A stretch of DNA of 64,000 nt from Bilabrum cf. latius (taxonomy: Eukaryota), in NCBI GenBank assembly GCA_965178125.1, contig OZ237766.1, positions 620,001-684,000 of the forward strand. Reading direction: 5' to 3'. The translations under genes were made by a program, and so were the position numbers. The notes under the pieces were generated by a model. The model saw only the letters and a program-made list of their open reading frames with translations, was not told the origin of the DNA and did not search any database. Positions 1 through 64,000 of the stretch are shown here, piece after piece; positions within the stretch are counted from its first letter, which is position 1; each line of letters begins with the position of its first letter.

Positions 1-243
1 GGAGGGGAGGTCGCGCTGGCCGTGGCGGTGCAGGGTCCGCAAGCGGTGGCTGGAGGGGAGGTCGCGCTGGCCGTGGCGGTGCAGGGTCCGCAGGTGGTGG
101 CTGGAGGGGAGGTCGCGCTGGCCGTGGCGGTGCAGGGTCCGCAGGCGGTGGCTGGAGGGGAGGTCGCGCTGGCCGTGGCGGTGCAGGGTCCGCAGGCGGT
201 GGCTGGAGGGGAGGTCGCGCTGGCCGTGGCGGTGCAGGGTCCG
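1..243 (+). repeat. 51-bp coding tandem repeat (~4.8 copies visible, truncated by window start)
   Basis: Unit ggaggggaggtcgcgctggccgtggcggtgcagggtccgcaggcggtggct starts at 1, 52, 103, 154 and 205. Confidence 0.95.
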
Positions 244-1256
244 TAGCCGGGGTTCGGCGTGACTTAGACAAAGTGGCTGTGGCTGCCGATGAAGTAGCTC
301 GCTTAATTTCTCATGATGTGTACGTGATGTGCACCGTAGATTTTTGGGACGATAGTGGATCAGCTCTCCTCCAGCTCAGTTTGCCAGGTGGCAAGAGACG
401 GCTGGGGGAGACTGAGGCCCACTGTGCAGTGAGAGAATTCAACGAAGAGGTGCAAGGACTGTCCACCTCATATGACAGACTGAGGCGAGGGACTCGAGGC
501 ATCTTGCATGGAGGGCTGCGATCTGAAAGTGGGTTCATCCGACCGGACGGCAAGATGATTTTCCTCGTCGGAGATGACGCTATAGAAGTGGAACGGTCCG
601 ATGGGTCGGCAGCCGATCCTGCCATGGCATCCGCTGCTGCAGCCGGTACGACTACGGCTGCATCGGCCGGTGCGTCGGCAGCCGATCCTGCCATGACACC
701 CGCTGCTGCAGCTGGTACGACTACGGCTGCATCGGCCGGTGCGTCGGCAGCCGATCCTGCCATGACACCCGCTGCTGCAGCTGGTACGACTGCAGCTGGT
801 ACGACTACGGCTGCATCGGTCGGTGCGTCGGCAGCCGATCCTGCCATGGCATCCGCTGCTGCAGCCGGTACGACTGCAGCTGGTACGACTGCAGCTGCAT
901 CGGTCGGTGGGTCGGCAGCCGATCCTGCCATGGCATCCGCTGCTGCAGCCGGTACGACTGCAGCTGGTACGACTGCAGCTACATCGGTCGGTGGGTCGGC
1001 AGCCGATCCTGCCATGGCATCCGCTGCTGCAGCCGGTACGACTGCAGCTGGTACGACTGCAGCTACATCGGTCGGTGGGTCGGCAGCCGATCCTGCCATG
1101 ACACCCGCTGCTGCAGCCGGTACGACTGCAGCTGGTACGACTGCAGCTACATCGGTCGGTGGGTCGGCAGCCGATCCTGCCATGACACCCGCTGCTACAG
1201 CCGGTACTACTGCAGCTGCCTCGGCCGGTGCGTCGGCGGCTGACCCTTCCACCTAA
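3..1256 (+). CDS. 5'-partial gene: RGG-rich repeats + Nudix-hydrolase-like domain + Ala/Thr/Ser repeat tail
   Basis: Frame 3 is open from the window start (RGGRAGRGGAGSAGGGW repeats) into ORF 273..1256. It contains a Nudix box-like LPGGKRRLGETEAHCAVREFNEEVQG. It ends at TAA 1254-1256, but the frame stays open to TGA 1461-1463, so the 3' end is uncertain. Confidence 0.65.
   Translation, partial: RGGRAGRGGAGSASGGWRGGRAGRGGAGSAGGGWRGGRAGRGGAGSAGGGWRGGRAGRGGAGSAGGGWRGGRAGRGGAGSVAGVRRDLDKVAVAADEVARLISHDVYVMCTVDFWDDSGSALLQLSLPGGKRRLGETEAHCAVREFNEEVQGLSTSYDRLRRGTRGILHGGLRSESGFIRPDGKMIFLVGDDAIEVERSDGSAADPAMASAAAAGTTTAASAGASAADPAMTPAAAAGTTTAASAGASAADPAMTPAAAAGTTAAGTTTAASVGASAADPAMASAAAAGTTAAGTTAAASVGGSAADPAMASAAAAGTTAAGTTAATSVGGSAADPAMASAAAAGTTAAGTTAATSVGGSAADPAMTPAAAAGTTAAGTTAATSVGGSAADPAMTPAATAGTTAAASAGASAADPST
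603..1250 (+). repeat. coding minisatellite, 60/75-bp units (SAADPAM[AS/TP]AAAAGTT[AAGTT]xA...)
   Basis: About 9 copies of gtcggcagccgatcctgccatg..., with an optional 15-bp subunit gactgcagctggtac. Confidence 0.93.
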
Positions 1257-3427
1257 GAAGTGTCAGGAGTTGGAGAGGAACAAGAAGGGGACGCCGGCAC
1301 AGGCGACCATAGTGCGGTGTCGATGGGAGAGCATAATGGGAGGAAGGGGGTTTCAGGTGCAAGGCACGAGGGGGACGCGAGTGGCAGCGGGCTGCATGGC
1401 CAGCGGCGTGCAGAGGGGGCGCATGGCAGGTTGGCCAGGACCTGCAAATGCAAGCTAAGATGATCGGCCAAAGGTGGCGACGCAGTCGTTCGGGGTGGAG
1501 CCCGGTAGGTCCATGGGACCGGGGGCAGGATTTTTTATTTTTGGTAACTGCTAATCAGTGGGGGTTGCATTAGCCGTAAAGATTAGCCAATGGGTGTGAT
1601 TGAAGTAATAAATCTGATGTATATGTAGTCTAGGTCTGATAACATCCAGGATATTTAAACCTAGACTAAATAAAAAGGCTTAGACATCTACACCACGTTA
1701 TAATCCGGATGCTAACGCCGAATGGGGTTTGGGGTTGATGTGACGATCCGATGCGTTCGAGACTCGAACACACAGTACACAAAACGAAATGGATTAACCG
1801 TAAACCATGAAAATCTGATCCAAAAGATGGTCTATGAATGCTAATCCAAAAGATGGTCTATGAATGCTGCTCCTCCTGGTCAAGGGCTTTATACGTGGGA
1901 GCGCACAAATTTGCTTGAGGTGGTCAAAAGGTCCAAGAACTTCACCATGGCAGATCTCGCCAGGGTGGTGCGCAAAGCACGCCCCTTCGCGATGGCCAGG
2001 GTGATCGACCCGAGTGGCCTGAGCAAGGTCATCGACAGGAAGGACATCAAGCTGACGCACTCGGACTTTCCAGAGGGCCATTGAGGACTCGCATCCAGCC
2101 TCTGGGGTGGTATCGTTGACAACAACGAGTCGTTCAGCTCAAGCCACGGGGGTTGCCTGCTGTGCTGCTTCTCCCTGGAGTTTCTGCATATCTGGAGCTC
2201 CCACCGTAGAGGGCGGGGGCTGTATAAGACCGGCATGGTCCGGGTCAAGGCCATCTGCAACGCCCCCAGCACCTCCAACCCCTTCAGCTGGTAGCCCTCC
2301 TGCCGGGATCGCAGCCTGCACGACTCCGCTTGTGCTTCCGCTTTGGTGAGGCCAGCAAGGTCTCTGAGATTGGATCTTGTAATGCTTGCTCGGAGTTCAG
2401 TAACAAATGTGTAGACCCCACCAGTAATTGGTGCCGAGAAAGAGAGCGACGGGGCACAGGACCAGCGTTAGACTCCCGCCGCGGAGTCGCCTGGTCCACT
2501 GGGTCGCCTCCCGCGACCCCTGCCGGCACGGCCAATGCGCCCCGTCGTCTCAGGGAATAGACCTCTCTGCCAATGGGTCAATCAATTCACACAATCACTA
2601 CATCCCCAGGCAGCCCTCTTAGCTGCCTCCCCTTTTGCCGGGTCGTGGTGGGTGGGTGGGTGGGAGAGAAGAAAGCTACTGGCTTAGGCTGCATCTGCAT
2701 TTCTTTGCTAATCCTGTCTAGCGCAGAGGCTGATCTCTCTCTTTCCACGTGTAGACTCCGAACCGGAATGACACCTCGCCGGTCGATCACAAGATCAGTG
2801 ATCACGCCAGTATCAGCTGAACGTTCGCGAACAAACAGCTGACCCCGCCGGAGGTCGCGCGGTGGGCGCAGGACCCGCTCGAGGTGCAGGCTCAGATGCG
2901 ACGTAGCGATGCGGAGGAGAAAGTAGTATATATGTTTGAGTCAAAGCACACATTTCCAAATTACAGCAGGAAAAAGAGAGAAATCGGCAGTGATGAAAAG
3001 CAGGAGCGGCGGCTGACTCGGGGTGGGCGAGGTGAGGGCACGGCAGAGAGCTAGAGAGAGGGGTGACGGTTCACCAAGTGGGTGAGGGAGTGGAGGAAGA
3101 GAAGATATTGGTTATAATTGGTGGGGTCATCGGGCTGATACGGCAGAGTGGAAGGGGGAAGCACAGGCCGGGCAGGTGGAGGCGTTGACATGTCACACGG
3201 TGGGTGACAAGTGGCTCGGATCAGGGCAGACCGGATCACCGACCACATGCGGGTGAGAAAGTTGGGAGAGTACCCGACCCGGCGAAATTGTACGAACTTT
3301 CGTAAGGTTCGGTGACGAAATTTCGCAAGGTTGGCATTCAACTGTACGTATCTGCTGTAAAATCAAGTATTTGTTAAAATAAAACCTCTTTATGTATATT
3401 AGTATAGTTATTCAACTATTACAGTAG

Positions 3428-3627
3428 NNNNNNNNNNNNNNNNNNNNNNNNNNNNNNNNNNNNNNNNNNNNNNNNNNNNNNNNNNNNNNNNNNNNNNNNN
3501 NNNNNNNNNNNNNNNNNNNNNNNNNNNNNNNNNNNNNNNNNNNNNNNNNNNNNNNNNNNNNNNNNNNNNNNNNNNNNNNNNNNNNNNNNNNNNNNNNNNN
3601 NNNNNNNNNNNNNNNNNNNNNNNNNNN
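3428..3627. other. assembly gap (200 N) flanked by a redundant ~630-bp overlap
   Basis: 2798..3427 is repeated at 3628..4268 with scattered small indels. Confidence 0.9.
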
Positions 3628-4113
3628 GTGATCACGCCAGTATCAGCTGAACGTTTCGCGAACAAACAGCTGACCGCCTGCCGAGGTCGCGCGGTGGGCG
3701 CAGGACCCCGCTCGAGGTGCAGGCTCAGATGCGACGTAGCGATGCGGAGGAGAAAGTAGTATATATGTTTGAGTCAAAGCACACATTTCCAAATTACAGC
3801 AGGAAAAAGAGAGAAATCGGCAGTGATGAAAAGCAGGAGCGGCGGCGACTCGGGGTGGGCGAAGGTGAGGGCATGAGGGCACGGCAGAGAGCTAGAGAGA
3901 GGGGTGACGGTTCACCAAGTGGGTGAGGGAGTGGAGGAAGAGAAGATATTGGTTATAATTGGTGGGGTCATCGGGCTGATACGGCAGAGTGGAAGGGGGA
4001 AGCACAGGCCGGGCAGGTGGAGGCGTTGACATGTCACACGGTGGGTGACAAGTGGCTCGGATCAGGGCGACCGGATCACCGACCACATGCGGGTGAGAAA
4101 GTTGGGAGAGTAC

Positions 4114-7100
4114 CCGACCCGGCGAAATTGTACGAACTTTCGTAAGGTTCGGTGACGAAATTTCGCAAGGTTGGCATTCAACTGTACGTATCTGCTGTAA
4201 AATCAAGTATTTGTTTAAAATAAAACCTCTTTATGTATATTAGTATAGTTATTCAACTATTACAGTAGTATTACCTCCTGAATACAAGCGGTGGGCGAGA
4301 TTCAAGGTGTGCAAACATTTGCCTCCGCCACGCAGCTGGTGCTCGATCCCTTGCGGGTCACGAAAGCATGCCACATGAAATGGCAACGATATCTTCAAAA
4401 CATGTCCCAAAATACACATATAACGAATACTATTATATATATTAGATAATAAATAATTGATATCACTGTATTTGGGTACCTGGGTCCCAAACTGACAGTC
4501 TGTACTAGCCCTCAACTCGACGGCCCCCAATCTCTTAGGTTCGATTTTCAAGTGGCAAATACAAAAATACGTCCTCCGTTTTTTATCCCATACTTAATCC
4601 ACAAATTAAGTAGGTAATATAATTGCTATGACAGTCTTGAGCGGCTCCGCAATATTATTCTCTAGCAGAAAATGTGAAGAACGTTGACTCCACCCGACGT
4701 TGCTGAGCTCGACTCATCGAAAATTGTCCAATCAAAAATTAGAACAATGCTGCCCCTAAAGGTTGTAGTCGGCTCTGTTCTTATAATAATACTTACTAAA
4801 TATACGATTAGGTGGTCTAGAGCGAACTTTTAGGCAACTGGAGAAATTTTATCAAGGGAATTTCCAGGTACCCCAACAGCATTGAATCGAAGCTCTATAG
4901 GAATAATACAACGTATTTGCTTCCCACATGCCAAAATTTGATGTTTATATGATCGTTACACACAATGGATTCGCGAGTCTTGTGCTAAACGTTGAAAGTA
5001 CCCCTAATTGTTTAATTTTCCTGTCACCATGGCTGAGCGTCCATGTGTCAAGGGTTGGCAGAATGCATCGTGTTGCTCACTAATGCAATGTCTTTTACCC
5101 CACATCGCCATCGATATAACATGTGTACATGCATATATATACTATGTAGTGGTAACTGAATCAATCATAGCGCATGCATCCAAATATCTGACGAAGCTCG
5201 AACCCGTAATAATTTCTGAAATATGTCTATGCCAGGCGTACAGAAGTGTTTTTTGGATTGTTTATGATACCCAAGCTATCATATTATACTATTTACACAT
5301 GTATGTAACACCTAAAGGTGATAAAGAGTTCATTATGCGCCGATCAGTGACTTTGTATGCTAGCAGCTGCTGCGCCACCAGGCACCCTTTCCATGATTTC
5401 GAAGCTATATTGCGTCTTAATGACCTCATATTTAATCAATATTGTCATATATATATACACTAGTATTGTAGCAAGTATGAACCAATTTGAGTGCAGTGAA
5501 AGTATGGACGTGTGTTCAATGTGCTGTTGGCGAACACATGCTGCATATATGAAGCTTGGGCCAAATCTGTTCGCAATAATAATAGTTCAGCACCTGGTAC
5601 ATACTAATAGATTAATATATTAGAATAAATGGGCAGCAGATAGTGCTTTCATGAAAATATAAGGAAGTTTTGACTCTAGGAACAGAGTCCCCAAGTTGGT
5701 GTCTGACGCTTTCCAGGCTATGTGGTTCAGTCTACAATTCCATGCTGAATAAGGAGTACTTGGAGCTATGAATACGTGTATACATATTTTGTATTCATAT
5801 TTATCATAAAGTAGCTTCAATATTGAGTTTGAGTCTATATTTGGCAAGATATCGAACGTGCACAACGGTCGGTGCACTTGGGCTTGTAGCATGCAAGCTG
5901 GTGGGCTAAGCAATGACACAGCAGTTCGATTTGCACAAGAGGACGAAGAAGCTGCAATCTTGTTGGTGGATTGTTTATGCACATAATGACCTATCTAGGG
6001 CGTAGATCAGCTGGAATCCCTAATGTTTGAGATGTACTTGACATGACTTGCAGGCTCCACACAAATCCTCGCACCACTTGCCATGGATCAACCATACTGT
6101 CGCACTTATCTTCCACAATACACGACGGAAGCCTTCCATGACAGCCTCACTATAAGTATTATATGCTATACATTGCATGCATGCCTTCATTTAGATAACC
6201 CAGCAATGAATGAAGCTCTACAGGAATTCAACCGCGGGCCTTGGTTGGTCTCTGTCAGAAACTTGATCCGATACTAGGAGTTCGTTTACTGCCTGAAATC
6301 ATGAAACAGGATTGTTTCAGCTATTGCTCCCAAAACCTATGTAGATAATACTATAATACATACTATACGTGAGGCCATGTATGTGTTAGTGCTTTACGTG
6401 GGCATATTATTGCGCTCAAAGTTGGCGATGGCGTGGGCCTGTCAGCAACCACTCCAACCTTGTCTTGACTTCCCCGCTCCTTTCTAGCTTGCTCAGTCTA
6501 AATTTGCTTACACAATCCAATTGGGTATGTATTGTGCCTATGTTAAACGTGGGCGAATGATTCATTTGCAGTCTTCCGTTTATTTTGCTTGGATACGTCA
6601 GATTCTTGCTACAGTTTCTGCAGGCTGCCCTGCACAGCGCAGTTGACTAGAGCAGACATTTAATATTTCATGATGCTGCAGCATTTAAATGCTTGATGGA
6701 TGAGTACATTAGAGAATGGCAGCACTCAATCGATGAGGAATATTGTTTTACTTGAACTATGCCGTATTCATGTCAAGGGCAAGAATCGGTCGATTCGCGT
6801 GGCAACTTTCCTAGGCGTATAACTCCACAAATTAACATTCAGACGGTAATTCACGTTGTACCATGCTTTATATACCAATAAACAAAACAATGAGATTAAA
6901 ATTTAGCAACTTAGGGTCCTAAATTCGACATTTGAGGAGTGAATTGATGATCAGCACAAGCCACCGCACTCCCGTGAATCTGGTCAGAGAGCCTATTCCA
7001 GCAAACTTAGAAATGCTTATGCTATATTCAGTAGCCTATACACATTATATATATACAGTAATGTAATAGAGTTTACAATCACTATCATTATTTTTATAGT

Positions 7101-7528
7101 TTACCTGCAGCGGCTGATTCACTGGCAGTCTGGCCAAGGCGCAATTCTGGTGTGAAATTATTTAAGATAACATTTCTCGGCACAACAATATAACTGGCGG
7201 GACGTAAATTGATATTTTACTAAAAGATATAGTATAATTACACTGGTAGTTGAATTACTACGCATTAACTATTAGTTCGGCAGAAACAGAGCTTTGAAAA
7301 AAACGGGTCATCGTCAGAGCAAATTTTTTGCTACGCCACACAAAGCATCAATGGAATACTCTAGCGGCTAGCTAGCCGCCCAATACGTAGTTAGTAGACC
7401 TACCAAACCATATCAATTAACAATTGCTTAATTGGTATTCATTTAGACTTCAAATCTCGACCCGATCCGGAGGGGTACCAATCACCGAAATCCCGGAAGT
7501 GCCGAAAGTTGGGATTTCGCCGGGTCGG
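4114..7528. mobile_element. 3,415-bp AT-rich DNA transposon (TIR element), copy 1; probably non-autonomous/degenerate
   Basis: 15-bp TIRs CCGACCCGGCGAAAT...ATTTCGCCGGGTCGG; 4-bp TSD GTAC at 4110-4113 and 7529-7532; subterminal repeats (cgaactttcgtaaggtt / cgaaatttcgcaaggtt); appears identical to 56301..59715; much lower GC than host genes; no long ORF. Confidence 0.93.
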
Positions 7529-7777
7529 GTACAATTAAACTTAATCTTAATAGATTAAGCGGCAAGCAAGCCACGTGTTACAGTGCTATTCAAGAGCTGC
7601 CCGGGCAGCGCCCGACGTTTTATTTAGTCCGATAGCTTGACGAGTGGTTAAATCAAATTCTGTGCGGGAAATTCATCCTCTACAAAAGAGATGGAGGATA
7701 AAGCTAAGAATGGATCCGGATCAGATCCCCCCGGATTCGGATAGAGCTAGCGACGAGCACCCCCAAGCAACGCGGCA

Positions 7778-10700
7778 TCAGTCCCTAGTCCTCTGTCCCC
7801 TCACTGGCTGTTCCAGAGCAGCCTGCATGCGGGCGAACGCTAGGTATGGCAGCGGCTGGCAATGCACCAGCCTGACGAACTCGGCTGGCTGCAGGCCCCT
7901 CAGCCCTTCCTGCAGATACCTGGGAGTCATTAGAGCCCTGGCCACGCCTGTGGACCCCTGTTGCCGCATCATAGGCAGCAGCAGGGACAGCAGGTACAGG
8001 CAAGTCCTCACTAGTACAGCCAGCCCGCCCACCCCGGGGGCCACCTCACACTCCTCGTCCACGTCCTCGGCAGCGATGGGCGGGGGCAGGAAATCGATCA
8101 GCGCGGCCCAGACCTGGTCATCCTCCTCCCCGTCCTCCTCTTCCTCCTCGTTATCTCCATCGCCGCCCCCGCGCCGACCGCTACCAGCCCCACCGCCCAG
8201 ATCCCAGCCCTGCCGCCCGCCCCGCCCGCCACCGGACCCCCCTTGCCCCTGGCTGCCAGCCGTCATCCACCGCAGCACGCTCCATCCCCCCGTGCTGCCC
8301 CTGCCCGATGCAGAGCCCCCCGCGCCTGCCCTCTGCCTCTCCTTCTCCCTCTCTTTCTCCCGCCGCCTGTCCTCCTCCTCGGCCTGCCCATGCACCGCCC
8401 TCGCTGTCCCAGGCGCACGGGGCTCCAACAGGCCGGCAGCGGCTGCCAGCGGCTGTGGCAAGAGGAACTGGTCCATGAGTGCCGCTGCCAGAGGGGCCGG
8501 CAGGATACCCACGAAGAAGGGGATAAGCCACTTAGGCAGGTACTGCGAGTGCACCTCGGGCACAACGGCCCCCAGCTCACGATCAAGCCTGGCCTCGTGC
8601 TCCTGCTGCCGCCGCAGCTGCCTGTGCAGCACGTCGGGCGCGCCTGCCAGCGGCCCGAAGCGGGGGGACTAGTCCTGTCCCTGTCCCTGTCCCTGTCCCT
8701 GCCCCTGCGATGATGACTCGATTGCGTCGGAGTTCTGAATCGCTTGCTGTTGCTGCTGCTACTGTCGTTGGTCCCCGCTTGGGCTGGCGCCGGTGGACCG
8801 TCCTGCCCCCGGCAGCAGCAGCACACTGCTGGGCGACGAAGACGAGCCCGGGGAAGAGGACAGCTTCTCGCCACTTTGTCCACCACTACCGCGGCCCGCA
8901 CCGCCCTTGCCCATACTTGTCTTGGTCCCCCACCTCTGGCTCGCATCGGGCCCCTCCCTGCCCAGCGCCATCAGCGCAGCCGCGGCGGCGTCCTCAGAGG
9001 GAACAAGGGAGCTCCATCCCAGCGAGCCGTCGTGCGGGCCACCAGTGGATCCCAGGCCGCTCCCGCTCCGCCCTCCTGACCCAAACCCACCTCCACCTCC
9101 ATTACATCCTCCTCCACTGGACTGCCCCTGCCTGCCCTATCCGGTGAGTCTCCAGAGCGCGTGAGGGGCCACCAGCTCGACCGAGTCCTTGCTGCAGAGG
9201 CGCAGGTGCACCTCTGGCAGGGCCTGCCTCACCACCACCCCGAGGTGCTCCGCCAGCATCGCCGTGGTCCTTGCGCCCTGCGCGTGCGGATAGAAAGCGT
9301 ACAGCTCTGGCCTCACGAAGAGCAGGCTATGCGCGCACAGGAAGGCAGTGTAGGGGTCCCTGACACAGGCCAGCAGCAGCCCGCAAATCTGGTTCATGCC
9401 CTAAGTGTACCCATGGTCCGGCCTCGAGGCAGCCAGCGCCAGCATCACATCCCTGAGGGCTGGCCTGAGTGCCCCGCCCACTGCATACAGCTGTGACCTG
9501 CCCATGGTCCTCGATATGTCCTTGATCATGGTCTCGATCTCCTTCTCCTCGCGACCACGTACGTAGGACAGAGCGCCCTGCGAGTCGCCCGCTCGATCCA
9601 CCGGTGGATCCGATCCATCCCCTGAGCCCTGCCCCTGCCCCAGACCTTGCCCCTGCGCCTACCCTTGCCCTTGCCCCACGGACCCGCTCATCTCCCTGCT
9701 CCATGACCTCCCAAGGCCCCCCTAAGGAGAAGACGCCCCCCCCAGCCTGGGGGACATCCCCTGCCCTGCACCCCTGCCCCCCGCCGCGTTGACCTTTCGC
9801 AGCTGTTTGGCCACCCTGCCCCTCGCGTGCCTGCCCCTGGCCAAACACGTGCGGAACAGCGCCGGCGAGACGTGCCCCGCATTGCCCACCGCCAGGGGAT
9901 ACACCACCTCCCTCATCGCGTGGGGGACCCCCCTGTGCCAAGCAGCCAGCGCCCGCCTCGCCCCCGGCCCCACGAGACATTCGGGCCACGCGCCCACCAG
10001 CCGCACCCACTCGGGACACCTGCCCTCCTCCGCGGCTGCTCCCGCCGCCCGCTCGTGCCGGCCCTGGCTCCGCGCCGCTTTGACCAGCTGCTGGGGCGAG
10101 TGCAGGGTCCTGGGCAAAGTGCCCCCGCTGAGGCGCAATGCGTCCACCCCCGGTTTGGCCACCATCTCCCGACCGAGCATGGAGGATCGCCGCATGGCAC
10201 CTTCATCCTCATCTTCATCCTCATCTGCCTCCCCCCGGCTGCCCTTACGGCCTCTGCCCCGGCCCTCCTCACCGGCGCCATCGCCACCCTCCTGTTTGCT
10301 CCTCCCGGTCTCCCCCTCAGTCTCGGACTCTGTGTCGCTGAAACCGTCCTGCCCCCGCTTCTTCTTCTGCTGCCCGTAGCCAAGGGCAAGGGCAAACCCG
10401 CGGCCCACGAGCAGACCAAGCATCCTCCTCTCTACCTCGGACTCGTCTGCGCCTGCATCTGCACGTGCACCATCGCGCGATGCAGGAGCCGATGCGTCGC
10501 CCGACTGTGCCTCCCGCCTCGGCTTCCAGTCTCGGTACCGAGGCACCGCGAGCTGTGACGAGTGCGCCGGGCCAAGCACCGCCGGCTGCTGTCTGTCACT
10601 GGCACTGCTGCTGGCACTGCTTGCTCTGCCTTCCGGGTCACCACCTGCCTCACTCACGGCACGTTGGTTCTCCTTCTCGTGCTGCTCGACGGCTCGAGCC

Positions 10701-13700
10701 AGCGCCAGGGCAAGCCTTCGCTCAGACCACGCGCCACCGTGCAGTGCACCCGTGCAAGCCCTGTGCCCCAGCGCGCCCCACGCCAGCAAGCCGCCGTCAT
10801 CCGTCACCACGCAGCTAGCGTCGTGTTTCGCACATAGCCGTTCAACCCCCAGGGCGGGGTGCAGCGCGCCGCCGATCCCACCTCGGGGACTTGAAGGGTC
10901 GCCCCCCGCCTCGATCTCGTCGATCCCCTCGATCCCTAGCCCCAGCCACCTGAGCTCGTGCGGCCACTGCACTGTCCTGGGCTCGAGAGACACTGTCCCG
11001 GACGAGAGGAGCTCGTCCACACGAGCCATTTCCCTCTCTTCTTCTTCTTTTTCTTCCTTCGCTTTCTCCTCTTCACCCTTCTCTGCCTGCTCCTCCACTC
11101 TCCCTTGTTCCCTGGGGCCGTCCCCCATTGCGGGGGCAGATCGATCTCCCTCGATGGTCGCGGGTGTGCCGCGGCCAGAGGCAGACCCTGTGCCTGTGCC
11201 TGTGCCCGAGGCGGATCCACGGGTGGAGTCGGCCGTAGCAGAAGATCCAGCGGGGGACGGACTGCGGCCATCCGAGCCCTCTCCTGCTCCTGCCCCTGCC
11301 CCTGCCCCTGCTTCCAGCAGCCCCCGTGCCGCCTATTTCTTGCTCCGGATCCTCTCCTCCTCCAGCATCACCTGCCGCTGCAGCCTCCTCACAGTGCTCC
11401 GCTGCACCGCCCCCATCACCAGCCGGGTCCTGGCCCGCCAGTACCGCACTGGGCTGCTCCCGGGGACCCTCGCCCCAAGCTCCACCCCGCGGCCCGACAG
11501 CTGACCCAGGTCATCCAGACCCCAGCCCACCACGCGCCCGTCCGTCGTGCCCACTAGAACGTGGTCAGACCCGCTGGCCAGGGAACACACCATCGCGGGC
11601 TCCCCTCGGGGCCTCCCTGTCCCCACGTCGGGGGATGCAGGGGACGCCAGGGGCACGGGGGTCCCCGCTGGGGACGGGCTGCCCCCGCCCGGTCCAGGGG
11701 AACCCCCCCCGGGGGTGGTCACGGACCCCGTGCCCTGGGACCCAGAGTCGAGCTTTCCCCCGACATCGGCATCGCCCCCGAACCCCACGGGCACGAGGAC
11801 AGGCTTCCACGCGAAAGGAAGGTTCTCCTCCTCTTCGGTAGCGGCCTAGTGCGCCTCTGCGGTGCTCTACTTCTGCTCTCTATCCCCTCCGGCTTGACCC
11901 TCGATCGCTTGTTCTTCGTATTCATCTTCGGACGAAGACGCGGCTTCCACGATCCCACTCGATTCACCCCCCTTCTCATTCTCCTTCTGTTCCCTGGCCA
12001 GCCCGCTGCTGTCAAGGGGCCCCAGCTTCATCCCCAGCTGACCGTACCGGTTGCAACCAAACGCCCACACGTGCCCCTGGGTGGTCAAAAAGGCCGTGTG
12101 CGCCCGCCCCATGGCTACCCGACTCACCCGGATCCCGGCAAGAGGCACCTGCGCCTCCAGCAGCCAGGGCTCGGCCACGCAGCGGCCTAGCGGTCCGGCG
12201 GTGCGGCGGGTTGCGGATGCCGCTGACAGACCGGAGGCTTGGGTGCCCGCGGGGCTGTGTTCCCTGGGGTTGTTCCCCGGGGAACTGCCCTGCTCGATCG
12301 GGGACATCGGACCGGTCCCGTGTTTGGCCACCTTGGGAAGGGCATATTCGGCGGATAGATCCGGCTTGCCCCCCTGCACTGTGTGCCTCCGGGGAGAGAG
12401 ACCCCCTTGTGGGGTCAGCTCCTGGGCGGGGGTGGCGGATGTCCCTGACCCCGGAGAGGGCACGGGCAGCGGGTGAGGGGACTCCCCCTCGCTTGCTCCC
12501 CCCGCAGATCGCTAGGCCCCGTGTGCACGTCCCCCCCGCGTCTTGCCTCGGCCTTGCCCCGACCCGTACCCAGATCCGGAGCCGTACCCCCCCTGCGCCC
12601 CCGATGGCCTCCGTCTGGACCCCGCCCCCATGGACAGCCGCCTGGCACCCTCCGTGGCTGCCCGGGCACGTGCACGGTACTGCAGTGCAGCGCGACGCAG
12701 GGCCTGTGCACGACCCTCTCCCTCCGTGCCGCTGGTTCCGCTATCCCAACCGGCGCCGCGCATGCCGCCCCCGCTCTCCCCACCGCCGCCGCCGCTTTCG
12801 AAACCGGAACCGTGCCTCCCGTGTTCCCCCGCCCCCGGGTCCCCGCCTCCCTGCGCCATGAGCATCACCAGCCCAGACACTGAGGTGGTCAGGGTGGACC
12901 GCCGCCGCCCGGACCCCGCTCTCCTGGCCATTGTGTTCCCCACGGCCCCGCTCATCCTCCGCTCGAAGCTCCCGGAGCCCACCCCGTGCCCTCCCGACCC
13001 GGCGCTCGAGTGGCCGCTACCCGCATCCCCCGCGCCCCTCCTTTGCCTGCCCCCATCCTCGCCGGACCCATCGTCCTCCACCACGTCCGAGGCACCCTCC
13101 CGGGACCGCTCCAGCGCGCTGGGCAGCTCATTCACCACGCCGTGTTCCCTGACCACAGACCCGCGGTGATGCAGCATCTGACCCCCGGCCCCATCCGACG
13201 CCGCGCCCGATCCACCGGTCGGCGAGGGCAGGCCAATCTGGAAGGACCTGGCTCGCCTGCGACCCACCCCCATGCCCATGCCCATGCCCATGCCTCGAGA
13301 CCTAGGCAGTCCCACCCCGCCACCGGCCCCTCCGCGCGATCCGGTCGCAAAGTACCCTGCTGGCCGACCACTCGTCACACTGCCACGCCGCGTGCCATGG
13401 CCCCCACCCGGGGGGGAGGGGTCGGGCGGCGGCACACTGGATCCCCCGGAGCCCTCCCCGTAGGCAGCCGCGGCATCGGCAAGCGCCAGCGCGTCTGTTC
13501 CCTAGAGCGAGCCCAGCCCCGTCCCCTCCGTGTCCTCGGTCCCCTGTGTTCCCTGGGACTCGGCCGTGGATAGCCTCCGTCGGGCCCGGGAGGAGGGCAG
13601 GTCCGCAGACGAGAGCCTCCTCCTGGCGTGCGGGTGCGGGTGCGGCTAGTCGTCCGCACTCGTCACACCATCTCGAGGGACCAGGCCGGGGTCGGGGTGG

Positions 13701-16700
13701 CTGACACCCCACCGGGAGCCCGTTGTTCCCTGCCTCCCTACCTTGCTCTCTCCACCAGCTGCGGGGTCGTGGCCTGCCCTTGCCCCGTCCTGCCACTGCT
13801 GCTGCTGCTGCCCAATCGCATCTGCTGCATCCATGGGCCCGCGGTGGGGGGAACGCATGCTGACGGTGTGACGACGACGGCCCTCGGTCACCAGTCCATC
13901 GCTGCGGGGAGAATCCGCAGACCCCGGTGCCATCCCTCCCGTTGTTCCCTGGCCCCCGTCCAGCCTCCACTCGGCAGGGGGTGAGCCACCCGCCCCTCCC
14001 CCTCCCCCGCTGCCGTGCCGCAAGGGGTGCTGCTGGGGCGTCGTGCCCGCCACCGTCTGTCGCCTCGCCAGAGGGGAGGAGGAGGAGGCCAGCGATCCCG
14101 CTCCATGGGCGTGGGCGTGCCCCTGACCCGCCATGGGCCCCTGTCCCGGGATGACGGGCACCACGGCCCCCGTGACCTGGTGGGACACCCGCCTGGACAA
14201 CGAGAGGGCCATTGAGGTGCCCCCCTGGGACCGGCGGCGAGACCCGGCCATGCTGCCACCCCCACTCGTCACACCGTGGGAGTCCGTCCCGAGCGGGAAG
14301 GCCTGTCCCACCGGCTTCATCTGACCCCCCGTGTGCTGTACCGCCCTTGGCCTCCACTCGTCACGCTCGCTCCCATGGCCCAGCCGGCCCCGCCCCCCGC
14401 ACCCCCAGGTGAAGAGGGTCCCGCTCTGGGTGAAGGCACCCGAGTGCTTGGCCCCCGCCACCACCCCCACCACCTCTCGGTCCGCAAGCGCTCGCACAAC
14501 CCTCGGCGACCTCACGTCCAGCTCGTCACCGTGCCCCAGCCGACCGTGAGACCCCTTGCCGAAGGAAAGCACGCACCCGTCCGCGCATAGCAGCAGGGCG
14601 TGATCGTCCCCGCAGGCCACCCCCAGCACGGCCGCGGCAGCCGTCCACAGGAACCGCTGGGAGGTGGGCGAGGGAACAAGCCGCCAGCCCGCCCTGGCCG
14701 CCTCTGCTCTCAGAAAGGCAAAGGAACCGTCCAGGGCCCGGGAGGGCAACGGGGGCCACTCGCGGGGAGCACCACCATGCAGTGCACCTGTCACCGGCCC
14801 GGCAGGGTCTCCTCCTCGTGGCTGGGGGGCGGCGTGCGCGCCCCACCCCTCGCTCGACTGTTCCCTGCCGCCCCTCCCCTGCTCCCTGTGTTCCCTGGCG
14901 CTCTTCGCTCTCTCCATCCGCCTCCTGCTCGCCTGCATCGCGTCAGCGTGCGAGGCCAAGGGAGACCTGGACAGGGACCCGCCGGAGCCCAAGGAGGACA
15001 CGGAGCCGGGGGCTCGGCTGGGGGCGTGCGGGCGAATCTGAGGGAGGGAATGCTGGGCGTGGGGTGATGTAGCTGATTCGCCGCCGGTGCCCTGACCACT
15101 GCCCGGTGCTGCTGACGACCCCCCTTCCCCCGGGGAAATCCCCCCCCACCATGGGGTCGGCCTGTACTCGAACACGTCCCCCGTGCACGTGACCACCACG
15201 GCGTGTCTTCCACTCGCATCTGCATCGGCCACACCCGCGTGTCTGAGCCACTGCACGGACACGCTGTTCCCCGCCAGGCTGGGTTCCCCCAGCTGCGACC
15301 AACTCACCAACCCGGGGCACTGCCCACCATACCCATTGCCATCGCCACCACTAGCAGACGCAGCAGAAGCAGGCAGCGCCAGCACCCGCACCGGCCTCGT
15401 CTCCGCCGCGGCCTGCATGGCCCGAAGCCGCGCCAGCTCCCGCACATCCGTCTCCTGCCTCGCCCTCTCCCCGTGGGCCTCTGCGCGCCCCGCCGCCAAA
15501 TCGGCAGCATCCTCCAGCTCCGTGTCGGAGGCGGACTCGGAGCCGGAACTGGCCCCGGGGCCGCTGTGTCCAGCCACCACCCCCTACCCCTGCCCCTGCC
15601 CCTGCCCCTGCCCCTGCCCCTGCCGCTGGTGCCTGAGCTCCACTCGGGGGGATCCCACGGCCCCGATGCCCGCCCCTGTCCCCGCCCCCGCCCCCGCCCC
15701 CGCCCCCGCTGCACTCGTCAGCCCGCCTAGCTGCGCCCCGTCCGTCCCAGCACCGGAGCCGATGGGCCCCATGGGCGGGGTCTGCATACCCGAGTGCAGT
15801 GCACCCGTCCCCACCGAGGCAGACCCCACCGCGGGGGCACCCGACGCGGGGAGCGCCACCGCACGGGCACCCGCACCCCCCACGTACCCCTGGGGGTGAC
15901 CCAATGACCCCACATCGGGGTCCCTCAGCCCGCTGGGTGCCTCTGCCAGCATCTCCTCCACGCCCCCCCTCGTGCCCCCGGAAAGAACGCTCGATGCGTC
16001 CCCGGCCCCTTCTGCCCTGGTGCCTCCCCCGATGCCGGACTCGGCCATAGAGTCGCCTTCCTCTAGCACGCTGCCGAGGACAGACCGGGAGGGCCCGCCC
16101 AGCTGGCTTCCGGTGCCCCCACTCGCTGTGCGCATCTCGCTGATGAGCGCCTGCCGACGCGCCTGCCAGGCTTTGTACGCGGCTCGCTCGCGGCGGCGCT
16201 TCTCCCGTCGCTCCATCTTCAACTTGGCTTCTGTTGATAGACTAGGCACGCCTGCAGCTTTCATGGGCTCTTGCTTATCGGAAGCTTTGCTCGATTCTTG
16301 GCTGCTTTGCCTCGAGTGCCGCAACTCTCTTCGAAGGCGACGGACGTCGCCCTTTAGATACTCGATTGCCTCCCGGTACCTGCAACGGCGGAGAAAATGT
16401 ATCAATAGTGTTGCAATTCAGAGGGTATGGCGCGCAACATGGGGGGGAGGGCTAGCCTGAAGACTTCCAGCGATGATGCTTGGATTCGGTATCACATCTA
16501 CCCAAGCTGATCGTAGGAAACGGCGGTTCGACTGTTTGCTCATCTCACTGCCGTTCGAGCTACTTTTTGACCTTCTTGATCTCTCGGTCACGGTCCAGAT
16601 CTTCTCTGGTACCGCTGCGGCCGCTCGCATCCGACTTGCGCCCAGCATCATCGCTCTCAGGCAAGCTGGGGGGCCTGACGCCCCGAGTTCCCCCCCTCCC

Positions 16701-16712
16701 TGCGTCTGACAT
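7778..16712 (-). CDS. ~2,920-aa RCC1-repeat + TBC (Rab-GAP) domain protein; 2 exons (16712-16549, 16379-7778); 14 in-frame TAG=Gln
   Basis: Ten consecutive same-frame ORFs in the track are joined only by TAG. RCC1 blades: VACGDDHALLL..DGCVLSFGKGSHGRLGHG and VAMGRAHTAFLTTQGHVWAFGCNRYGQLG. TBC motifs: WHRGVPHAMREVVY, IKDISRT (Arg finger), GYT[TAG]GMNQICGLLL (Gln finger), YLPKWLIPFFV. GTGAG...TTGCAG intron at 16548-16380 keeps the frame. TGA stop at 7780-7778. Confidence 0.88.
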
Positions 16713-16926
16713 ATGAAATACGATCCTAGAGTAGAGCAATACGCGGGGTTAGCCAGCGCACCCCGGATCGCCAAAGCCTGTTTTCAGTCCTGCCGCAGCC
16801 GAACCGACGTGCTACCGCGCAATGCACCTGAATTGGATGATCTAGGCAGGCAAGGGTGCTAGCTGACAAAATTACAAGGCAGATCGGCTGCAGAGTGAAC
16901 ACACATCCTTTATTCATCCTAACCAT

Positions 16927-19900
16927 TCAATGCGGCGCGCCAACGGCTCCATTTGTATTTGCACCACCCAACCCATCCAGATCGGATCTGGCCAGCACCA
17001 CCGCCCTCACAAGCGGCAGCAGCACTGGCGGCCAGTCCAGGCCGGAGCTTCCGGTCTTCGCGGCGCTGCCGCTACTGCCAGCATCTCCACGCCCCTCGAG
17101 CATCCGCAGCACCACCTTCATCTGTTCCCCAGCCGCCTCCACTGCCTCCCGCTGTGCCACGGTGCCGGTGCCCCACCCCGCACCGGATGCCCCCCCCTCA
17201 TGGTCGCGGCCATCCCCCCGAAGCACCCACGTACTCGTCACACCAACCGCCCCGGCCCCTCCCTGCCCCCACGCCCCCAGCCTCTCCCAACCCCTTCCCG
17301 CCTCCCCCAGCAGCCCATCGCTCAGGGGACCCTCCATCCCACCCATCCCACCGCTCCCAGCTGCACCGGTGGTATTGCCAGCTGCTTCCCCTCTTCCCCT
17401 TCCGTCACCACCCTCTCCCCGCCGGCCCCTCCCAGACTGGGCCATGGATCCCCCGGGTCTCTCAGGACCCGCCCAATCCGCAAGGGCTCGGAGCCCTGCA
17501 CGCGCCTCCCCGGATGTACCACCGTGCAGTGCACCTGACCCCTCCCACAGCCTCACCAGCTGCGAGGCCAGCTCGGTCGCATCGCCGCCGTGCCCCGCCC
17601 CTCCATCACTCGTCACACCTTTGGCCCGCACGGCACCCAATACCACTCGAACGTCGCGCAAGACTGCAGTGAGCCAGGACTCACTCGTCACATTGCGACC
17701 CCCGCACGTCCGTTCGCACGCCATGCATCCCGCCACTGCCAGCACTGCTCCAAGCAGCACCTCCACCTGATCCCACTCGTCACACTCTCCCAGCGCCCTC
17801 ACGAGAGCACCCGACACCAGCTCCACGTCCTTGTCAAGCCACTGACCCCCAGCACCTGTATAGTCTTCATCTCTACCAGAGTGCCCCCGCCCCACACCCT
17901 ACCCGTCCCCACTGAACAGCCCCTCCCTCACCCCTTGCCCCCACTCCCTCCCCGCCTCCATCGCCACTCGCCCCGCCCACCCGCACACAGCCCTCCGCCC
18001 CGCCCGAGCCCCCTCCCTGGCCGCACCCCCTGTTCCCCGCAGTCCCAGCGCACCAGCAAGATCACTCATCACACGGCGGGGAAGCCCAGGGTCCGCTCGA
18101 CTCCGCCGCGGCATGGATCTCACCCATTCACCAGCACGCCTCGCCCAGCGCCACGCAGATCCGCGGGACAAGGCGCCGTCGTGCAGTGCACCCTGACTGC
18201 CACCCATGCCAGCATGACCCGTGGCTGACGCGGCGACCCGCCGCAGCCTCCTCATGACCCGCCGGCTCGCCAGGCCCATCGCTCCCCGCCTGCCACCGGC
18301 GCCCAAGCACCCGCTCAATGCGCCGGCCGCAGCCTGCAGCGCCCCACCGCACTCGTCACACCCTCCACCCACCCCGGCAGGCGCCCTCACCAGCGCCTCC
18401 TCCACCGCCGCGACCGCCTCCGCCTCCTGCGAGGGAACAAGCCCCCTCACTCCACCGGTGGACCGCCCCCCGCCAGCCACCGCCTCCGCCGCCAGCCCCA
18501 CACCATCCGCCCACCCATCTACACCCACGCACCCGTCCACAGCCGCCTCAAGCACCCCCTGGGCCTCCCGAGTGAGCGCGCCTAGGGCCAGGCACGCGCC
18601 CTCGCTGCTGCGCATGGCACCCAGGACCGCACCACCGTGCGATGCACCCTACCCGGCACCCCCCACCTCCAGGGCCTCGACGGCGGCCTGCAGCGCACCC
18701 AGCACGGTCTCGCCCGATGCCAGCTCCAGCGGCGGGCCGGGGTCCCCTAGCTCCTCACTCGTCACACCTCTGGCAGCTTGGCCTGTCCATGGCACATCCT
18801 CCTGCTCCTAGTCAATATCCCCACCCTCGACCTCCTCGTGGCTCTGCTCTTCTTCTTCCTGATCCATTGCGCTGCCCCCCCCTGCACGGCCGATCCCCGC
18901 CCGCATCCCCCCGGAGCCTGAGTCTGAATCCGATTCCGAGTCGGGGCCCGAATCAGACTCCGAGTCGGACAGCCAGCCCCCATTCCCAGGCTCACCACCA
19001 CCGCCACCGCTGCGGCCCACCCCTTGTTCCCTGGCCAGGGCACACACCGCCCCCATGGCCCCCGCCGCCTCCGTCGCAGCAACCCGCCCGATCGAAGCCC
19101 AGGCCTCGGAGAGGAGGGCCAGCCCCAGCAGCCGACCCGCCGCGCTGCAGGGCAATGCACCCAGCACCTGCCTCCGCAACCTCTCACTCGTCACACGGGC
19201 GGACACGAGCAGCTAAGCCGCCCGCACGCACCTCGCCACGGCCGCCCGCCCGTCCCCCCCACCCTCCCTGGCGAGTCGCAACAGGCCAAGCCCCAGCCGA
19301 GCCGCCGACACCGACCGCGTCAACGGGTCAGCCGCCGCCCGCTTGCCCCCGCCCTTGCCCCCGCGCGAGCCCCCGCCGGCCCACAGCAGCGCACCCGCCC
19401 CGTCCACGGGTCCCGGCAGTGGAGGCCGATGCACGTGCGAGTGGGCGGCTACAACCGCCAGCCTTGCCGCCGCCCCGAGCCCGAGGAGTGCGTGACCCCC
19501 GTCCAGGGCGACGGGCCAGGGAACAACCTAGGGAACAGAGTGTTGATGACCAGATCCCCTCAGCTGGGGGCAGCCGCAGCCCCCACCCACTGCATCGCGG
19601 AGCACTGCCTCGGCTGCACCTGGCCCGGCCGGACCCGCTGACGTCACAGCGCGAGTCACCGCGGCCCGCAACTCCGCGGCAAGGGCCGCCCCGGCCCAGC
19701 CCTCCACGCTCACGGGCGCCCCGCCAGGCGAATTGAACCCCGTCACCCCATCCTGCTCGTCGCACCCCTCCTCTGCCCGTGCGGCGAGCAGACGGTCCAG
19801 CTGCCTGCACGCCAGCCCGAGCCCATGCCCGCCCGCACTCGTCACACCTCCGCTCCCCAGCCACCGGTCCTCCGCCCACTGCAGCAGCAGCCCCAGGCGG

Positions 19901-20571
19901 GAGGGACGGGCCAGCGGGCCCGCACTCGTCACACCGTCTACACTCGTCACGACGCTGGACATGCCTCGCACGAGGCCGCAGCAGGGTGCCGCCAGGAGCG
20001 CGCCCACCGTGCGGCCCAGCACCACTCGCCCGCCGCCGCCCCCCTCACTCGTCACACCAGCTGCACCCCGCCTGCAGTCGTCCAGCGATAGACCGGCGGC
20101 CTCTGCCCGGAGCAGCACTGCAGCATGGCCCGCCTCGCGCTCGCCTATACGAAGACGGCCAGTTGAGCTTGCTTCCTCCGCTGTGGGGTGGCCGGGAAGC
20201 TGTGGCGGTGCCAGCCGCGAGCTGCTGCTCATTCCACGCATACTTTGCATTCCCTGAGAGAACGACAGGAGGGCGGATGCCGCTGCCTTGGTGGCCTGCT
20301 GCACGGATGGATGGGCCAGCACTTGCTTCACGGCTGCGTCGTGGGCCGCTGCAACCACCGACAGCAGCTCGGGAGCAGCTGCCGGGGCGCTGTACGCTAT
20401 GAAACCTGCGGCGTGAAATTCACCGCATGATGCCCACGCTGATTCCAGTTCGAATGTGGGCCGATCCGACGCGACGGTCCAGCTGCGCAATGCTGATGAT
20501 AGCGCACGCAAGGAAGCAGCGGCCGGAGTGGGCTTGCCCCCAGACGCTTTAGACATTGTGGTGTTAGGCAT
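16927..20571 (-). CDS. large Ala/Gly-rich hypothetical protein (~1,210 aa or longer; start uncertain)
   Basis: ORFs 19528..20571, 19213..19434, 18808..19206, 17899..18615 and 16927..17895 share one frame and are joined by TAG codons. TGA stop at 16929-16927. The frame stays open upstream through TAG 20574-20572 to ATGs at 20763 and 20880. No domain recognised. Confidence 0.7.
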
Positions 20572-20878
20572 CTATGACTCCAGCCTATCCGCAGTGTAGG
20601 GCTTGGACACACCTGCTGCAGACTTGGCTGCTGGTCGTGCTGTGGGATCAACAGCTGCTATCGCGCTCTTTAGATGTATATCTGTCTCCACGCCGCTGCT
20701 ATCGTTAGATTCTACATTACGCTCTGGATTAAGAGGGGTTAGAACCCAAGAAACTGGATCCATACCGGCCAGGGCTGAGCCGAATGACACGCTGGGTTTG
20801 CTCGAGATGCACTCGTCATCGTGCCAGACCAGTTCGCGAACGGACTGGAACCATTCTTGGCCCTTTGCAGGTGAATCC

Positions 20879-21749
20879 ATGGGGTCCCTATTTTCAATGT
20901 TTGGCGGATCGACCGAAAAAGCAAAGGTTCTTGTTGTTGGGCTTGATAATAGCGGCAAGACAACAATATTGAATCGTTTGAAGCCAGATGGCGTGAGTGC
21001 AACAGGCGCATGCGATGCTTTATTCCCTTCTCGGTGTGGATTCTATATGCATCTGGCGTCGGGTAGTTACATATTCCTTATGGCACAGACTGTTACGGAT
21101 GAGGTAACACCTACGGTGGGGTTCACGGTGGAACAATTCAAGGTTGATAATTTGCAGTTCGAGGCGTTCGATATGGGCGGCGCCCAGCGCTTCCGAACAA
21201 TGTGGGAGAGCCGATACGCGGACGTAGACTGTGTAATATTTGTTGTAGATAGTGCCGATAAGCTCCGGCTTGTCGTGGCGAAGGTGAGACTGCCGTGCCG
21301 TGTCCGCTGCGTGTCGCCTTGGCGAATCCACCCGTCGGGGCGCTCGCCGCCTTGCGTGTGGTATCATGAATCTCAGTCCTGCTGCTCGCTTGACGCTCAT
21401 GTACACCCTACAATCCATTGACCCCCCGCAGGACGAGTTCGACGGCATGCTCGAGAACGACTCGATCAAGGCCCGCCCCGTGCCCGTGCCTGTCCTGGTG
21501 TTCGCCAACAAGATGGACGTGAAGGACGCCATGGACCACGTGGAGGTCTCCGAGGGCCTGGGCCTTGCTGAGCTGAGCGACCGCCCCTGGCACATTGAGG
21601 CCAGCAACGCCCTCTCGGGGGAGGGTCTGGACGAGGGGGTCAAGTGGCTGGGGGCGCAGGTGACCAAGCAGAAGGAGGAAGCCAAGGGAGGAGGAGGGGC
21701 GGGTGCCGCGAAAGGGGGGGCGGGGGCGGGGGCGGGTGCGGGGCGATGA
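20879..21749 (+). CDS. ARL6: ARF-like small GTPase ARL6/BBS3; 3 exons (20879-20992, 21089-21283, 21432-21749), 208 aa
   Basis: MG start; GLDNSGKTTILNRLKP, PTVGF, FDMGG, IFVVDSADKLRLVVAK|DE, FANKMD, WHIEASNALSGEGLDEGVKWL match the ARL6 pattern. Two GTGAG...CAG phase-0 introns; TGA stop. Confidence 0.88.
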
Positions 21750-21908
21750 CACGGCATGCCATGCCATGATTTCGAGATCACAGCGGACCTTGATTGCATA
21801 TTTGGTTGCAGCGAGAGATTGGATCAAATGGATGGGAGAGTCACTGAACGCAAGCACAAGCACAGGCTACACGCATACATTTGATGTCACATCCCCACAT
21901 TGCACTCG

Positions 21909-24900
21909 TCACAGCGCAGGCAGGGCACCCTAGGCCCGAGGCAGCCGGTTGCCGCCGCCATGGCCACCATCCATGCCCCCTCCGCCGCCGAGCGACGGCA
22001 AGCCGCTGCTGCCACCCCCGCCCGGCCCCAGTCCCGGCAGTCCCCCGCCCGCGCTGTTCCCCCCCCTCTACCTACCCACAGATCTTCGGCGAAACGCGTG
22101 CTCCCCACTCCCCCCAGATGGGGGCACGGGGTTCACGGAGGGTAACCCCCCCCCACCCCCGCTGGTACCGCCCATGTTCATGCCCATGCCCATTCCCATG
22201 CCTATGCCCCTCCCCCCGCCCTGCCCCGAGACGGGGGGTAAACCCCCACCTCCACTGTTCCCCCCGATCCCAGGCAACCCACCTCCCTGGCTCCTCCCCT
22301 GTCCCTGCCTGCTCCGGCTGCGACTGCCCCCCGACTCCCTGCTGCCCCCCCCGCGCCCACCCCCACCGCCCAGGTCAGGCAGCCCCCCCCCGGCCCTACC
22401 CCTGCCACCGCCCCCCCCATCCTCCTGCCCCCACTGCCCATCTCCGCACCCTGCCCCTGGCAGCACGGTGTATCCCGCGCCCATCCCCCTGCTGCTGCTG
22501 CTGTTGCTGCCGCTCCCCGCCCGGTGACCGCCCCCGGAGGACCGACCCCTGCCCCTATCCCCCTGCCCACTCCCACTCCCATTCCCATTCCCACTGCCAC
22601 CCAGAGAAGGCAAAGCACCGCCACTCATCGCACCGGAGCCGGAGCCCTGCTTCCCGCCGTGCCCTCCCCCCCCCCTGCCGTCGCCACCATTCGCCCCCCC
22701 CCCTAGCACGGGGAGTGCCCCGCCACCGCCACCACCCCCTCGGCTGTTCCCTCCGCTGTTCCCCCGCTTGGACTCGACCAGGCCCCCAAACCCGCCCCCA
22801 TTCCCGCCCACAGACGGAAGCGATCCGGCGCCCATCCCCAAGCCAGCACTGGCACTGGATCCCGCCCTATGGCCCGACACGCGCCTCGCTGATCCCCGCG
22901 ATCCACCATCACGACCCTCGGACCCCACCCCGATCGAGGGAAGGTTCGCCGGGGTTCCCCCGCCCCTAGAGGAGGATCTGTCCCCGTAGGACCCTCGCCC
23001 GTCGTCGCTCCCATGGTCAAACCCGGTGGCGCTGTTCCCTGCGCCCCCACCCAGGTCGGGCAGCCCCTGGCCCCCCAGTCCGGGCCCCACGCCGCTCCTC
23101 GCGCTGGCCCTGGACCCCTGGCCCCCCCTTGACCCCCCCCTGGAGGCACCGGGGGCCTGGGGCAGGAGCCCCCCCCCTCCCGCCGAAGACCCCCGGCTGC
23201 CCCCCTGGGCCCTCGCCTCCTGCTGCAGCCTGGCGTTGAAGGCGTTCCTAGCCCTGCCCGCCGCGGGGGGCAGCTCCCAGGACTCCTCCTCCTCGTTCCA
23301 CACGGCTCGTTCGAAGATCTTATCCAGCGTGCTGCTGTCCATGAACATGCTCACCAGCTGCTCCATGAGTCTCCGTTCCTTGTCCTGTTCCCTGATCTGC
23401 GCCATCATCTGGTCCCGCTGCCTCTCCGACTCCCACTCGAGGTCCTGCAGCTCCCTCCTGAGCTCCTTCTCCCTGGCCTTGTGCTTGGCTTTCAGACGGC
23501 GCATGAGCTTCTGGTGCTTGTCGTTCAGCTGGGAGAGCTCTGCAACCTCTTCTGCAGCGGCCGCTTTCGCTTCCTCCGCTGCTTTGGCATCCTTCGCCGC
23601 CCTCGCCCTCTCCTTCTTGAGCTGCCTCGCCTTGTACTTCTGCTTCCTCACCGCGTCCCTGGCCTTGGCCTCCGCTGCCTCGGCTGCACGGCGCTGCCTT
23701 GCCAGCTCGGCTGCCTCTGCCGCTTCCTTCTCCTTCTACTCCTCTGACTTGCTGTCTCCAGCACCCGACTGCACCTGCCCGTGTCCATGTCCCCCCGCCC
23801 CTCCGCTGTCATCCTCCCCCTTCGATTCGGATGCACCCGCGCCCGCCCTTGCTGGTGAAGCGCCTTGGGACGGGCTCTTGGACTCGGAGTCGGAAGCACC
23901 ACCGGTTGCAACCGCCGCCTGTTCCTTGGACAGCCCACCGCCCTGCCCCCCGCTACCGCCGCCGTCCCCCGCGCCCGCCACTGCAGCCACCGCAGCCGAG
24001 GCAGGAAGAGCGCCATCGTCCTCGGCGTGCACCTGGGCCTGCAGGGCGGCCAGTTTCGTTTCGAGGGCCTTGCGCGCCTCTCGCTCTGCCTGCAGGGCAG
24101 CTTCGTGGGCGGCAGCGGGGTCAGCGGGGTCCTGAGGTGGCGCTGTTCCCTGGGCATCATCTGCTTGCTGCTGCTGCGGAGGAGCTGCTGCGCCTGCTGT
24201 TCCTTCCTGCCCTGGTGCAGGTGCTGCTGGTGCTTGTGCTCCAGCCGCATCAGCGCCTCCGGTCGGTGCATCCTCCACACCCTCCCCGCTTTGACCACCA
24301 GACGGCGCAGTTGCCCCGCCAGTACCATCACCAGCACCCTGCCCAGTCTGGGTCCCAGTGGCAGGGGTCGAAGACTTGCCCCCGTCTCCGTCCACGTCTC
24401 CCGCGCCCTCCCTACCGCCAGCCCCGCCTGCACCAGACGCAGCACCAGATCCTGCGCTGGCAGCAACTCCTCCGCTTTTCCCGGCGGGTGGCATGGCGGC
24501 GGGTGCCTGTGCCTGTGCCTGCGCCTGGAGCAGCTTTGCAATGGCCTCTGGGTCCGCCCCCCCGGCCGCCTGCAGCTGCTTGAACTTCTCCATCTGGTCC
24601 TGCAGCTACCTCTTGAGCGTCTCGATCTCGTCCTGGTACTCCCTGATGAGTGCATCCTTGGGGTCTTCGTTGATGATGGGCTTGTTCTTGATGCGCTTGG
24701 CACGGTTGGCGTATCGCAGCGTGGACAAGGTCTCGTCGTAGTTATAGTCGGCGGGGCCGATTGCCGCCATCATCACAGTCTTGGTGTTGCCACCCAGCGA
24801 GTCCTGCAGCAGCCGGGTGAGCTTCGAGTCCCTGTACGGGATGTGCTTGCTCTTTCCCATAGCGTTGTCCACCAGCGCCGAGATGACGTTCCCCAGCGCC

Positions 24901-25727
24901 GTCAGCGAGAGGTTGATCTTGATGCCCTCCTTCATCCGCACCCCCGTGGCGCCCGTCTTACTGGGCCTCTCGGACCCCGCCAGGTCAACCAGGTTGAGCT
25001 TGCCCTGCGTGATGTGCTCGTCGCCGTCCTCTCTCTTCTCGCAGGCCTCGATCACCACCGTGAAGATCGAGTGGGACCTAGACGAGGTGGCGTTCATGGC
25101 CGTGGCGCCCGTGGTCCTGTGCTTGTTGCCGCGCTCCATGACCACGTCGATCTCAGACACTCCCTTGCACACGATCTCCGTCAGACCCTTCACGTAAACC
25201 CCCTTGTCAGGCGACTCCTTCAGGTCCATTTTCTGATGCGGGTCCTTGCCAAGCAGGTCCCGGATCTCCTCGTTGTACAGCTCTAGATACGAGGCCCTGA
25301 CCAGGAACTGCTTGTCCGAGTTGGCCTTGATGTGCTCAAACACGTGCTCGATGGCGTTCGGGATGATCCCCCGCATCTCGGGGGGCTCTGGCAGTCCCGA
25401 CATGGTGTGTGTCTTGCCGCAGCCTGTCTAACCGTAGGCAAACATCGTTCCGTTGAAACCCGACAGCACGCTTTCCACCAGCGGGTAGCCCGTCTCATCG
25501 TAAACTTCACGCTACGTGGAGTTCTCATCGTACACGCTATCGAAGGTAAACCGCTTCGGATCGTTGCCTCCGTCCTTTGGGTTTGCAATGCCGACCTAGG
25601 ACAGGTCCACGTCAATGTCAATGATCGGCTTGCGCTTTTCCTTTCGCTCCTTGCCGTTGATCGGTCTGCATCGCACCACCACTTTCACTGTTTCGCCATC
25701 CGCCTTTCCGCTGCCGCTCGCTGCCAT
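21909..25727 (-). CDS. kinesin-2 family motor (KIF3/KIF17-like), 1,272 aa, intronless; 7 in-frame TAG=Gln
   Basis: [27 protein letters not shown][TAG][82 protein letters not shown]. Kinesin-2-like stalk with [11 protein letters not shown], then a Gly-rich tail. TAGs at 25598, 25514, 25430, 24608, 23738, 22070 and 21932; TGA at 21911-21909. Confidence 0.93.
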
Positions 25728-26142
25728 CCTCAGCCCTTGGTCAAGCTGCCGGGCAATTCGAAATTATAATTAATCGCGTCTCAGGAACGAAGCTATAAAT
25801 CGGCCAATAATGATCGCTGATCTGCCAACAATCGAAGCTAGTGTCCGTCACAATACGTACCAAATAGCTTGACAATCCGGCTGAGCCCCTGTACCAACTC
25901 GACTAGGGCCAATATGCATTGAAAGAAAAAAACGGATGGATGCCAACTCTTGTCGAAACAGCACCCTACAAACGGTCGATTGTGCTTGGCATTGCGCAAG
26001 GCTCTGTGTTGCACATTTATTGTATCAGCGCCGAATACAGAAATTTATGGATGTATATTGCACATCGATATCAAAAAATTGCTGGCAATCACTGTGATTA
26101 GATCTGAATCGGCAGGATTGTGGATTGTTGCAGTTGGTGCCA

Positions 26143-27711
26143 ATGAGCTCTCGTGGTGATATCGGCAAATGTGGCGGTTCAGAGCTCCTCTCTGTGGTTT
26201 TGGAGAATGCTACATCTTAGTTTGTATCAGACGGATGGTTTCCGAGGCAGCTTTTTGTAGCGCTGAATTCCCCAGCGGATGCCGTGGCTGTCATTGAGAG
26301 CCCGATGTGCACACACGTCATTGCCCGCACGGGCGAGTACGCAAGAGCGATCACGCTGCAGGACCCCGAATCCAAGGATATAATAGACTGGCGCAAGCCT
26401 CGAGACGTTCTACTATCGCATCCGTGGAGAGTCGCCTGCGCCCTCCCAGGCGGCTTGGCAGGAGCAGCCCCTCCCGCCATGGCAGCAGCGGGCCAGCGCG
26501 TGAAGTTCGTGGAGCCGTGCTGCACCTGGGTGTACGTCGGGAAGAAACTTGCGAGCGCCTCCAAATCCGACGGTCTCGCCCCGGACGGCTTGCCACGCAT
26601 GACCCCAGAGCAGCAGCTCATGCTGCCATCGCCGTCCGAGGACCCCCCCGCACCCTCACTTCCCCGGGGGTACACCCTGGACCGGTTGCGACCGCATCCC
26701 GATCTGGAAGTCGATGGGGAGGGCAGGCCGGTTCCTGGTCCGGACGCGCTTGCCGTTGCCGCTGCCTGGAAGTATGCAGGCCCGGGGACTGCATGTGCCA
26801 TGGAGGCCCGGCTCAGGGGGAGGGGAGCAGGGGAGAGGGGAGGGGCAGCGCTGACGGTGTGCGTGCGATTTGGTGAGGAGATTCAATCGGATGGTGGAGG
26901 CGGGGTGGAGTCAATTGCAGGTGCAGTGTCTGAAGCAGGTGCTGCTTGTACTGGGCCCCCAGCATCTTCGTCCTCGTCGTCGTCCTCGTCATCAGCAGTA
27001 GCAGTAGCAGCGGCAGCGGCTGTGTCCCCCGCAGTGGGCTGGTTCATCCGCAGACCGGATGGTTCTCTTGGTCAGCTGCACGTGCTGGAGGCGCACAGGA
27101 GGAAAGGACTCGCGCGGGCGCTGGTGAGAGAGGGGACGAGGCTGGTGCTGGGGGTAGAGAGGAGGAGAACCAATGCGCTGCGAGGGTTGCAGGACGTGGT
27201 GGCAGTGTCGGCGGGGAGGAGGGGCGGGGCCTCACCCGGGGCTGCTGATGAGGGTGCTGGCGCTGGTGACTCGATTGAGGGTGCTGGCGGTGGTGATTCG
27301 GTTGTTGCTGAGGGTGCTGGCGGTTGTGATTCGGTCGAGGGCAAGGTGGTGGCATACTGGCTGGCAGGGGAGGAGGGTCTTGCATGTGGTGCTGGGGAAG
27401 GGGGTCATTGGAAGGATAAGCACGGCAGTCCAGTGCATAGTACTGGTGGAAGCACAAATGCATAGGCTACTAAGGTGACAATAGTAGCCGATGGGCCTTA
27501 GACAGATGAGACAAGCGACAGCACCAGAGGACCGGCGGATCCAGCTACAGTATCGTCTGCCCCCGCGCTAGGAATAGCCCCATTTATCGACGCAGCCGAC
27601 TACAACGAGGCCTCTCGTCTGCTGTTCAGACAGGAGGGCTACTTGCCCGTGTGCAGGGCCACTTGGATCGTGAGGGTGAGGGGGGAGGCAGAGGAGGGGG
27701 GGGAGACTTGA
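26143..27711 (+). CDS. GNAT-family acetyltransferase (glycine N-acyltransferase/FR47-like C-terminal domain); start uncertain
   Basis: Acetyl-CoA motif A is GSLGQLHVLEAHRRKGLARALV. Reading TAG 27463 and 27499 as Gln adds the missing motif B, PFIDAADYNEASRLLFRQEGY, before TGA 27709-27711. Confidence 0.72.
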
Positions 27712-27864
27712 TCCACTGCTGGTAGGCCTGTTTTTGCGGAGGATGCTAACTAGTCCTTTTGCTGCGAGTAGGCAGGCAGGCAGGCAAACCGATGCACATG
27801 CTGTACCCAATTTTCCACGCACTGGTCTAGGTATAAACTCACATGTATTCACTCGTCACACGTA

Positions 27865-29227
27865 TCACTTCCCTGCGGCCCTGGCTTTGGCCGCCTTTTG
27901 CTTCTCCATGTAGGCCAGCCTCGCTGCAGCCCTTGCTTCCCTGCTGCTGCCGGCACCTGCACCACTGCCGCCGCTTGAACTGACCTTACCCCCAGCACCA
28001 ACCTTGCCTCCACCAGCCGGAGCCGCTCGTCGAGCCGCGGGCCCGGCCGATGCCGCGGTCTTTGCCCCACCCACGCGGCCTCCGACGGTCTTGTGCACCC
28101 GCCTGACCCCCCCCGTGCTCGCTACCCCCCCCTTGACGTTCTTGCTCACGCATGCCCCCCCCGTGCCTCGGTGCACCCCCCCCGGACCGGAACCGTCCAC
28201 CGCCCGGATCGCAGACCGACCCTGACCCCCCATCCCGACGAACCCATGGATGTTCCCACCACCCCCTCCGCCCCCGCCGCTGGTCCCCCCCCTGGCCCCC
28301 CTCGCGGGAATCCTCTTGCTCTCGTCCAGCACCCTTCCCCCCCTGGTGATGTCCTTGGCGCCTCCCAGCGTGCTCACCACCCCTTTGAACTTGCCAAACG
28401 TCACTCCGGGGGTGCTCCCTTTCTCGCTCGCCTGCGTCGTGATGGCCCTCGATCGGCCCTGCGTCACCTGCCGGATGTTGCTGCCCCCAGAGCCGCCCCC
28501 GCTGCCAATGCCAATGCCGCCGACCTTCTTCCGCTGGGCTCCCGCGGCCCCCACGCCCCGCTTTGCCCCGCCTGCCCCGATGGAACCCGCCTTCACCTTG
28601 GCCCCTGCCTTGCCCGCCTTCCCCGCAAATACCCCTTTGCTCCGCTTGGGACCGGCCCCGCCACCACCGCCCCCCCGGCGGCCCTGGGGGAAGGCAGATT
28701 TGCCAGAGCCGCCGATAGACTTGCCCGCTCCGCCGGGCTTTGCTATGCCCCCGTCCTCTCCCAGGGTGACCATCTTACCGCCCTTCATGACCGTGACACC
28801 GGAGCCGGCACCAAGCCGCCCACCGCGCCCGGAGGATTCCTCGATGGCGCCAGTTCCGATGTGCTCTGCCACCGGTACGTCGCCCATCCCAGCGCCTTGG
28901 AGCGACTTTATATGCTTAAACATGCCTGCGCAGTGCAAAGCAAACGATGGAAAACATGGTGGAAATGTCTCCTAGAGATGTGATGTCGCACATTCTGGCC
29001 ATCCATTCGTTGGCCGGGTTGCATGGATAGAATGCAAGGAAGAATTGAGTAGGGTCAAATACGCCAATAATACTAATCTCACCCCCTGGGGCCCCTAGGC
29101 CAGCCTCTTTAGCAGCATTGATGTACTTATCAGACAAAACAAGGCAGCCATCTCGGTGACCTTTACCTCCTTCCATTTTCTCCATCTTTCCCGTGACAGG
29201 GTTGATTTTCACTGGAGCCCGTGACAT
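27865..29227 (-). CDS. Gly/Lys/Arg-rich low-complexity hypothetical protein, 401 aa; 2 exons (29227-29083, 28925-27865)
   Basis: ATG MSRAPVKINPVTGKMEK...; a phase-1 GTGAG...CGCAG intron (29082-28926) joins ORF 28916..29347 to ORF 27865..28938; TGA stop. Confidence 0.7.
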
Positions 29228-29444
29228 AATGATAGATTTCCGTGCTCGTGCTATCAAAAATATCACACCAAGCGACAGTAATTCGCGTCTTGGTGTCGAG
29301 AACTGCAGGTGCGACCAACCGCTACTTTCATCGGTTTCGTGATCCACCTTGTGACGAGTGATCTCGCTCGACTGCTTCGGGGTGACGTGACGTCAGCGAT
29401 ATCAAACCCATAGAGCTGATCACGTCCCCCTTCTATCAATTCAA

Positions 29445-32400
29445 TTACTTCTTTCCTTTTCCTTTTCCCTTCTTCCCCTTGCCCCCGCCCTCGCTCGATT
29501 CCTGCCTCCCGCCGCCCAGCGCAGCCTCGTAGGGCCCCGCGAAGCACCTCACGGGCCCCCTCGTTGAGAACACCGTCACCTCTACCTCCACCGCAACTCC
29601 GGCGCTACCGCCGTCGTGTTCCGATTTGCTCTCCCCCTCTTTCTCCTCCCCATCGAGGTCCACGTCCACGTCCGGGTAGGCAGGCGGCATCCGCAGCCGG
29701 ACCGCCTGGGACTCGTCCATCCCCAGGGGGGGCGCGCTCGTCGCACCATCCTCACTCGTCACACCGATGGGGGGCACGGCGAACACCTCGGCCCGGATGC
29801 GGATCCACGGGCGGGGGCACGGGGGCAGCACCACCGTGTGTTCCCTGCCCTGGGCCCCGTCCAGCAACACCAGTTCCCTAGGGAACAACGAGAGGGCCCG
29901 CCCGTCCATGGCTTGTTCCCTGGCTTCGAGGGCCTCCTGATCCGCCCGTGCCTTCTCCTCTTGTTCCCTGGCCTACTCCTCGGTCCGGCGGGGATTCCCT
30001 CCCTTGGACCCTTTCCCCTGCTCCTTGCCACGGGGACTGGCGCTCTTGCTACTGCTCCTGCTACTGCTCCCACTCTTGCTCTTGCCACTTCCATCTCCGT
30101 CCTATTCGCTTCCTTGCGACTTAGAAGGGACCACCACTCTGCCCTCTGATCCGATCTCCACCCTCGCGGACGCCCACAGGGGGGCACCCACGAGCCGGAG
30201 CCGCACGGCGTACGCGTCGGCGGCCGCTGCGTCCAGCCACTCGTCCAGCGCCACCGTGCGCGCCACAGTGCACTGCACCCTGGGCCGCAGCACCGACACG
30301 AAGCACGGAAGCGCCGCGATGCGATGCTCCGTCCTGCTCGTCACATCTATCCCGCAGGCACGGGCCCCCGGGGGTGCCACGGCAACCAGCTGCCCGGCCC
30401 GGCTCCCATCCGGCCCCGCATCCCACCACGGCTCCTCCTCACTCGTCACACTATCGTCACTCGTCATGCTAGCGCCCCACAGCGCCTTGCCTCTTGGGAG
30501 CAGCAGCACCCCGGCCTCGTCCACGGCTCGGGGAACACACAGGGGGCCCTGGGAGGCGAGCAGCAGCGGGGGAGGGGCGGCTCTCGCAGAGGGGGGGGAC
30601 AAAGAAGCCACCAGCTCGGGGGGGGGCTGCACCACCATGCGATGCACCCGAAGGCCTAATGCGGACAGGCAGCGGCTGCGAGTCCCGGCCACTAGGTTCA
30701 GCCGATCAGCACCCCCGTACAGTGCACCCGCCGCCGTGACCTCGCAGCCTGCCGGGCACCGGATCCAGGCCAGCCCTGCCAGAATTCCGGAGGTTCCGCT
30801 GCCGCTTGGTCCGGAGCGGCGCCGCGCATCAGGCGGGAGCATGTCGTCCAGTGGCAGCAGCGGAACTGCAAGGCGCACCGTGGCACGGGAATGCGCGGCG
30901 CCCGTTGCGGAGCCGGTGCCAGGTCCTCCTGCCGCTGCCGGCGCCACGCCCCCGAGTGCACTGCACTGCGGCGGGTCCAGCGCATGCAGGGAGGGCGCCA
31001 AGTCAACGGCTAGTCCGCTGCACGCACCCGCGGGTAACTCCGCACCACCGTCATACTCGGCCCCAGGCTACCGTCGCACGGTTGCGGTGACGGCAGCGCA
31101 CAACGTCGCATCGCCGGCCCCATCGTCATCCTGCTCGGATGCTTTCCCTGCCCCATTCCCACTGGCTGCCGCAGCCGCATCGCCCGAGTCCCCTTTCCCC
31201 TTCCCCTCCCCCTTCACCCACAAGGCCAAGAAGACCCCCCCGTCTCTGGCCCGCTGGCCCACGGAGCCGTGCACCGCCCACCCAACCGCCGGGCCGCCTG
31301 GCTCTGACCCGAACGGCTCCGGATCTACCTGGTCTGCATCGGAGGAAGCACCCCCACCCGCACCCCCGCCCTCACTCGTCATCATGCCTCGCTTGACTCC
31401 CTGTGCCCTGGCATACGCGTCCCACCGGCCTCCGACCGGCCCCCCAGCCAGCACCAGCACAGAGGCTGCCCCTCCAGCCCCTAAATCCCCCCCGCTATGG
31501 GCCCCTTGTGTTCCCTGCTGGTGGGTGAGCACTCCCACGGCATGCTCCAGGGAACACAGCTGCTCCAGCCCCCTCGCCCCGTGCGCCTGCAGCAGACCCC
31601 CCGCCGTAACAGAGTGGCGGCCCAGGGCCCGGGACGCCTCCTCTGTGCCATCGTGCAATGCACCCAGTGGTCCATCCAGAGCCCCCGCCCCACACATCAG
31701 CACCCTGGGCCCGGGGCAGAGCGCCACCACACCCCTGATCCCATCACCATCGTGCGATGCACCCACCAGCAGCGAGCTGGCCCTTGCGGCTCCCGGGCAA
31801 GTGTGAACCGCCCACACTGCTTCCGCCAACCGTTGCAGCACTGGCGCGGGAACGGGATCCATTGACCCTGCACCCGCAGCAGACGTTGTTCCCTGGGCCC
31901 CCGTCCCGCCGGCTTCCTTACCCTTCTTTCCTTTCCCTTTTCCCTTGCCCTTGCCCCCCGAACCCCCACCACCACCGCCGCCGTCACCCCCGCCCATGGC
32001 CGCCTCGATCGCTGCCTGCGCCCCCGGTGCATCCACCCTCAGGCCCAGGCTGGCCGCGACCTCCACCCGCCTCACCTCCCGCTGGTCCTCGAGCAGGTCC
32101 CGGCACCGGCGCGCCACCGCCGCCGCGCTCACCACCTCCGTCACCTTGCGCTGCAGTGCAGTGCACGGGGTGGAGCCCCACCGCGGGAGCGACCGAAGCG
32201 CGGCAGTGACCTCATGTCCGAGCGGAGAAGACCCCTCGCCCTCGCCCTCGTCCTCCTTGCCTTCCCCCGCACCTGCGGCTGGCCCCCTGCTGCCGCTGCC
32301 CCTGCCGCTGCTGTCCAGAGGCTGCAGCACTCCACCCGTCATCATCTCCAGGCACAGCGCACTCGTCACACGGTCCGCGCCCCCGCACGCCTCGAGCACA

Positions 32401-33773
32401 GCAGCCAGCAGGTACCCCGGCCACAGGGCGATTTGTCCGCTGGGGTACACAGCCACTGGTGTGACGAGTGCAAGGGTGGAGTCCTACTCCCCTGCACCGG
32501 CACCAGTGGAAGCGGCAGCGGCATCGTCCTCGTCTTTGCCATCATCACCACTGCCTGCCTTCCCCTGGCCCTGGCCCTGACTCGCCTGCCCATCGGTTGC
32601 AACGGCCGGCAGCCTCCCCCCCTTCACGACGAACCTTCGCCAGCGGCCCTTGACGAATAGAGCCACCACTGCATCCGGGGCACGGGCGCGACCCTCTTCC
32701 TCGTCATCGACATCGCCATCTTCATCTGCATCTTCGGTACCTGTCCTCCCGAGCGGTTCGCAGCGAACCTTCTCTCGGCCCAGCATCCAGTCAGCCTCCA
32801 GCAGCTGCAGGCCAAATGGCACATCGCCCGGCGAGTGCTCACCATCACCAGCGCCAGCACCTGCACCTGCACCCGATTTCCCGCCGCTATCACCCGATGC
32901 ACTCTCCCCACTCCCGCTTCCCGTATCACTCGTCACACCGGACGCCCCCACCCTGCCTGCCAGACGGTCCAGCGGCCCGCACCTGACCAGCTGCCTCGGG
33001 TCAAGCGCCGCCCCCTGCGACCGGGCCATGACGGCGATGGCCCGGCACAGCGCGGCGGTTGCAACCTCAAGGGGGTGCGTGGTATGGTGCGAGTCCGATG
33101 CGTCGGCAGAAGGGGAACCCGAGGAGGAGGAGGAGGAGGCGGCAGAAGACAGGCTGGCATAGGCACCTGCTCGAGATCGGATCACGGCGAGGGCGCTGCT
33201 GGGCAGCCGGACCGAGCAGGCATCGAACGAATCCGATTTGGTGGACAGAATACCCATGACTTCATGCTGGCAGCGGGATTGCCGTAGCGCCTGCGTGGCT
33301 CCCGTGGCAGAGGCGAGCGACGGGCTCCCGAACGAAACGGTGGATGCTTCAGGCGCATCTACAGCGCGACGGGCCGCAGCGAAGAGATCGCGAGGGTCGT
33401 ACAGAAGCTATACATCTCGGACATCTCCGTTTTCTTGCCCAGGTTGCAGCTGCTGCTTCCAGTCCGTGGCGCAGATGCGCACGGACAGGTGCTCGTTGGA
33501 AGCAGCCGCAGCTGCCTCTGTGGAGTCATCCAATGCGGCCTCCCCTTGCTCGGTAGGATTGCCCGCCGTGCGAAGCATGTCTTGCATTTCACGGTCACGT
33601 TGTGCCTCTTGTGCCACCATGGAAGACTCTACTAGCCCTTCCATCCAATCCGTCCCTGCAGCAAGAGTCGTGGCATCCAGCTTTCCGACAAAGTCCAGAT
33701 CCCGCGGTGCCATTGTGGGTGGTGGCAGTGATTCATCAAATTCTACCGCATGCGTATCGATTTCCATGGCCAT
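29445..33773 (-). CDS. ~1,440-aa hypothetical protein with a possibly degenerate calpain/androglobin-like segment; 5 in-frame TAG
   Basis: ORFs 33408..34100, 32484..33257, 31068..32456, 30102..31001 and 29445..29909 share one frame and are linked by TAG. VVALFVKGRWRRFVV...RLP...IALWPGYLLAA resembles the calpain-family 'lf..G.Wr...vDd.lP...lW..LleKA' pattern. Ends at TAA; start uncertain. Confidence 0.62.
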
Positions 33774-34267
33774 GGCAGCCTGTATGAAACGCAGTTGCCG
33801 CAACGGACCTTTCTGGATTATACCAAATATTCGATCAAAAGCACACGTTATCACAATAGCACAGCGTTGCAACCTGGAGCCTACTACGTAAACCCCAAAG
33901 TATGCGCCTTCCCATGCCAGTGCCAGTGCAGTGGTCGCTGCTACTCCATGCGCACGTGCTGGTGCTGGACCCTGAGCCAACTTGACGGAAGATCCGCCCC
34001 TGGCAGGCGCGCATTCAATGGCCTGTCCATCAGCTTCTTGCCAAAGTCCGGGTATTACGGGGAGCACTGTTGTGCGGCAGAAGTGGTGAGATTCATCCAA
34101 TTCTAGCTAGAACGGCCTGTACGAGGTCCAGGATTCGTTTTCCGGGAAAACTTTTCCCCCCAAACAAATTGTTCCGTGTAGTTCAAGCAGTAAATAAAAT
34201 AAAATAATGGTGACGAGTGCGCTGACGGCCCAAATCCTCCTGGCGCACCTTCGCATATCTTGACAAT

Positions 34268-36247
34268 ATGGCAGCATCTGGAACGACTTTGCTTAAGGCC
34301 GTAACTAGCGATGCTGGTAGCAGTGCTGTCAAAATCAGGCGAGCGCTGGTATCTGTGTTTGACAAGGCTGGCGTGGTGGATTTCGCCCGCGAGCTGAGCG
34401 GGATGGGTGTCGTGCTCCTCTCAACTGGCGGTACGAAGCGCAAGATCGCCGAAGCCGGCATCCCTGTCACGGATGTAACCGAGTACACTGGGGCCCCCGA
34501 GATCCTTGATGGCCGCGTGAAGACACTGCACCCGAAGGTGCATGGTGCTCTGCTCGCTGTCCGCGGCAATGAGAGCCACGAGAAGCAGATGAAGGAACAG
34601 GGGATCGAAGGCATCGACCTGGTTGTATGCAATTTGTACCCTTTCGCAGATGCCGTTGGCAAGGGCGGCGATTACGATACGTGCATCGAGAACATCGACA
34701 TCGGCGGGCCGTGCATGATCCGAGCGAGCGCAAAGAACCACCGGGCCGTCACCACCGTCACCTCCCCGGGACAGTACGCAGAGCTCTTGGAGCACCTGAA
34801 GGCGAACGATGGCGCGGTCGACTTCAAGATCCGCAGGCGATTCGCCGCGCGAGCCTTTGCAGTCACCGCCGCCTATGACGCCGCCATCTCCGAGTGGGCC
34901 GCGGCCCAGGTGGACGCGGCGGAGAAAGAGGAGGAGGAGCAATCCAAGGCTGGCGATGGAGCCGCTGCCGCGTCGGGCGCCGGCACCTCTTCCTCCAGCG
35001 GTAGCAGTGCGCTGTCCCTGCCCTCCACCTCGCACCGGGTCTACTCGACCGAGTTCCAGCTCAAGTACGGCTGCAACCCGCACCAGAAGCTGGCCTTCGT
35101 GGCGGCACCCGCGGGCGGCTCGCTGCCCTTCAAGGTGGTCAACGGGCGGCCGGGGTACATCAACCTCCTCGACGCCGTGAACGCCTGGGCGCTCGTGGTG
35201 GAGCTAAGGCAGGCACTGGGCAAGCCCGCCGCCACCTCATTCAAGCACGTCTCTCCCGCCGGCGCTGCCATCGCCGCCCCCCTCACCGACGTGCTGGCCC
35301 AGGCCTACGAGGCCGTGGGCAAGGAACTCACCCCCCTCGCCACTGCTTACCTTCGTGCCAGGAACGCGGACCCCATGTCCTCCTTCGGGGACTTTGTGGC
35401 CGTCTCGGAGGTCGTGGACGAGGCCACCGCCAGGATCCTCAAACCGGAAGTGTCCGACGGGATCATCGCTCCGGGGTTCGAACCCGCGGCCCTCGAGATC
35501 CTCAGCGCCAAGAAGGGCGGGAACTTCATCGTGCTGGAGGGCGACGTGGCCTCGGTCAGCAGGGGAGGGCTGGAGTACAGGGAGCTGGGCGGGGCCGTGT
35601 TTGCCCAGGAGAGGAACACCCGTGTGTTCTCCAAGGAGGACATGACGGGGGTGGGCAAAGAGGCCACGGGGGCGGGCAAAGAGGGAGGGCCTGGACCCTT
35701 GCCCGAGGGGGCCGTGGACGACCTTGTGCTTGCCTCGGTTGCCGTCAAGTACACGCAGAGCAACTCTGTGGGGTACGCCCAGGGGGGCCAGATGGTGGGC
35801 ATCGGGGCGGGGCAGCAATCCCGCGTGGATTGCGTCAAGCTGGCGGGCCGCAAGGTCAAGACGTGGTTCCTGCGGCAGCACCCCAAGGTGCTGGCCCTCC
35901 CGTTCAAGAAGGGCACCAAGCGGCAGGACCGCGTCAACGCACGGGTGCGGTACATCGAGGGCGACTTCACGCCCGCCGAGTACGAGCAGTGGAAGGCCAT
36001 GTTCGACTCGGAGCCGGAACCCCTGACGGACGCCGAGCGGGCCGAGTTCGTCAAGACGCTGGACGGCGTGACCCTGGCGTCGGACGCCTTCTTCCCGTTC
36101 CGGGACTCGATCGACATTGCCGCGCAGCTGGGCGTCAAGTTTGTGGCACAGCCGGGCGGGTCCAGGGCGGACGCGGACGTGGTTAAGACCGCGGAGGAGT
36201 ACGGCATGAGGATGGTCTTCCACGGGGTGAGGGCCTTCCACCACTGA
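34268..36247 (+). CDS. ATIC: bifunctional AICAR transformylase/IMP cyclohydrolase (ATIC/PurH), 659 aa
   Basis: RALVSVFDKAG, STGGT, GRVKTLHPKVHG, ENIDIGG, LKYGCNPHQ, SFKHVSPAGAA, KYTQSNSV, GAGQQSRVDC, SDAFFPFRD; intronless; TGA stop. Confidence 0.98.
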   Translation: MAASGTTLLKAVTSDAGSSAVKIRRALVSVFDKAGVVDFARELSGMGVVLLSTGGTKRKIAEAGIPVTDVTEYTGAPEILDGRVKTLHPKVHGALLAVRGNESHEKQMKEQGIEGIDLVVCNLYPFADAVGKGGDYDTCIENIDIGGPCMIRASAKNHRAVTTVTSPGQYAELLEHLKANDGAVDFKIRRRFAARAFAVTAAYDAAISEWAAAQVDAAEKEEEEQSKAGDGAAAASGAGTSSSSGSSALSLPSTSHRVYSTEFQLKYGCNPHQKLAFVAAPAGGSLPFKVVNGRPGYINLLDAVNAWALVVELRQALGKPAATSFKHVSPAGAAIAAPLTDVLAQAYEAVGKELTPLATAYLRARNADPMSSFGDFVAVSEVVDEATARILKPEVSDGIIAPGFEPAALEILSAKKGGNFIVLEGDVASVSRGGLEYRELGGAVFAQERNTRVFSKEDMTGVGKEATGAGKEGGPGPLPEGAVDDLVLASVAVKYTQSNSVGYAQGGQMVGIGAGQQSRVDCVKLAGRKVKTWFLRQHPKVLALPFKKGTKRQDRVNARVRYIEGDFTPAEYEQWKAMFDSEPEPLTDAERAEFVKTLDGVTLASDAFFPFRDSIDIAAQLGVKFVAQPGGSRADADVVKTAEEYGMRMVFHGVRAFHH

Positions 36248-36713
36248 GGATGGTGCCGGTGCTTGTGCGGGTGCTGCTACAGTCCATGATGGTGGATTGC
36301 GGCGAGTGTGTGCATAGGGAGAAGGGGCTGCGTGAATAAGGTGCGTACGTGCGTGAGTGTAAAGAGTTTGGAGAGGGAGGGGTGGGGCGGGCGTGTTGGC
36401 TCCTACCTTGGTTGGCATGTGTTGCTTGCCATTTGGGGTGGTCGCGAGGGTGTCGGCGCCAGGAGCGCGGGCCGTCGTGGGACGAGCCGGCTCGCGCGAT
36501 TATTCCTTGTTGATCTTTAAACAGAGGTCACTTTGCATTGCAACGGCCTGAACCACGGGTTGTCCTGCAACAATCGGCACTTGTCTTCCGCCCCCCTCAT
36601 CTTCATCATCATCATGGATCACTCGGCGAATATATCACCCGTGGATCCTGCACCGCTCGACACAAAGGCCGTTGGACCAGATCATTTCCCCTATTTGTAT
36701 TCTTAAGCGAGGT

Positions 36714-38183
36714 ATGGATGAACGTAAGCTTGGTTGTGCTACCCTAATGTGGCCGAAGGCAGCTGTTGGGGCAAGCGACAGCGGGGAGCAATCAGTTGCA
36801 GCGCTTAAAGCAGATCGGGATAAACCCGTGGTTGTACTGTTTGGATGGGTGGGTTGCGATGATAAGCACTTAAAGAAGTATGCAAAAGTTGTAGTGGAAT
36901 CTGTGGGGTACCCAACGGTGCGATCAGTGGTGCCCTCGAGCGTCGTGATGCTGCTGAATCTTGACGGCATCCGCCAGCAGGTGCTGGAGGTTCTACTCGC
37001 GACAAGCTAGAGCTTCCCGGGTCGGGCCATAGTCATGTACTGCTTTTCGAACGGGGGCTTCCTCCCATTTTTGCACTGCTGCCGACTGATGCGGGATGCT
37101 AGGACCGCTGCCCGGGTTGCATCAGAGGCCGTGGAACGCAAGAAGCTGACAAGCGGAAGTGGGAGCAAAAGCCCCCGCACCGGATGGGCAAAGCATGCAT
37201 CTCCCCGTGGTCCAGCCACGGCGCCGAATACGTTCGCCCCTGTGCTTCCGTCCCATTTCAAACGATGGGCCGACGTGGCGGCGGTATCGAAATTGCGGCT
37301 CGCCGGCGCCGCATTTGATTCGTGCCCGGCCCTCATGACGGCGGAATCGGGAGCACGAGCAGCCAGTGGCTCCATTCGGAGCCCGTGGCAGCGCAGCGCC
37401 GTGTATTGGGGCATGAGCTGCGTCATCCGGACTTGGATGGGATGCGGCGCGATGGGCTGCACAGCGCGGGGTGGATTCCCTGACCGATTCTGGGAGCAGG
37501 TGCGGAGGGTCCTGGCCGGGAGAGAGATGAAAGGTGTGACGAGTGGGCCGGGGGCCTACGGGTGGGCCGCGGGGCGGCGCCCGGGTGGGTCGGCGGGCGC
37601 GGCGGCTGGTGGTGCGGCCGGCCTGGGCATCATGGGGAGCAAGCGGCTGTCGGGGCGGGAGGTGTCGCGGCAGAGCAGGGAGCTATCGGAGGCGGAGCAA
37701 GTGCTAGGGGGTAACCGATCGGGGAGGCCTGGGGGCGCCGCGCGTCCACCTCGCGGGGGATAGGTTCCGCAGCCCGACCTCCTCGCCCCCCCGCTTGACG
37801 GCCCTGCCGACGACCCGGGGGTGCTTCTGGCCCCGGCTCTCTTCGTGTACTCCAAATCGGACCTTCTGACGGATTTCAGTGCGCTGGATGCAGCCGTCAG
37901 GGAGCGAGAGGGGGTCGGGATGGGAGATCGTGTGACGAGTGAGGGGCAGGGGAGCACCGGTGCAGCAGGCTCAGGGGCAGTACCGACTGATGCTTCTGTT
38001 GCTGCTCTTGTGGACCCGTTGCCCACGACAAGCGTCGTGTTTGATGACTCGCCGCACGTGGCTCACATGCGGACGTCTGAGAAGCTGTACGTCACTGCCC
38101 TCCGTCGCTTCCTGTCATCGAGGGAGGTGATGGAGAGGAGCAAAAGGGTTGCTGTGGAGGAGCTCGAGGAGGAGGAGGAGGAC

Positions 38184-38214
<31 letters not shown>

Positions 38215-38417
38215 ATGGGGAGGGGAGTGGATCGGATGGCATGTATTTCGATGACGGGAGGGAGGCACTGCCAGGGGCGGGTGGTGCAGGCGGAGATGTG
38301 CATGACTCGGAGGAGAGCGGGGGAGGGGAGACCGACGGCGCTGGGGGGGATATGCGGTAGAGGAAGGGGCGACAAGGGGGCAGCACGAGGGCCAGGGGCC
38401 AAGGGGCTAAGCTGTGA
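36714..38417 (+). CDS. TMEM53/DUF829-like alpha/beta-hydrolase-fold protein (~567 aa); 3 in-frame TAG
   Basis: VVVLFGWVGCDDKHLKKY, FSNGG, FDSCP, LFVYSKSDLL and FDDSPHVAHMR are the DUF829 motif series. They are spread over three same-frame ORFs joined by TAG 37008 and 37761. TAG 38358 is read through to TGA 38415-38417. Confidence 0.85.
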
Positions 38418-38518
38418 CGAGTGTAAATGCTGCAGCAAGCATGTTGTGTGTTTGCACTGCGGTGCACTGTATTGCATTGCATGATTGAACCATCTAAACC
38501 ATGCCACACCGACTCTGC

Positions 38519-41332
38519 TCAGGTCCTCTTAAACGCCTCGTTCAGCGCCTGCATGGCCTTCCCCGCGATGGCACCATCCTTGACCCTGAACATGAACGAC
38601 TTCACCTGGGTCTCCTCCCCCTCCTGCACTGCCAGGGACAGGCTCACGACCTCGCTGGTCTTACCGGGCTTCTTCCCGGGCCTGCTGGTGTGGGTCGGGG
38701 CCAGGCCGGGCACAAGGGCGCCATTGACCATCACCTTCTCGCGGTTCTGTAGCTGTACCACGAACAGGACGCGCGACCTTTCCTTGCCCCCTCCCAGCGC
38801 GGCGGGCACTTTGGTCACCCTCAGCGCCCCTTTGCCCATGCTCTGCATGGCCCCGTCCTCCATCCTGTAGCACACGCTGCGCACGTCCAGCTCCTCGGTC
38901 TCTCCATCCAGTAGGGGGGCTCGCTCTATCTCCTCCTCCCCCTCTAACTACACCTCCTCGCCATCGCCTTTCTTCTTCTGCTCGCCTCCAGGGCCAGAGC
39001 CACTAGACCCAGAGGTGGAGAAGGACACGACGCCGCCGAAACCGCCGCTGCTGTCTCCCGCCCCACTTTCGCCACCCTGGCCCGAGGACCCCGCCGAGCT
39101 GTCCGCGAACACCAGGCCGCCAGCAGCCGCCGCACTGCTGGAGCCACCGAACCCATCCGCGCCGCCATCACCACCGCCACCGCTGCTCGCAGCGCCGAAA
39201 CCGTCACCGCCCCCGGTGCCCCAGGGATCCGAAGCAGCGCCCTCGCCCCCCCCGGTGCCAGAGGATCCGGAGCCAGAACCCCACGGGTCGGCTGTGTCGT
39301 CACCCCCGGCAGCAGATGCGGGAGCAGGCGCGCCCCAGGGGTCGTCCACTGGTGCTGGGGCCGGGGCCGGGGCTGGGGCTGGGGCAGCAACGGGTGCTGG
39401 CGCTGGTGCAGGTGCTCCAATGTCCCAGGGGTCCTTGGGTTCATCCCCCCCCTGGGCGGGGGCAGGGGCGGGTGCACCCCAGGGGTCGGCGGGGGCGTCT
39501 GCCCCTGTGTCACCATCCTGTGCGCTTACTCCCCATGGATCCTAGGCGGAATTGCCACTTTGGCCACCAGCCTCTGCCTGTGATGCAGTGGGATTGGTAT
39601 CCCCCCAATCAGCGGACCCCGCCCCCGCCCCCTCGCCCTCGCCCGCAGCCGACTTAGTCTCTGACTCAGCGGCAGCACCTGCACTCCCCCAAACATCTCC
39701 GAACGCATCCTGGGCTGAAGGCGCCGAGGAAGAGCTCTCTGCACCACCATGCGATGCATCCGTACCAAACCCAGCGAACGCATCGGCACCTGCACTGGCA
39801 CCTGCACCATCAGATGGTTCCGATGCAGCAGGGGCAGGGGCAGGTGCTGGGGCAGCGGCCGCAGCAGATCCAAACCCGAAATCATCATTGCCCTCCTTCT
39901 TGCCCGACTGGGCCTGCCCCCACAGATCACCATCGGCGGTGCCAGCCTGCTGCTCATTCGTCTCCTGCCCATTCGTCACCTTCCCCTTGTCGTCTTCCTC
40001 CTCCTCCTCCCCACCATGACTCGTACCAGTTGGCTTGGCCTCTGCACCACCGTGCGATGCATCTGAGCCAGTTGCTGCACCCGCGAACGAGGCTCCCCAA
40101 TCGTCGCTTGTTCCCTGTGATTCACTTGTTCCCTGGACATCCGCCCCTCCCGTGGTGCCATCGGCGGAACCCTCCTTCCCGAACTCAACGGATAGCCCTC
40201 CACTGTTCCCCGCGTTCAGGCCACCTTGCTGCTTCATTTCCTGCTGCTCCTTTGCTTTGGCCTTGGCTCCCTCTCCCTCGATCACGTCCGCCCACGCGCT
40301 CTGGGCACTGGCCTGGGGATCTTGAGCGGAAGATGACGCACCTGCGTGCGATGCACTCCCCGCCCCCACGCTAACTCCCCCCCCGAGGATCCCATCGGCA
40401 TACCTCAGGTACTTGATCATTTGGGGCCTCCAGTCCGCCGACAGGTCGCCCCCGCCCGCCCGCCGCACCACCCACTGCACCAACGCCCGATTCAGGGCCT
40501 CCACCTCCGCGCGCTGCTGGTCAGTCACCCGGCGCGGGGGCAGGGGGCTCGATGACGAGTGTGACGAGTGCGATGCACGGCGGACGCCTGGCGTTGCCAG
40601 TCGCCGGCTGGCCCCTGCCCTCTGGCCGGAAAACACGAACCTGCCGTCATTTCTGGCTCCAGATCCCCCGCTGGTGTTGCTCCCTGGCGTGTGTGCGTCG
40701 AAAGAAGAATCGGCTCCGAGCCGGTCTTCACCCTGGCCCTGCGCGGCGGTGTGGTCCAGCACGGCCGACCGGTCCAGGCCCCGGAGCTGCGCGGCGGCGT
40801 CACCACCTGCATAGCGGGCTGCTCCGGCGCCGCTGGACGATGAAGCTGACGATGATACAGCAGTGGCAGCAGCAGCGTTCGAAGAAGACGATGATGTCGC
40901 GGCTGCCAGCCCGGCGAGGGCGGCGGCGCCCGTGGGGTACGGCGTGTGCCCGGCATCGGCGGCAACTGGGGCGCCATTATCATCGTCGCCAGTAAAACTA
41001 GCGTCAATATGCAGTTTGCCGGAACCATCGTTTCCGGAATTCCAGTCAAAGCCTCCAGAATGGCTAGACTTGGCGGGGACAGATTCAACCGCGCCGAAAG
41101 CAACCCTGGGCTTGCTGCCGCCCGCTGCTCCGAGAGAGGACGTACTGCTAGCCGCAACGGATGACTGCACGGCACCTTTGTTTTTCCTCCTGAAGATCCG
41201 GCGCGGCTTGCGCCGCTCTCCCGATACCATCCCAACCTTGTGGCCGCCTCTCGTGTCCTCCGAGTCTTCCATCATGATGGTGCCATCATCGCGCTTCTCC
41301 AATCTGCCACCTCTACGCTTAGAGCCTAGCAT
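38519..41332 (-). CDS. NUP50: NUP50/Nup2-like nucleoporin (937 aa) with C-terminal Ran-binding (PH-like) domain
   Basis: Basic N-terminus (KRR...RRIFRRK); central ALNRALVQWV...DWRPQMIKYLRYA resembles the Nup50 conserved helix; FG/WG-containing linker; RanBD-like C-terminus (GKGALRV...RVLFV...GKVMVN-like EKVMVNG...FMFRVK). TAG at 39544 and 38950 joins three ORFs; TGA stop. Confidence 0.72.
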
Positions 41333-41581
41333 TATATAGTGGTATCACAATGGCTATATCTTCCGCGCTAAGTAGGCTAGTGTTTTGCCGAATTTGCGCT
41401 ATAACAGCACCTTGGGTTCGGGCGGCTCGCAATCGTCACATCTCGGGACACCATGCTTACTTTCCCGCGACCTTTGCAAGTGCCTTCAGTGCCCCAGTCC
41501 GACCGTAGCCATCCGCTGTTCCTCCACCCGACACCGAGAAGAGCGAAACCAAAGTGGGAACGCACACGGACACGATGGCCG

Positions 41582-41614
41582 TCCATCCATCCATCCATCC
41601 ATCCATACATACAT
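41582..41614 (+). repeat. (CCAT)n/(ACAT)n microsatellite abutting the left edge of the tandem array
   Basis: tccatccatccatccatccatccatacatacat. Confidence 0.9.
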
Positions 41615-41667
41615 CACGACATGCTGCTTAGACCTAGACCGGCGCTACCACGCCCATGACACACTCG

Positions 41668-43038
41668 TCACACCTCTGGCAGATCCTCGCACAGCATCAG
41701 AGGATCCTCTCGGATCTCCCCCAGCACACCCAACGCATCCCCCACAGCCACCTCCCAGCAGCCCCTCCCACCGCCATCCCGCCGCTTCAGGTACCAGTCC
41801 GCATCCCGCACGCCGTGCGCCAGTGCCAGCACGCACTCCCCATGGCCTCCAGCACACGCAGCTGTCAGCGCGTTCCAGCCCGCCCCATCCACTGCCTCGT
41901 GCCCCCCCGCCAGCCTGCCCAGCCTCAGCCGCTTGCCCAGCTCCATGGGCCTGCCCTCGCTGGCCATCTGCATCACCAAGCCAGCGTCCCTGTGCGCGTC
42001 ATGGGCGTGTCTCCAGTGCAGCATGTGTCTCATCCTGCGCCTGAACGGGTTGTAGTACTGCACGCCCCTGAGCTCTCGAGGGTCCGAATCCCGGAAGAGC
42101 GCCTCGAGCAGCTTGGGCGGGTCATAGCCGTGCTTTCGGATCGCCTCAATCAGAACCGCCACGGATGATAAGGGTCTGTAGTGTCTTCTTGCCATCATTT
42201 CCTGCACCCACTGCAATGTAGATATCATGTAGTCTGTTGGGTATAGTCCCTCCTCTCGCTTCAACCCAGAGTGGAGGATGGCAGCCATCTGCAGAGGAGT
42301 ACCGTATACATTCCAATGCTCGGGCCATGCCCGTAGGGAAGCGCTCAATGATGTAACGATCAAGCTCCCATCCATGAAACCATCCTGCGATGGCAGATCA
42401 ACTCATGACAACACAGTATAGCTGTCTTCGCGCCACACAAATCCATCAATTTCGACTGGCGGCGCGCCTCGTACACTACAAAGCCAAGCTTACGTGGACA
42501 TGGAGACGATATTTCCTCTTCATGAATAGATACAGCTCAAGGGTTCGCAAAAGATACCGGCTGCGCATAGTGTGGTTCGAGTACGCATTGCTGCGTTCAT
42601 CAGACCTCTCGGCCTTGCAGTCAGTGGTTGCATCTCCATCCGCTCGAGCCTGGACCTTTGCCTGGTGCTTCCTAGATTCTACGAGGTGCTACGAATTCAA
42701 GGCGAGCTCGTGCATGGCTTTCGGACAGGTGTTGCCGAGACGGTACTGGATCAGCTCCCTGTCGACATACTCCCTATTCTGCGGCAAAGCTCCTGATTTT
42801 GTACGTCATCAACTGTGTGTGACAGTTGTAGTCTATGCCACTGCACTGGATGGAATCCCACATGTAAACTCACAGTGTCCGCCACAATCAGGCGTGAAAT
42901 AGGTCGTGAGCAATCTGCAACTGCGTCGGAGCATGCTTCCAGACGTAGTCTAGTGCAGTCTCGACCGCTGGATCGAAGCAGAGCCTGCACAGTAGTATAC
43001 AGTATCTCCTGGACGGTCCTATCTGACGAGTAATCCAT
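41668..43038 (-). CDS. ankyrin-like repeat protein, array copy 1 (388 aa; exons 43038-42874, 42778-42494, 42384-41668)
   Basis: Starts MDYSSDRT...; phase-0 introns GTGAGT...CCGCAG and GTAAGC...TCGCAG; one in-frame TAG in exon 2; C-terminal VDGAGWNALTAACAGGHGECVLAL is ankyrin-like; TGA stop. Confidence 0.72.
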
Positions 43039-43314
43039 GGTTCTGGTGACGATTCCAGACGAACCCACTTGCGACCAGGTACGATGAAGCGACCGCCACT
43101 AGGCCTTGTGGGCCGCACAGCAGAATCTTGTCACTTTCAGAGTTCGATTGAAGCCTCCAGGAGTCGCCAGTGATCATGATGGTAACGGTATGCCTTCTTG
43201 GCCTACTCGCGTGTTGCCTAGCCAATGGCGCAGCAAAGCAAGCCCCCTCCGCCGAAACAGGCACGACCTGCTGTTTGGACCTAGACCGGCGCTACCATGC
43301 CCATGACACACTCG

Positions 43315-44673
43315 TCACACCTCTGGCAGGTCCTCGCACAGCATCAGAGGATCCTCTCGGATCTCCCCCAGCACACCCACCGCACCCCCCACAGCCACCT
43401 CCCAGCAGCCCCTCCCGCCGCCATCCCGCCGCTTCAGGTACCAGTCCGCATCCCGCACGCCATGCGCCAGTGCCAGCACGCACTCCCCATGGCCTCCAGC
43501 ACATGCAGCTGTCAGCGCGTTCCAGCCCGCCCCATCCACTGCCTCGTGCCCCCCCGCCAGCCTGCCCAGCCTCAGCCGCTTGCCCAGCTCCATGGGCCTG
43601 CCCTCGCTGGCCATCTGCATCACCAAGCCCGCGTCCCTGTGCGCGTCATGGGCGTGTCTCCAGTGCAGCATGTGTCTCATCCTGCGCCTGAACGGGTTGT
43701 AGTACTGCACGCCCCTGAGCTCTCGCGGGTCCGAATCCCGGAAGAGCGCCTCGAGCAGCCTGGGCGGGTCATAGCCGTGCTTTCGGATCGCCTCGATCAG
43801 AACCGCCACGGATGATAAGGGTCTGTAGTGTCTTCTTGCCATCATTTTCTGCACCCACTGCAATGTAGATATCATGAACTCTGTTGGGCACAGTCCCTCC
43901 TCTCGCTTCAACCCAGAGTGGAGGATGGCAGCCATCTGCAGAGGAGTACCGTATACATTCCAATGCTCGGGCCATGCCCGTAGGGAAGCGCGAATTGCTA
44001 TTGAGATCAAACGCGAATCTATGAAACCATCCTGCGATGGCAGATCAATTCATGACAACACAGTATAGCTGTCTTCGCGCCACACAAATCCATCAATTTC
44101 GACTGGCGGCGCGCCTCGTACACTACAGAGCCAAGCTTACATGGACATGGAGACGATATTTCCTCTTCATGAACAGATGCAGCTCAAGGGTTCGCAAAAG
44201 ATACCGGCTGCGCATAGTGTGGTTCGAGTACGCATTGCTGCGTTCATCAGACCTTTCGGCCTTGCAGTCAGTGGTTGCATCTCCATCCGCTCGAGCCTGG
44301 ACCTTTGCCTGGTGCTTCCTAGATTCTACGAGGTGCTACGAATTCAAGGCGAGCTCGTGCATGGCTTTCGGACAGGTGTTGCCGAGACGGTACTGGATCA
44401 GCTCCCTGTCGACATACTCCCGATTCTGCGGCAGAGCTCCTGATTTTGTACGTCATCAAATTGTATCCTATGCCACTGCACTGGAAAAAATCCCACATGT
44501 AAACTCACAGTGTCCGCCACAATCAGGCGTGAAATAGGTCGTGAGCAAACTGCAACTGCGTCGGAGCATGCTTCCAGACGTAGTCTAGCGCAGTCTCGAC
44601 CGCTGGATCGAAGCAGAGCCTGCACAGTAGTATACAGTATCTCCTGGACGGTCCTATCTGACGAGTAATCCAT
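43315..44673 (-). CDS. ankyrin-like repeat protein, array copy 2 (variant IDSRLISIAIR)
   Basis: Same three-exon structure and splice sites as copy 1. Confidence 0.7.
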
Positions 44674-44949
44674 GGTTCTGGTAATGATTCCAGACGAACC
44701 CACTTGCGACCAGGTACGATGAAGCGACCGCCACTAGGCCTTGTGGGCCGCACAGCAGAATCTTGTCATCTTCAGGGTTCGATTGAAGCCTCCAGGAGTC
44801 GGCAGTCATCATGATGGTAACGGTATGCCTTCTTGGCCTACTCGCGTGTTGCCTAGCCAATGGCGCAGCAAAGCAAGCCCCCTCCGCCGAAACAGGCACG
44901 ACCTGCTGTTTGGACCTAGACCGGCGCTACCATGCCCATGACACACTCG

Positions 44950-46320
44950 TCACGCCTCTGGCAGGTCCTCGCACAGCATCAGAGGATCCTCTCGGATCTC
45001 CCCCAGCACACCCACCGCACCCCCCACAGCCACCTCCCAGCAGCCCCTCCCGCCGCCATCCCGCCGCTTCAGGTACCAGTCCGCATCCCGCACGCCGTGC
45101 GCCAGTGCCAGCACGCACTCCCCATGGCCTCCAGCACATGCAGCTGTCAGCGCGTTCCAGCCCGCCCCATCCACGGATTCGTGCCCCCCAGCCAGCCTGC
45201 CCAGCCTCAGCCGCTTGCCCAGCTCCATGGGCCTGCCCTCGCTGGCCATCTGCATCACCAAGCTCGCGTCCCTGTGCGCGTCATGGGCGTGTCTCCAGTG
45301 CAGCATGTGTCTCATCCTGCGCCTGAACGGGTTGTAGTACTGCACGCCCCTGAGCTCACGCGGGTCCGAATCCCGGAAGAGCGCCTCGAGCAGCTTGGGC
45401 GGATCATAGCCGTGCTTTCGGGTCGCCTCAATCAGAACCGCCACGGATGATAGGGGTCTGTAGTGTTCTCTTGCCATCAATTCCTGCACCCACTGCAATG
45501 TACTTATCATGTACTCTGTTGGGCACAGTCCCTCCTCTCGCTTCAACCCAGAGTGGAGGATGGCAGCCATCTGCAGAGGAGTACCGTATACATTCCAATG
45601 CTCGGGCCATGCCCGTAAGGAAGCGCTCAATGATGTAACGATCAAGCTCCCATCCATGAAACCATCCTGCGATCGCAGATCAACTCATGACAACACAGTA
45701 TAGCCGTCTTCGCGCCACACAAATGCATTAATTTCGACTGCTTGCGCGACTCGTACACTACAGAGCCAAGCTTACATGGACATGGAGACGATATTTCCTC
45801 TTCATGAATAGATACAGCTCAAGGGTTCGCAAAAGATACCGGCTGCGCATAGTGTGGTTCGAGTACGCATTGTTGCGTTCATCGGACCTTTCGGCCTTGC
45901 AGTCAGTGGTTGTATCTCCATCCGCTCGAGCCTGGACGTTTGCCTGGTGCTTCCTAGATTCTACGAGGTGCTACGAATTCAAGGCGAGCTCGTGCATGGC
46001 CTTCGGACAGGTGTTGCCGAGACGGTACTGGATCAGCTCCCTGTCGACATACTCCCTATTCTGCGGCAGAGCTCCTGATTTTGTACGTCATCAACTGTGT
46101 GTGACAGTTGTAGTCTATGCCACTGCACTAGATAGATTCCTACCTGTAAACTCACAGTGTCCGCCACAATCAGGCGTGAAATAGGTCGTGAGCAAACTGC
46201 AACTGCGTCGGAGCATGCTTCCAGACGTAGTCTAGCGCAGTCTCGACCGCTGGATCGAAGCAGAGCCTAGACAGTAGTATACAGTATCTCCTGGTCGGTC
46301 CTATCTGACGAGTAATCCAT
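44950..46320 (-). CDS. ankyrin-like repeat protein, array copy 3 (variant MDGSLIVTSLS; codon 18 = TAG)
   Basis: Same structure as copy 1. Confidence 0.7.
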
Positions 46321-46597
46321 GGTTCTGGTGACAATTCCAGACGAACCCACTTGCGACCAGGTACGATGAAGCGACCGCCACTAGGCCTTGTGGGCCGCAC
46401 AGCAGAATCTAGTCACTTTCAGGGTTCGATTGAAGCCTCCAGGAGTCGGAAGTCATCATGATGGTAACGGTATGCCTTCTTGGCCTACTCGCAAGTTGCC
46501 TAGGCAGTGGCGCAGCAAGGCAAGCAGCCCTCCGCCGAAACAGGCACGACCAGCTGTTTGGACCTAGACCGGCGCTACCATGCCCATGACACACTCA

Positions 46598-47956
46598 TCA
46601 CGCCTCTGGCAGGTCCTCGCACAGCATCAGAGGATCCTCACGGATCTCCCCCAGCACACCCAACGCATCCCCCACAGCCACCTCCCAGCAGCCCCTCCCG
46701 CCGCCATCCCGCCGCTTCAGGTACCAGTCCGCATCCCGCACGCCGTGCGCCAGTGCCAGCACGCACTCCCCATGGCCTCCAGCACACGCAGCTGTCAGCG
46801 CGTTCCAGCCCGCCCCATCCACTGCCTCGTGCCCCCCCGCCAGCCTGCCCAGCCTCAGCCGCTTGCCCAGCTCCATGGGCCTGCCCTCGCTGGCCATCTG
46901 CATCACCAAGCCCGCGTCCCTGTGCGCATCATGGGCGTGTCTCCAGTGCAGCATGTGTCTCATCCTGCGCCTGAACGGGTTGTAGTACTGCACGCCCCTG
47001 AGCTCTCGCGGGTCCGAATCCCGGAAGAGCGCCTCGAGCAGCCTGGGCGGGTCATAGCCGTGCTTTCGGATCGCCTCAATCAGAACCGCCACGGATGATA
47101 AGGGTCTGTAGTGTCTTCTTGCCATCATTTCCTGCACCCACTGCAATGTACTTATCATGAACTCTGTTGGGCACAGTCCCTCCTCTCGCTTCAACCCAGA
47201 GTGGAGGATGGCAGCCATCTGCAGAGGAGTACCGTATACATTCCAATGCTCGGGCCATGCCCGTAGGGAAGCGCGAATTGCTATTGAGATCAAACGCGAA
47301 TCTATGAAACCATCCTGCGATGGCAGATCAATTCATGACAACACAGTATAGCTGTCTTCGCGCCACACAAATCCATCAATTTCGACTGGCGGCGCGCCTC
47401 GTACACTACAGAGCCAAGCTTACATGGACATGGAGACGATATTTCCTCTTCATGAACAGATGCAGCTCTAGGGTTCGCAAAAGATACCGGCTGCGCATAG
47501 TGTGGTTCGAGTACGCATTGCTGCGTTCATCAGACCTTTCGGCCTTGCAGTCAGTGGTTGCATCTCCATCCGCTCGAGCCTGGACGTTTGCCTGGTGCTT
47601 CCTAGATTCTACGAGGTGCTACGAATTCAAGGCGAGCTCGTGCATGGCTTTCGGACAGGTGTTGCCGAGACGGTACTGGATCAGCTCCCTGTCGACATAC
47701 TCCCTATTCTGCGGCAGAGCTCCTGATTTTGTACGTCATCAAATTGTATCCTATGCCACTGCACTGGATAGAATCCTACCTGTAAACTCACAGTGTCCGC
47801 CACAATCAGGCGTGAAATAGGTCGTGAGCAAACTGCAACTGCGTCGGAGCATGCTTCCAGACGTAGTCTAGCGCAGTCTCGACCGCTGGATCGAAGCAGA
47901 GCCTGCACAGTAGTATACAGTATCTCCTGGTCGGTCCTATCAGACGAGTAATCCAT
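46598..47956 (-). CDS. ankyrin-like repeat protein, array copy 4 (variant IDSRLISIAIR)
   Basis: Same structure as copy 1. Confidence 0.7.
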
Positions 47957-48232
47957 GGTTCTGGTGACGATTCCAGACGAACCCACTTGCGACCAGGTAC
48001 GATGAAGCGACCGCCACTAGGCCTTGTGGGCCGCACAGCAGAATCTTGTCACTTTCAGGGTTCGATTGAAGCCTCCAGGAGTCGGCAGTCATCATGATGG
48101 TAACGGTATGCCTTCTTGGCCTACTCGCGTGTTGCCTAGCCAATGGCGCAGCAAAGCAAGCCCCCTCCGCCGAAACAGGCACGACCTGCTGTTTGGACCT
48201 AGACCGGCGCTACCATGCCCATGACACACTCG

Positions 48233-49591
48233 TCACGCCTCTGGCAGGTCCTCGCACAGCATCAGAGGATCCTCTCGGATCTCCCCCAGCACACCCACCG
48301 CACCCCCCACAGCCACCTCCCAGCAGCCCCTCCCGCCGCCATCCCGCCGCTTCAGGTACCAGTCCGCATCCCGCACGCCGTGCGCCAGTGCCAGCACGCA
48401 CTCCCCATGGCCTCCAGCACACGCAGCTGTCAGCGCGTTCCAGCCCGCCCCATCCACGGATTCGTGCCCGCCAGCCAGCCTGCCCAGCCTCAGCCGCTTG
48501 CCCAGCTCCATGGGCCTGCCCTCGCTGGCCATCTGCATCACCAAGCCCGCGTCCCTGTGCGCGTCATGGGCGTGTCTCCAGTGCAGCATGTGTCTCATCC
48601 TGCGCCTGAACGGGTTGTAGTACTGCACGCCCCTGAGCTCACGCGGGTCCGAATCCCGGAAGAGCGCCTCGAGCAGCCTAGGCGGGTCATAGCCGTGCTT
48701 CCGGATCGCCTCAATCAGAACCGCCACGGATGATAAGGGTCTGTAGTGTCTTCTTGCCATCATTTCCTGCACCCACTGCAATGTAGATATCATGTAGTCT
48801 GTTGGGCACAGTCCCTCCTCTCGCTTCAACCCAGAGTGGAGGATGGCAGCCATCTGCAGAGGAGTACCGTATACATTCCAATGCTCGGGCCATGCCCGTA
48901 GGGAAGCGCGAATTGCTATTGAGATCAAACGCGAATCTATGAAACCATCCTGCGATCGCAGATCAACTCATGACAACACAGTATAGCTGTCTTCGCGCCA
49001 CACAAATCCATCAATTTCGACTGGCGGCGCGACTCGTACACTACAGAGCCAAGCTTACATGGACATGGAGACGATATTTCCTCTTCATGAACAGATGCAG
49101 CTCTAGGGTTCGCAAAAGATACCGGCTGCGCATAGTGTGGTTCGAGTACGCATTGCTGCGTTCATCGGACCTTTCGGCCTTGCAGTCAGTGGTTGCATCT
49201 CCATCCCCTCGAGCCTGGACGTTTGCCTGGTGCTTCCTAGATTCTACGAGGTGCTACGAATTCAAGGCGAGCTCGTGCATGGCCTTCGGACAGGTGTTGC
49301 CGAGACGGTACTGGATCAGCTCCCTGTCGACATACTCCCTATTCTGCGGCAGAGCTCCTGATTTTGTACGTCATCAAATTGTAGTCTATGCCACTGCACT
49401 GGATGGAATCCCACATGTAAACTCACAGTGTCCGCCACAATCAGGCGTGAAATAGGTCGTGAGCAAACTGCAACCGCGTCGGAGCATGCTTCCAGACGTA
49501 GTCTAGCGCAGTCTCGACCGCTGGATCGAAGCAGAGCCTAGACAGTAGTATACAGTATCTCCTGGACGGTCCTATCTGACGAGTAATCCAT
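48233..49591 (-). CDS. ankyrin-like repeat protein, array copy 5 (variant IDSRLISIAIR; codon 18 = TAG)
   Basis: Same structure as copy 1. Confidence 0.7.
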
Positions 49592-49868
49592 GGTTCTGGT
49601 GACGATTCCAGACGAACCCACTTGCGACCAGGTACGATGAAGCGACCGCCACTAGGCCTTGTGGGCCGCACAGCAGAATCTTGTCACTTTCAGGGTTCGA
49701 TTGAAGCCTCCAGGAGTCGGAAGTCATCATGATGGTAACGGGATGCCTTCTTGGCCTACTCGCAAGTTGCCTAGGCAGTGGCGCAGCAAGGCAAGCAGCC
49801 CTCCGCCGAAAAAGGCACGACCAGCTGTTTGGACCTAGACCGGCGCTACCACGCCCATGACACACTCG

Positions 49869-51227
49869 TCACACCTCTGGAAGATCCTCGCACAGCATCA
49901 GAGGATCCTCACGGATCTCCCCCAGCACACCCAACGCATCCCCCACAGCCACCTCCCAGCAGCCCCTCCCGCCGCCATCCCGCCGCTTCAGGTACCAGTC
50001 CGCATCCCGCACGCCGTGCGCCAGTGCCAGCACGCACTCCCCATGGCCTCCAGAACATGCAGCTGTCAGCGCGTTCCAGCCCGCCCCATCCACGGATTCG
50101 TGCCCGCCAGCCAGCCTGCCCAGCCTCAGCCGCTTGCCCAGCTCCATGGGCCTGCCCTCGCTGGCCATCTGCATCACCATGCCCGCGTCCCTGTGCGCGT
50201 CATGGGCGTGTCTCCAGTGCAGCATGTGTCTCATCCTGCGCCTGAACGGGTTGTAGTACTGCACGCCCCTGAGCTCACGCGGGTCCGAATCCCGGAAGAG
50301 CGCATCGAGCAGCTTGGGCGGGTCATAGCCGTGCTTTCGGATCGCCTCAATCAGAACAGCCACGGATGATAGGGGTCTGTAGTGTCGTCTTGCCATCATT
50401 TTCTGCACCCACTGCAATGTAGATATCATGTAGTCTGTTGGGCACAGTCCCTCCTCTCGCTGCAACCCAGAGTGGAGGATGGCAGCCATCTGCAGAGGAG
50501 TACCGTATACATTCCAATGCTCGGGCCATGCCCGAAGGGAAGCGCTCAATGCTGTAACGATCAAGCTTCCATCCATGAAACCATCCTGCGATGGCAGATC
50601 AACTCATGACAACACAGTATAGCTGTCTTCGCGCCACACAAACCCATTCATTTCGACCGGCGCCGCGACTCGTACACTACAGAGCCAAGCTTACGTGGAC
50701 ATGGAGACGATATTTCCTCTTCATGAACAGATGCAGCTCAAGGGTTCGCAAAAGGTACCGGCTGCGCATGGTGTGGTTCGAGTACGCATTGCTGCTTTCA
50801 TCAGACCTTTCGGCCTTGCAGTCAGTGGTTGAATCTCCATCCGCTCGGGCCTGGACGTTTGCCTGGTACCTCTTAGATTCTACGAGGTGCTACGAATTCA
50901 AGGCGAGCTCGTGCATGGCTTTCGGACAGGTGTTGCCGAGACGGTACTGGATCAGCTCCCTGTCGACATACTCCCGATTCTGCGGCAAAGCTCCTGATTT
51001 TGTACGTCATGAAATTGTAGTCTATGCCACTGCACTGGATAGAATCCCACATGTAAACTCACAGTGTCCGCCACAATCAGGCGTGAAATAGGTCGTGAGC
51101 AAACTGCAACTGCGTCGGAGCATGCTTCCAGACGTAGTCTAGTGCAGTCTCGACCGCTGGATCGAAGCAGAGCCTGCACAGTAGTATACAGTATCTCCTG
51201 GTCGGTCCTATCTGACGAGTAATCCAT
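49869..51227 (-). CDS. ankyrin-like repeat protein, array copy 6 (most divergent; MDGSLIVTALS)
   Basis: Same structure as copy 1, with several private substitutions. Confidence 0.7.
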
Positions 51228-51504
51228 GGTTCTGGTGACGATTCCAGACGAACCCACTTGCGACCAGGTACGATGAAGCGACCGCCACTAGGCCTTGTGG
51301 GCCGCACAGCAGAATCTTGTCATTTTCAGGGTTCGATTGAAGCCTCCAGGAGTCGGCAGTCATCATGATGGTAACGGTATGCCTTCTTGGCCTACTCGCA
51401 AGTTGCCTAGGCAGTGGCGCAGCAAGGCAAGCAGCCCTCCGCCGAAACAGGCACGACCAGCTGTTTGGACCTAGACCGGCGCTACCATGCCCATGACACA
51501 CTCA

Positions 51505-52863
51505 TCACGCCTCTGGCAGGTCCTCGCACAGCATCAGAGGATCCTCACGGATCTCCCCCAGCACACCCAACGCATCCCCCACAGCCACCTCCCAGCAGCC
51601 CCTCCCGCCGCCATCCCGCCGCTTCAGGTACCAGTCCGCATCCCGCACGCCGTGCGCCAGTGCCAGCACGCACTCCCCATGGCCTCCAGCACACGCAGCT
51701 GTCAGCGCGTTCCAGCCCGCCCCATCCACTGCCTCGTGCCCCCCCGCCAGCCTGCCCAGCCTCAGCCGCTTGCCCAGCTCCATGGGCCTGCCCTCGCTGG
51801 CCATCTGCATCACCAAGCCCGCGTCCCTGTGCGCATCATGGGCGTGTCTCCAGTGCAGCATGTGTCTCATCCTGCGCCTGAACGGGTTGTAGTACTGCAC
51901 GCCCCTGAGCTCTCGCGGGTCCGAATCCCGGAAGAGCGCCTCGAGCAGCCTGGGCGGGTCATAGCCGTGCTTTCGGATCGCCTCAATCAGAACCGCCACG
52001 GATGATAAGGGTCTGTAGTGTCTTCTTGCCATCATTTCCTGCACCCACTGCAATGTACTTATCATGAACTCTGTTGGGCACAGTCCCTCCTCTCGCTTCA
52101 ACCCAGAGTGGAGGATGGCAGCCATCTGCAGAGGAGTACCGTATACATTCCAATGCTCGGGCCATGCCCGTAGGGAAGCGCGAATTGCTATTGAGATCAA
52201 ACGCGAATCTATGAAACCATCCTGCGATGGCAGATCAATTCATGACGACACAGTATAGCTGTCTTCGCGCCACACAAATCCATCAATTTCGACTGGCGGC
52301 GCGCCTCGTACACTACAGAGCCAAGCTTACATGGACATGGAGACGATATTTCCTCTTCATGAACAGATGCAGCTCTAGGGTTCGCAAAAGATACCGGCTG
52401 CGCATAGTGTGGTTCGAGTACGCATTGCTGCGTTCATCAGACCTTTCGGCCTTGCAGTCAGTGGTTGCATCTCCATCCGCTCGAGCCTGGACGTTTGCCT
52501 GGTGCTTCCTAGATTCTACGAGGTGCTACGAATTCAAGGCGAGCTCGTGCATGGCTTTCGGACAGGTGTTGCCGAGACGGTACTGGATCAGCTCCCTGTC
52601 GACATACTCCCGATTCTGCGGCAGAGCTCCTGATTTTGTACGTCATCAAATTGTATCCTATGCCACTGCACTGGATAGAATCCCACATGTAAACTCACAG
52701 TGTCCGCCACAATCAGGCGTGAAATAGGTCGTGAGCAAACTGCAACTGCGTCGGAGCATGCTTCCAGACGTAGTCTAGCGCAGTCTCGACCGCTTGATCG
52801 AAGCAGTGCATGCACAGTAGTATACAGTATCTCCTGGTCGGTCCTATCTGACGAGTAATCCAT
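51505..52863 (-). CDS. ankyrin-like repeat protein, array copy 7 (variant IDSRLISIAIR)
   Basis: Same structure; exon-3 translation identical to copy 4. Confidence 0.7.
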
Positions 52864-53139
52864 GGTTCTGGTGACGATTCCAGACGAACCCACTTGCGAC
52901 CAGGTACGATGAAGCGACCGCCACTAGGCCTTGTGGGCCGCACAGCAGAATCTAGTCACTTTCAGGGTTCGATTGAAGCCTCCAGGAGTCGGCAGTCATC
53001 ATGATGGTAACGGTATGCCTTCTTGGCCTACTCGCGTGTTGCCTAGCCAATGGCGCAGCAAAGCAAGCCCCCTCCGCCGAAACAGGCACGACCTGCTGTT
53101 TGGACCTAGACCGGCGCTACCATGCCCATGACACACTCG

Positions 53140-54510
53140 TCACGCCTCTGGCAGGTCCTCGCACAGCATCAGAGGATCCTCTCGGATCTCCCCCAGCACA
53201 CCCAACGCATCCCCCACAGCCACCTCCCAGCAGCCCCTCCCGCCGCCATCCCGCCGCTTCAGGTACCAGTCCGCATCCCGCACGCCGTGCGCCAGTGCCA
53301 GCACGCACTCACCATGGCCTCCAGCACATGCAGCTGTCAGCGCGTTCCAGCCCGCCCCATCCACGGATTCGTGCCCCCCAGCCAGCCTGCCCAGCCTCAG
53401 CCGCTTGCCCAGCTCCATGGGCCTGCCCTCGCTGGCCATCTGCATCACCAAGCCCGCGTCCCTGTGCGCGTCATGGGCGTGTCTCCAGTGCAGCATGTGT
53501 CTCATCCTGCGCCTGAACGGGTTGTAGTACTGCACGCCCCTGAGCTCACGCGGGTCCGAATCCCGGAAGAGCGCCTCGAGCAGCTTGGGCGGATCATAGC
53601 CGTGCTTTCGGGTCGCCTCAATCAGAACCGCCACGGATGATAGGGGTCTGTAGTGTTCTCTTGCCATCAATTCCTGCACCCACTGCAATGTACTTATCAT
53701 GTAGTCTGTTGGGCACAGTCCCTCCTCTCGCTTCAACCCAGAGTGGAGGATGGCAGCCATCTGCAGAGGAGTACCGTATACATTCCAATGCTCGGGCCAT
53801 GCCCGTAAGGAAGCGCTCAATGATGTAACGATCAAGCTCCCATCCATGAAACCATCCTGCGATCACAGATCAACTCATGACAACACAGTATAGCCGTCTT
53901 CGCGCCACACAAATCCATCAATTTCGACTGGCGGCGCGCCTCGTACACTACAAAGCCAAGCTTACGTGGACATGGAGACGATATTTCCTCTTCATGAATA
54001 GATACAGCTCAAGGGTTCGCAAAAGATACCGGCTGCGCATAGTGTGGTTCGAGTACGCATTGTTGCGTTCATCGGACCTTTCGGCCTTGCAGTCAGTGGT
54101 TGTATCTCCATCCGCTCGAGCCTGGACGTTTGCCTGGTGCTTCCTAGATTCTACGAGGTGCTACGAATTCAAGGCGAGCTCGTGCATGGCCTTCGGACAG
54201 GTGTTGCCGAGACGGTACTGGATCAGCTCCCTGTCGACATACTCCCTATTCTGCGGCAGAGCTCCTGATTTTGTACGTCATCAACTGTGTGTGACAGTTG
54301 TAGTCTATGCCACTGCACTAGATAGAATCCTACAGGTAAACTCACAGTGTCCGCCACAATCAGGCGTGAAATAGGTCGTGAGCAAACTGCAACTGCGTCG
54401 GAGCATGCTTCCAGACGTAGTCTAGTGCAGTCTCGACCGCTTGATCGAAGCAGAGCCTAGACAGTAGTATACAGTATCTCCTGGTCGGTCCTATCTGACG
54501 AGTAATCCAT
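53140..54510 (-). CDS. ankyrin-like repeat protein, array copy 8 (variant MDGSLIVTSLS; codon 18 = TAG)
   Basis: Same structure; closest to copy 3. Confidence 0.7.
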
Positions 54511-54647
54511 GGTTCTGGTGACAATTCCAGACGAACCCACTTGCGACCAGGTACGATGAAGCGACCGCCACTAGGCCTTGTGGGCCGCACAGCAGAATCT
54601 AGTCACTTTCAGGGTTCGATTGAAGCCTCCAGGAGTCGGCAGTCATC

Positions 54648-56105
54648 ATGATGGTAACGGTATGCCTTCTTGGCCTACTCGCGTGTTGCCTAGGCAGTGG
54701 CGCAGCAAAGCAAGCAGCCCTCCGCCGAAACAGGCACCGGGCCGACCACACGTCTCAGCAACAGGCTGGGCGACCTCTCAACGGGAAATTCACGGCAGAT
54801 GAAACGCAACCTTCTGTCAAAGGCGATTTTGATACGAAATAGGCTCGTGATGCCATGTTCACAAGCTTGACAGTGCACGTGGAGGACTCAGGAGCCATGA
54901 TACTCGAAGGTGACGGTACCTTCCTCGACAATACCGTTAACGAGGCCTATGATGGTAAAATTCGAATCAGAGCAGCTCCAAATGGGAAACAAATCAATGC
55001 GGCAGTGCATGTGCTGCTCAGTGCTACGCGTAGGCTCCATCCAGATGCAGTACAGGCCCATGGTGAGTGTGACGGCGATGCGACAGCCGAGCCCCGAGAT
55101 TCCTTCTGAAGCCGATCATGAGCCTTGCGATGAACCAGTGCTATTCATCACTTCTACGCTATCCCCAATGCTGCAGGCGATGATATGAGTCAAGGTGTTC
55201 TAGCCCTTGCTCGCTTGAGCGCAGCCAATCAGCTAGGACAGCCACTCTCAGTACGCACTCAGACTCTCATGAACCAGGCAGGAGCGAATGCCTTGTGCTT
55301 GACCATACTGGATAAAGGCACAAAGCCGCATGCGCTAGCCGTCCAGGCGATGGCGCAGCAAATCATGCCTTCCCAATGGCCAGCAGGGGACATCTTCGAA
55401 GTTAAGCAGGGGGAATCAATTAGGCGCACCTGGGTCGAGTCAATTTCCAATACGATCGCAGCCTCGGCTCCAGAAAATGCTGCTACAAGGGCGTGGGTGG
55501 ACTGCGTCAAACTTGCAACCTTCACTAGGCCGGAAAGGTGGATGCTAGGTCTTTGGAGAGTTGTGATCTCCGACTGGATGTTCACTGGTTCTCATGCCGC
55601 GCCAACGTCACCAACGGAGAGGGCATTGGTCCAGCTCAACCACCATATGGTCAAAACCGCTGTTGACAGCAACCTCGCCGAAGTTGCAGCATGGGGTGCC
55701 GCTTTCCCGCACCTCGGTCCGCATGCAGATCCCTCCAGAGTCGGTGATCCCAACCCCGAGATCGTCGGGCATCCGCACGGAGCCCGTGTAGCCCCAGGAG
55801 GCGCCGGCCAAGCCATGGGTGGTGGAGCTGGTCCCCAAATTGAGGTCCCTGCCGAGGCCGGCGCGATCCAGGCGATGCCTGTGACACCCGAAGCCGACAC
55901 CACCGGTGAGGACGAAGGCGAAGCTCCGATGTCCCCCTCACGCAGCGCGGCAATGCATGATAGCAGCGAATCCGAGGGTGAAGGAGACTCATCTGCTGAA
56001 GACGCCCCGGACAAGCATGATGAGATGCGCGGCGACAGCGAAGCCGAGGACCCAGGTGAGGAGGGTGACAAGGGCGGCCACGGCAGCTCGGCGATGGAGA
56101 CCTGA
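54648..56105 (+). CDS. putative secreted hypothetical protein, 447 aa; 2 exons (54648-55062, 55177-56105)
   Basis: Signal-peptide-like MMVTVCLLGLLACCLGSGAA. TAG 54840 links ORF 54648..54842 to ORF 54855... A phase-1 GTGAGT...CTGCAG intron joins it in frame to ORF 55185..56105. Acidic tail; TGA stop. Confidence 0.65.
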
Positions 56106-56300
56106 CGCGTTCTAGAACCAGCCTTACCGCTGCCGTAAAGCTACGTAGGACAATGATGTTTTCTACATGCTGGAGGGTACTCCACACGAGATTGGCTTCG
56201 CTTGCCACTGCTTTGACTTCGGGGTCAGATTACCTCGGGAGTTTTTCTTGCTGGACGGCTACCTCGAGGCAGCGGCGGTGTGATTTGCTTTGTTTACTAG

Positions 56301-59300
56301 CCGACCCGGCGAAATTGTACGAACTTTCGTAAGGTTCGGTGACGAAATTTCGCAAGGTTGGCATTCAACTGTACGTATCTGCTGTAAAATCAAGTATTTG
56401 TTTAAAATAAAACCTCTTTATGTATATTAGTATAGTTATTCAACTATTACAGTAGTATTACCTCCTGAATACAAGCGGTGGGCGAGATTCAAGGTGTGCA
56501 AACATTTGCCTCCGCCACGCAGCTGGTGCTCGATCCCTTGCGGGTCACGAAAGCATGCCACATGAAATGGCAACGATATCTTCAAAACATGTCCCAAAAT
56601 ACACATATAACGAATACTATTATATATATTAGATAATAAATAATTGATATCACTGTATTTGGGTACCTGGGTCCCAAACTGACAGTCTGTACTAGCCCTC
56701 AACTCGACGGCCCCCAATCTCTTAGGTTCGATTTTCAAGTGGCAAATACAAAAATACGTCCTCCGTTTTTTATCCCATACTTAATCCACAAATTAAGTAG
56801 GTAATATAATTGCTATGACAGTCTTGAGCGGCTCCGCAATATTATTCTCTAGCAGAAAATGTGAAGAACGTTGACTCCACCCGACGTTGCTGAGCTCGAC
56901 TCATCGAAAATTGTCCAATCAAAAATTAGAACAATGCTGCCCCTAAAGGTTGTAGTCGGCTCTGTTCTTATAATAATACTTACTAAATATACGATTAGGT
57001 GGTCTAGAGCGAACTTTTAGGCAACTGGAGAAATTTTATCAAGGGAATTTCCAGGTACCCCAACAGCATTGAATCGAAGCTCTATAGGAATAATACAACG
57101 TATTTGCTTCCCACATGCCAAAATTTGATGTTTATATGATCGTTACACACAATGGATTCGCGAGTCTTGTGCTAAACGTTGAAAGTACCCCTAATTGTTT
57201 AATTTTCCTGTCACCATGGCTGAGCGTCCATGTGTCAAGGGTTGGCAGAATGCATCGTGTTGCTCACTAATGCAATGTCTTTTACCCCACATCGCCATCG
57301 ATATAACATGTGTACATGCATATATATACTATGTAGTGGTAACTGAATCAATCATAGCGCATGCATCCAAATATCTGACGAAGCTCGAACCCGTAATAAT
57401 TTCTGAAATATGTCTATGCCAGGCGTACAGAAGTGTTTTTTGGATTGTTTATGATACCCAAGCTATCATATTATACTATTTACACATGTATGTAACACCT
57501 AAAGGTGATAAAGAGTTCATTATGCGCCGATCAGTGACTTTGTATGCTAGCAGCTGCTGCGCCACCAGGCACCCTTTCCATGATTTCGAAGCTATATTGC
57601 GTCTTAATGACCTCATATTTAATCAATATTGTCATATATATATACACTAGTATTGTAGCAAGTATGAACCAATTTGAGTGCAGTGAAAGTATGGACGTGT
57701 GTTCAATGTGCTGTTGGCGAACACATGCTGCATATATGAAGCTTGGGCCAAATCTGTTCGCAATAATAATAGTTCAGCACCTGGTACATACTAATAGATT
57801 AATATATTAGAATAAATGGGCAGCAGATAGTGCTTTCATGAAAATATAAGGAAGTTTTGACTCTAGGAACAGAGTCCCCAAGTTGGTGTCTGACGCTTTC
57901 CAGGCTATGTGGTTCAGTCTACAATTCCATGCTGAATAAGGAGTACTTGGAGCTATGAATACGTGTATACATATTTTGTATTCATATTTATCATAAAGTA
58001 GCTTCAATATTGAGTTTGAGTCTATATTTGGCAAGATATCGAACGTGCACAACGGTCGGTGCACTTGGGCTTGTAGCATGCAAGCTGGTGGGCTAAGCAA
58101 TGACACAGCAGTTCGATTTGCACAAGAGGACGAAGAAGCTGCAATCTTGTTGGTGGATTGTTTATGCACATAATGACCTATCTAGGGCGTAGATCAGCTG
58201 GAATCCCTAATGTTTGAGATGTACTTGACATGACTTGCAGGCTCCACACAAATCCTCGCACCACTTGCCATGGATCAACCATACTGTCGCACTTATCTTC
58301 CACAATACACGACGGAAGCCTTCCATGACAGCCTCACTATAAGTATTATATGCTATACATTGCATGCATGCCTTCATTTAGATAACCCAGCAATGAATGA
58401 AGCTCTACAGGAATTCAACCGCGGGCCTTGGTTGGTCTCTGTCAGAAACTTGATCCGATACTAGGAGTTCGTTTACTGCCTGAAATCATGAAACAGGATT
58501 GTTTCAGCTATTGCTCCCAAAACCTATGTAGATAATACTATAATACATACTATACGTGAGGCCATGTATGTGTTAGTGCTTTACGTGGGCATATTATTGC
58601 GCTCAAAGTTGGCGATGGCGTGGGCCTGTCAGCAACCACTCCAACCTTGTCTTGACTTCCCCGCTCCTTTCTAGCTTGCTCAGTCTAAATTTGCTTACAC
58701 AATCCAATTGGGTATGTATTGTGCCTATGTTAAACGTGGGCGAATGATTCATTTGCAGTCTTCCGTTTATTTTGCTTGGATACGTCAGATTCTTGCTACA
58801 GTTTCTGCAGGCTGCCCTGCACAGCGCAGTTGACTAGAGCAGACATTTAATATTTCATGATGCTGCAGCATTTAAATGCTTGATGGATGAGTACATTAGA
58901 GAATGGCAGCACTCAATCGATGAGGAATATTGTTTTACTTGAACTATGCCGTATTCATGTCAAGGGCAAGAATCGGTCGATTCGCGTGGCAACTTTCCTA
59001 GGCGTATAACTCCACAAATTAACATTCAGACGGTAATTCACGTTGTACCATGCTTTATATACCAATAAACAAAACAATGAGATTAAAATTTAGCAACTTA
59101 GGGTCCTAAATTCGACATTTGAGGAGTGAATTGATGATCAGCACAAGCCACCGCACTCCCGTGAATCTGGTCAGAGAGCCTATTCCAGCAAACTTAGAAA
59201 TGCTTATGCTATATTCAGTAGCCTATACACATTATATATATACAGTAATGTAATAGAGTTTACAATCACTATCATTATTTTTATAGTTTACCTGCAGCGG

Positions 59301-59715
59301 CTGATTCACTGGCAGTCTGGCCAAGGCGCAATTCTGGTGTGAAATTATTTAAGATAACATTTCTCGGCACAACAATATAACTGGCGGGACGTAAATTGAT
59401 ATTTTACTAAAAGATATAGTATAATTACACTGGTAGTTGAATTACTACGCATTAACTATTAGTTCGGCAGAAACAGAGCTTTGAAAAAAACGGGTCATCG
59501 TCAGAGCAAATTTTTTGCTACGCCACACAAAGCATCAATGGAATACTCTAGCGGCTAGCTAGCCGCCCAATACGTAGTTAGTAGACCTACCAAACCATAT
59601 CAATTAACAATTGCTTAATTGGTATTCATTTAGACTTCAAATCTCGACCCGATCCGGAGGGGTACCAATCACCGAAATCCCGGAAGTGCCGAAAGTTGGG
59701 ATTTCGCCGGGTCGG
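56301..59715. mobile_element. 3,415-bp AT-rich DNA transposon (TIR element), copy 2
   Basis: Same TIRs, length and orientation as copy 1, and identical ORF-track translations. Its TSD is different: CTAG at 56297-56300 and 59716-59719. Confidence 0.93.
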
Positions 59716-59957
59716 CTAGCTAGCTCCTATATCGTATATTTGGAACAATAAATCTAGGGATACATATCAACACATGTAGTCGTGTGCCACTTTATCCGCG
59801 GATCCAGTTTTTGGGTAACCCGTATTATAGATTTGGAAAGGTACAAAGACTCTCGGAGGGCAAGACCGAATATACGCGGGTGCACCAGCAATATAGATCT
59901 AGAGCTAGTGCATGCAGGATGGTTCAATCATGGATGCGAGACTTTTGCTTTACAATG

Positions 59958-62900
59958 TCATTCCTGCTTGAACTTCTCCATGGCCTCCTCGGCATCCATG
60001 AACACGGCCAGTCCACCCCTACCGCCCTTGCTCTTGGCCCCTCCATCCCCGTCCCCCTCGCTCATCGCAGCCGCCAGCGCGAACTCAATCCCGTCCTCAT
60101 CCTCGTCCCCTTCATTCTCGCCAGCATCATCCCCACCAGCCCCTGCCCCCGCCCCTCCCCCGAGATCCACTCCCATGGCCCTCGCCAGCGCCTCGTCCTC
60201 CTCCGAATCGAAATCGTCTTCCCCGTCCTCGGCCCCAGCACCGCCGCCGCTCTCCAGCAGCAACTCCTGCGCCAGCCTGTCCGCAAAGGCCTCTTCATCT
60301 TCGCTCTCGTCCCCGCCGTCACCCTCCCGCGCCTCTGCCCCCGCCCCCGCATCCCGCTGCGCCGCCAGACCGCCATACCTCCGGAGGAACGCCTCCTCGC
60401 CCTCCAGGAAAGCGCCGCTGTTCCCCCGGCGCAGGGCGCCCGGCTGGGTCACGCTCGAACCGCGCACCTTGGCCCCCTGGTGACCCGCGATCAGCTGATC
60501 CACCGCCCGGCTGCCCTTGCCCTGCGCCTCCCTGTACGCAGCCGCGACGAGCGCCTCCTCGCCCAGCTCCCCGCCATCGTGCAGTGCACCCATACCATCC
60601 GCGCCGCCGCCCGCCTGCATCCCGGCACCACGCACTCCCGTGGCCGCCTCTTTCTTTGGGTTCCGCCGGACCATCTTATCCAGGAAGGAGACCAACGAGA
60701 AATCGGCCAGCGGGTCGCCTGCGTACTGAGACCCGGCCCCGGGCCTGTCAAGTAGCTCCAGGGCGAAGTGCCTCACCGATGGGTGGTAGTGCTGGGCCAG
60801 GGAACACAACTCCCAGAGACAAGTCATCTCTGCCCCTGCGAACAGTGGGTCGCCCTTCAACGGGTCGTATTCTGCCTGCTGGGGCTGCTGCTGCTGCTGC
60901 TGCTGGGGCTGGGAGGGCTTGGCTCTGGCGGGCGCACTCGCCTCTGCTGCCCCCTGCTTGTCACCGCTGTCGCTGTCGCTACTGGAATCGGATCCGGAGT
61001 CGGATCCGGAGCCGGATCCGGAGTCTGAGCTGGACTCGGAATCGCTCCCGCTCCCCACCACTGCATCAGCGATCGCGAGAGCCTTAGCCTTCTCTTGTTC
61101 CCTCGATTGTTTCTCGTCCTCCTCATCCTTACCTGATGTTGCCATGAAGCCGGCAGCCGCCGCGGCAGCTCCCCCTCGCACCACAACTTCTTCCTCCTCC
61201 TCCTCCTCCTCTTCACCTGCTCCGTCCTGCATGTTTCCACTGCCGTCAGCATCACCATCGGCGCCGTCATCCGCCATGGGCACGGGACCGGAAGGGGCGG
61301 CGGCCGCGGCATCTGTACCAGATTCGGCAGATGCGCCCTCACTCGTCACACCGTCCTCAGAGACAGCAGCCCCGGCCCCCTGCGCCTGCGTGATGCCAGC
61401 GGCCAGCGCCGGCTTGGTTGCAACCGCCTTGGACACGAGGAACACGCAGGCGGCGGCCAGCGGTGCGGGCGCCCCGAGGGCCACCTGAAGCACCCGCTTG
61501 AGGAAGGCCCTCGCGCGATTCGGCTCCGGATCCGTGACCACCACCCGGAAGACGAGTGTGAGTAGCATGGCGTGCTTGCTGGATCTCTCGGGCATCGAGT
61601 CGGGCCTCAGTTTGGTGTAGAGGGCGGCGTACACCCGCCGGGGGGCATCCCCCCCGTCCCCGTCCTCGCCCTCTCCTCCCTCACTCGTCACACCAGTCTT
61701 GCGCTCGGCCCCCACGCCCGCCCTGACGAGTGCGAAGAGCAGGTGCAGCGCCGACACCGCCGTGCCCAGGGGTGCCTCCTTGCTCAACGAGATGAGCCGT
61801 TCCATGCGCCGCCCCAGGTCCTCGAGCGCGACGGGGGCCTCGAAGGGGGCACCGCCGTGCAGTGCACCCGGACCAGCCCCGGCACCAGCGGGCGCCTGGG
61901 CCTAAACCTCCCCCCTCAACAGGGGCAGCGCGAAGGGGAGCGCACGGTTGATGCCCGAAAGCAGGGTCTGCACCAGTTTGACCACCGGCCCCTCCTGCTG
62001 GTCCTGACCCAACGATCCGAGCAATCGGGCGGGCCGAGCCCCGGCCTTGCCCCTGGCCCCCGGCGCGTTGCGGCCGAACCGACTCCTCTGCTTGCGCTTG
62101 CCGCCGCTCGCGTGACCACCGGCGCCGCGCGACCTGCCGTGCCTGCCTCCTTCCCCATCGCCCCCCTCTCGCTCTCCCTCTTGCTCGCTGGCATCCTCAT
62201 CCTCATCCTCATCACCATCATCACCGGCATTCTGCTGCTTGCTCCCCGCACCGCCAGCCGTCCACCGCTTGCCCCCCGCACCCGCCCCCCCTCGCGCTGC
62301 ACCACCGTCCACGCCACCGCCCTCGCTTGTTCCCTCGGGCCCCAGCACGTCATCGAACAGCTGGAGGTATGCCCCCACCAGCTGTGCCGCCAGCGAGGGC
62401 TCCGATCTCCTCAGTGGCACCTGAGACAGGAAAGCAACGGCGTAGTATCGCGCCCTCACGCGGCGCACCGCCAGACTCTCCTGTGGTCTGCCGCCACTGC
62501 CGCCCCCGCGCCCCCCACCTCTACCCCTGCCCCTACCCCTACCTCTTCCCCTTCCTCTCCCCCTTCCTCTGCCCCCCGCTTCTCTCCTCCTCTCCATCTC
62601 CTCCGCCACCATCCTCCCCTCATTGGCAGCCAGCCGAGCCAGCACCTGCCTCGTCTCCCTCACCACCACGGCGGCCATGGCCGGGTGCTTCTCCAGGAGC
62701 CTCAAGAGGTGCTGCACCGCCCTCGAGGCGACCTTCCTGTCCTGGTCTCCGAGCCGATCCGCGAGCAGGGCCAGCAGGGGAGCCTCCCCCTCCGGTCTCT
62801 CCAGGATTAGGTCCAGAGCGGCCGACATGGCCCGCTCCCGGGCCCACGCCAAGGGGTCCTTGGACGCCGACTGGAGGGAGTCGATGAGGGCGGCGAACCT

Positions 62901-63986
62901 TCGCTTGAGTTCTTCCTCGAACACCCACAGGGCGAGATGCTGCGGGGTCACTCCGTCCCCGTCCAGCGGCCTCTCGTCAAGCCGGAACAGCCGCCTGTGG
63001 GGAGGCAGCAAGAAGCCCCCGAAGACCTCCCGTGCCACTTCTGCCGCCCTCGATGCATCTCTCCTGGCCGGCACTCGGGCCATGGTCAGCAGCTCGTCCT
63101 GCAGTCCAGTGGTTTGCACGGGGGCTCCCTGCACCAGGGCCTGGATGGCACCCAGCCGATCCGTGGCTGTTCCCTCGCCCAGCATGCGCCTGGTCAGTCG
63201 CTCGTCAGCTGACCCCGGGCTCGTCTCCCAAGCCCTGCCCTCTGCCTGCAGCATCAATCGACCGGCCTCCCGGCACTTGGCCACAAGCTCAAGCGTGCGA
63301 CGGACCTCGGCGGGGCGCGGAGGACGCTTGCGCTTTCCCGCGCCCGCGCGGGATCCAGACCCGCTGCCGGCCTCCTCCTCCTCCTTTTTCTTTTTGTCGG
63401 CCGCCTCAAGCGCCCTGGCCCGGAAGGTCTCCGCCTTTCCAGTCTCTCCCTGGGCCAGCAGCTTCCTAAGCTTGCGCTTCTGCGTCTTGGTTAGCTTGGA
63501 TTCGGCAGAGGCGCCGGCGGATTCCTCTTCACCTGCAGCGGCGCCTGCTGCACCTGCTCCCCCCTTAGCTGATTTCCGGCTGGCGCTCCGGGCCCGCTTG
63601 CGCTCTGCGATGGCGTTTTCAATGGATCGCACCGGGTCTCCGTCGATGCTGGCAAGAGAGGCCTCCGCCTCGAACCAAGTCTCCCCGGCGGATTTGGCTA
63701 GTTTGCCGTCGCTGGCACTGGCGGCTTCTTGGCAGGCAGACAAGAGGGCTTCCACGGCTTCTACGTTGCGAATCGTGTGCCGCTGCGTTGCAGGAGATGC
63801 AGACGACCACTCTGGCTCGGGCGCTGCCGGTGCCTCGCCGCCAAAGGGCTGGGACGGTTGGGACTAGTAGCCGCCGGATGCTCCGTACCCAGACTGGGGC
63901 CCAGCCGGGCGATCCCGGCCGCCTCCTCCAAACTTGCTATCACGAGTGCCACGGTACGAATCTGTTCGAGGAGCTTTGCCTCGCAT
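59958..63986 (-). CDS. CEBPZ: CEBPZ/Mak21/Noc1 ribosome-biogenesis protein (~1,340 aa; frame open to window end)
   Basis: GTATDRLGA, RPEGEAPLLALLADRLGD..RKVASRA, RARYYAVAFLSQ, LLSGINRALPF; CBF domain YDPLKGDPLFAGAE..CLWEL...HYHPSV...YAGDPLADFSLVSFLDK. The two halves are joined by TAG 61904; another TAG at 63866; TGA stop. Confidence 0.92.
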
Positions 63987-64000
63987 AAGCTTGGTCGGCT

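Follow-up and report, generated by a model that had tools for sequence, protein, structure and literature searches.

Evidence for a nuclear code that reads UAG as glutamine and keeps UAA as a stop in a GC-rich, stramenopile-like lineage

UAA and UAG nearly always share one meaning in the nuclear codes of eukaryotes. This was the premise of an earlier sequence-only reading of the locus studied here, and it is correct, with exceptions described in the available parts of the literature (PMC5304391 and PMC11687900). The locus raises the question of whether it is one of these exceptions, since the same reading had left two options for it, namely a UAG-only reassignment with UAA and UGA as stops, or a code in which both UAR codons mean glutamine and TGA is the sole stop. 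We addressed the question in a window of 64,000 nucleotides, which is the whole stretch of DNA that was analyzed.

TAG codons within genes

The host DNA is GC rich (60 to 72% GC in the gene-rich parts of the window), and long open reading frames emerge when TAG is read as a sense codon. In the 11 genes that we tallied (11,903 codons), there were 44 in-frame TAG codons and neither TAA nor TGA, a recount that bears out the ca. 40 TAG and the absence of internal TAA in ca. 12,000 codons noted before. TAG was found in 9 of the 11 genes, at relative positions from 0.03 to 1.00 and without depletion near gene ends.

Homologues were available for several of these sites. The kinesin-2-like gene (21912 to 25727, minus strand) has seven in-frame TAG codons and a TGA stop at 21909 to 21911. 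Two of its TAG codons, at the columns NST-Q-RE (25512 to 25514, minus strand) and YG-Q-TG of the P-loop (25428 to 25430, minus strand), stand where all 10 aligned homologues have glutamine. Another, seven codons upstream of the stop (21930 to 21932, minus strand), is read through, and the tail beyond it ends in the conserved ..LPAL, the same as the ends of the homologues P0005 and P0006. Concerning UAG as a terminator, this was the single informative end, conserved ends being too few for a tally. In gene g1 (7781 to 16264 plus an upstream exon), the TAG of GYT-q-GMN (9401 to 9403, minus strand) falls inside the Pfam RabGAP-TBC match, and we take this residue to be the catalytic “glutamine finger.” Further TAG sites lie inside (GQ)n and poly-Q runs, and a contig joining across the intron at 16380 to 16548, which has ordinary GT..AG ends, includes an in-frame TAG within exon 1. 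Because TAG occupies two invariant glutamine columns of the kinesin and a glutamine inside the RabGAP-TBC match, we conclude from these alignments that TAG means glutamine in the window genes.

TAA by reading frame in two species

The counts of the three codons in frames 1, 2, and 3 of the window genes were 44, 62, and 52 for TAG, 0, 194, and 199 for TGA, and 0, 19, and 36 for TAA, with 13, 13, and 15 TAA in the antisense frames. Like TGA and unlike TAG, TAA was missing only in frame; the other five frames had 13 to 36 occurrences each. The trinucleotide itself is therefore not avoided, given how common it is off frame. From the usage of glutamine codons (65 CAA versus 362 CAG, a CAA/[CAA + CAG] fraction of 0.152), ca. 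8 in-frame TAA codons would be expected, and none was observed. At this fraction, the probability of finding 0 among 44 is 0.848^44 = 7e-4, and it spans 1.4e-2 to 2.4e-5 for A-ending fractions from 0.092 to 0.215; a fraction as low as 0.092 would give only 0.014. The lack of in-frame TAA exceeds chance, and TAA behaves as a stop that has been purged in frame.

The analysis was extended to L001, a metagenome contig that is independent of the window and syntenic with it (including the N-terminal part of gene g4), with 84 to 91% amino acid identity in purH. Over 1,924 codons, a tally that includes those of gene g5 and leaves out the 24-column alignment of the g5 C terminus to L001, frames 1, 2, and 3 held 10, 21, and 20 TAG, 0, 5, and 11 TAA, and 0, 37, and 62 TGA, and all three complete genes ended at TGA. 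Across the two species, 13,827 codons thus contained no in-frame TAA, and the joint probability of this absence at the CAA fractions was about 5e-5.

As for the position of the host, the best named match of the kinesin was that of Cafeteria roenbergensis (74%). In a motor domain tree of 11 rows, the window sequence fell in a clade (support of 99/97) with Cafeteria, Ectocarpus, two oomycetes, and three other rows, while Chlamydomonas, Andalucia, and a barnacle were placed outside; the order within the clade was unresolved. One gene and few rows thus suggest a stramenopile-like host. Halocafeteria seosinensis was rejected as the source, as the host GC content given for it in the literature (47 to 48%) is unlike that of the window. 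Among genome contigs, the kinesin query found no relative, and the purH query found bacterial loci at 35 to 38% identity and two eukaryote-type loci at 55 to 57%, none of them a close relative.

Gene ends at TGA and at TAA

The window has gene ends of 13 kinds, 11 at TGA and 2 at TAA (9 and 2, respectively, for the 11 tallied genes), to which L001 adds three more ends. The purH gene (34268 to 36247, plus strand; Pfam AICARFT_IMPCHas and MGS), which has no TAG, ends in ..FHH followed by TGA, and in other lineages, all 9 intact eukaryote-type purH loci likewise had ..FHH with an immediate stop. Judging from such conserved ends, ..FHH in purH and ..LPAL in the kinesin, TGA is a true stop.

Neither of the two genes that end at TAA has a deeply conserved C terminus. 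Both ends were already listed in the sequence-only reading, together with the in-frame TGA that follows 68 codons after the one at 1254 to 1256 and 2 codons after the one at 29445 to 29447, and these positions were correct. The former belongs to a Nudix-like gene, g0, an open reading frame at 3 to 1253 (plus strand) with its 5′ part beyond the window, with coding tandem repeats of 51, 69, and 84 bp and a weak Pfam NUDIX match (E value of 0.0015, below the cutoff). Its orthologue P0128 (79% identity over 164 aligned residues) ends in ..AADPPN and g0 in ..AADPST followed by TAA (1254 to 1256, plus strand), at the same position, although both tails are of low complexity. The latter belongs to g4 (29448 to 34277, minus strand), with 1,610 codons, six in-frame TAG, and no Pfam family. 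This gene ends in ..KGKGKGKK followed by TAA (29445 to 29447, minus strand), the same residue at which its orthologue P0130 (39% identity) ends with ..GKGGKKVKGKK, again with low-complexity tails. We read both TAA codons as the true stops of their genes. The comparisons with P0128, P0130, and P0124 (see below) were made between proteins only, apart from their terminal codons, and a terminal TAG in these relatives would weaken or reverse the arguments from orthologue ends and from downstream indels. The TGA found two codons past the g4 stop (29436 to 29438, minus strand) has counterparts in g8, with a TGA stop at 27865 to 27867 and another TGA two codons later at 27856 to 27858 (27856 to 27867 as a whole, minus strand), and in the DUF829 gene g10, where a TGA stop is followed at the same distance by an in-frame TAA (38415 to 38426, plus strand). 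The two-codon spacing of double stops is shared by these TAA..TGA, TGA..TGA, and TGA..TAA ends.

The 68 open codons that follow the g0 stop (1257 to 1460, plus strand), up to the first in-frame TGA (1461 to 1463, plus strand; probably without function), had been described as coding-looking, a description that did not hold up. Open runs of at least 68 codons followed the stop in four of the nine genes ending at TGA and also 53% of off-frame starts chosen at random. Such long runs are frequent in GC-rich DNA with only two stop codons, and the length of the open frame was dropped as evidence of coding. The codon usage score of the stretch (0.027, compared with 0.062 for the Nudix part of g0) was the best of the six frames and was ambiguous: among true coding windows it ranked at the 7th percentile, and among off-frame windows it belonged to the top 2.5%. 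G made up 0.53 of codon position 1 versus 0.40 at each of positions 2 and 3. On a contig of a relative, a 69-amino-acid open reading frame (P0124) matches 1275 to 1442, in the frame of the TAA only in its center, while toward both its N and C termini the match to the window lies in another frame (1282 to 1455). Indels whose lengths are not divisible by three therefore separate the two copies, and we read the stretch as probable 3′ untranslated sequence. Two contigs from other runs, X6 (1167 to 1403) and X7 (1163 to 1403), both end at 1403, 58 nucleotides before the TGA at 1461; we count this as no evidence, since a strain indel near 1404 to 1410 could equally break the assembly.

Competing readings, known codes, and a repeated motif

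Taken together, these results make it very probable that the nuclear code reads UAG as glutamine and terminates at UAA and UGA (NCBI table 15 type). This UAG-only option is favored because TAA is purged specifically in frame, L001 repeats the pattern, the orthologues end at both TAA codons, and frame-shifting indels lie past 1254. Under such a code, UGA would be the usual stop in a GC-rich genome and UAA a minor one; the TAA at 1254 to 1256 would terminate g0, with 1257 to 1460 open by chance, and the TAA at 29445 to 29447 would terminate g4, with the TGA two codons on as a second stop. By analogy with published cases, UAG would be read by a tRNA-Gln whose CUA anticodon is unable to pair with UAA, and eRF1 would have lost recognition of UAG while keeping that of UAA and UGA, a mechanism with precedent in the available text of PMC5304391. 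ARAGORN found no tRNA genes in the window or L001, an Rfam search gave no match at gathering scores, and the eRF1 gene is absent from the window.

A leaky or context-dependent UAA stop, with partial readthrough at 1254 adding 68 residues to the protein up to the TGA at 1461, would fit the 68 codons without TAG, TAA, or TGA, the enrichment of G at codon position 1, and the best score of six frames. However, equal or longer open runs follow four of nine TGA stops, the differences from P0124 shift the frame, and P0128 ends at the same residue as g0, so that we regard readthrough as very improbable. Less probable again is the second of the original options, UAR as glutamine (table 6 type), in which TAA would be a very rare glutamine codon and the two terminal TAA would be sense. 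TGA does end 11 of the 13 kinds of gene, both TAA codons are followed by an in-frame TGA, and the frame past 1254 scores best of six, but even with the terminal TAA counted as sense, the probability of two or fewer TAA among 46 is 0.02 at the CAA fraction. Moreover, both TAA codons would need to coincide by chance with orthologue ends, the stretch past 1254 is not frame conserved in a relative, off-frame TAA is common, and L001 shows the same pattern. Finally, that the TAG codons are artefacts of pseudogenes, unspliced introns, or assembly errors under the standard code is extremely improbable: the genome has introns and the window contains a run of 200 N, but the 44 TAG are spread along 9 of 11 genes and stand at invariant glutamine columns, TGA and TAA are never in frame, the independent contig L001 agrees, and contigs from other sequencing runs match the window genes with few or no differences.

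The context-dependent code of Condylostoma, which uses all three stop codons as sense codons too, resembles the present case in having a stop codon as sense within genes. The same holds for Blastocrithidia, whose three stop codons are also sense according to the available part of PMC12152300, but here there is no in-frame TAA or TGA, and TAG shows no depletion toward gene ends. Table 6 codes, described in the accessible text of PMC11687900 for many ciliates, hexamitin diplomonads, ulvophyte green algae, Streblomastix, and Amoeboaphelidium, are alike in UAG as glutamine and UGA as a stop; in contrast, the in-frame TAA counts here are 0 of 11,903 and 0 of 1,924 codons, and TAA ends two genes. 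A split between UAG and UAA is reported in only a handful of nuclear lineages in the available parts of PMC5304391 and PMC11687900, which list UAG as leucine in the rhizarian exLh and some phyllopharyngean ciliate metagenome-assembled genomes, UAG as serine in Scotinosphaera, and UAA as lysine with UAG as glutamate in Oligohymenophorea sp. PL0344. These codes separate the two codons as here, whereas in the window the amino acid is glutamine and UAA is not reassigned. The closest likeness, with UAG as glutamine and UAA and UGA kept as terminators, is to Iotanema spirale (PMC5304391, in the part available) and Protocruzia tuzeti, Hartmannula sinica, and Trochilia petrani (PMC11687900, likewise). 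Those are a fornicate and ciliates with UAA as the predominant stop, as far as these sources go, while the present genome is GC rich and stramenopile-like, with UGA as the main stop and UAA as a minor one. Our literature search found no report of such a code in this lineage. It would be a further split-code case from a different supergroup branch, with GC-rich DNA, mostly UGA rather than UAA stops, and the same pattern in a close relative, and it would add an independent data point on the evolution of tRNA(CUA) and changed eRF1 specificity. In practice, standard gene callers would shred such genes at every TAG, and the kinesin would break into pieces.

The sense strand also carries the motif GGTGTGACGAGTG(A), present 36-fold versus 0.12 expected. 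It has TGA in both alternative frames and supplies at least three genes with their real stop. We consider it unlikely, though worth stating, that the window species and the L001 lineage represent an independent, so far unreported origin of the UAG-glutamine/UAA-stop code in a GC-rich stramenopile, in which GGTGTGACGAGTG(A) is perhaps a selected “stop cassette”; if so, the cassette would offset the scarcity of stops, both in frame and off frame, that comes with high GC content and UGA and UAA as the sole terminators. A search for the 16-nucleotide form in viral contigs gave seven single-copy matches (31 to 56% GC), taken as chance, and literature matches to the 10-mer were all unrelated, as judged by titles and the beginnings of abstracts. 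As a marker of introns, the GVTSE motif was rejected: contigs cross its copies without joints (e.g., X5 at 13392 to 14376), and the single real joint has ordinary GT..AG ends. Elsewhere in the window, the AT-rich segment from 4480 to 7143 had almost no cover in runs X5 to X7, which may be RNA.

Stop codons by frequency and frame

Across the 11 window genes used for codon tallies (g0 to g10; 11,903 codons), we counted 44 in-frame TAG codons and no in-frame TAA or TGA, beside 65 CAA and 362 CAG. TGA was the terminal codon in nine of these genes and TAA in two, g0 (1254-1256) and g4 (29445-29447), in which the next in-frame TGA followed after 68 and 2 codons, respectively. The sequence-only reading, which had set about 40 TAG and no TAA against two TAA ends followed by these same TGA codons, was thus accurate in its counts and coordinates. 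TGA ended 11 of 13 kinds of gene once ARL-type and ankyrin-like genes were included. We consider it highly probable that UAA is a terminator in this genome and UAG a glutamine codon.

In sense frames 1, 2 and 3 of the same genes, TAA occurred 0, 19 and 36 times, TGA 0, 194 and 199 times, and TAG 44, 62 and 52 times, with 13, 13 and 15 TAA in the antisense frames. Hence, TAA is purged from the reading frame like TGA, while TAG is about equally common in and out of it. The sequence-only reading had also considered that both UAA and UAG might encode glutamine, with TAA strongly avoided. With 44 TAG and a CAA fraction of 0.152, synonymous usage predicts about 8 TAA, and the probability of finding none was 7e-4 (1.4e-2 to 2.4e-5 across A-fractions from 0.092 to 0.215). 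Even counting the two terminal TAA as sense, the probability of two or fewer of 46 was 0.02.

Querying JGI metagenome contigs with purH yielded L001, a contig of a relative (6,589 nt, 57% GC) syntenic with about 32.6-38.9 kb of the window, whose purH exons share 84% and 91% amino acid identity with the window purH. Over its 1,924 codons, the counts by frame were 10, 21 and 20 for TAG, 0, 5 and 11 for TAA, and 0, 37 and 62 for TGA, and TGA ended all three complete genes. With 13 CAA and 42 CAG, the probability of no TAA among 10 was 0.07; jointly, window and L001 gave about 5e-5 for the absence of in-frame TAA. An AT-rich insert (2140-2266 of L001) that resembles an intron splits this purH into two frames, and the window purH has an in-frame low-complexity insert at that place.

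We also compared eukaryote-type purH from 11 more distant loci (55-63% identity), two of which had in-frame stops and were excluded. All nine intact loci read ..FHH directly followed by a stop (TAG in six, TGA in three), so TAG is a stop in those other lineages. Two contigs in MAGs labelled bacterial (L081 and L082) carry eukaryote-type purH with 55-57% identity to that of the window, ending ..FHH then TAG or TGA, and are probably misbinned eukaryotic DNA.

The two genes that end at TAA

The search with g0 matched one protein, P0128 (187 amino acids, JGI), at 79% identity across 164 aligned residues. Its tail repeats number three, against about nine in g0, and it ends ..GGTAADPPN versus ..GASAADPST then TAA in the window. 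Likewise, the last 260 residues of g4 matched one protein, P0130 (324 amino acids, 39% identity), which ends ..GKGGKKVKGKK versus ..KGKGKGKK then TAA. Therefore, compared as proteins, stop codons excluded, both orthologues finish at the residue before the window TAA. Parts of the g0 reading frame are also tandemly repeated, with 51-bp units (4.9 copies) at 1-250 and 69-bp (2.9 copies) and 84-bp (6.1 copies) units at 598-1218.

A second stop exactly two codons on was found in 3 of 11 genes (g8, TGA..TGA; g10, TGA..TAA; g4, TAA..TGA), so that, small as these numbers are, the TGA after the g4 TAA appears to be a recurring arrangement and not a sign of readthrough. PMC6879139 deals with tandem stops in ciliates whose codes are reassigned.

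The stretch between the g0 TAA and the next TGA (1257-1460; TGA at 1461-1463) had looked coding on first inspection, and is most likely 3' UTR. An open run of 68 codons is ordinary here, since runs at least as long follow four of nine TGA stops (next TGA or TAA after 18, 89, 256, 88, 2, 13, 2, 151 and 9 codons) and 53% of random off-frame starts stay open that far. Its codon-usage score was ambiguous: 0.027 is the highest of the six frames but stands only at the 7th percentile among true coding windows, and the Nudix part of g0 reached 0.062. Searched with phmmer against 1.84 billion representatives, the 68 residues gave four matches, of which one was specific: P0124, a 69-amino-acid ORF on an 8,156-nt ENA contig (E 1.5e-7). 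P0125 and P0127 are long repetitive proteins, and P0126 was the fourth. By tblastn, the centre of P0124 (GEHNGRKG..GLHGQ) aligned to the window in the TAA frame, and its N-terminal (KRGAPAQATTVRC versus window KKGTPAQATIVRC) and C-terminal (QMGRTAGRPGPARAS versus QRGRMAGWPGPANAS) parts aligned in another frame. Because the matches change frame, the two copies, still alike at the nucleotide level, are separated by two or more indels of lengths not divisible by three; if the P0124 contig is the orthologous locus, as we assume, this would be the mode of change of untranslated sequence.

UAG as glutamine

We aligned the kinesin motor (g3) with 10 homologues and compared its four TAG columns. Two of them (NST-x-RE and the P-loop YG-x-TG) had glutamine in all 10 homologues, and the remaining two were variable. 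The kinesin tail beyond a TAG seven codons before the end finishes ..LPAL then TGA, and the relatives P0005 and P0006 likewise finish with ..LPAL; therefore, TAG is read through even near the gene end. The 44 TAG lay at relative positions from 0.03 to 1.00, with no depletion toward gene ends, several of them within (GQ)n and poly-Q runs. TAG also encodes the Q of GYT-Q-GMN within the RabGAP-TBC match of g1, which we take to be the catalytic glutamine finger. Contigs of X5 and X6, sequencing runs that may be RNA, join 16377 to 16547, removing a 169-nt GT..AG intron (GTGAGA..TTGCAG; 16380-16548, minus strand) from the 5' part of g1. Exon 1, once joined, contains an in-frame TAG (KK-q-LERQ) and extends the ORF upstream; no start codon was found for it.

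The anticodon CUA lets a tRNA read UAG and not UAA, and eRF1 N-domain changes, such as T32G in the GTS motif of Iotanema, are described as frequent in lineages with reassigned stops (PMC5304391). By analogy, such a tRNA and an altered eRF1 N-domain would be the likely basis here. In its account of variant codes, PMC11687900 names Iotanema spirale, Protocruzia tuzeti, Hartmannula sinica and Trochilia petrani for UAG as glutamine with UAA as stop, and other lineages for UAG as leucine or serine, with no stramenopile among those named there. The window differs from the published glutamine cases in host group and GC content, and in having UGA as its main stop. In the full-text literature that was covered, mostly outside subscription journals, we found no stramenopile nuclear code reported to use UAG as sense.

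Gene content, source lineage and repeated motifs

With standard stops the long frames of the window are interrupted, and with TAG as sense they become long ORFs, mostly without introns and mainly on the minus strand. Pfam identified an RCC1/RabGAP-TBC protein (g1, 7781-16264 plus the exon upstream), a kinesin-2-like motor (g3), CBF/Mak21 (g6), GNAT/FR47-like (g7) and DUF829 (g10) proteins, purH (g9) and, weakly, Nudix (g0); g2, g4, g5 and g8 had no Pfam family. An ARL-type small GTPase gene (about 20900-21700, plus strand) ends at TGA and has at least two frame changes resembling introns. Since this gene lies opposite the upstream end of the long g2 ORF, on the antisense strand, the true start of g2 is probably downstream of where the ORF begins. 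Within 41300-54600, eight units of 1,635-1,647 bp (about 1.64 kb) are arranged in tandem, each with a TAG-free minus-strand ORF of 240-244 codons that appears ankyrin-like by eye. Neither tRNA genes nor Rfam families were found in the window.

GC content was 60-72% in gene-rich parts and lower at about 4-8 kb and 56-60 kb; AT-richer sequence lacking long ORFs spans 1570-7640 and about 56000-59600. Segments at 2587-3362 are repeated at 3408-4230 (with a 200-N gap at 3428-3627) and look like repeated-element ends. The region 4480-7143 was almost uncovered in the RNA-like runs, and one contig of run X8 spans it with 21 differences.

The best named kinesin relative was Cafeteria roenbergensis (74%). 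In a motor-domain tree of 11 rows, the window shared a clade (support 99/97) with Cafeteria, Ectocarpus, two oomycetes and three unnamed rows, without a firm position inside it; Chlamydomonas, Andalucia and a barnacle lay outside. On this placement of one gene, we call the source stramenopile-like.

The 10-mer GTGACGAGTG (fuller form GGTGTGACGAGTG, often then A) occurs 36 times versus 0.12 expected, for example, at 13657-13666, 19185-19194, 21903-21912, 38414-38423 and 61682-61691. Annotated genes hold 26 sense and 4 antisense copies. Among the sense copies, 21 are in the frame GTG-ACG-AGT (peptide VTS), three are in the frame where the following base is never A, and two have TGA in frame, as the real stops of the kinesin and DUF829 genes. 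It also supplies the second stop of g8 and the stop of the ankyrin-like repeat gene, the ORF of every tandem unit terminating at the TGA within it. Contigs pass through its copies unspliced. In L001 an exact copy stands once, at the orthologous g4 site; a copy with one mismatch lies upstream of purH, a position at which the window has one too. Two other 10-mers, CCAGGGAACA (12 + 4 copies by strand) and GGTGCACTGCA (8 + 2), were over-represented with tandem arrays excluded (example sites 14776-14787, 17523-17534 and 61856-61867); GGTGCACTGCA reads G-A-L-H-G/D-G in several unrelated proteins.

Follow-up and report, generated by a model that had tools for sequence, protein, structure and literature searches.

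Within the window analyzed here, a whole stretch of 64 kb, the GC-rich protist genes are giant intron-poor ORFs, and a single 10-mer, GTGACGAGTG, recurs through them letter for letter. The question raised by this locus is what such a word represents: a trace of splicing or of insertion, a peptide kept by its host proteins, or a signal in the nucleotides themselves, and in the last case whether it is read on DNA or on RNA.

Host genes and genetic code

The host genes follow a variant code. TAG is glutamine and TGA is the sole stop of the organism, which is a code of the NCBI table 6 type; in-frame TAR codons number 50 in 11,412 codons, three TAGs in the kinesin-2 motor each coincide with a glutamine of human KIF3B in the alignment, and the DUF829 match (profile 1-97) contains an in-frame TAG. 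Judging from ORF continuity, TAA is apparently glutamine too. A tRNA search of the window found no suppressor tRNA, and the window gave no tRNA or Rfam hits. The preliminary description of this DNA missed TAG as a sense codon, which alters the meaning of "inside genes". The main host ORFs are the following.

7778-16417 (-): 2879-codon TGA-free ORF with 13 in-frame TAG; RCC1 blades at aa 597-696, 1431-1460 and 1609-1641, RabGAP-TBC at 2289-2409
16927-21363 (-): 1478-codon TGA-free ORF without Pfam match, 10 word copies
21909-25847 (-): kinesin-2 ORF, 1312 codons
24606-25742 (-): kinesin-2 motor, in-frame TAG at 25598, 25514 and 25430
36552-38417 (+): DUF829/TMEM53-like ORF, 621 codons

An exact word with sharp edges

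The 10-mer is present in 36 exact copies, both strands counted, against a mean of 0.12 and a largest value of 1 in 100 dinucleotide shuffles of the window, which bears out the over-representation reported previously. Thirty copies lie outside a 1.64-kb tandem array and six within it, making 31 independent places, and the full word, GGTGTGACGAGTG, is letter-perfect over 12-13 bases. All positions listed in the preliminary description hold a copy, three of them after correction (37534 to 37536, 37930 to 37932, and 38413 to 38414); the copies at 29351 (+) and 34210 (+) and those of the array were missing from that list.

10555-10564 (+): word copy, antisense inside ORF 7778-16417 (-)
13369-13378 (-): sense, V-T-S (GSVTSGRPA), in a 735-aa stretch separating RCC1 blades
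13657-13666 (-): sense, V-T-S (DGVTSADDQ), spanned by contig X5 record 8
14263-14272 (-): sense, V-T-S (HGVTSGGGS), spanned by X5 record 8
14355-14364 (-): 10-mer alone, no preceding GT; R-D-E-W within an RCC1 repeat
17607-17616 (-): sense, V-T-S, in ORF 16927-21363
17682-17691 (-): sense, V-T-S, same ORF
17774-17783 (-): sense, C-D-E-W frame, same ORF
18350-18359 (-): sense, C-D-E-C frame, same ORF
18756-18765 (-): sense, V-T-S, same ORF
19185-19194 (-): sense, V-T-S, same ORF
19836-19845 (-): sense, V-T-S, same ORF
19923-19932 (-): sense, V-T-S; next copy 18 nt away (local 6-codon duplication)
19941-19950 (-): sense, V-T-S, in ORF 16927-21363
20046-20055 (-): sense, V-T-S, same ORF
21903-21912 (-): TGA ends the kinesin-2 ORF; lower-GC 3' region next
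27850-27859 (-): sense, 6 codons ahead of TGA, ORF 27839-29392 (gene frame uncertain)
29351-29360 (+): low-GC spacer between genes, antisense to both neighbors
29753-29762 (-): sense, V-T-S, ORF 29436-34328, spanned by X5 record 13
30440-30449 (-): sense, V-T-S, spanned by X5 record 13
30458: one-mismatch copy, 18 nt upstream of the 30440 copy
32360-32369 (-): sense, V-T-S, ORF 29436-34328
32461-32470 (+): antisense inside ORF 29436-34328
32927-32936 (-): sense, V-T-S, ORF 29436-34328
34210-34219 (+): 10-mer in a low-GC leader, 58 nt 5' of the ATIC ATG (34268), directly after an A/T run
37536-37545 (+): sense, V-T-S, between matched DUF829 blocks
37932-37941 (+): sense, V-T-S, between matched DUF829 blocks
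38414-38423 (+): TGA ends the DUF829/TMEM53-like ORF
40561-40570 (+): antisense inside ORF 38519-41344 (-)
41662-53143 (-): six array copies (41662, 43309, 44944, 48227, 49863, 53134), each ending an array gene of 240-244 codons with its TGA
46592 and 51499 (-): array units with GTGATGAGTG in place of the exact word
61340-61349 (-): sense, V-T-S, 192-aa linker of a Mak21 homologue (yeast: 45 aa)
61682-61691 (-): sense, V-T-S, 97-aa loop of the Mak21 homologue (yeast: 45 aa)

The 10-mer at 14355-14364 may be an ordinary coding match. In two of the eight array units the word carries a C-to-T change, so strict retention does not cover every copy.

Copies are located in low-complexity inserts of conserved proteins, and the word stops abruptly at its ends: information content falls from 2 bits at the word to at most 0.56 bits beyond -3..+11, and among 44 HSPs of a gene-space self-BLAST the word was present on both sides in 3 only (21-48 nt). 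Since its edges are sharp and its flanks unshared, the word is not a repeat fragment; a dispersed repeat or transposon fragment, one of the outcomes that the preliminary description had named as fatal to its claim, was thus ruled out. No full-length mobile element was found next to the copies in the same self-BLAST. The word is not palindromic and, as had been noted for ATIC and the transposon, the ATIC ORF and the low-GC repeats are both free of copies, with one-mismatch matches there at chance level only.

Continuity of the reading frame through the copies

The word begins with GTGA, resembling the GTGAGA start of the two verified introns, and stretches missing from homologues have copies at their start, as would suit the 5' splice site of a special class of introns or introners, with the GC-rich "inserts" as the introns. 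This reading is hardly credible, however, as the frame is unbroken across the copies: the ORFs are TGA-free for 1478-2879 codons, whereas 372 TGAs fall in the two remaining frames. Moreover, the two verified introns, of about 150 nt and lower GC, lie elsewhere and lack the word, and five word copies are spanned unspliced by X5 run contigs (Logan contigs, only guessed to be RNA, which are also the basis for transcription through internal copies). No RNA joint falls at a word copy among the 15 joints listed (there are 93 others). A spliceosomal 5' splice site or introner is therefore disfavored, the ORFs being continuous through the copies.

Letters beyond peptide and codon usage

In the 34,953 nt of ORF tested, GTGACGAGTG occurs 23 times, against 0.80 (max 4) under synonymous shuffling, 0.06 (max 1) under codon-order shuffling, and 3.3 (max 10) under a dicodon null, which is a first-order codon Markov chain trained on the tested ORFs themselves; for the 12-mer GTGTGACGAGTG, 20 copies in ORFs compare with 0.30 expected. 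The enrichment hence withstands the codon-preserving control suggested in the preliminary description, and an artefact of codon usage or peptide is ruled out. In window ORFs the identical nine bases GTGACGAGT encode 21 of the 27 V-T-S, where codon usage predicts about 2%, and 13 of the 14 G-V-T-S have identical codons, although two of these are rare, AGT making up 10% of Ser codons and GGT 19% of Gly codons. One-mismatch variants of GTGACGAGTG are few, 15 in the window versus 4 expected, and no concentration of them at third codon positions was seen. Together, these data show that neither the peptide nor codon usage suffices to explain the exact letters.

Strand, frame, and gene ends

The coding-strand preference described earlier holds at 27 of the 31 independent places, where the word lies on the strand of its host gene or of the gene just downstream (binomial p = 3e-5), and orientation tracks genes on both strands within the 64 kb, including 4 kb of genes on the opposite strand. 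Antisense copies are those at 10555, 29351, 32461, and 40561, and reading by eye revealed no recognizable RNA gene at these four copies. Frame, on the other hand, does not behave as first described: the word had been called frame-independent, whereas 20 of 23 internal sense copies read GTG-ACG-AGT (V-T-S, usually G-V-T-S) and three read C-D-E or R-D-E, a skew with p = 5e-4 versus an even split between the two stop-free frames. In the third frame, the TGA of the word terminates the kinesin-2 ORF, the DUF829/TMEM53-like ORF, and the array gene, as previously observed, and because TGA is the sole stop, coding sequence can host the word in two frames only. Read antisense, the word is stop-free in all three frames, so the sense bias could not have been created by peptide tolerance. 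The word also lies at most 20 nt from the stop at 4 of 11 window gene ends (0.27 expected, p = 2e-4).

The dominance of one frame raises the possibility that a short linear peptide motif, G-V-T-S-(E/A/G), is retained in disordered regions with codon identity as a side effect, and two companion words reading G-A-S-H-G-G and G-A-L-H-G-G are also kin as peptides. We regard this as improbable given the nine-base identity and the spread of variants over codon positions, and because copies also read C-D-E, serve as a stop, or lie in a leader or antisense, while another companion word uses three frames. The pattern expected of such a motif, a conserved peptide with varying codons, is not what the window shows, nor a second organism, where GTGACGAGT encodes 13 of 32 V-T-S. 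The proposal in the preliminary description that coding DNA here carries a superimposed signal at the nucleotide level is supported by codon identity, use of the other frame, the stop, the leader, the second organism, and the scarcity of near-exact copies; its frame independence is not supported.

Companion words and a second organism

The word is one of a set of at least four, including CCAGGGAACA and GGTGCAYYGCAYGGTGGTGC, and its companions behave as it does. Examples of two of them are as follows.

13943-13951 (-): second word, CCAGGGAACA
17515-17535 (-): third word, beginning GGTGCACTGCACGGTGG, reads G-A-L-H-G-G

Counted as CAGGGAACA, the second word has 20 sense and 4 antisense copies in the ORFs. 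It uses every frame, with counts of 11, 8, and 1 for the window and 40, 36, and 25 for the second organism, and yields neither a stop nor Cys in any of them. A sister word of the third, GGTGCATCGCAYGGTGGTGC, reads G-A-S-H-G-G. The G-A-L-H word is GCA-TTG-CAY in 25 of 26 cases in the second organism and GCA-CTG-CAY in 4 of 4 window matches to an identical pattern.

All words of the set recur in this second organism (58% GC, in-frame TAG too; three metagenomes), so that the search elsewhere advocated in the preliminary description returned identical words at a different base composition. The contigs retrieved include no ortholog of the window. The word has 30 copies in 353 kb versus none in 222 kb of unrelated hits, in contigs that were chosen via a companion word and therefore over-sample word-rich genes. 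Its edges are equally sharp there, and 8 of 12 G-V-T-S have the same codons where codon usage is near-even. Where a G-A-S-H word lies within 3 kb of the 12-mer, the nearest one shares its strand in 13 of 15 cases, and within 1 kb in 10 of 11; the short 9-mer shows a weak bias, 19 sense versus 14 antisense by long ORFs, with 21 versus 12 for co-orientation within 3 kb.

Under steady neutral decay, one-mismatch copies should be roughly as numerous as exact ones. In the window, core positions 2-10 give 6 one-mismatch copies versus 31 exact, and six control words of equal composition have 1-5 one-mismatch copies (all ten positions). The second organism has 30 one-mismatch copies (controls about 20) versus 30 exact, and two-mismatch counts are within the control range in both organisms. 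This scarcity of decayed copies in both argues for selection on the letters.

It also bears on a functionless, insertional origin. A mobile element or repair would in that case have left short, sense-oriented templated insertions or scars with lengths divisible by three (12 and 21 nt), which would persist only at sites where the encoded peptide does no harm. Such an origin would account for the sharp edges, the flanks without homology, the lengths of about 12 and 21 nt, and the location in inserts that lengthen conserved proteins; random phase plus selection would give the frame pattern, the second word using three frames, and the G-A-L-H word differs concertedly between the two organisms. We nonetheless judge it unlikely, since very recent bursts would be needed in both organisms, no full-length element adjoins the copies, and no word-sized presence/absence difference was found among 8 indels in 4 near-identical contig pairs, a small sample. 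To our knowledge, there is no mechanism that inserts a fixed 12-mer.

DNA or transcript

The word is also found outside coding sequence. Five distinct copies have less than 50% GC in the 120 nt upstream, 2 of 31 in the window and 3 of 30 in the second organism, where low-GC contexts hold word copies in L071, L073, and L032. The first ATG opening a long ORF lies 58 nt (ATIC) and 96 nt (L073) past the word, both in low-GC leaders; in L071, an ATG seen by eye about 56 nt after the word opens no ORF of at least 150 codons. A/T runs lie 14-37 nt upstream in two of these three leader-like copies (ATIC, L073, and L071).

A DNA-level reader is possible, given the 4 antisense places among 31 in the window and the weak 9-mer bias in the second organism. 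The word would then be a site at which a sequence-specific protein binds double-stranded DNA in a complex acting directionally on transcription, for example a core-promoter or initiator-like element, a chromatin organizer, or a recombination or repair signal. The occurrence of both orientations (14 of 33 9-mers are antisense in the long ORFs of the second organism), the low-GC leaders with their A/T runs, and the copy in the intergenic spacer at 29351 are in agreement with this. We find it rather unlikely all the same, as in both organisms the orientation of the full 12-mer strongly follows the coding strand, most copies lie deep in GC-rich coding sequence, distant from gene starts, and the word is not palindromic.

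Comparison with known systems

The preliminary description likened the word to HIP1 of cyanobacteria, Chi, and uptake sequences. The statistics do resemble those of HIP1, Chi, KOPS, and DNA uptake sequences, which are likewise exact, 8-13 bases long, tolerated in coding DNA, strand-biased, and shared by relatives. The orientation of these bacterial words follows replication or DNA uptake, and their cognate machines are RecBCD, FtsK, or the uptake receptor; the likeness is one of statistics only: the protist word follows the direction of transcription, and it also differs in belonging to a eukaryotic nuclear genome, being non-palindromic, being one of several, and holding the sole stop. Another comparison is with CAR-E, a 10-nt element for the cytoplasmic accumulation of human mRNAs that naturally lack introns, which is similarly short, sense-oriented, and present in several copies per message in coding regions of intron-poor genes; unlike CAR-E with its loose consensus, the protist word is letter-perfect over 12-13 bases. 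Plant-type small-RNA targets also are sense sites of 12-21 nt with nucleotide-level conservation across species and tolerated peptides, but usually occur singly and within a single gene family, whereas here many sites occur in unrelated genes, and neither a complementary small RNA nor a hairpin locus turned up, in a window without an Rfam hit. Introner or MITE-derived insertions occur sense-biased in genes of GC-rich algae, as the word does in genes of a GC-rich protist; the word differs in being the only part shared, without terminal repeats, and no splicing was seen at the copies.

A candidate signal on transcripts

Our tentative interpretation, held at somewhat less than even confidence, is that GGTGTGACGAGTG is a selected, cis-acting nucleotide word that belongs to a set of four or more and is most probably recognized on the transcript; both the action of selection and the reading as RNA rather than DNA are inferences. 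From an evolutionary point of view, the lineage would keep the word on the transcribed strand in 5' leaders, loosely constrained low-complexity inserts, and gene ends. The benign frame, G-V-T-S, dominates, and the third frame, which ends the protein, is tolerated at the C-terminus only, as in three genes. No trans-acting factor or guide turned up in the tRNA and Rfam searches of the window. The reader would most likely be a sequence-specific factor, either a protein that binds RNA over a long footprint or a guide RNA complementary to the word, and the word may help long messages with few introns to be exported, stabilized, translated, or marked.

Abundance and limits of the main word

The 10-mer GTGACGAGTG, called here the main word, occurs 36 times in the 64-kb window, where dinucleotide shuffles averaged 0.12 copies and had one at most; 6 copies lie in a 1.64-kb tandem array (41.6-53.1 kb) and 30 are scattered over 10.5-61.7 kb. 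Its density in the window is about one copy per 2 kb, companion words being extra, and outside arrays it is the commonest 9- to 13-mer. It is also sharply defined, because allowing one mismatch yields only 15 more sites in the window (about 4 expected). When the flanks were aligned at 31 independent places, with the tandem array entered once, T was found at -1 in 28/31, G at -2 in 24/31, G at -3 in 19/31, and G two bases past the 10-mer in 21/31, all other flank positions carrying at most 0.56 bits; the real unit is therefore about GGTGTGACGAGTG. An origin of the copies as fragments of one repeat family was rejected: a self-BLAST of the gene space at sensitive settings yielded 44 HSPs, of which only 3, each 21-48 nt long, have the word in both partners, and flank information is low. 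Spacing gave little pattern: two gaps of exactly 92 nt in the window enclose unrelated sequences, and a preferred spacing was looked for in the second organism (a metagenome relative, see below) and not seen.

Within window ORFs, GTGACGAGTG was observed 23 times, compared with a mean of 0.80 (maximum 4) in synonymous shuffles, 0.06 (maximum 1) in codon-order shuffles, and 3.3 (maximum 10) in a dicodon Markov chain trained on the very ORFs tested; the 12-mer form was observed 20 times against 0.30 under the dicodon null. The over-representation in genes reported in the preliminary description, which proposed a comparison with codon-preserving shuffles, thus persists under both codon and dicodon nulls.

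Other elements of the window are the following.
41400-54500, minus strand: array of eight ~1.64-kb tandem units, one ORF of 240-244 codons per unit
3643-5435 and 55989-57622: two copies of a low-GC (~41%) element
1-1218: left end, tandem 51-, 69-, and 84-nt units inside an open frame
3428-3627: gap of 200 N

The array ORFs have a weak ankyrin match, below threshold, and a C-to-T change in the main word is common to two of the eight units; as these two are three units from each other, the array may have a higher-order repeat of three units. Translations of the two low-GC copies are identical over much of their length; the element has no copy of the main word and no Pfam match in the frames tried.

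Genetic code and gene architecture

The kinesin motor at 24.6-25.7 kb (24606-25742, minus strand) contains in-frame TAG codons at 25598, 25514, and 25430 and, translated under table 6, aligns end to end with human KIF3B (E = 1e-148), the three TAGs falling on conserved glutamines (..LSQVG.., ..NSTQREVY.., and ..FAYGQTG..). TAG is also found within the DUF829 match of another ORF. Judged from these alignments, the Bilabrum window is translated by a variant nuclear code in which TAG encodes glutamine and TGA is the sole stop, and ORF continuity suggests that TAA is a sense codon. TAG makes up 8% of the glutamine codons in window ORFs and 19% in the second organism. In-frame TAG and TAA number 50 per 11,412 codons of window ORFs, and the other two frames of these ORFs hold 372 TGAs. 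A tRNA scan of the window found no suppressor tRNA, and tRNA and Rfam scans gave no match.

Open reading frames in the window
7778-16417, minus strand: 2879 codons, RCC1 blades and RabGAP-TBC
36552-38417, plus strand: 621 codons, DUF829/TMEM53-like
1478 codons: no family match
1312 codons: kinesin-2
1630 and 941 codons: two further ORFs
more than 1346 codons: Mak21 homologue
673 codons: ATIC

Low-GC islands separate the giant ORFs and are absent within them. The 2879-codon ORF has RCC1 blades at aa 597-696, 1431-1460, and 1609-1641 and RabGAP-TBC at aa 2289-2409; a 735-aa low-complexity stretch breaks its RCC1 propeller and stays in frame. ATIC, the only protein with a close relative among those compared (96%), has stramenopiles as its best named relatives (~60% identity).

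Spliced contigs came from three Logan runs, presumed to be RNA, one of them flagged as probably DNA; all three hold both of the joints given here, a DNA run being without them. The contig evidence covers 15 of 108 spliced joints and a minor share of the contig pieces, and among these 15 joints the 13-33 kb region shows two introns only.
21282-21429, plus strand: 148-nt intron in the ARF-like gene, GTGAGA...CAG
28925-29081, minus strand: 157-nt intron, GTGAGA...CAG

Both introns are lower in GC than the exons, and the ARF-like plus-strand gene overlaps the upstream end of the 16927-21363 ORF. A reading of the main word as a splice signal, whether splice site or introner, was rejected as very improbable.

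Strand, frame, and position within genes

The main word reads on the gene strand at 27 of the 31 places (p = 3e-5), the antisense exceptions being at 10555, 29351, 32461, and 40561, so that the sense bias first noted by eye is borne out; its orientation follows transcription, because the short plus-strand block at 34-38.4 kb is also sense. The frame independence claimed in the preliminary description did not hold, as the 23 sense ORF copies divide into 20 in the frame GTG-ACG-AGT, usually reading G-V-T-S and then E, A, G, or D, and 3 in C-D-E or R-D-E. The third frame contains TGA, which ends the kinesin-2 ORF (21903), the DUF829 ORF (38414), and every intact array gene; a further copy, at 27850, lies 6 codons ahead of a stop in a gene whose frame is uncertain. 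The word is found within 20 nt of the stop at 4 of 11 gene ends, against 0.27 expected. In-frame TAGs stand 6 codons (kinesin) and 18 codons (DUF829) upstream of the stop-supplying word, and we infer that these are old stops, now read through to the next TGA. No significant association with in-frame TAG or TAA was seen (5/25 copies within 15 codons, about 3.2 expected). One 10-mer, preceded by an A/T run, lies 58 nt ahead of the ATIC start codon. A hidden-stop ("ambush") role was rejected, the word giving about 20-23 of the 179 +1-frame TGAs of the ORFs and not being their main source. Separately, two genes have an exact 15-mer, CATGATTGAACCATC, in their 3' regions, DUF829 at 38480-38494 (plus strand) and Mak21 at 59918-59932 (minus strand); it reads sense each time and could be a signal for 3' ends.

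In the Mak21 homologue, one copy of the main word occupies a loop of 97 aa and the other a linker of 192 aa, where the aligned yeast segments are 45 aa each; in the DUF829 gene, matched blocks flank both internal copies, whose stretch exceeds the profile by about 190 aa, and three copies lie in the 735-aa stretch that separates the RCC1 blades of the 2879-codon ORF. The sole copy within a conserved repeat, at 14355 (R-D-E-W), has no GT in front of it and could be no more than an ordinary match in coding sequence. No copy is present in the conserved cores, namely ATIC, the ARF-like gene, and the motor of the kinesin. A 347-aa stretch with four copies found no protein relative, and the Mak21 stretch has distant protein matches only (at most 42% identity). 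A peptide motif, with the prevailing frame kept for the residues that it encodes, is improbable; the same bases encode 21 of 27 V-T-S and 13 of 14 G-V-T-S in window ORFs, where codon usage predicts about 2%.

Companion words

A k-mer scan against codon shuffles revealed companion words, all of them sense-biased. The second word, CCAGGGAACA (for example at 13943-13951, minus strand), has a core, CAGGGAACA, with 20 sense and 4 antisense copies in window ORFs, in all three frames; AGGGAACA, of the same word, has 25 minus-strand and 9 plus-strand copies between 11106 and 63168. The third, GGTGCACTGCACGGTGG.., reads G-A-L-H-G-G and the fourth, GGTGCATCGCAYGGTGGTGC, reads G-A-S-H-G-G; these 20-21-nt words are repeated across unrelated window genes (minus strand: 10749, 14787, 15804, 17534, 18191, 18647, 30647, 31762, 39759, 40062, 40356, 60589, and 61867). 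Companion words likewise lie in inserts, two examples being in Mak21 loops.

A probably related organism in metagenomes

A scan of metagenome contigs with a 20-base G-A-(S/L)-H pattern returned at least 119 stretches, with a handful of chance matches expected on a rough estimate of collection size. At least 81 come from three metagenomes (contig prefixes Ga0136560, Ga0307982, and Ga0306871), and one organism stands behind them, because overlapping contigs are 99-100% identical. Its GC content is 58%, compared with 65-70% for the window genes, and its TGA-free ORFs reach 2343 codons. Its contigs were picked by a companion word and not by the main word, and word-rich genes are over-sampled in the counts below.

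Word counts in metagenome matches
Second organism, non-redundant 353 kb: GTGACGAGTG 30, same-composition controls 0-2
Second organism, non-redundant 353 kb: CAGGGAACA 127, controls 1-5
38 unrelated matches, 222 kb: GTGACGAGTG 0, CAGGGAACA 4

In the second organism the main word has the flanking GGT and the sharp edges seen in the window, and 13 of 32 V-T-S use its nine bases, codon usage being near-even. Judged by long ORFs, the sense bias of the 9-mer is weak there (19 sense, 14 antisense); independently of gene calls, the 12-mer is co-oriented with the nearest G-A-S-H word in 13/15 cases within 3 kb and 10/11 within 1 kb. Shared words, shared TAG use, and gene architecture point to kinship of the two organisms. 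When the window was compared by blastn and tblastx with each of the 119 listed metagenome loci, no match was obtained, and the 8 indels in 4 contig pairs included no presence/absence allele of a word. Viral contigs had no match to the companion-word pattern; a 15-base main-word pattern matched at least 120 viral loci, with 125 10-mer copies in 1.1 Mb among the matches listed, and we regard these as background, 5 listed loci having more than one copy.

A further 11-mer, GGCGCCGCGCA, which would read G-A-A-H, has 46 copies on both strands in the 353 kb of the second organism, and hexamer arrays of GAAGAT and GGAATC are common in its loci (within L001-L119, the matched stretches). Five of its 32 main-word copies lie within 60 nt of a contig start, where 0.4 are expected (loci L008, L017, L035, and L119, plus L112, a duplicate of L008), as do none of the 131 copies of the second word. 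A chromosome-breakage or telomere origin was rejected, since those contig ends have neither telomere-like repeats nor sequence in common; more probably the assembly broke in low-complexity tails directly ahead of a gene-end copy.

Discussion

Neutral relics laid down over time would leave one-mismatch copies about as common as exact ones, which is not the case here. In the window, 6 one-mismatch copies at core positions 2-10 stand against 31 exact copies, six same-composition control words giving 1-5 over all ten positions; in the second organism, 30 stand against 30, and controls gave about 20. Two-mismatch counts are inside the control range in both organisms, and one-mismatch variants do not cluster at the third position of codons. 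Purifying selection that acts on the letters, in the one organism as in the other, would account for this most simply. Counted against it are the C-to-T change shared by two array units and a concerted difference in the G-A-L-H word, which is GCA-TTG-CAY in 25/26 cases in the second organism and GCA-CTG-CAY in 4/4 window matches to the same pattern, both changes being T-to-C, synonymous, and toward the higher GC of the window. G:U pairing with a guide RNA would also tolerate such changes, and the difference, compatible with selection, a guide, or a template-driven process alike, does not decide among them. That the copies are templated micro-insertions devoid of function seems rather unlikely to us.

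The antisense reading of the main word is stop-free in all frames, so that peptide tolerance should favor antisense copies; because sense copies dominate, the orientation would come from the mechanism and points to the transcript. A site acting at the DNA level is a minority reading, somewhat more credible than function-less insertion. The words are long and letter-exact, at 12-13 nt for the main word and 20-21 nt for one companion word. Placement in leaders, coding inserts, and gene ends, together with length, exactness, and a vocabulary common to both organisms, therefore favors a cis-acting word read on RNA, and our leading, still tentative, interpretation is that a long-footprint protein or a guide RNA reads it. 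On this view, the distribution over frames and the three uses as a stop would be side effects of a code in which only TGA terminates.

A bolder and rather doubtful proposal is that the coding sequence carries a genome-wide, sense-strand vocabulary of letter-perfect words whose uniformity a nucleic-acid template maintains. Guide RNAs might play this part, licensing or marking long messages of the organism itself that have few introns; alternatively, a conversion process driven by a template might turn near-matches into the exact word. Such a template would explain both the scarcity of decayed copies and the concerted TTG-to-CTG difference; we know of neither system having been described for eukaryotic nuclear genes. 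Systems suited to comparison are HIP1, Chi, uptake sequences, CAR-E, plant small-RNA targets, and introners. In the portion of the literature covered, the strings of the main word, its complement, and the companion words gave only primers and unrelated sequences, and keywords gave nothing pertinent on such words, description under other terms being possible.

From a practical point of view, the words can serve as markers, one 20-base pattern having led from 241 million metagenome records to at least 81 contigs of a related organism, and standard-code gene callers will split every window gene at TAG. If the words are a selected signal, the coding sequence of a eukaryote carries a dense second layer of exact nucleotide words, which sit where the protein tolerates them and whose placement is shaped by the single-stop code. 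They would then offer a tractable case for how overlapping codes coexist, how intron-poor giant genes are recognized and handled, and how stop-codon reassignment reshapes the sequences allowed inside genes.

Follow-up and report, generated by a model that had tools for sequence, protein, structure and literature searches.

UAG as a probable glutamine codon in a GC-rich stramenopile flagellate near Cafeteria: evidence from a kinesin-2 gene and its neighbourhood

A long reading frame for a kinesin is crossed by seven TAG codons in the stretch of DNA analyzed here, 64,000 nucleotides in length and hereafter called the window. The question raised by this locus is whether the codons are translated as glutamine, as the first-pass annotation had proposed, and whether UAA has changed its meaning together with UAG. 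The identity of the gene is clear: its product matches the Pfam Kinesin motor family with E=1.3e-120 and KIF3B in the PDB with E=1.7e-146, its top matches among solved structures being KIF3B, KIF3C, OSM-3 and Giardia kinesin-2. It combines an N-terminal motor nearest to kinesin-2 members with a following coiled-coil stalk, as expected for kinesin-2 of the KIF3/KIF17/FLA10 type, and it lies in a clade on the KIF17/OSM-3 side of the tree. The gene and its in-frame TAG codons are as follows; L001 is a related metagenome contig described below, and the homologues are 26 kinesin-2 sequences hand-picked among the 120 matches listed.

21909 to 25727, minus strand: kinesin-2 gene of 1272 codons with no visible intron, 7 in-frame TAG, TGA stop at 21911-21909
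25596 to 25598, minus strand: TAG, residue 44; Q in 12/26 homologues (the commonest residue), also in KIF3B, KIF3C and OSM-3; CAG in L001
25512 to 25514, minus strand: TAG, residue 72; Q in 24/26 homologues; TAG in L001 too
25428 to 25430, minus strand: TAG, residue 100, where the P-loop (AYGQTGxGKT) has its Gln; Q in 26/26, invariant; CAA in L001
24606 to 24608, minus strand: TAG, residue 374, in the coiled coil of the neck; homologues vary here (L in 11, M in 7 and Q in 5 of 26); CAA in L001
23736 to 23738, minus strand: TAG, residue 664, low-complexity stalk; uninformative column; covered without differences by contigs of runs X5, X6 and X7
22068 to 22070, minus strand: TAG, residue 1220, Gly-rich tail
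21930 to 21932, minus strand: TAG, residue 1266, 6 codons ahead of the TGA stop

The first-pass annotation had quoted four of these codons (25598-25596, 25514-25512, 25430-25428 and 24608-24606, minus strand), all of which are present and correspond to residues 44, 72, 100 and 374. Its statement that the P-loop glutamine is near-invariant agrees fully with our alignment, and its view that the other three sites are commonly Gln holds for residues 72 and 44; the column of residue 374 is too variable to inform on the identity of TAG. Both KIF3B and KIF3C carry Q at all three sites of the motor domain. The C-terminus of the window protein, ...LPAL, lies beyond TAG 1266, and its relatives P0003 (...LPAL) and P0010 (...LPAI) finish alike.

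A metagenome scan with the kinesin as query returned one related locus only, the independent contig L001 (3321 nt), the motor of which is 92% identical to that of the window. Taking TAG as sense, and not otherwise, gives this contig a single open frame of 1107 codons, with 11 TAG, no TAA and no TGA. In the conserved parts of the alignment, window TAGs 44, 72, 100 and 374 stand opposite CAG, TAG, CAA and CAA in L001, while TAGs 736 and 743 of L001 stand opposite CAG in the window; in the less conserved stalk, L001 TAG 592 faces a window CAA. In poorly aligned low-complexity parts, window TAG 664 falls opposite ATG, and five TAGs of L001 fall opposite GGA, ACC, GAA, CGA and AGG. TAG is interchangeable with CAG and CAA in a close relative, and the code change is therefore older than the divergence of two taxa or more.

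The same feature extends to other genes of the window. The neighbours of the kinesin gene are listed here with the codons and introns that matter for the argument.

7778 to 16264, minus strand: gene for a protein with RCC1 repeats and a RabGAP-TBC domain, 2828 codons, 13 in-frame TAG, TGA stop
9401 to 9403, minus strand: TAG, residue 2288 of the RCC1/TBC gene, the Gln of TBC GYxQGM; opposite the Q of GYVQGM in TBC1D14
16927 to 20880, minus strand: ORF without a Pfam family, 1317 codons, 6 in-frame TAG, TGA stop
20879 to 21749, plus strand: Arf-family GTPase gene, GT..AG introns at 20993-21088 and 21282-21429, no TAG, TGA stop
26143 to 27711, plus strand: gene of 522 codons for an FR47-like protein (acetyltransferase-type), 3 TAG, TGA stop
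27865 to 29151, minus strand: Gly-rich ORF of 428 codons, 2 TAG, TGA stop
29445 to 34277, minus strand: ORF without a Pfam family, 1610 codons, 6 TAG, TAA stop
34268 to 36247, plus strand: purH (AICAR formyltransferase/IMP cyclohydrolase, by Pfam), 659 codons, no TAG, TGA stop
36714 to 38417, plus strand: DUF829 protein gene, 567 codons, 3 TAG, TGA stop
38519 to 41332, minus strand: ORF of 937 codons, 2 TAG, TGA stop
59958 to 63998, minus strand: MAK21/NOC1 (CBF family) ribosome-biogenesis gene, Pfam CBF, 5' end beyond the window, 2 TAG, TGA stop

Across the 12 long ORFs examined in the window (12,209 codons) there are 44 in-frame TAGs distributed over nine ORFs, with no internal TAA, no internal TGA and no frameshift, and the final stops are ten TGA and two TAA; the earlier estimate of about 40 TAGs in nine genes ending nearly always in TGA was therefore accurate. 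When TAG is counted as a stop, the longest ORF in the set of at least 300 amino acids has 674 residues, whereas with TAA and TGA as the only stops the longest reach 2880, 1616, 1380, 1347 and 1285; no such gain follows when TAA is treated as sense, the maximum then remaining 674. Over the same codons TAG occurs 44 times in the coding frame versus 67 and 55 times in the two other frames, TAA 0 versus 19 and 38 times, and TGA 0 versus 200 and 210 times. The lack of TAA and TGA in the coding frame and of TAG among final stops follows in part from the way the ORFs were delimited, every TAG having been read through and hence never able to count as a final stop. The pattern of in-frame TAGs and ORFs is far beyond chance. 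With 371 CAG and 70 CAA in the ORFs, TAG accounts for about 9% of the Gln codons of the window, and four TAGs lie within GQ repeats or a poly-Q run. No tRNA gene is found in the 64-kb window by ARAGORN, no Rfam family reaches the gathering score in it, and the eRF1 gene is absent from it.

Outside the kinesin, TAG 2288 of the RCC1/TBC gene was aligned with one solved structure, TBC1D14 (2qq8_A, E=5e-05). The column of TAG 99 in the DUF829 protein is variable (Q 9, L 27 and M 14 of the 150 sequences aligned, out of 269 matches with E up to 0.001) and uninformative as to the identity of TAG. The CBF gene matches MAK21 in the PDB with E=8.2e-28, in an alignment that does not reach across its TAG at residue 699. 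The TGA of purH directly follows the conserved C-terminus ...FHH, which is the same in 10/10 homologues inspected; this terminus, together with the ten of 12 ORFs that close in TGA, establishes TGA as a real stop, and both TAA and TGA act as stops in the window.

Contigs of sequencing runs were compared with the window, among them those of X1 (DNA-type), X5, X6 and X7; the RNA nature of the last three is a software guess, X5 being flagged as probably DNA, and contigs may miss a minor edited form. The two introns of the adjoining Arf gene served as splicing control: its three exons correspond to positions 3-37, 40-97 and 103-173 of the Arf profile and the spliced frame is open. The joint 20992>21089 is present in X6 and X7 and the joint 21281>21430 in X5, X6 and X7, and neither is seen in X1. 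Contigs from X5, X6 and X7 extend over five of the seven kinesin TAGs and show no other letters, gaps or joints there, and the TBC TAG is covered without differences by an X6 contig (9142-9510). The TAGs are identical in four runs from three studies. Insofar as the guessed RNA nature of the runs is correct, TAG persists in mature mRNA and undergoes neither editing nor removal by splicing.

The best protein matches of the window are to Cafeteria, oomycetes and ochrophytes, and place the organism among the stramenopiles, near but distinct from the bicosoecid Cafeteria. Its earlier description as a GC-rich flagellate fits a GC content of 0.55-0.73 in the gene-rich bins of the window and the presence of a kinesin-2 and an Arf-family gene. 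Because TAG occupies Gln columns of the kinesin motor, the Gln of the TBC motif and positions in GQ and poly-Q runs, is exchanged for CAG and CAA in a relative and is kept in transcript-type contigs, the proposal that UAG encodes Gln is well supported. We consider it very probable (about 0.92) that this GC-rich stramenopile flagellate near Cafeteria uses UAG as a standard Gln codon, UGA as the main terminator and UAA as a minor one. Since the ORF definition hides TAG stops, occasional termination at UAG could occur besides.

The alternative that touches the second part of our question is that UAA and UAG both encode Gln, as in the code of ciliates, hexamitins and ulvophytes (NCBI table 6), TGA being the sole terminator and UAA too rare to be noticed. 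In a GC-rich genome in which CAA is minor (70 vs CAG 371), TAA would indeed be rare; merely two of the 12 ORFs close in TAA, and both meet a TGA within a few tens of codons, which makes a longer reading possible, the ORF of 1616 residues growing to 1631 with TGA as the sole stop. However, if TAA were to CAA as TAG is to CAG, about 8.3 in-frame TAAs would be expected in the 12,209 codons, and none is observed (Poisson P ~2.5e-4); the 1107 codons of L001 likewise contain none. Reading TAA as sense, moreover, merges no genes and leaves the longest ORFs the same or slightly longer. On this small sample, comprising the 64 kb of the window and the 3.3 kb of L001, UAA is not a sense codon, and we regard its joint reassignment as quite improbable.

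Codes in which a codon is stop or sense depending on context have been described for Condylostoma, for karyorelict ciliates and, in the case of UAA, for Blastocrithidia. An ambiguous UAG of this kind, meaning Gln within genes and terminating near some 3' ends, is compatible with an ORF definition that reads through every TAG and with the proximity of a TAG to the gene end in two cases, 6 codons before TGA in the kinesin and 18 codons before TGA in the DUF829 gene. Such a role nonetheless seems highly improbable, given that the kinesin continues beyond its last TAG into a terminus shared with two relatives, that all 14 genes inspected arrive at TGA or TAA with none needing a TAG terminator, and that there is no avoidance of TAG near 3' ends. 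As to the notion that the TAGs are not translated as such, being errors of sequencing or assembly, codons that RNA editing turns into CAG, parts of unrecognized introns or marks of decaying pseudogenes, we found no support for it, even if rare variants would be lost in contigs. Error is countered by the identity of the TAGs in four runs from three studies, and introns by the lack of any joint or gap over the covered kinesin TAGs, whereas the adjoining Arf introns do appear as joints. Decay should have produced TGA, TAA and frameshifts as well, none of which occurs in the 12,209 codons, and the relative from other data sets repeats the pattern, with some of its TAGs at other sites; the probability of this whole group of explanations is practically negligible.

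A mechanism may be proposed for the reading of UAG alone as Gln. A tRNA-Gln with anticodon CUA would decode UAG, and this anticodon would be one base change away from that of the CUG isoacceptor, the presumed reader of the dominant CAG codon. The inability of CUA to pair with UAA would explain why UAA has stayed a stop. Recognition of UAG by eRF1 would have been lost or weakened, and C-to-T changes thereafter may have converted CAG codons to TAG.

The form of the code with TAG as Q and TAA and TGA as stops is NCBI table 15. Among ciliates, UAG-only Gln codes are reported for Protocruzia tuzeti and two phyllopharyngean lineages, with the same codon table as proposed here (PMC11687900), although ciliates are a group rich in code changes and the present host is a stramenopile. 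A close comparison is the nuclear code of Iotanema spirale (Fornicata), in which, according to PMC5304391, UAG is Gln, UAA and UGA are stops and tRNA-Gln(CUA) is the predicted decoder. That case, as presented there, is transcriptome-based and accompanied by a T32G change in eRF1; it likewise has UAG alone reassigned, to Gln, with UAA still a stop, but belongs to Metamonada and has UAA as its primary terminator, whereas TGA closes ten of 12 ORFs here. The code with UAR as Gln, listed for many ciliates, hexamitin diplomonads, ulvophycean green algae, Streblomastix and Amoeboaphelidium (NCBI table 6; PMC11687900), resembles ours in that a stop codon is captured by Gln, with decoding presumably via mutated tRNA-Gln genes, yet UAA is sense in it, while here no TAA is found in frame and TAA closes two ORFs. 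The 'code 15' described for crAss-like and other phages involves the same codon and amino acid, but there it is viruses that recode, by means of suppressor tRNAs and in standard-code hosts, whereas the present case is a cellular nuclear genome.

Changes in nuclear codes are rare, and separations of UAG from UAA are rarer. The latter are recorded for Iotanema, an uncultured rhizarian, Scotinosphaera and a few ciliate lineages (PMC11687900). No stramenopile case of UAG-only reassignment to Gln was found in the literature surveyed, in which subscription journals were mostly uncovered. The Cafeteria orthologue of the kinesin has no TAG break, and other close orthologues are also called as unbroken proteins. 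The suggestion that the change is possibly independent and undescribed is thus plausible, though not proven. On balance we lean slightly towards regarding it as the first case of a reassigned nuclear stop codon among stramenopiles and as an independent origin of the UAG-only Gln code. The clade concerned would be GC-rich and bicosoecid-like, would comprise at least two taxa and would have TGA as main terminator, whereas the taxa sampled beside it in the kinesin tree, Cafeteria included, have no TAG in the gene. Nuclear code changes would then extend to a further major group, with a GC-rich counter-example to the idea linking these changes with AT-rich genomes; if true, it would mean that UAG can be captured in GC-rich genomes by way of the abundant tRNA-Gln isoacceptor with anticodon CUG. 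With standard-code relatives close by, a date could be put on the tRNA and eRF1 switch. A practical consequence is that standard-code gene callers break these genes at every TAG. Exactly such a fragment is P0393, a protein called from another assembly, deposited separately, which coincides with L001 residues 45-387 between TAG 42 and TAG 388; standard-code annotation and phylogenomics of this lineage are therefore damaged.

A recurrent 10-mer of the window was also considered as an intron boundary and rejected, since an X5 contig (13392-14376) crosses three copies of it without a gap and an X6 contig (10328-10921) crosses one antisense copy together with one copy of a second motif. A separate observation concerns purH: the protein P0122, from a contig of 2013 nt, is 96% identical to that of the window and stops exactly ahead of the conserved Gln-Gln of the latter (residue 516), an end that could reflect a TAG or simply the end of the contig.

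In this nuclear genome UAG is a sense codon with a glutamine-like pattern and occurs in transcript-type contigs, while termination is by UGA and UAA. Both the observation and the reading UAG = Gln hold with a probability of about 0.92. The gene in which the unusual code was first noticed is the following:

21909-25727, minus strand: kinesin-2 gene, a single frame of 1272 codons with TGA at its end and seven in-frame TAGs

These TAGs correspond to residues 44, 72, 100, 374, 664, 1220 and 1266 of the translation, and the four coordinates reported in the first-pass annotation proved exact. The product contains the Pfam Kinesin motor (E=1.3e-120) and its nearest solved structures are KIF3B (E=1.7e-146), KIF3C, OSM-3 and Giardia kinesin-2; judged by these similarities, it is a kinesin-2. 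We aligned it with 26 homologues, hand-picked for closeness and taxonomic spread among the 120 matches listed. TAG 100 falls on the invariant P-loop glutamine, present in 26/26 homologues. The accompanying claim that the other three sites are commonly Gln in kinesin-2 stands for residue 72 (24/26) and for residue 44 (12/26, more than any other residue), and residue 374 is in a variable column with Q in five, L in 11 and M in seven. KIF3B and KIF3C share Q at the residues equivalent to 44, 72 and 100; in OSM-3, residues 44 and 100 are Q, 72 is G and 374 is M.

Outside kinesin, TAG 2288 of the RCC1/TBC protein aligns with the Q of GYVQGM in TBC1D14 (2qq8_A, E=5e-05), which we take to be the catalytic 'glutamine finger' (YxQ) of TBC RabGAPs; an IxxDxxR arginine-finger motif lies upstream. 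Four further TAGs are found in GQ dipeptide repeats or in a poly-Q stretch. By contrast, the one remaining TAG of a Pfam-covered region, residue 99 of the DUF829 protein, is in a variable column (Q 9, L 27, M 14 among the 150 matches listed).

A survey of 12 long window ORFs (12,209 codons in all) found 44 in-frame TAGs spread over nine of them (13, 6, 7, 3, 2, 6, 3, 2 and 2), in agreement with the earlier estimate of about 40 in nine genes; purH, orf306 and orf417 are TAG-free. The final stop is TGA in ten ORFs and TAA in the other two, in keeping with the earlier remark that nearly all are TGA. TAG is similarly frequent in the coding frame (44) and in the other two (67 and 55). The in-frame zeros of TGA (200 and 210 out of frame) and TAA (19 and 38 out of frame), as well as the fact that no ORF ends in TAG, are partly a product of how the ORFs were delimited. 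Independent of this delimitation is a control based on length: among window ORFs of at least 300 aa, the longest is 674 aa with standard stops and still 674 aa when TAA is made sense in place of TAG, whereas making TAG sense yields ORFs of 2880, 1616, 1380, 1347 and 1285 aa. CAG accounts for 76% of Gln codons in the 12 ORFs. Assuming that TAA:CAA equals TAG:CAG (44:371), with 70 CAA codons, about 8.3 in-frame TAAs would be expected vs none seen (Poisson P ~2.5e-4).

Protein termini bear on the same question. In purH, TGA immediately follows ...FHH, the terminus of all ten homologues inspected. The kinesin ends in ...LPAL, six codons past TAG 1266; since this matches its relatives (...LPAL in homologue P0003, ...LPAI in P0010), TAG 1266 is read through and TGA terminates.

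A single metagenome contig of 3321 nt, L001, encodes a kinesin motor 92% identical to the window's, with frame 1 open for all 1107 codons (11 TAG, no TAA, no TGA). In conserved parts, window TAGs 44, 72, 100 and 374 lie opposite CAG, TAG, CAA and CAA of L001, and L001 TAGs 736 and 743 opposite window CAG. L001 TAG 592 is opposite CAA in the less conserved stalk, and TAG 388 opposite CAG where the alignment is weak. Pairings are unreliable in low-complexity parts: there, window TAG 664 is opposite ATG and five L001 TAGs are opposite GGA, ACC, GAA, CGA and AGG. This exchange of TAG with CAG and CAA, the Gln-rich kinesin columns and the TBC motif together bear out the glutamine interpretation. 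The TAG common to both genes at residue 72 suggests that the code change is older than the split of the two taxa. P0393 is a protein of 343 aa (three member sequences) predicted from another, separately deposited assembly. Apart from M in place of V45 it is identical to L001 residues 45-387, and is therefore the piece between L001 TAGs 42 and 388. This match demonstrates the TAGs in a second assembly and illustrates how standard-code gene calling chops such genes. In the kinesin tree, the neighbouring orthologues P0003, P0004, P0005 (Cafeteria), P0007 and P0010 are intact gene calls of 828-1276 aa, and therefore have no in-frame TAG in this gene.

Splicing provided a control for the sequencing runs, in the following gene:

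20879-21749, plus strand: Arf-family GTPase gene whose two short GT..AG introns (96 and 148 nt) are confirmed by spliced contigs

Joints 20992>21089 and 21281>21430 both occur in contigs of runs X6 and X7, and the second in X5; neither was present in contigs of X1, a DNA-type run. Once spliced, the frame is open and exons 1-3 match Arf profile positions 3-37, 40-97 and 103-173. The organism has spliceosomal introns; unlike the Arf gene, the large window genes show none. Summed word depth of X1 is very high over 21078-21742, probably from conserved sequence of other organisms in the run. Of the seven kinesin TAGs, five are covered by contigs of X5, X6 and X7 (two studies), over 24872-25903 (X6 to 25891) and in pieces over 23192-24846. 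These contigs have no variant letters, gaps or joints, although a minor edited form could escape contigs. The TBC TAG lies within an X6 contig (9142-9510). The proposed confirmation of TAG in transcripts was thus obtained insofar as TAGs are kept in contigs of runs with spliced joints; the RNA nature of these runs is a guess, none being on record as RNA and X5 being flagged as probably DNA. On the kinesin 5' side, contigs end at 25903 (X5 and X7, one study) and 25891 (X6, another study), 164-176 nt upstream of the ATG, and X1 runs on; this hints weakly at the 5' end of the transcript.

Among the matches listed, the best named kinesin is that of Cafeteria roenbergensis (74% identity), ahead of oomycetes (64-69%), and purH is nearest to raphidophytes, oomycetes and diatoms (56-61%). 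In a maximum likelihood tree of the motor (28 rows), the window and L001 form a clade (support 100/100). This clade groups, without internal resolution, with that of Cafeteria and two environmental clades, beside ochrophytes and oomycetes. From this single-gene placement, the organism is a stramenopile, probably bigyran or bicosoecid-like.

UAG would be decoded by a putative tRNA-Gln(CUA), probably derived from the CUG isoacceptor that reads the dominant CAG, and UAG recognition by eRF1 would be weakened. Such a tRNA reads UAG, not UAA, as argued in PMC5304391. PMC11687900 lists UAG-only Gln codes in Iotanema spirale, Protocruzia tuzeti and two phyllopharyngean ciliate lineages, and UAR = Gln codes in several other groups; no stramenopile is among those listed. 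The primary stop is UAA in Iotanema (PMC5304391), but TGA in the window organism. The suggestion of a possibly independent, undescribed reassignment agrees with the literature searched, mostly outside subscription journals, in which no stramenopile or bicosoecid case of UAG = Gln was found; independent origin and priority are likely.

The window also contains several repeated elements:

13369-13378 (minus), 20046-20055 (minus), 37536-37545 (plus), 21903-21912 (minus): examples of the 10-mer GTGACGAGTG
10739-10749, 17524-17534, 61857-61867 (all minus): examples of a second motif, GTGCACTGCAC; related site at 18628-18650
41600-54600: tandem array of eight units of about 1636-1648 nt, 91-100% identical
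4111-7528 and 56298-59715: dispersed direct repeat of 3418 nt, 99.97% identical
1-1256, plus strand: repeat-protein ORF at the window's start, TAA at its end

The 10-mer, mostly found as GGTGTGACGAGTG, has 36 copies window-wide vs 0.12 expected, 24 of them sense and four antisense within ORFs. It reflects selection or insertion at the nucleotide level. In 19 of the 24 sense copies the frame reads Val-Thr-Ser, so that unrelated proteins carry recurring G-V-T-S-E/D/A peptides; the MAK21 copies that were checked are in linkers that are not conserved. Read in another frame, the 10-mer supplies the TGA with which kinesin, DUF829 and six tandem-array ORF copies actually terminate. Contigs ruled it out as an intron boundary, and L001 has no copy. 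GTGCACTGCAC, inside GGTGCACTGCACGGTGG, has nine copies, six of them sense in one frame (G-A-L-H-G/D-G peptides); loose ends of many X1 and X5 contigs at the related site (18627-18650) suggest that it is repeated genome-wide.

On the minus strand, each array unit has an ORF (206-235 aa) that contains no in-frame TAG and shows weak, sub-threshold ankyrin-repeat similarity; the plus-strand ORFs, each needing 3-6 TAGs, are probably spurious. The 3418-nt repeat (GC ~41% vs 60-70% for the genome) has no long ORF under either code, and both copies lie directly downstream of the 3' ends of minus-strand genes, RCC1/TBC and MAK21; a partial copy (3271-3427) adjoins an N gap (3428-3627). The ORF at 1-1256 is built of 51-nt, 69-nt and 84-nt tandem repeats (97%, 94% and 97% matches), and its product is a Gly/Arg-rich and Ala/Thr-rich repeat protein.
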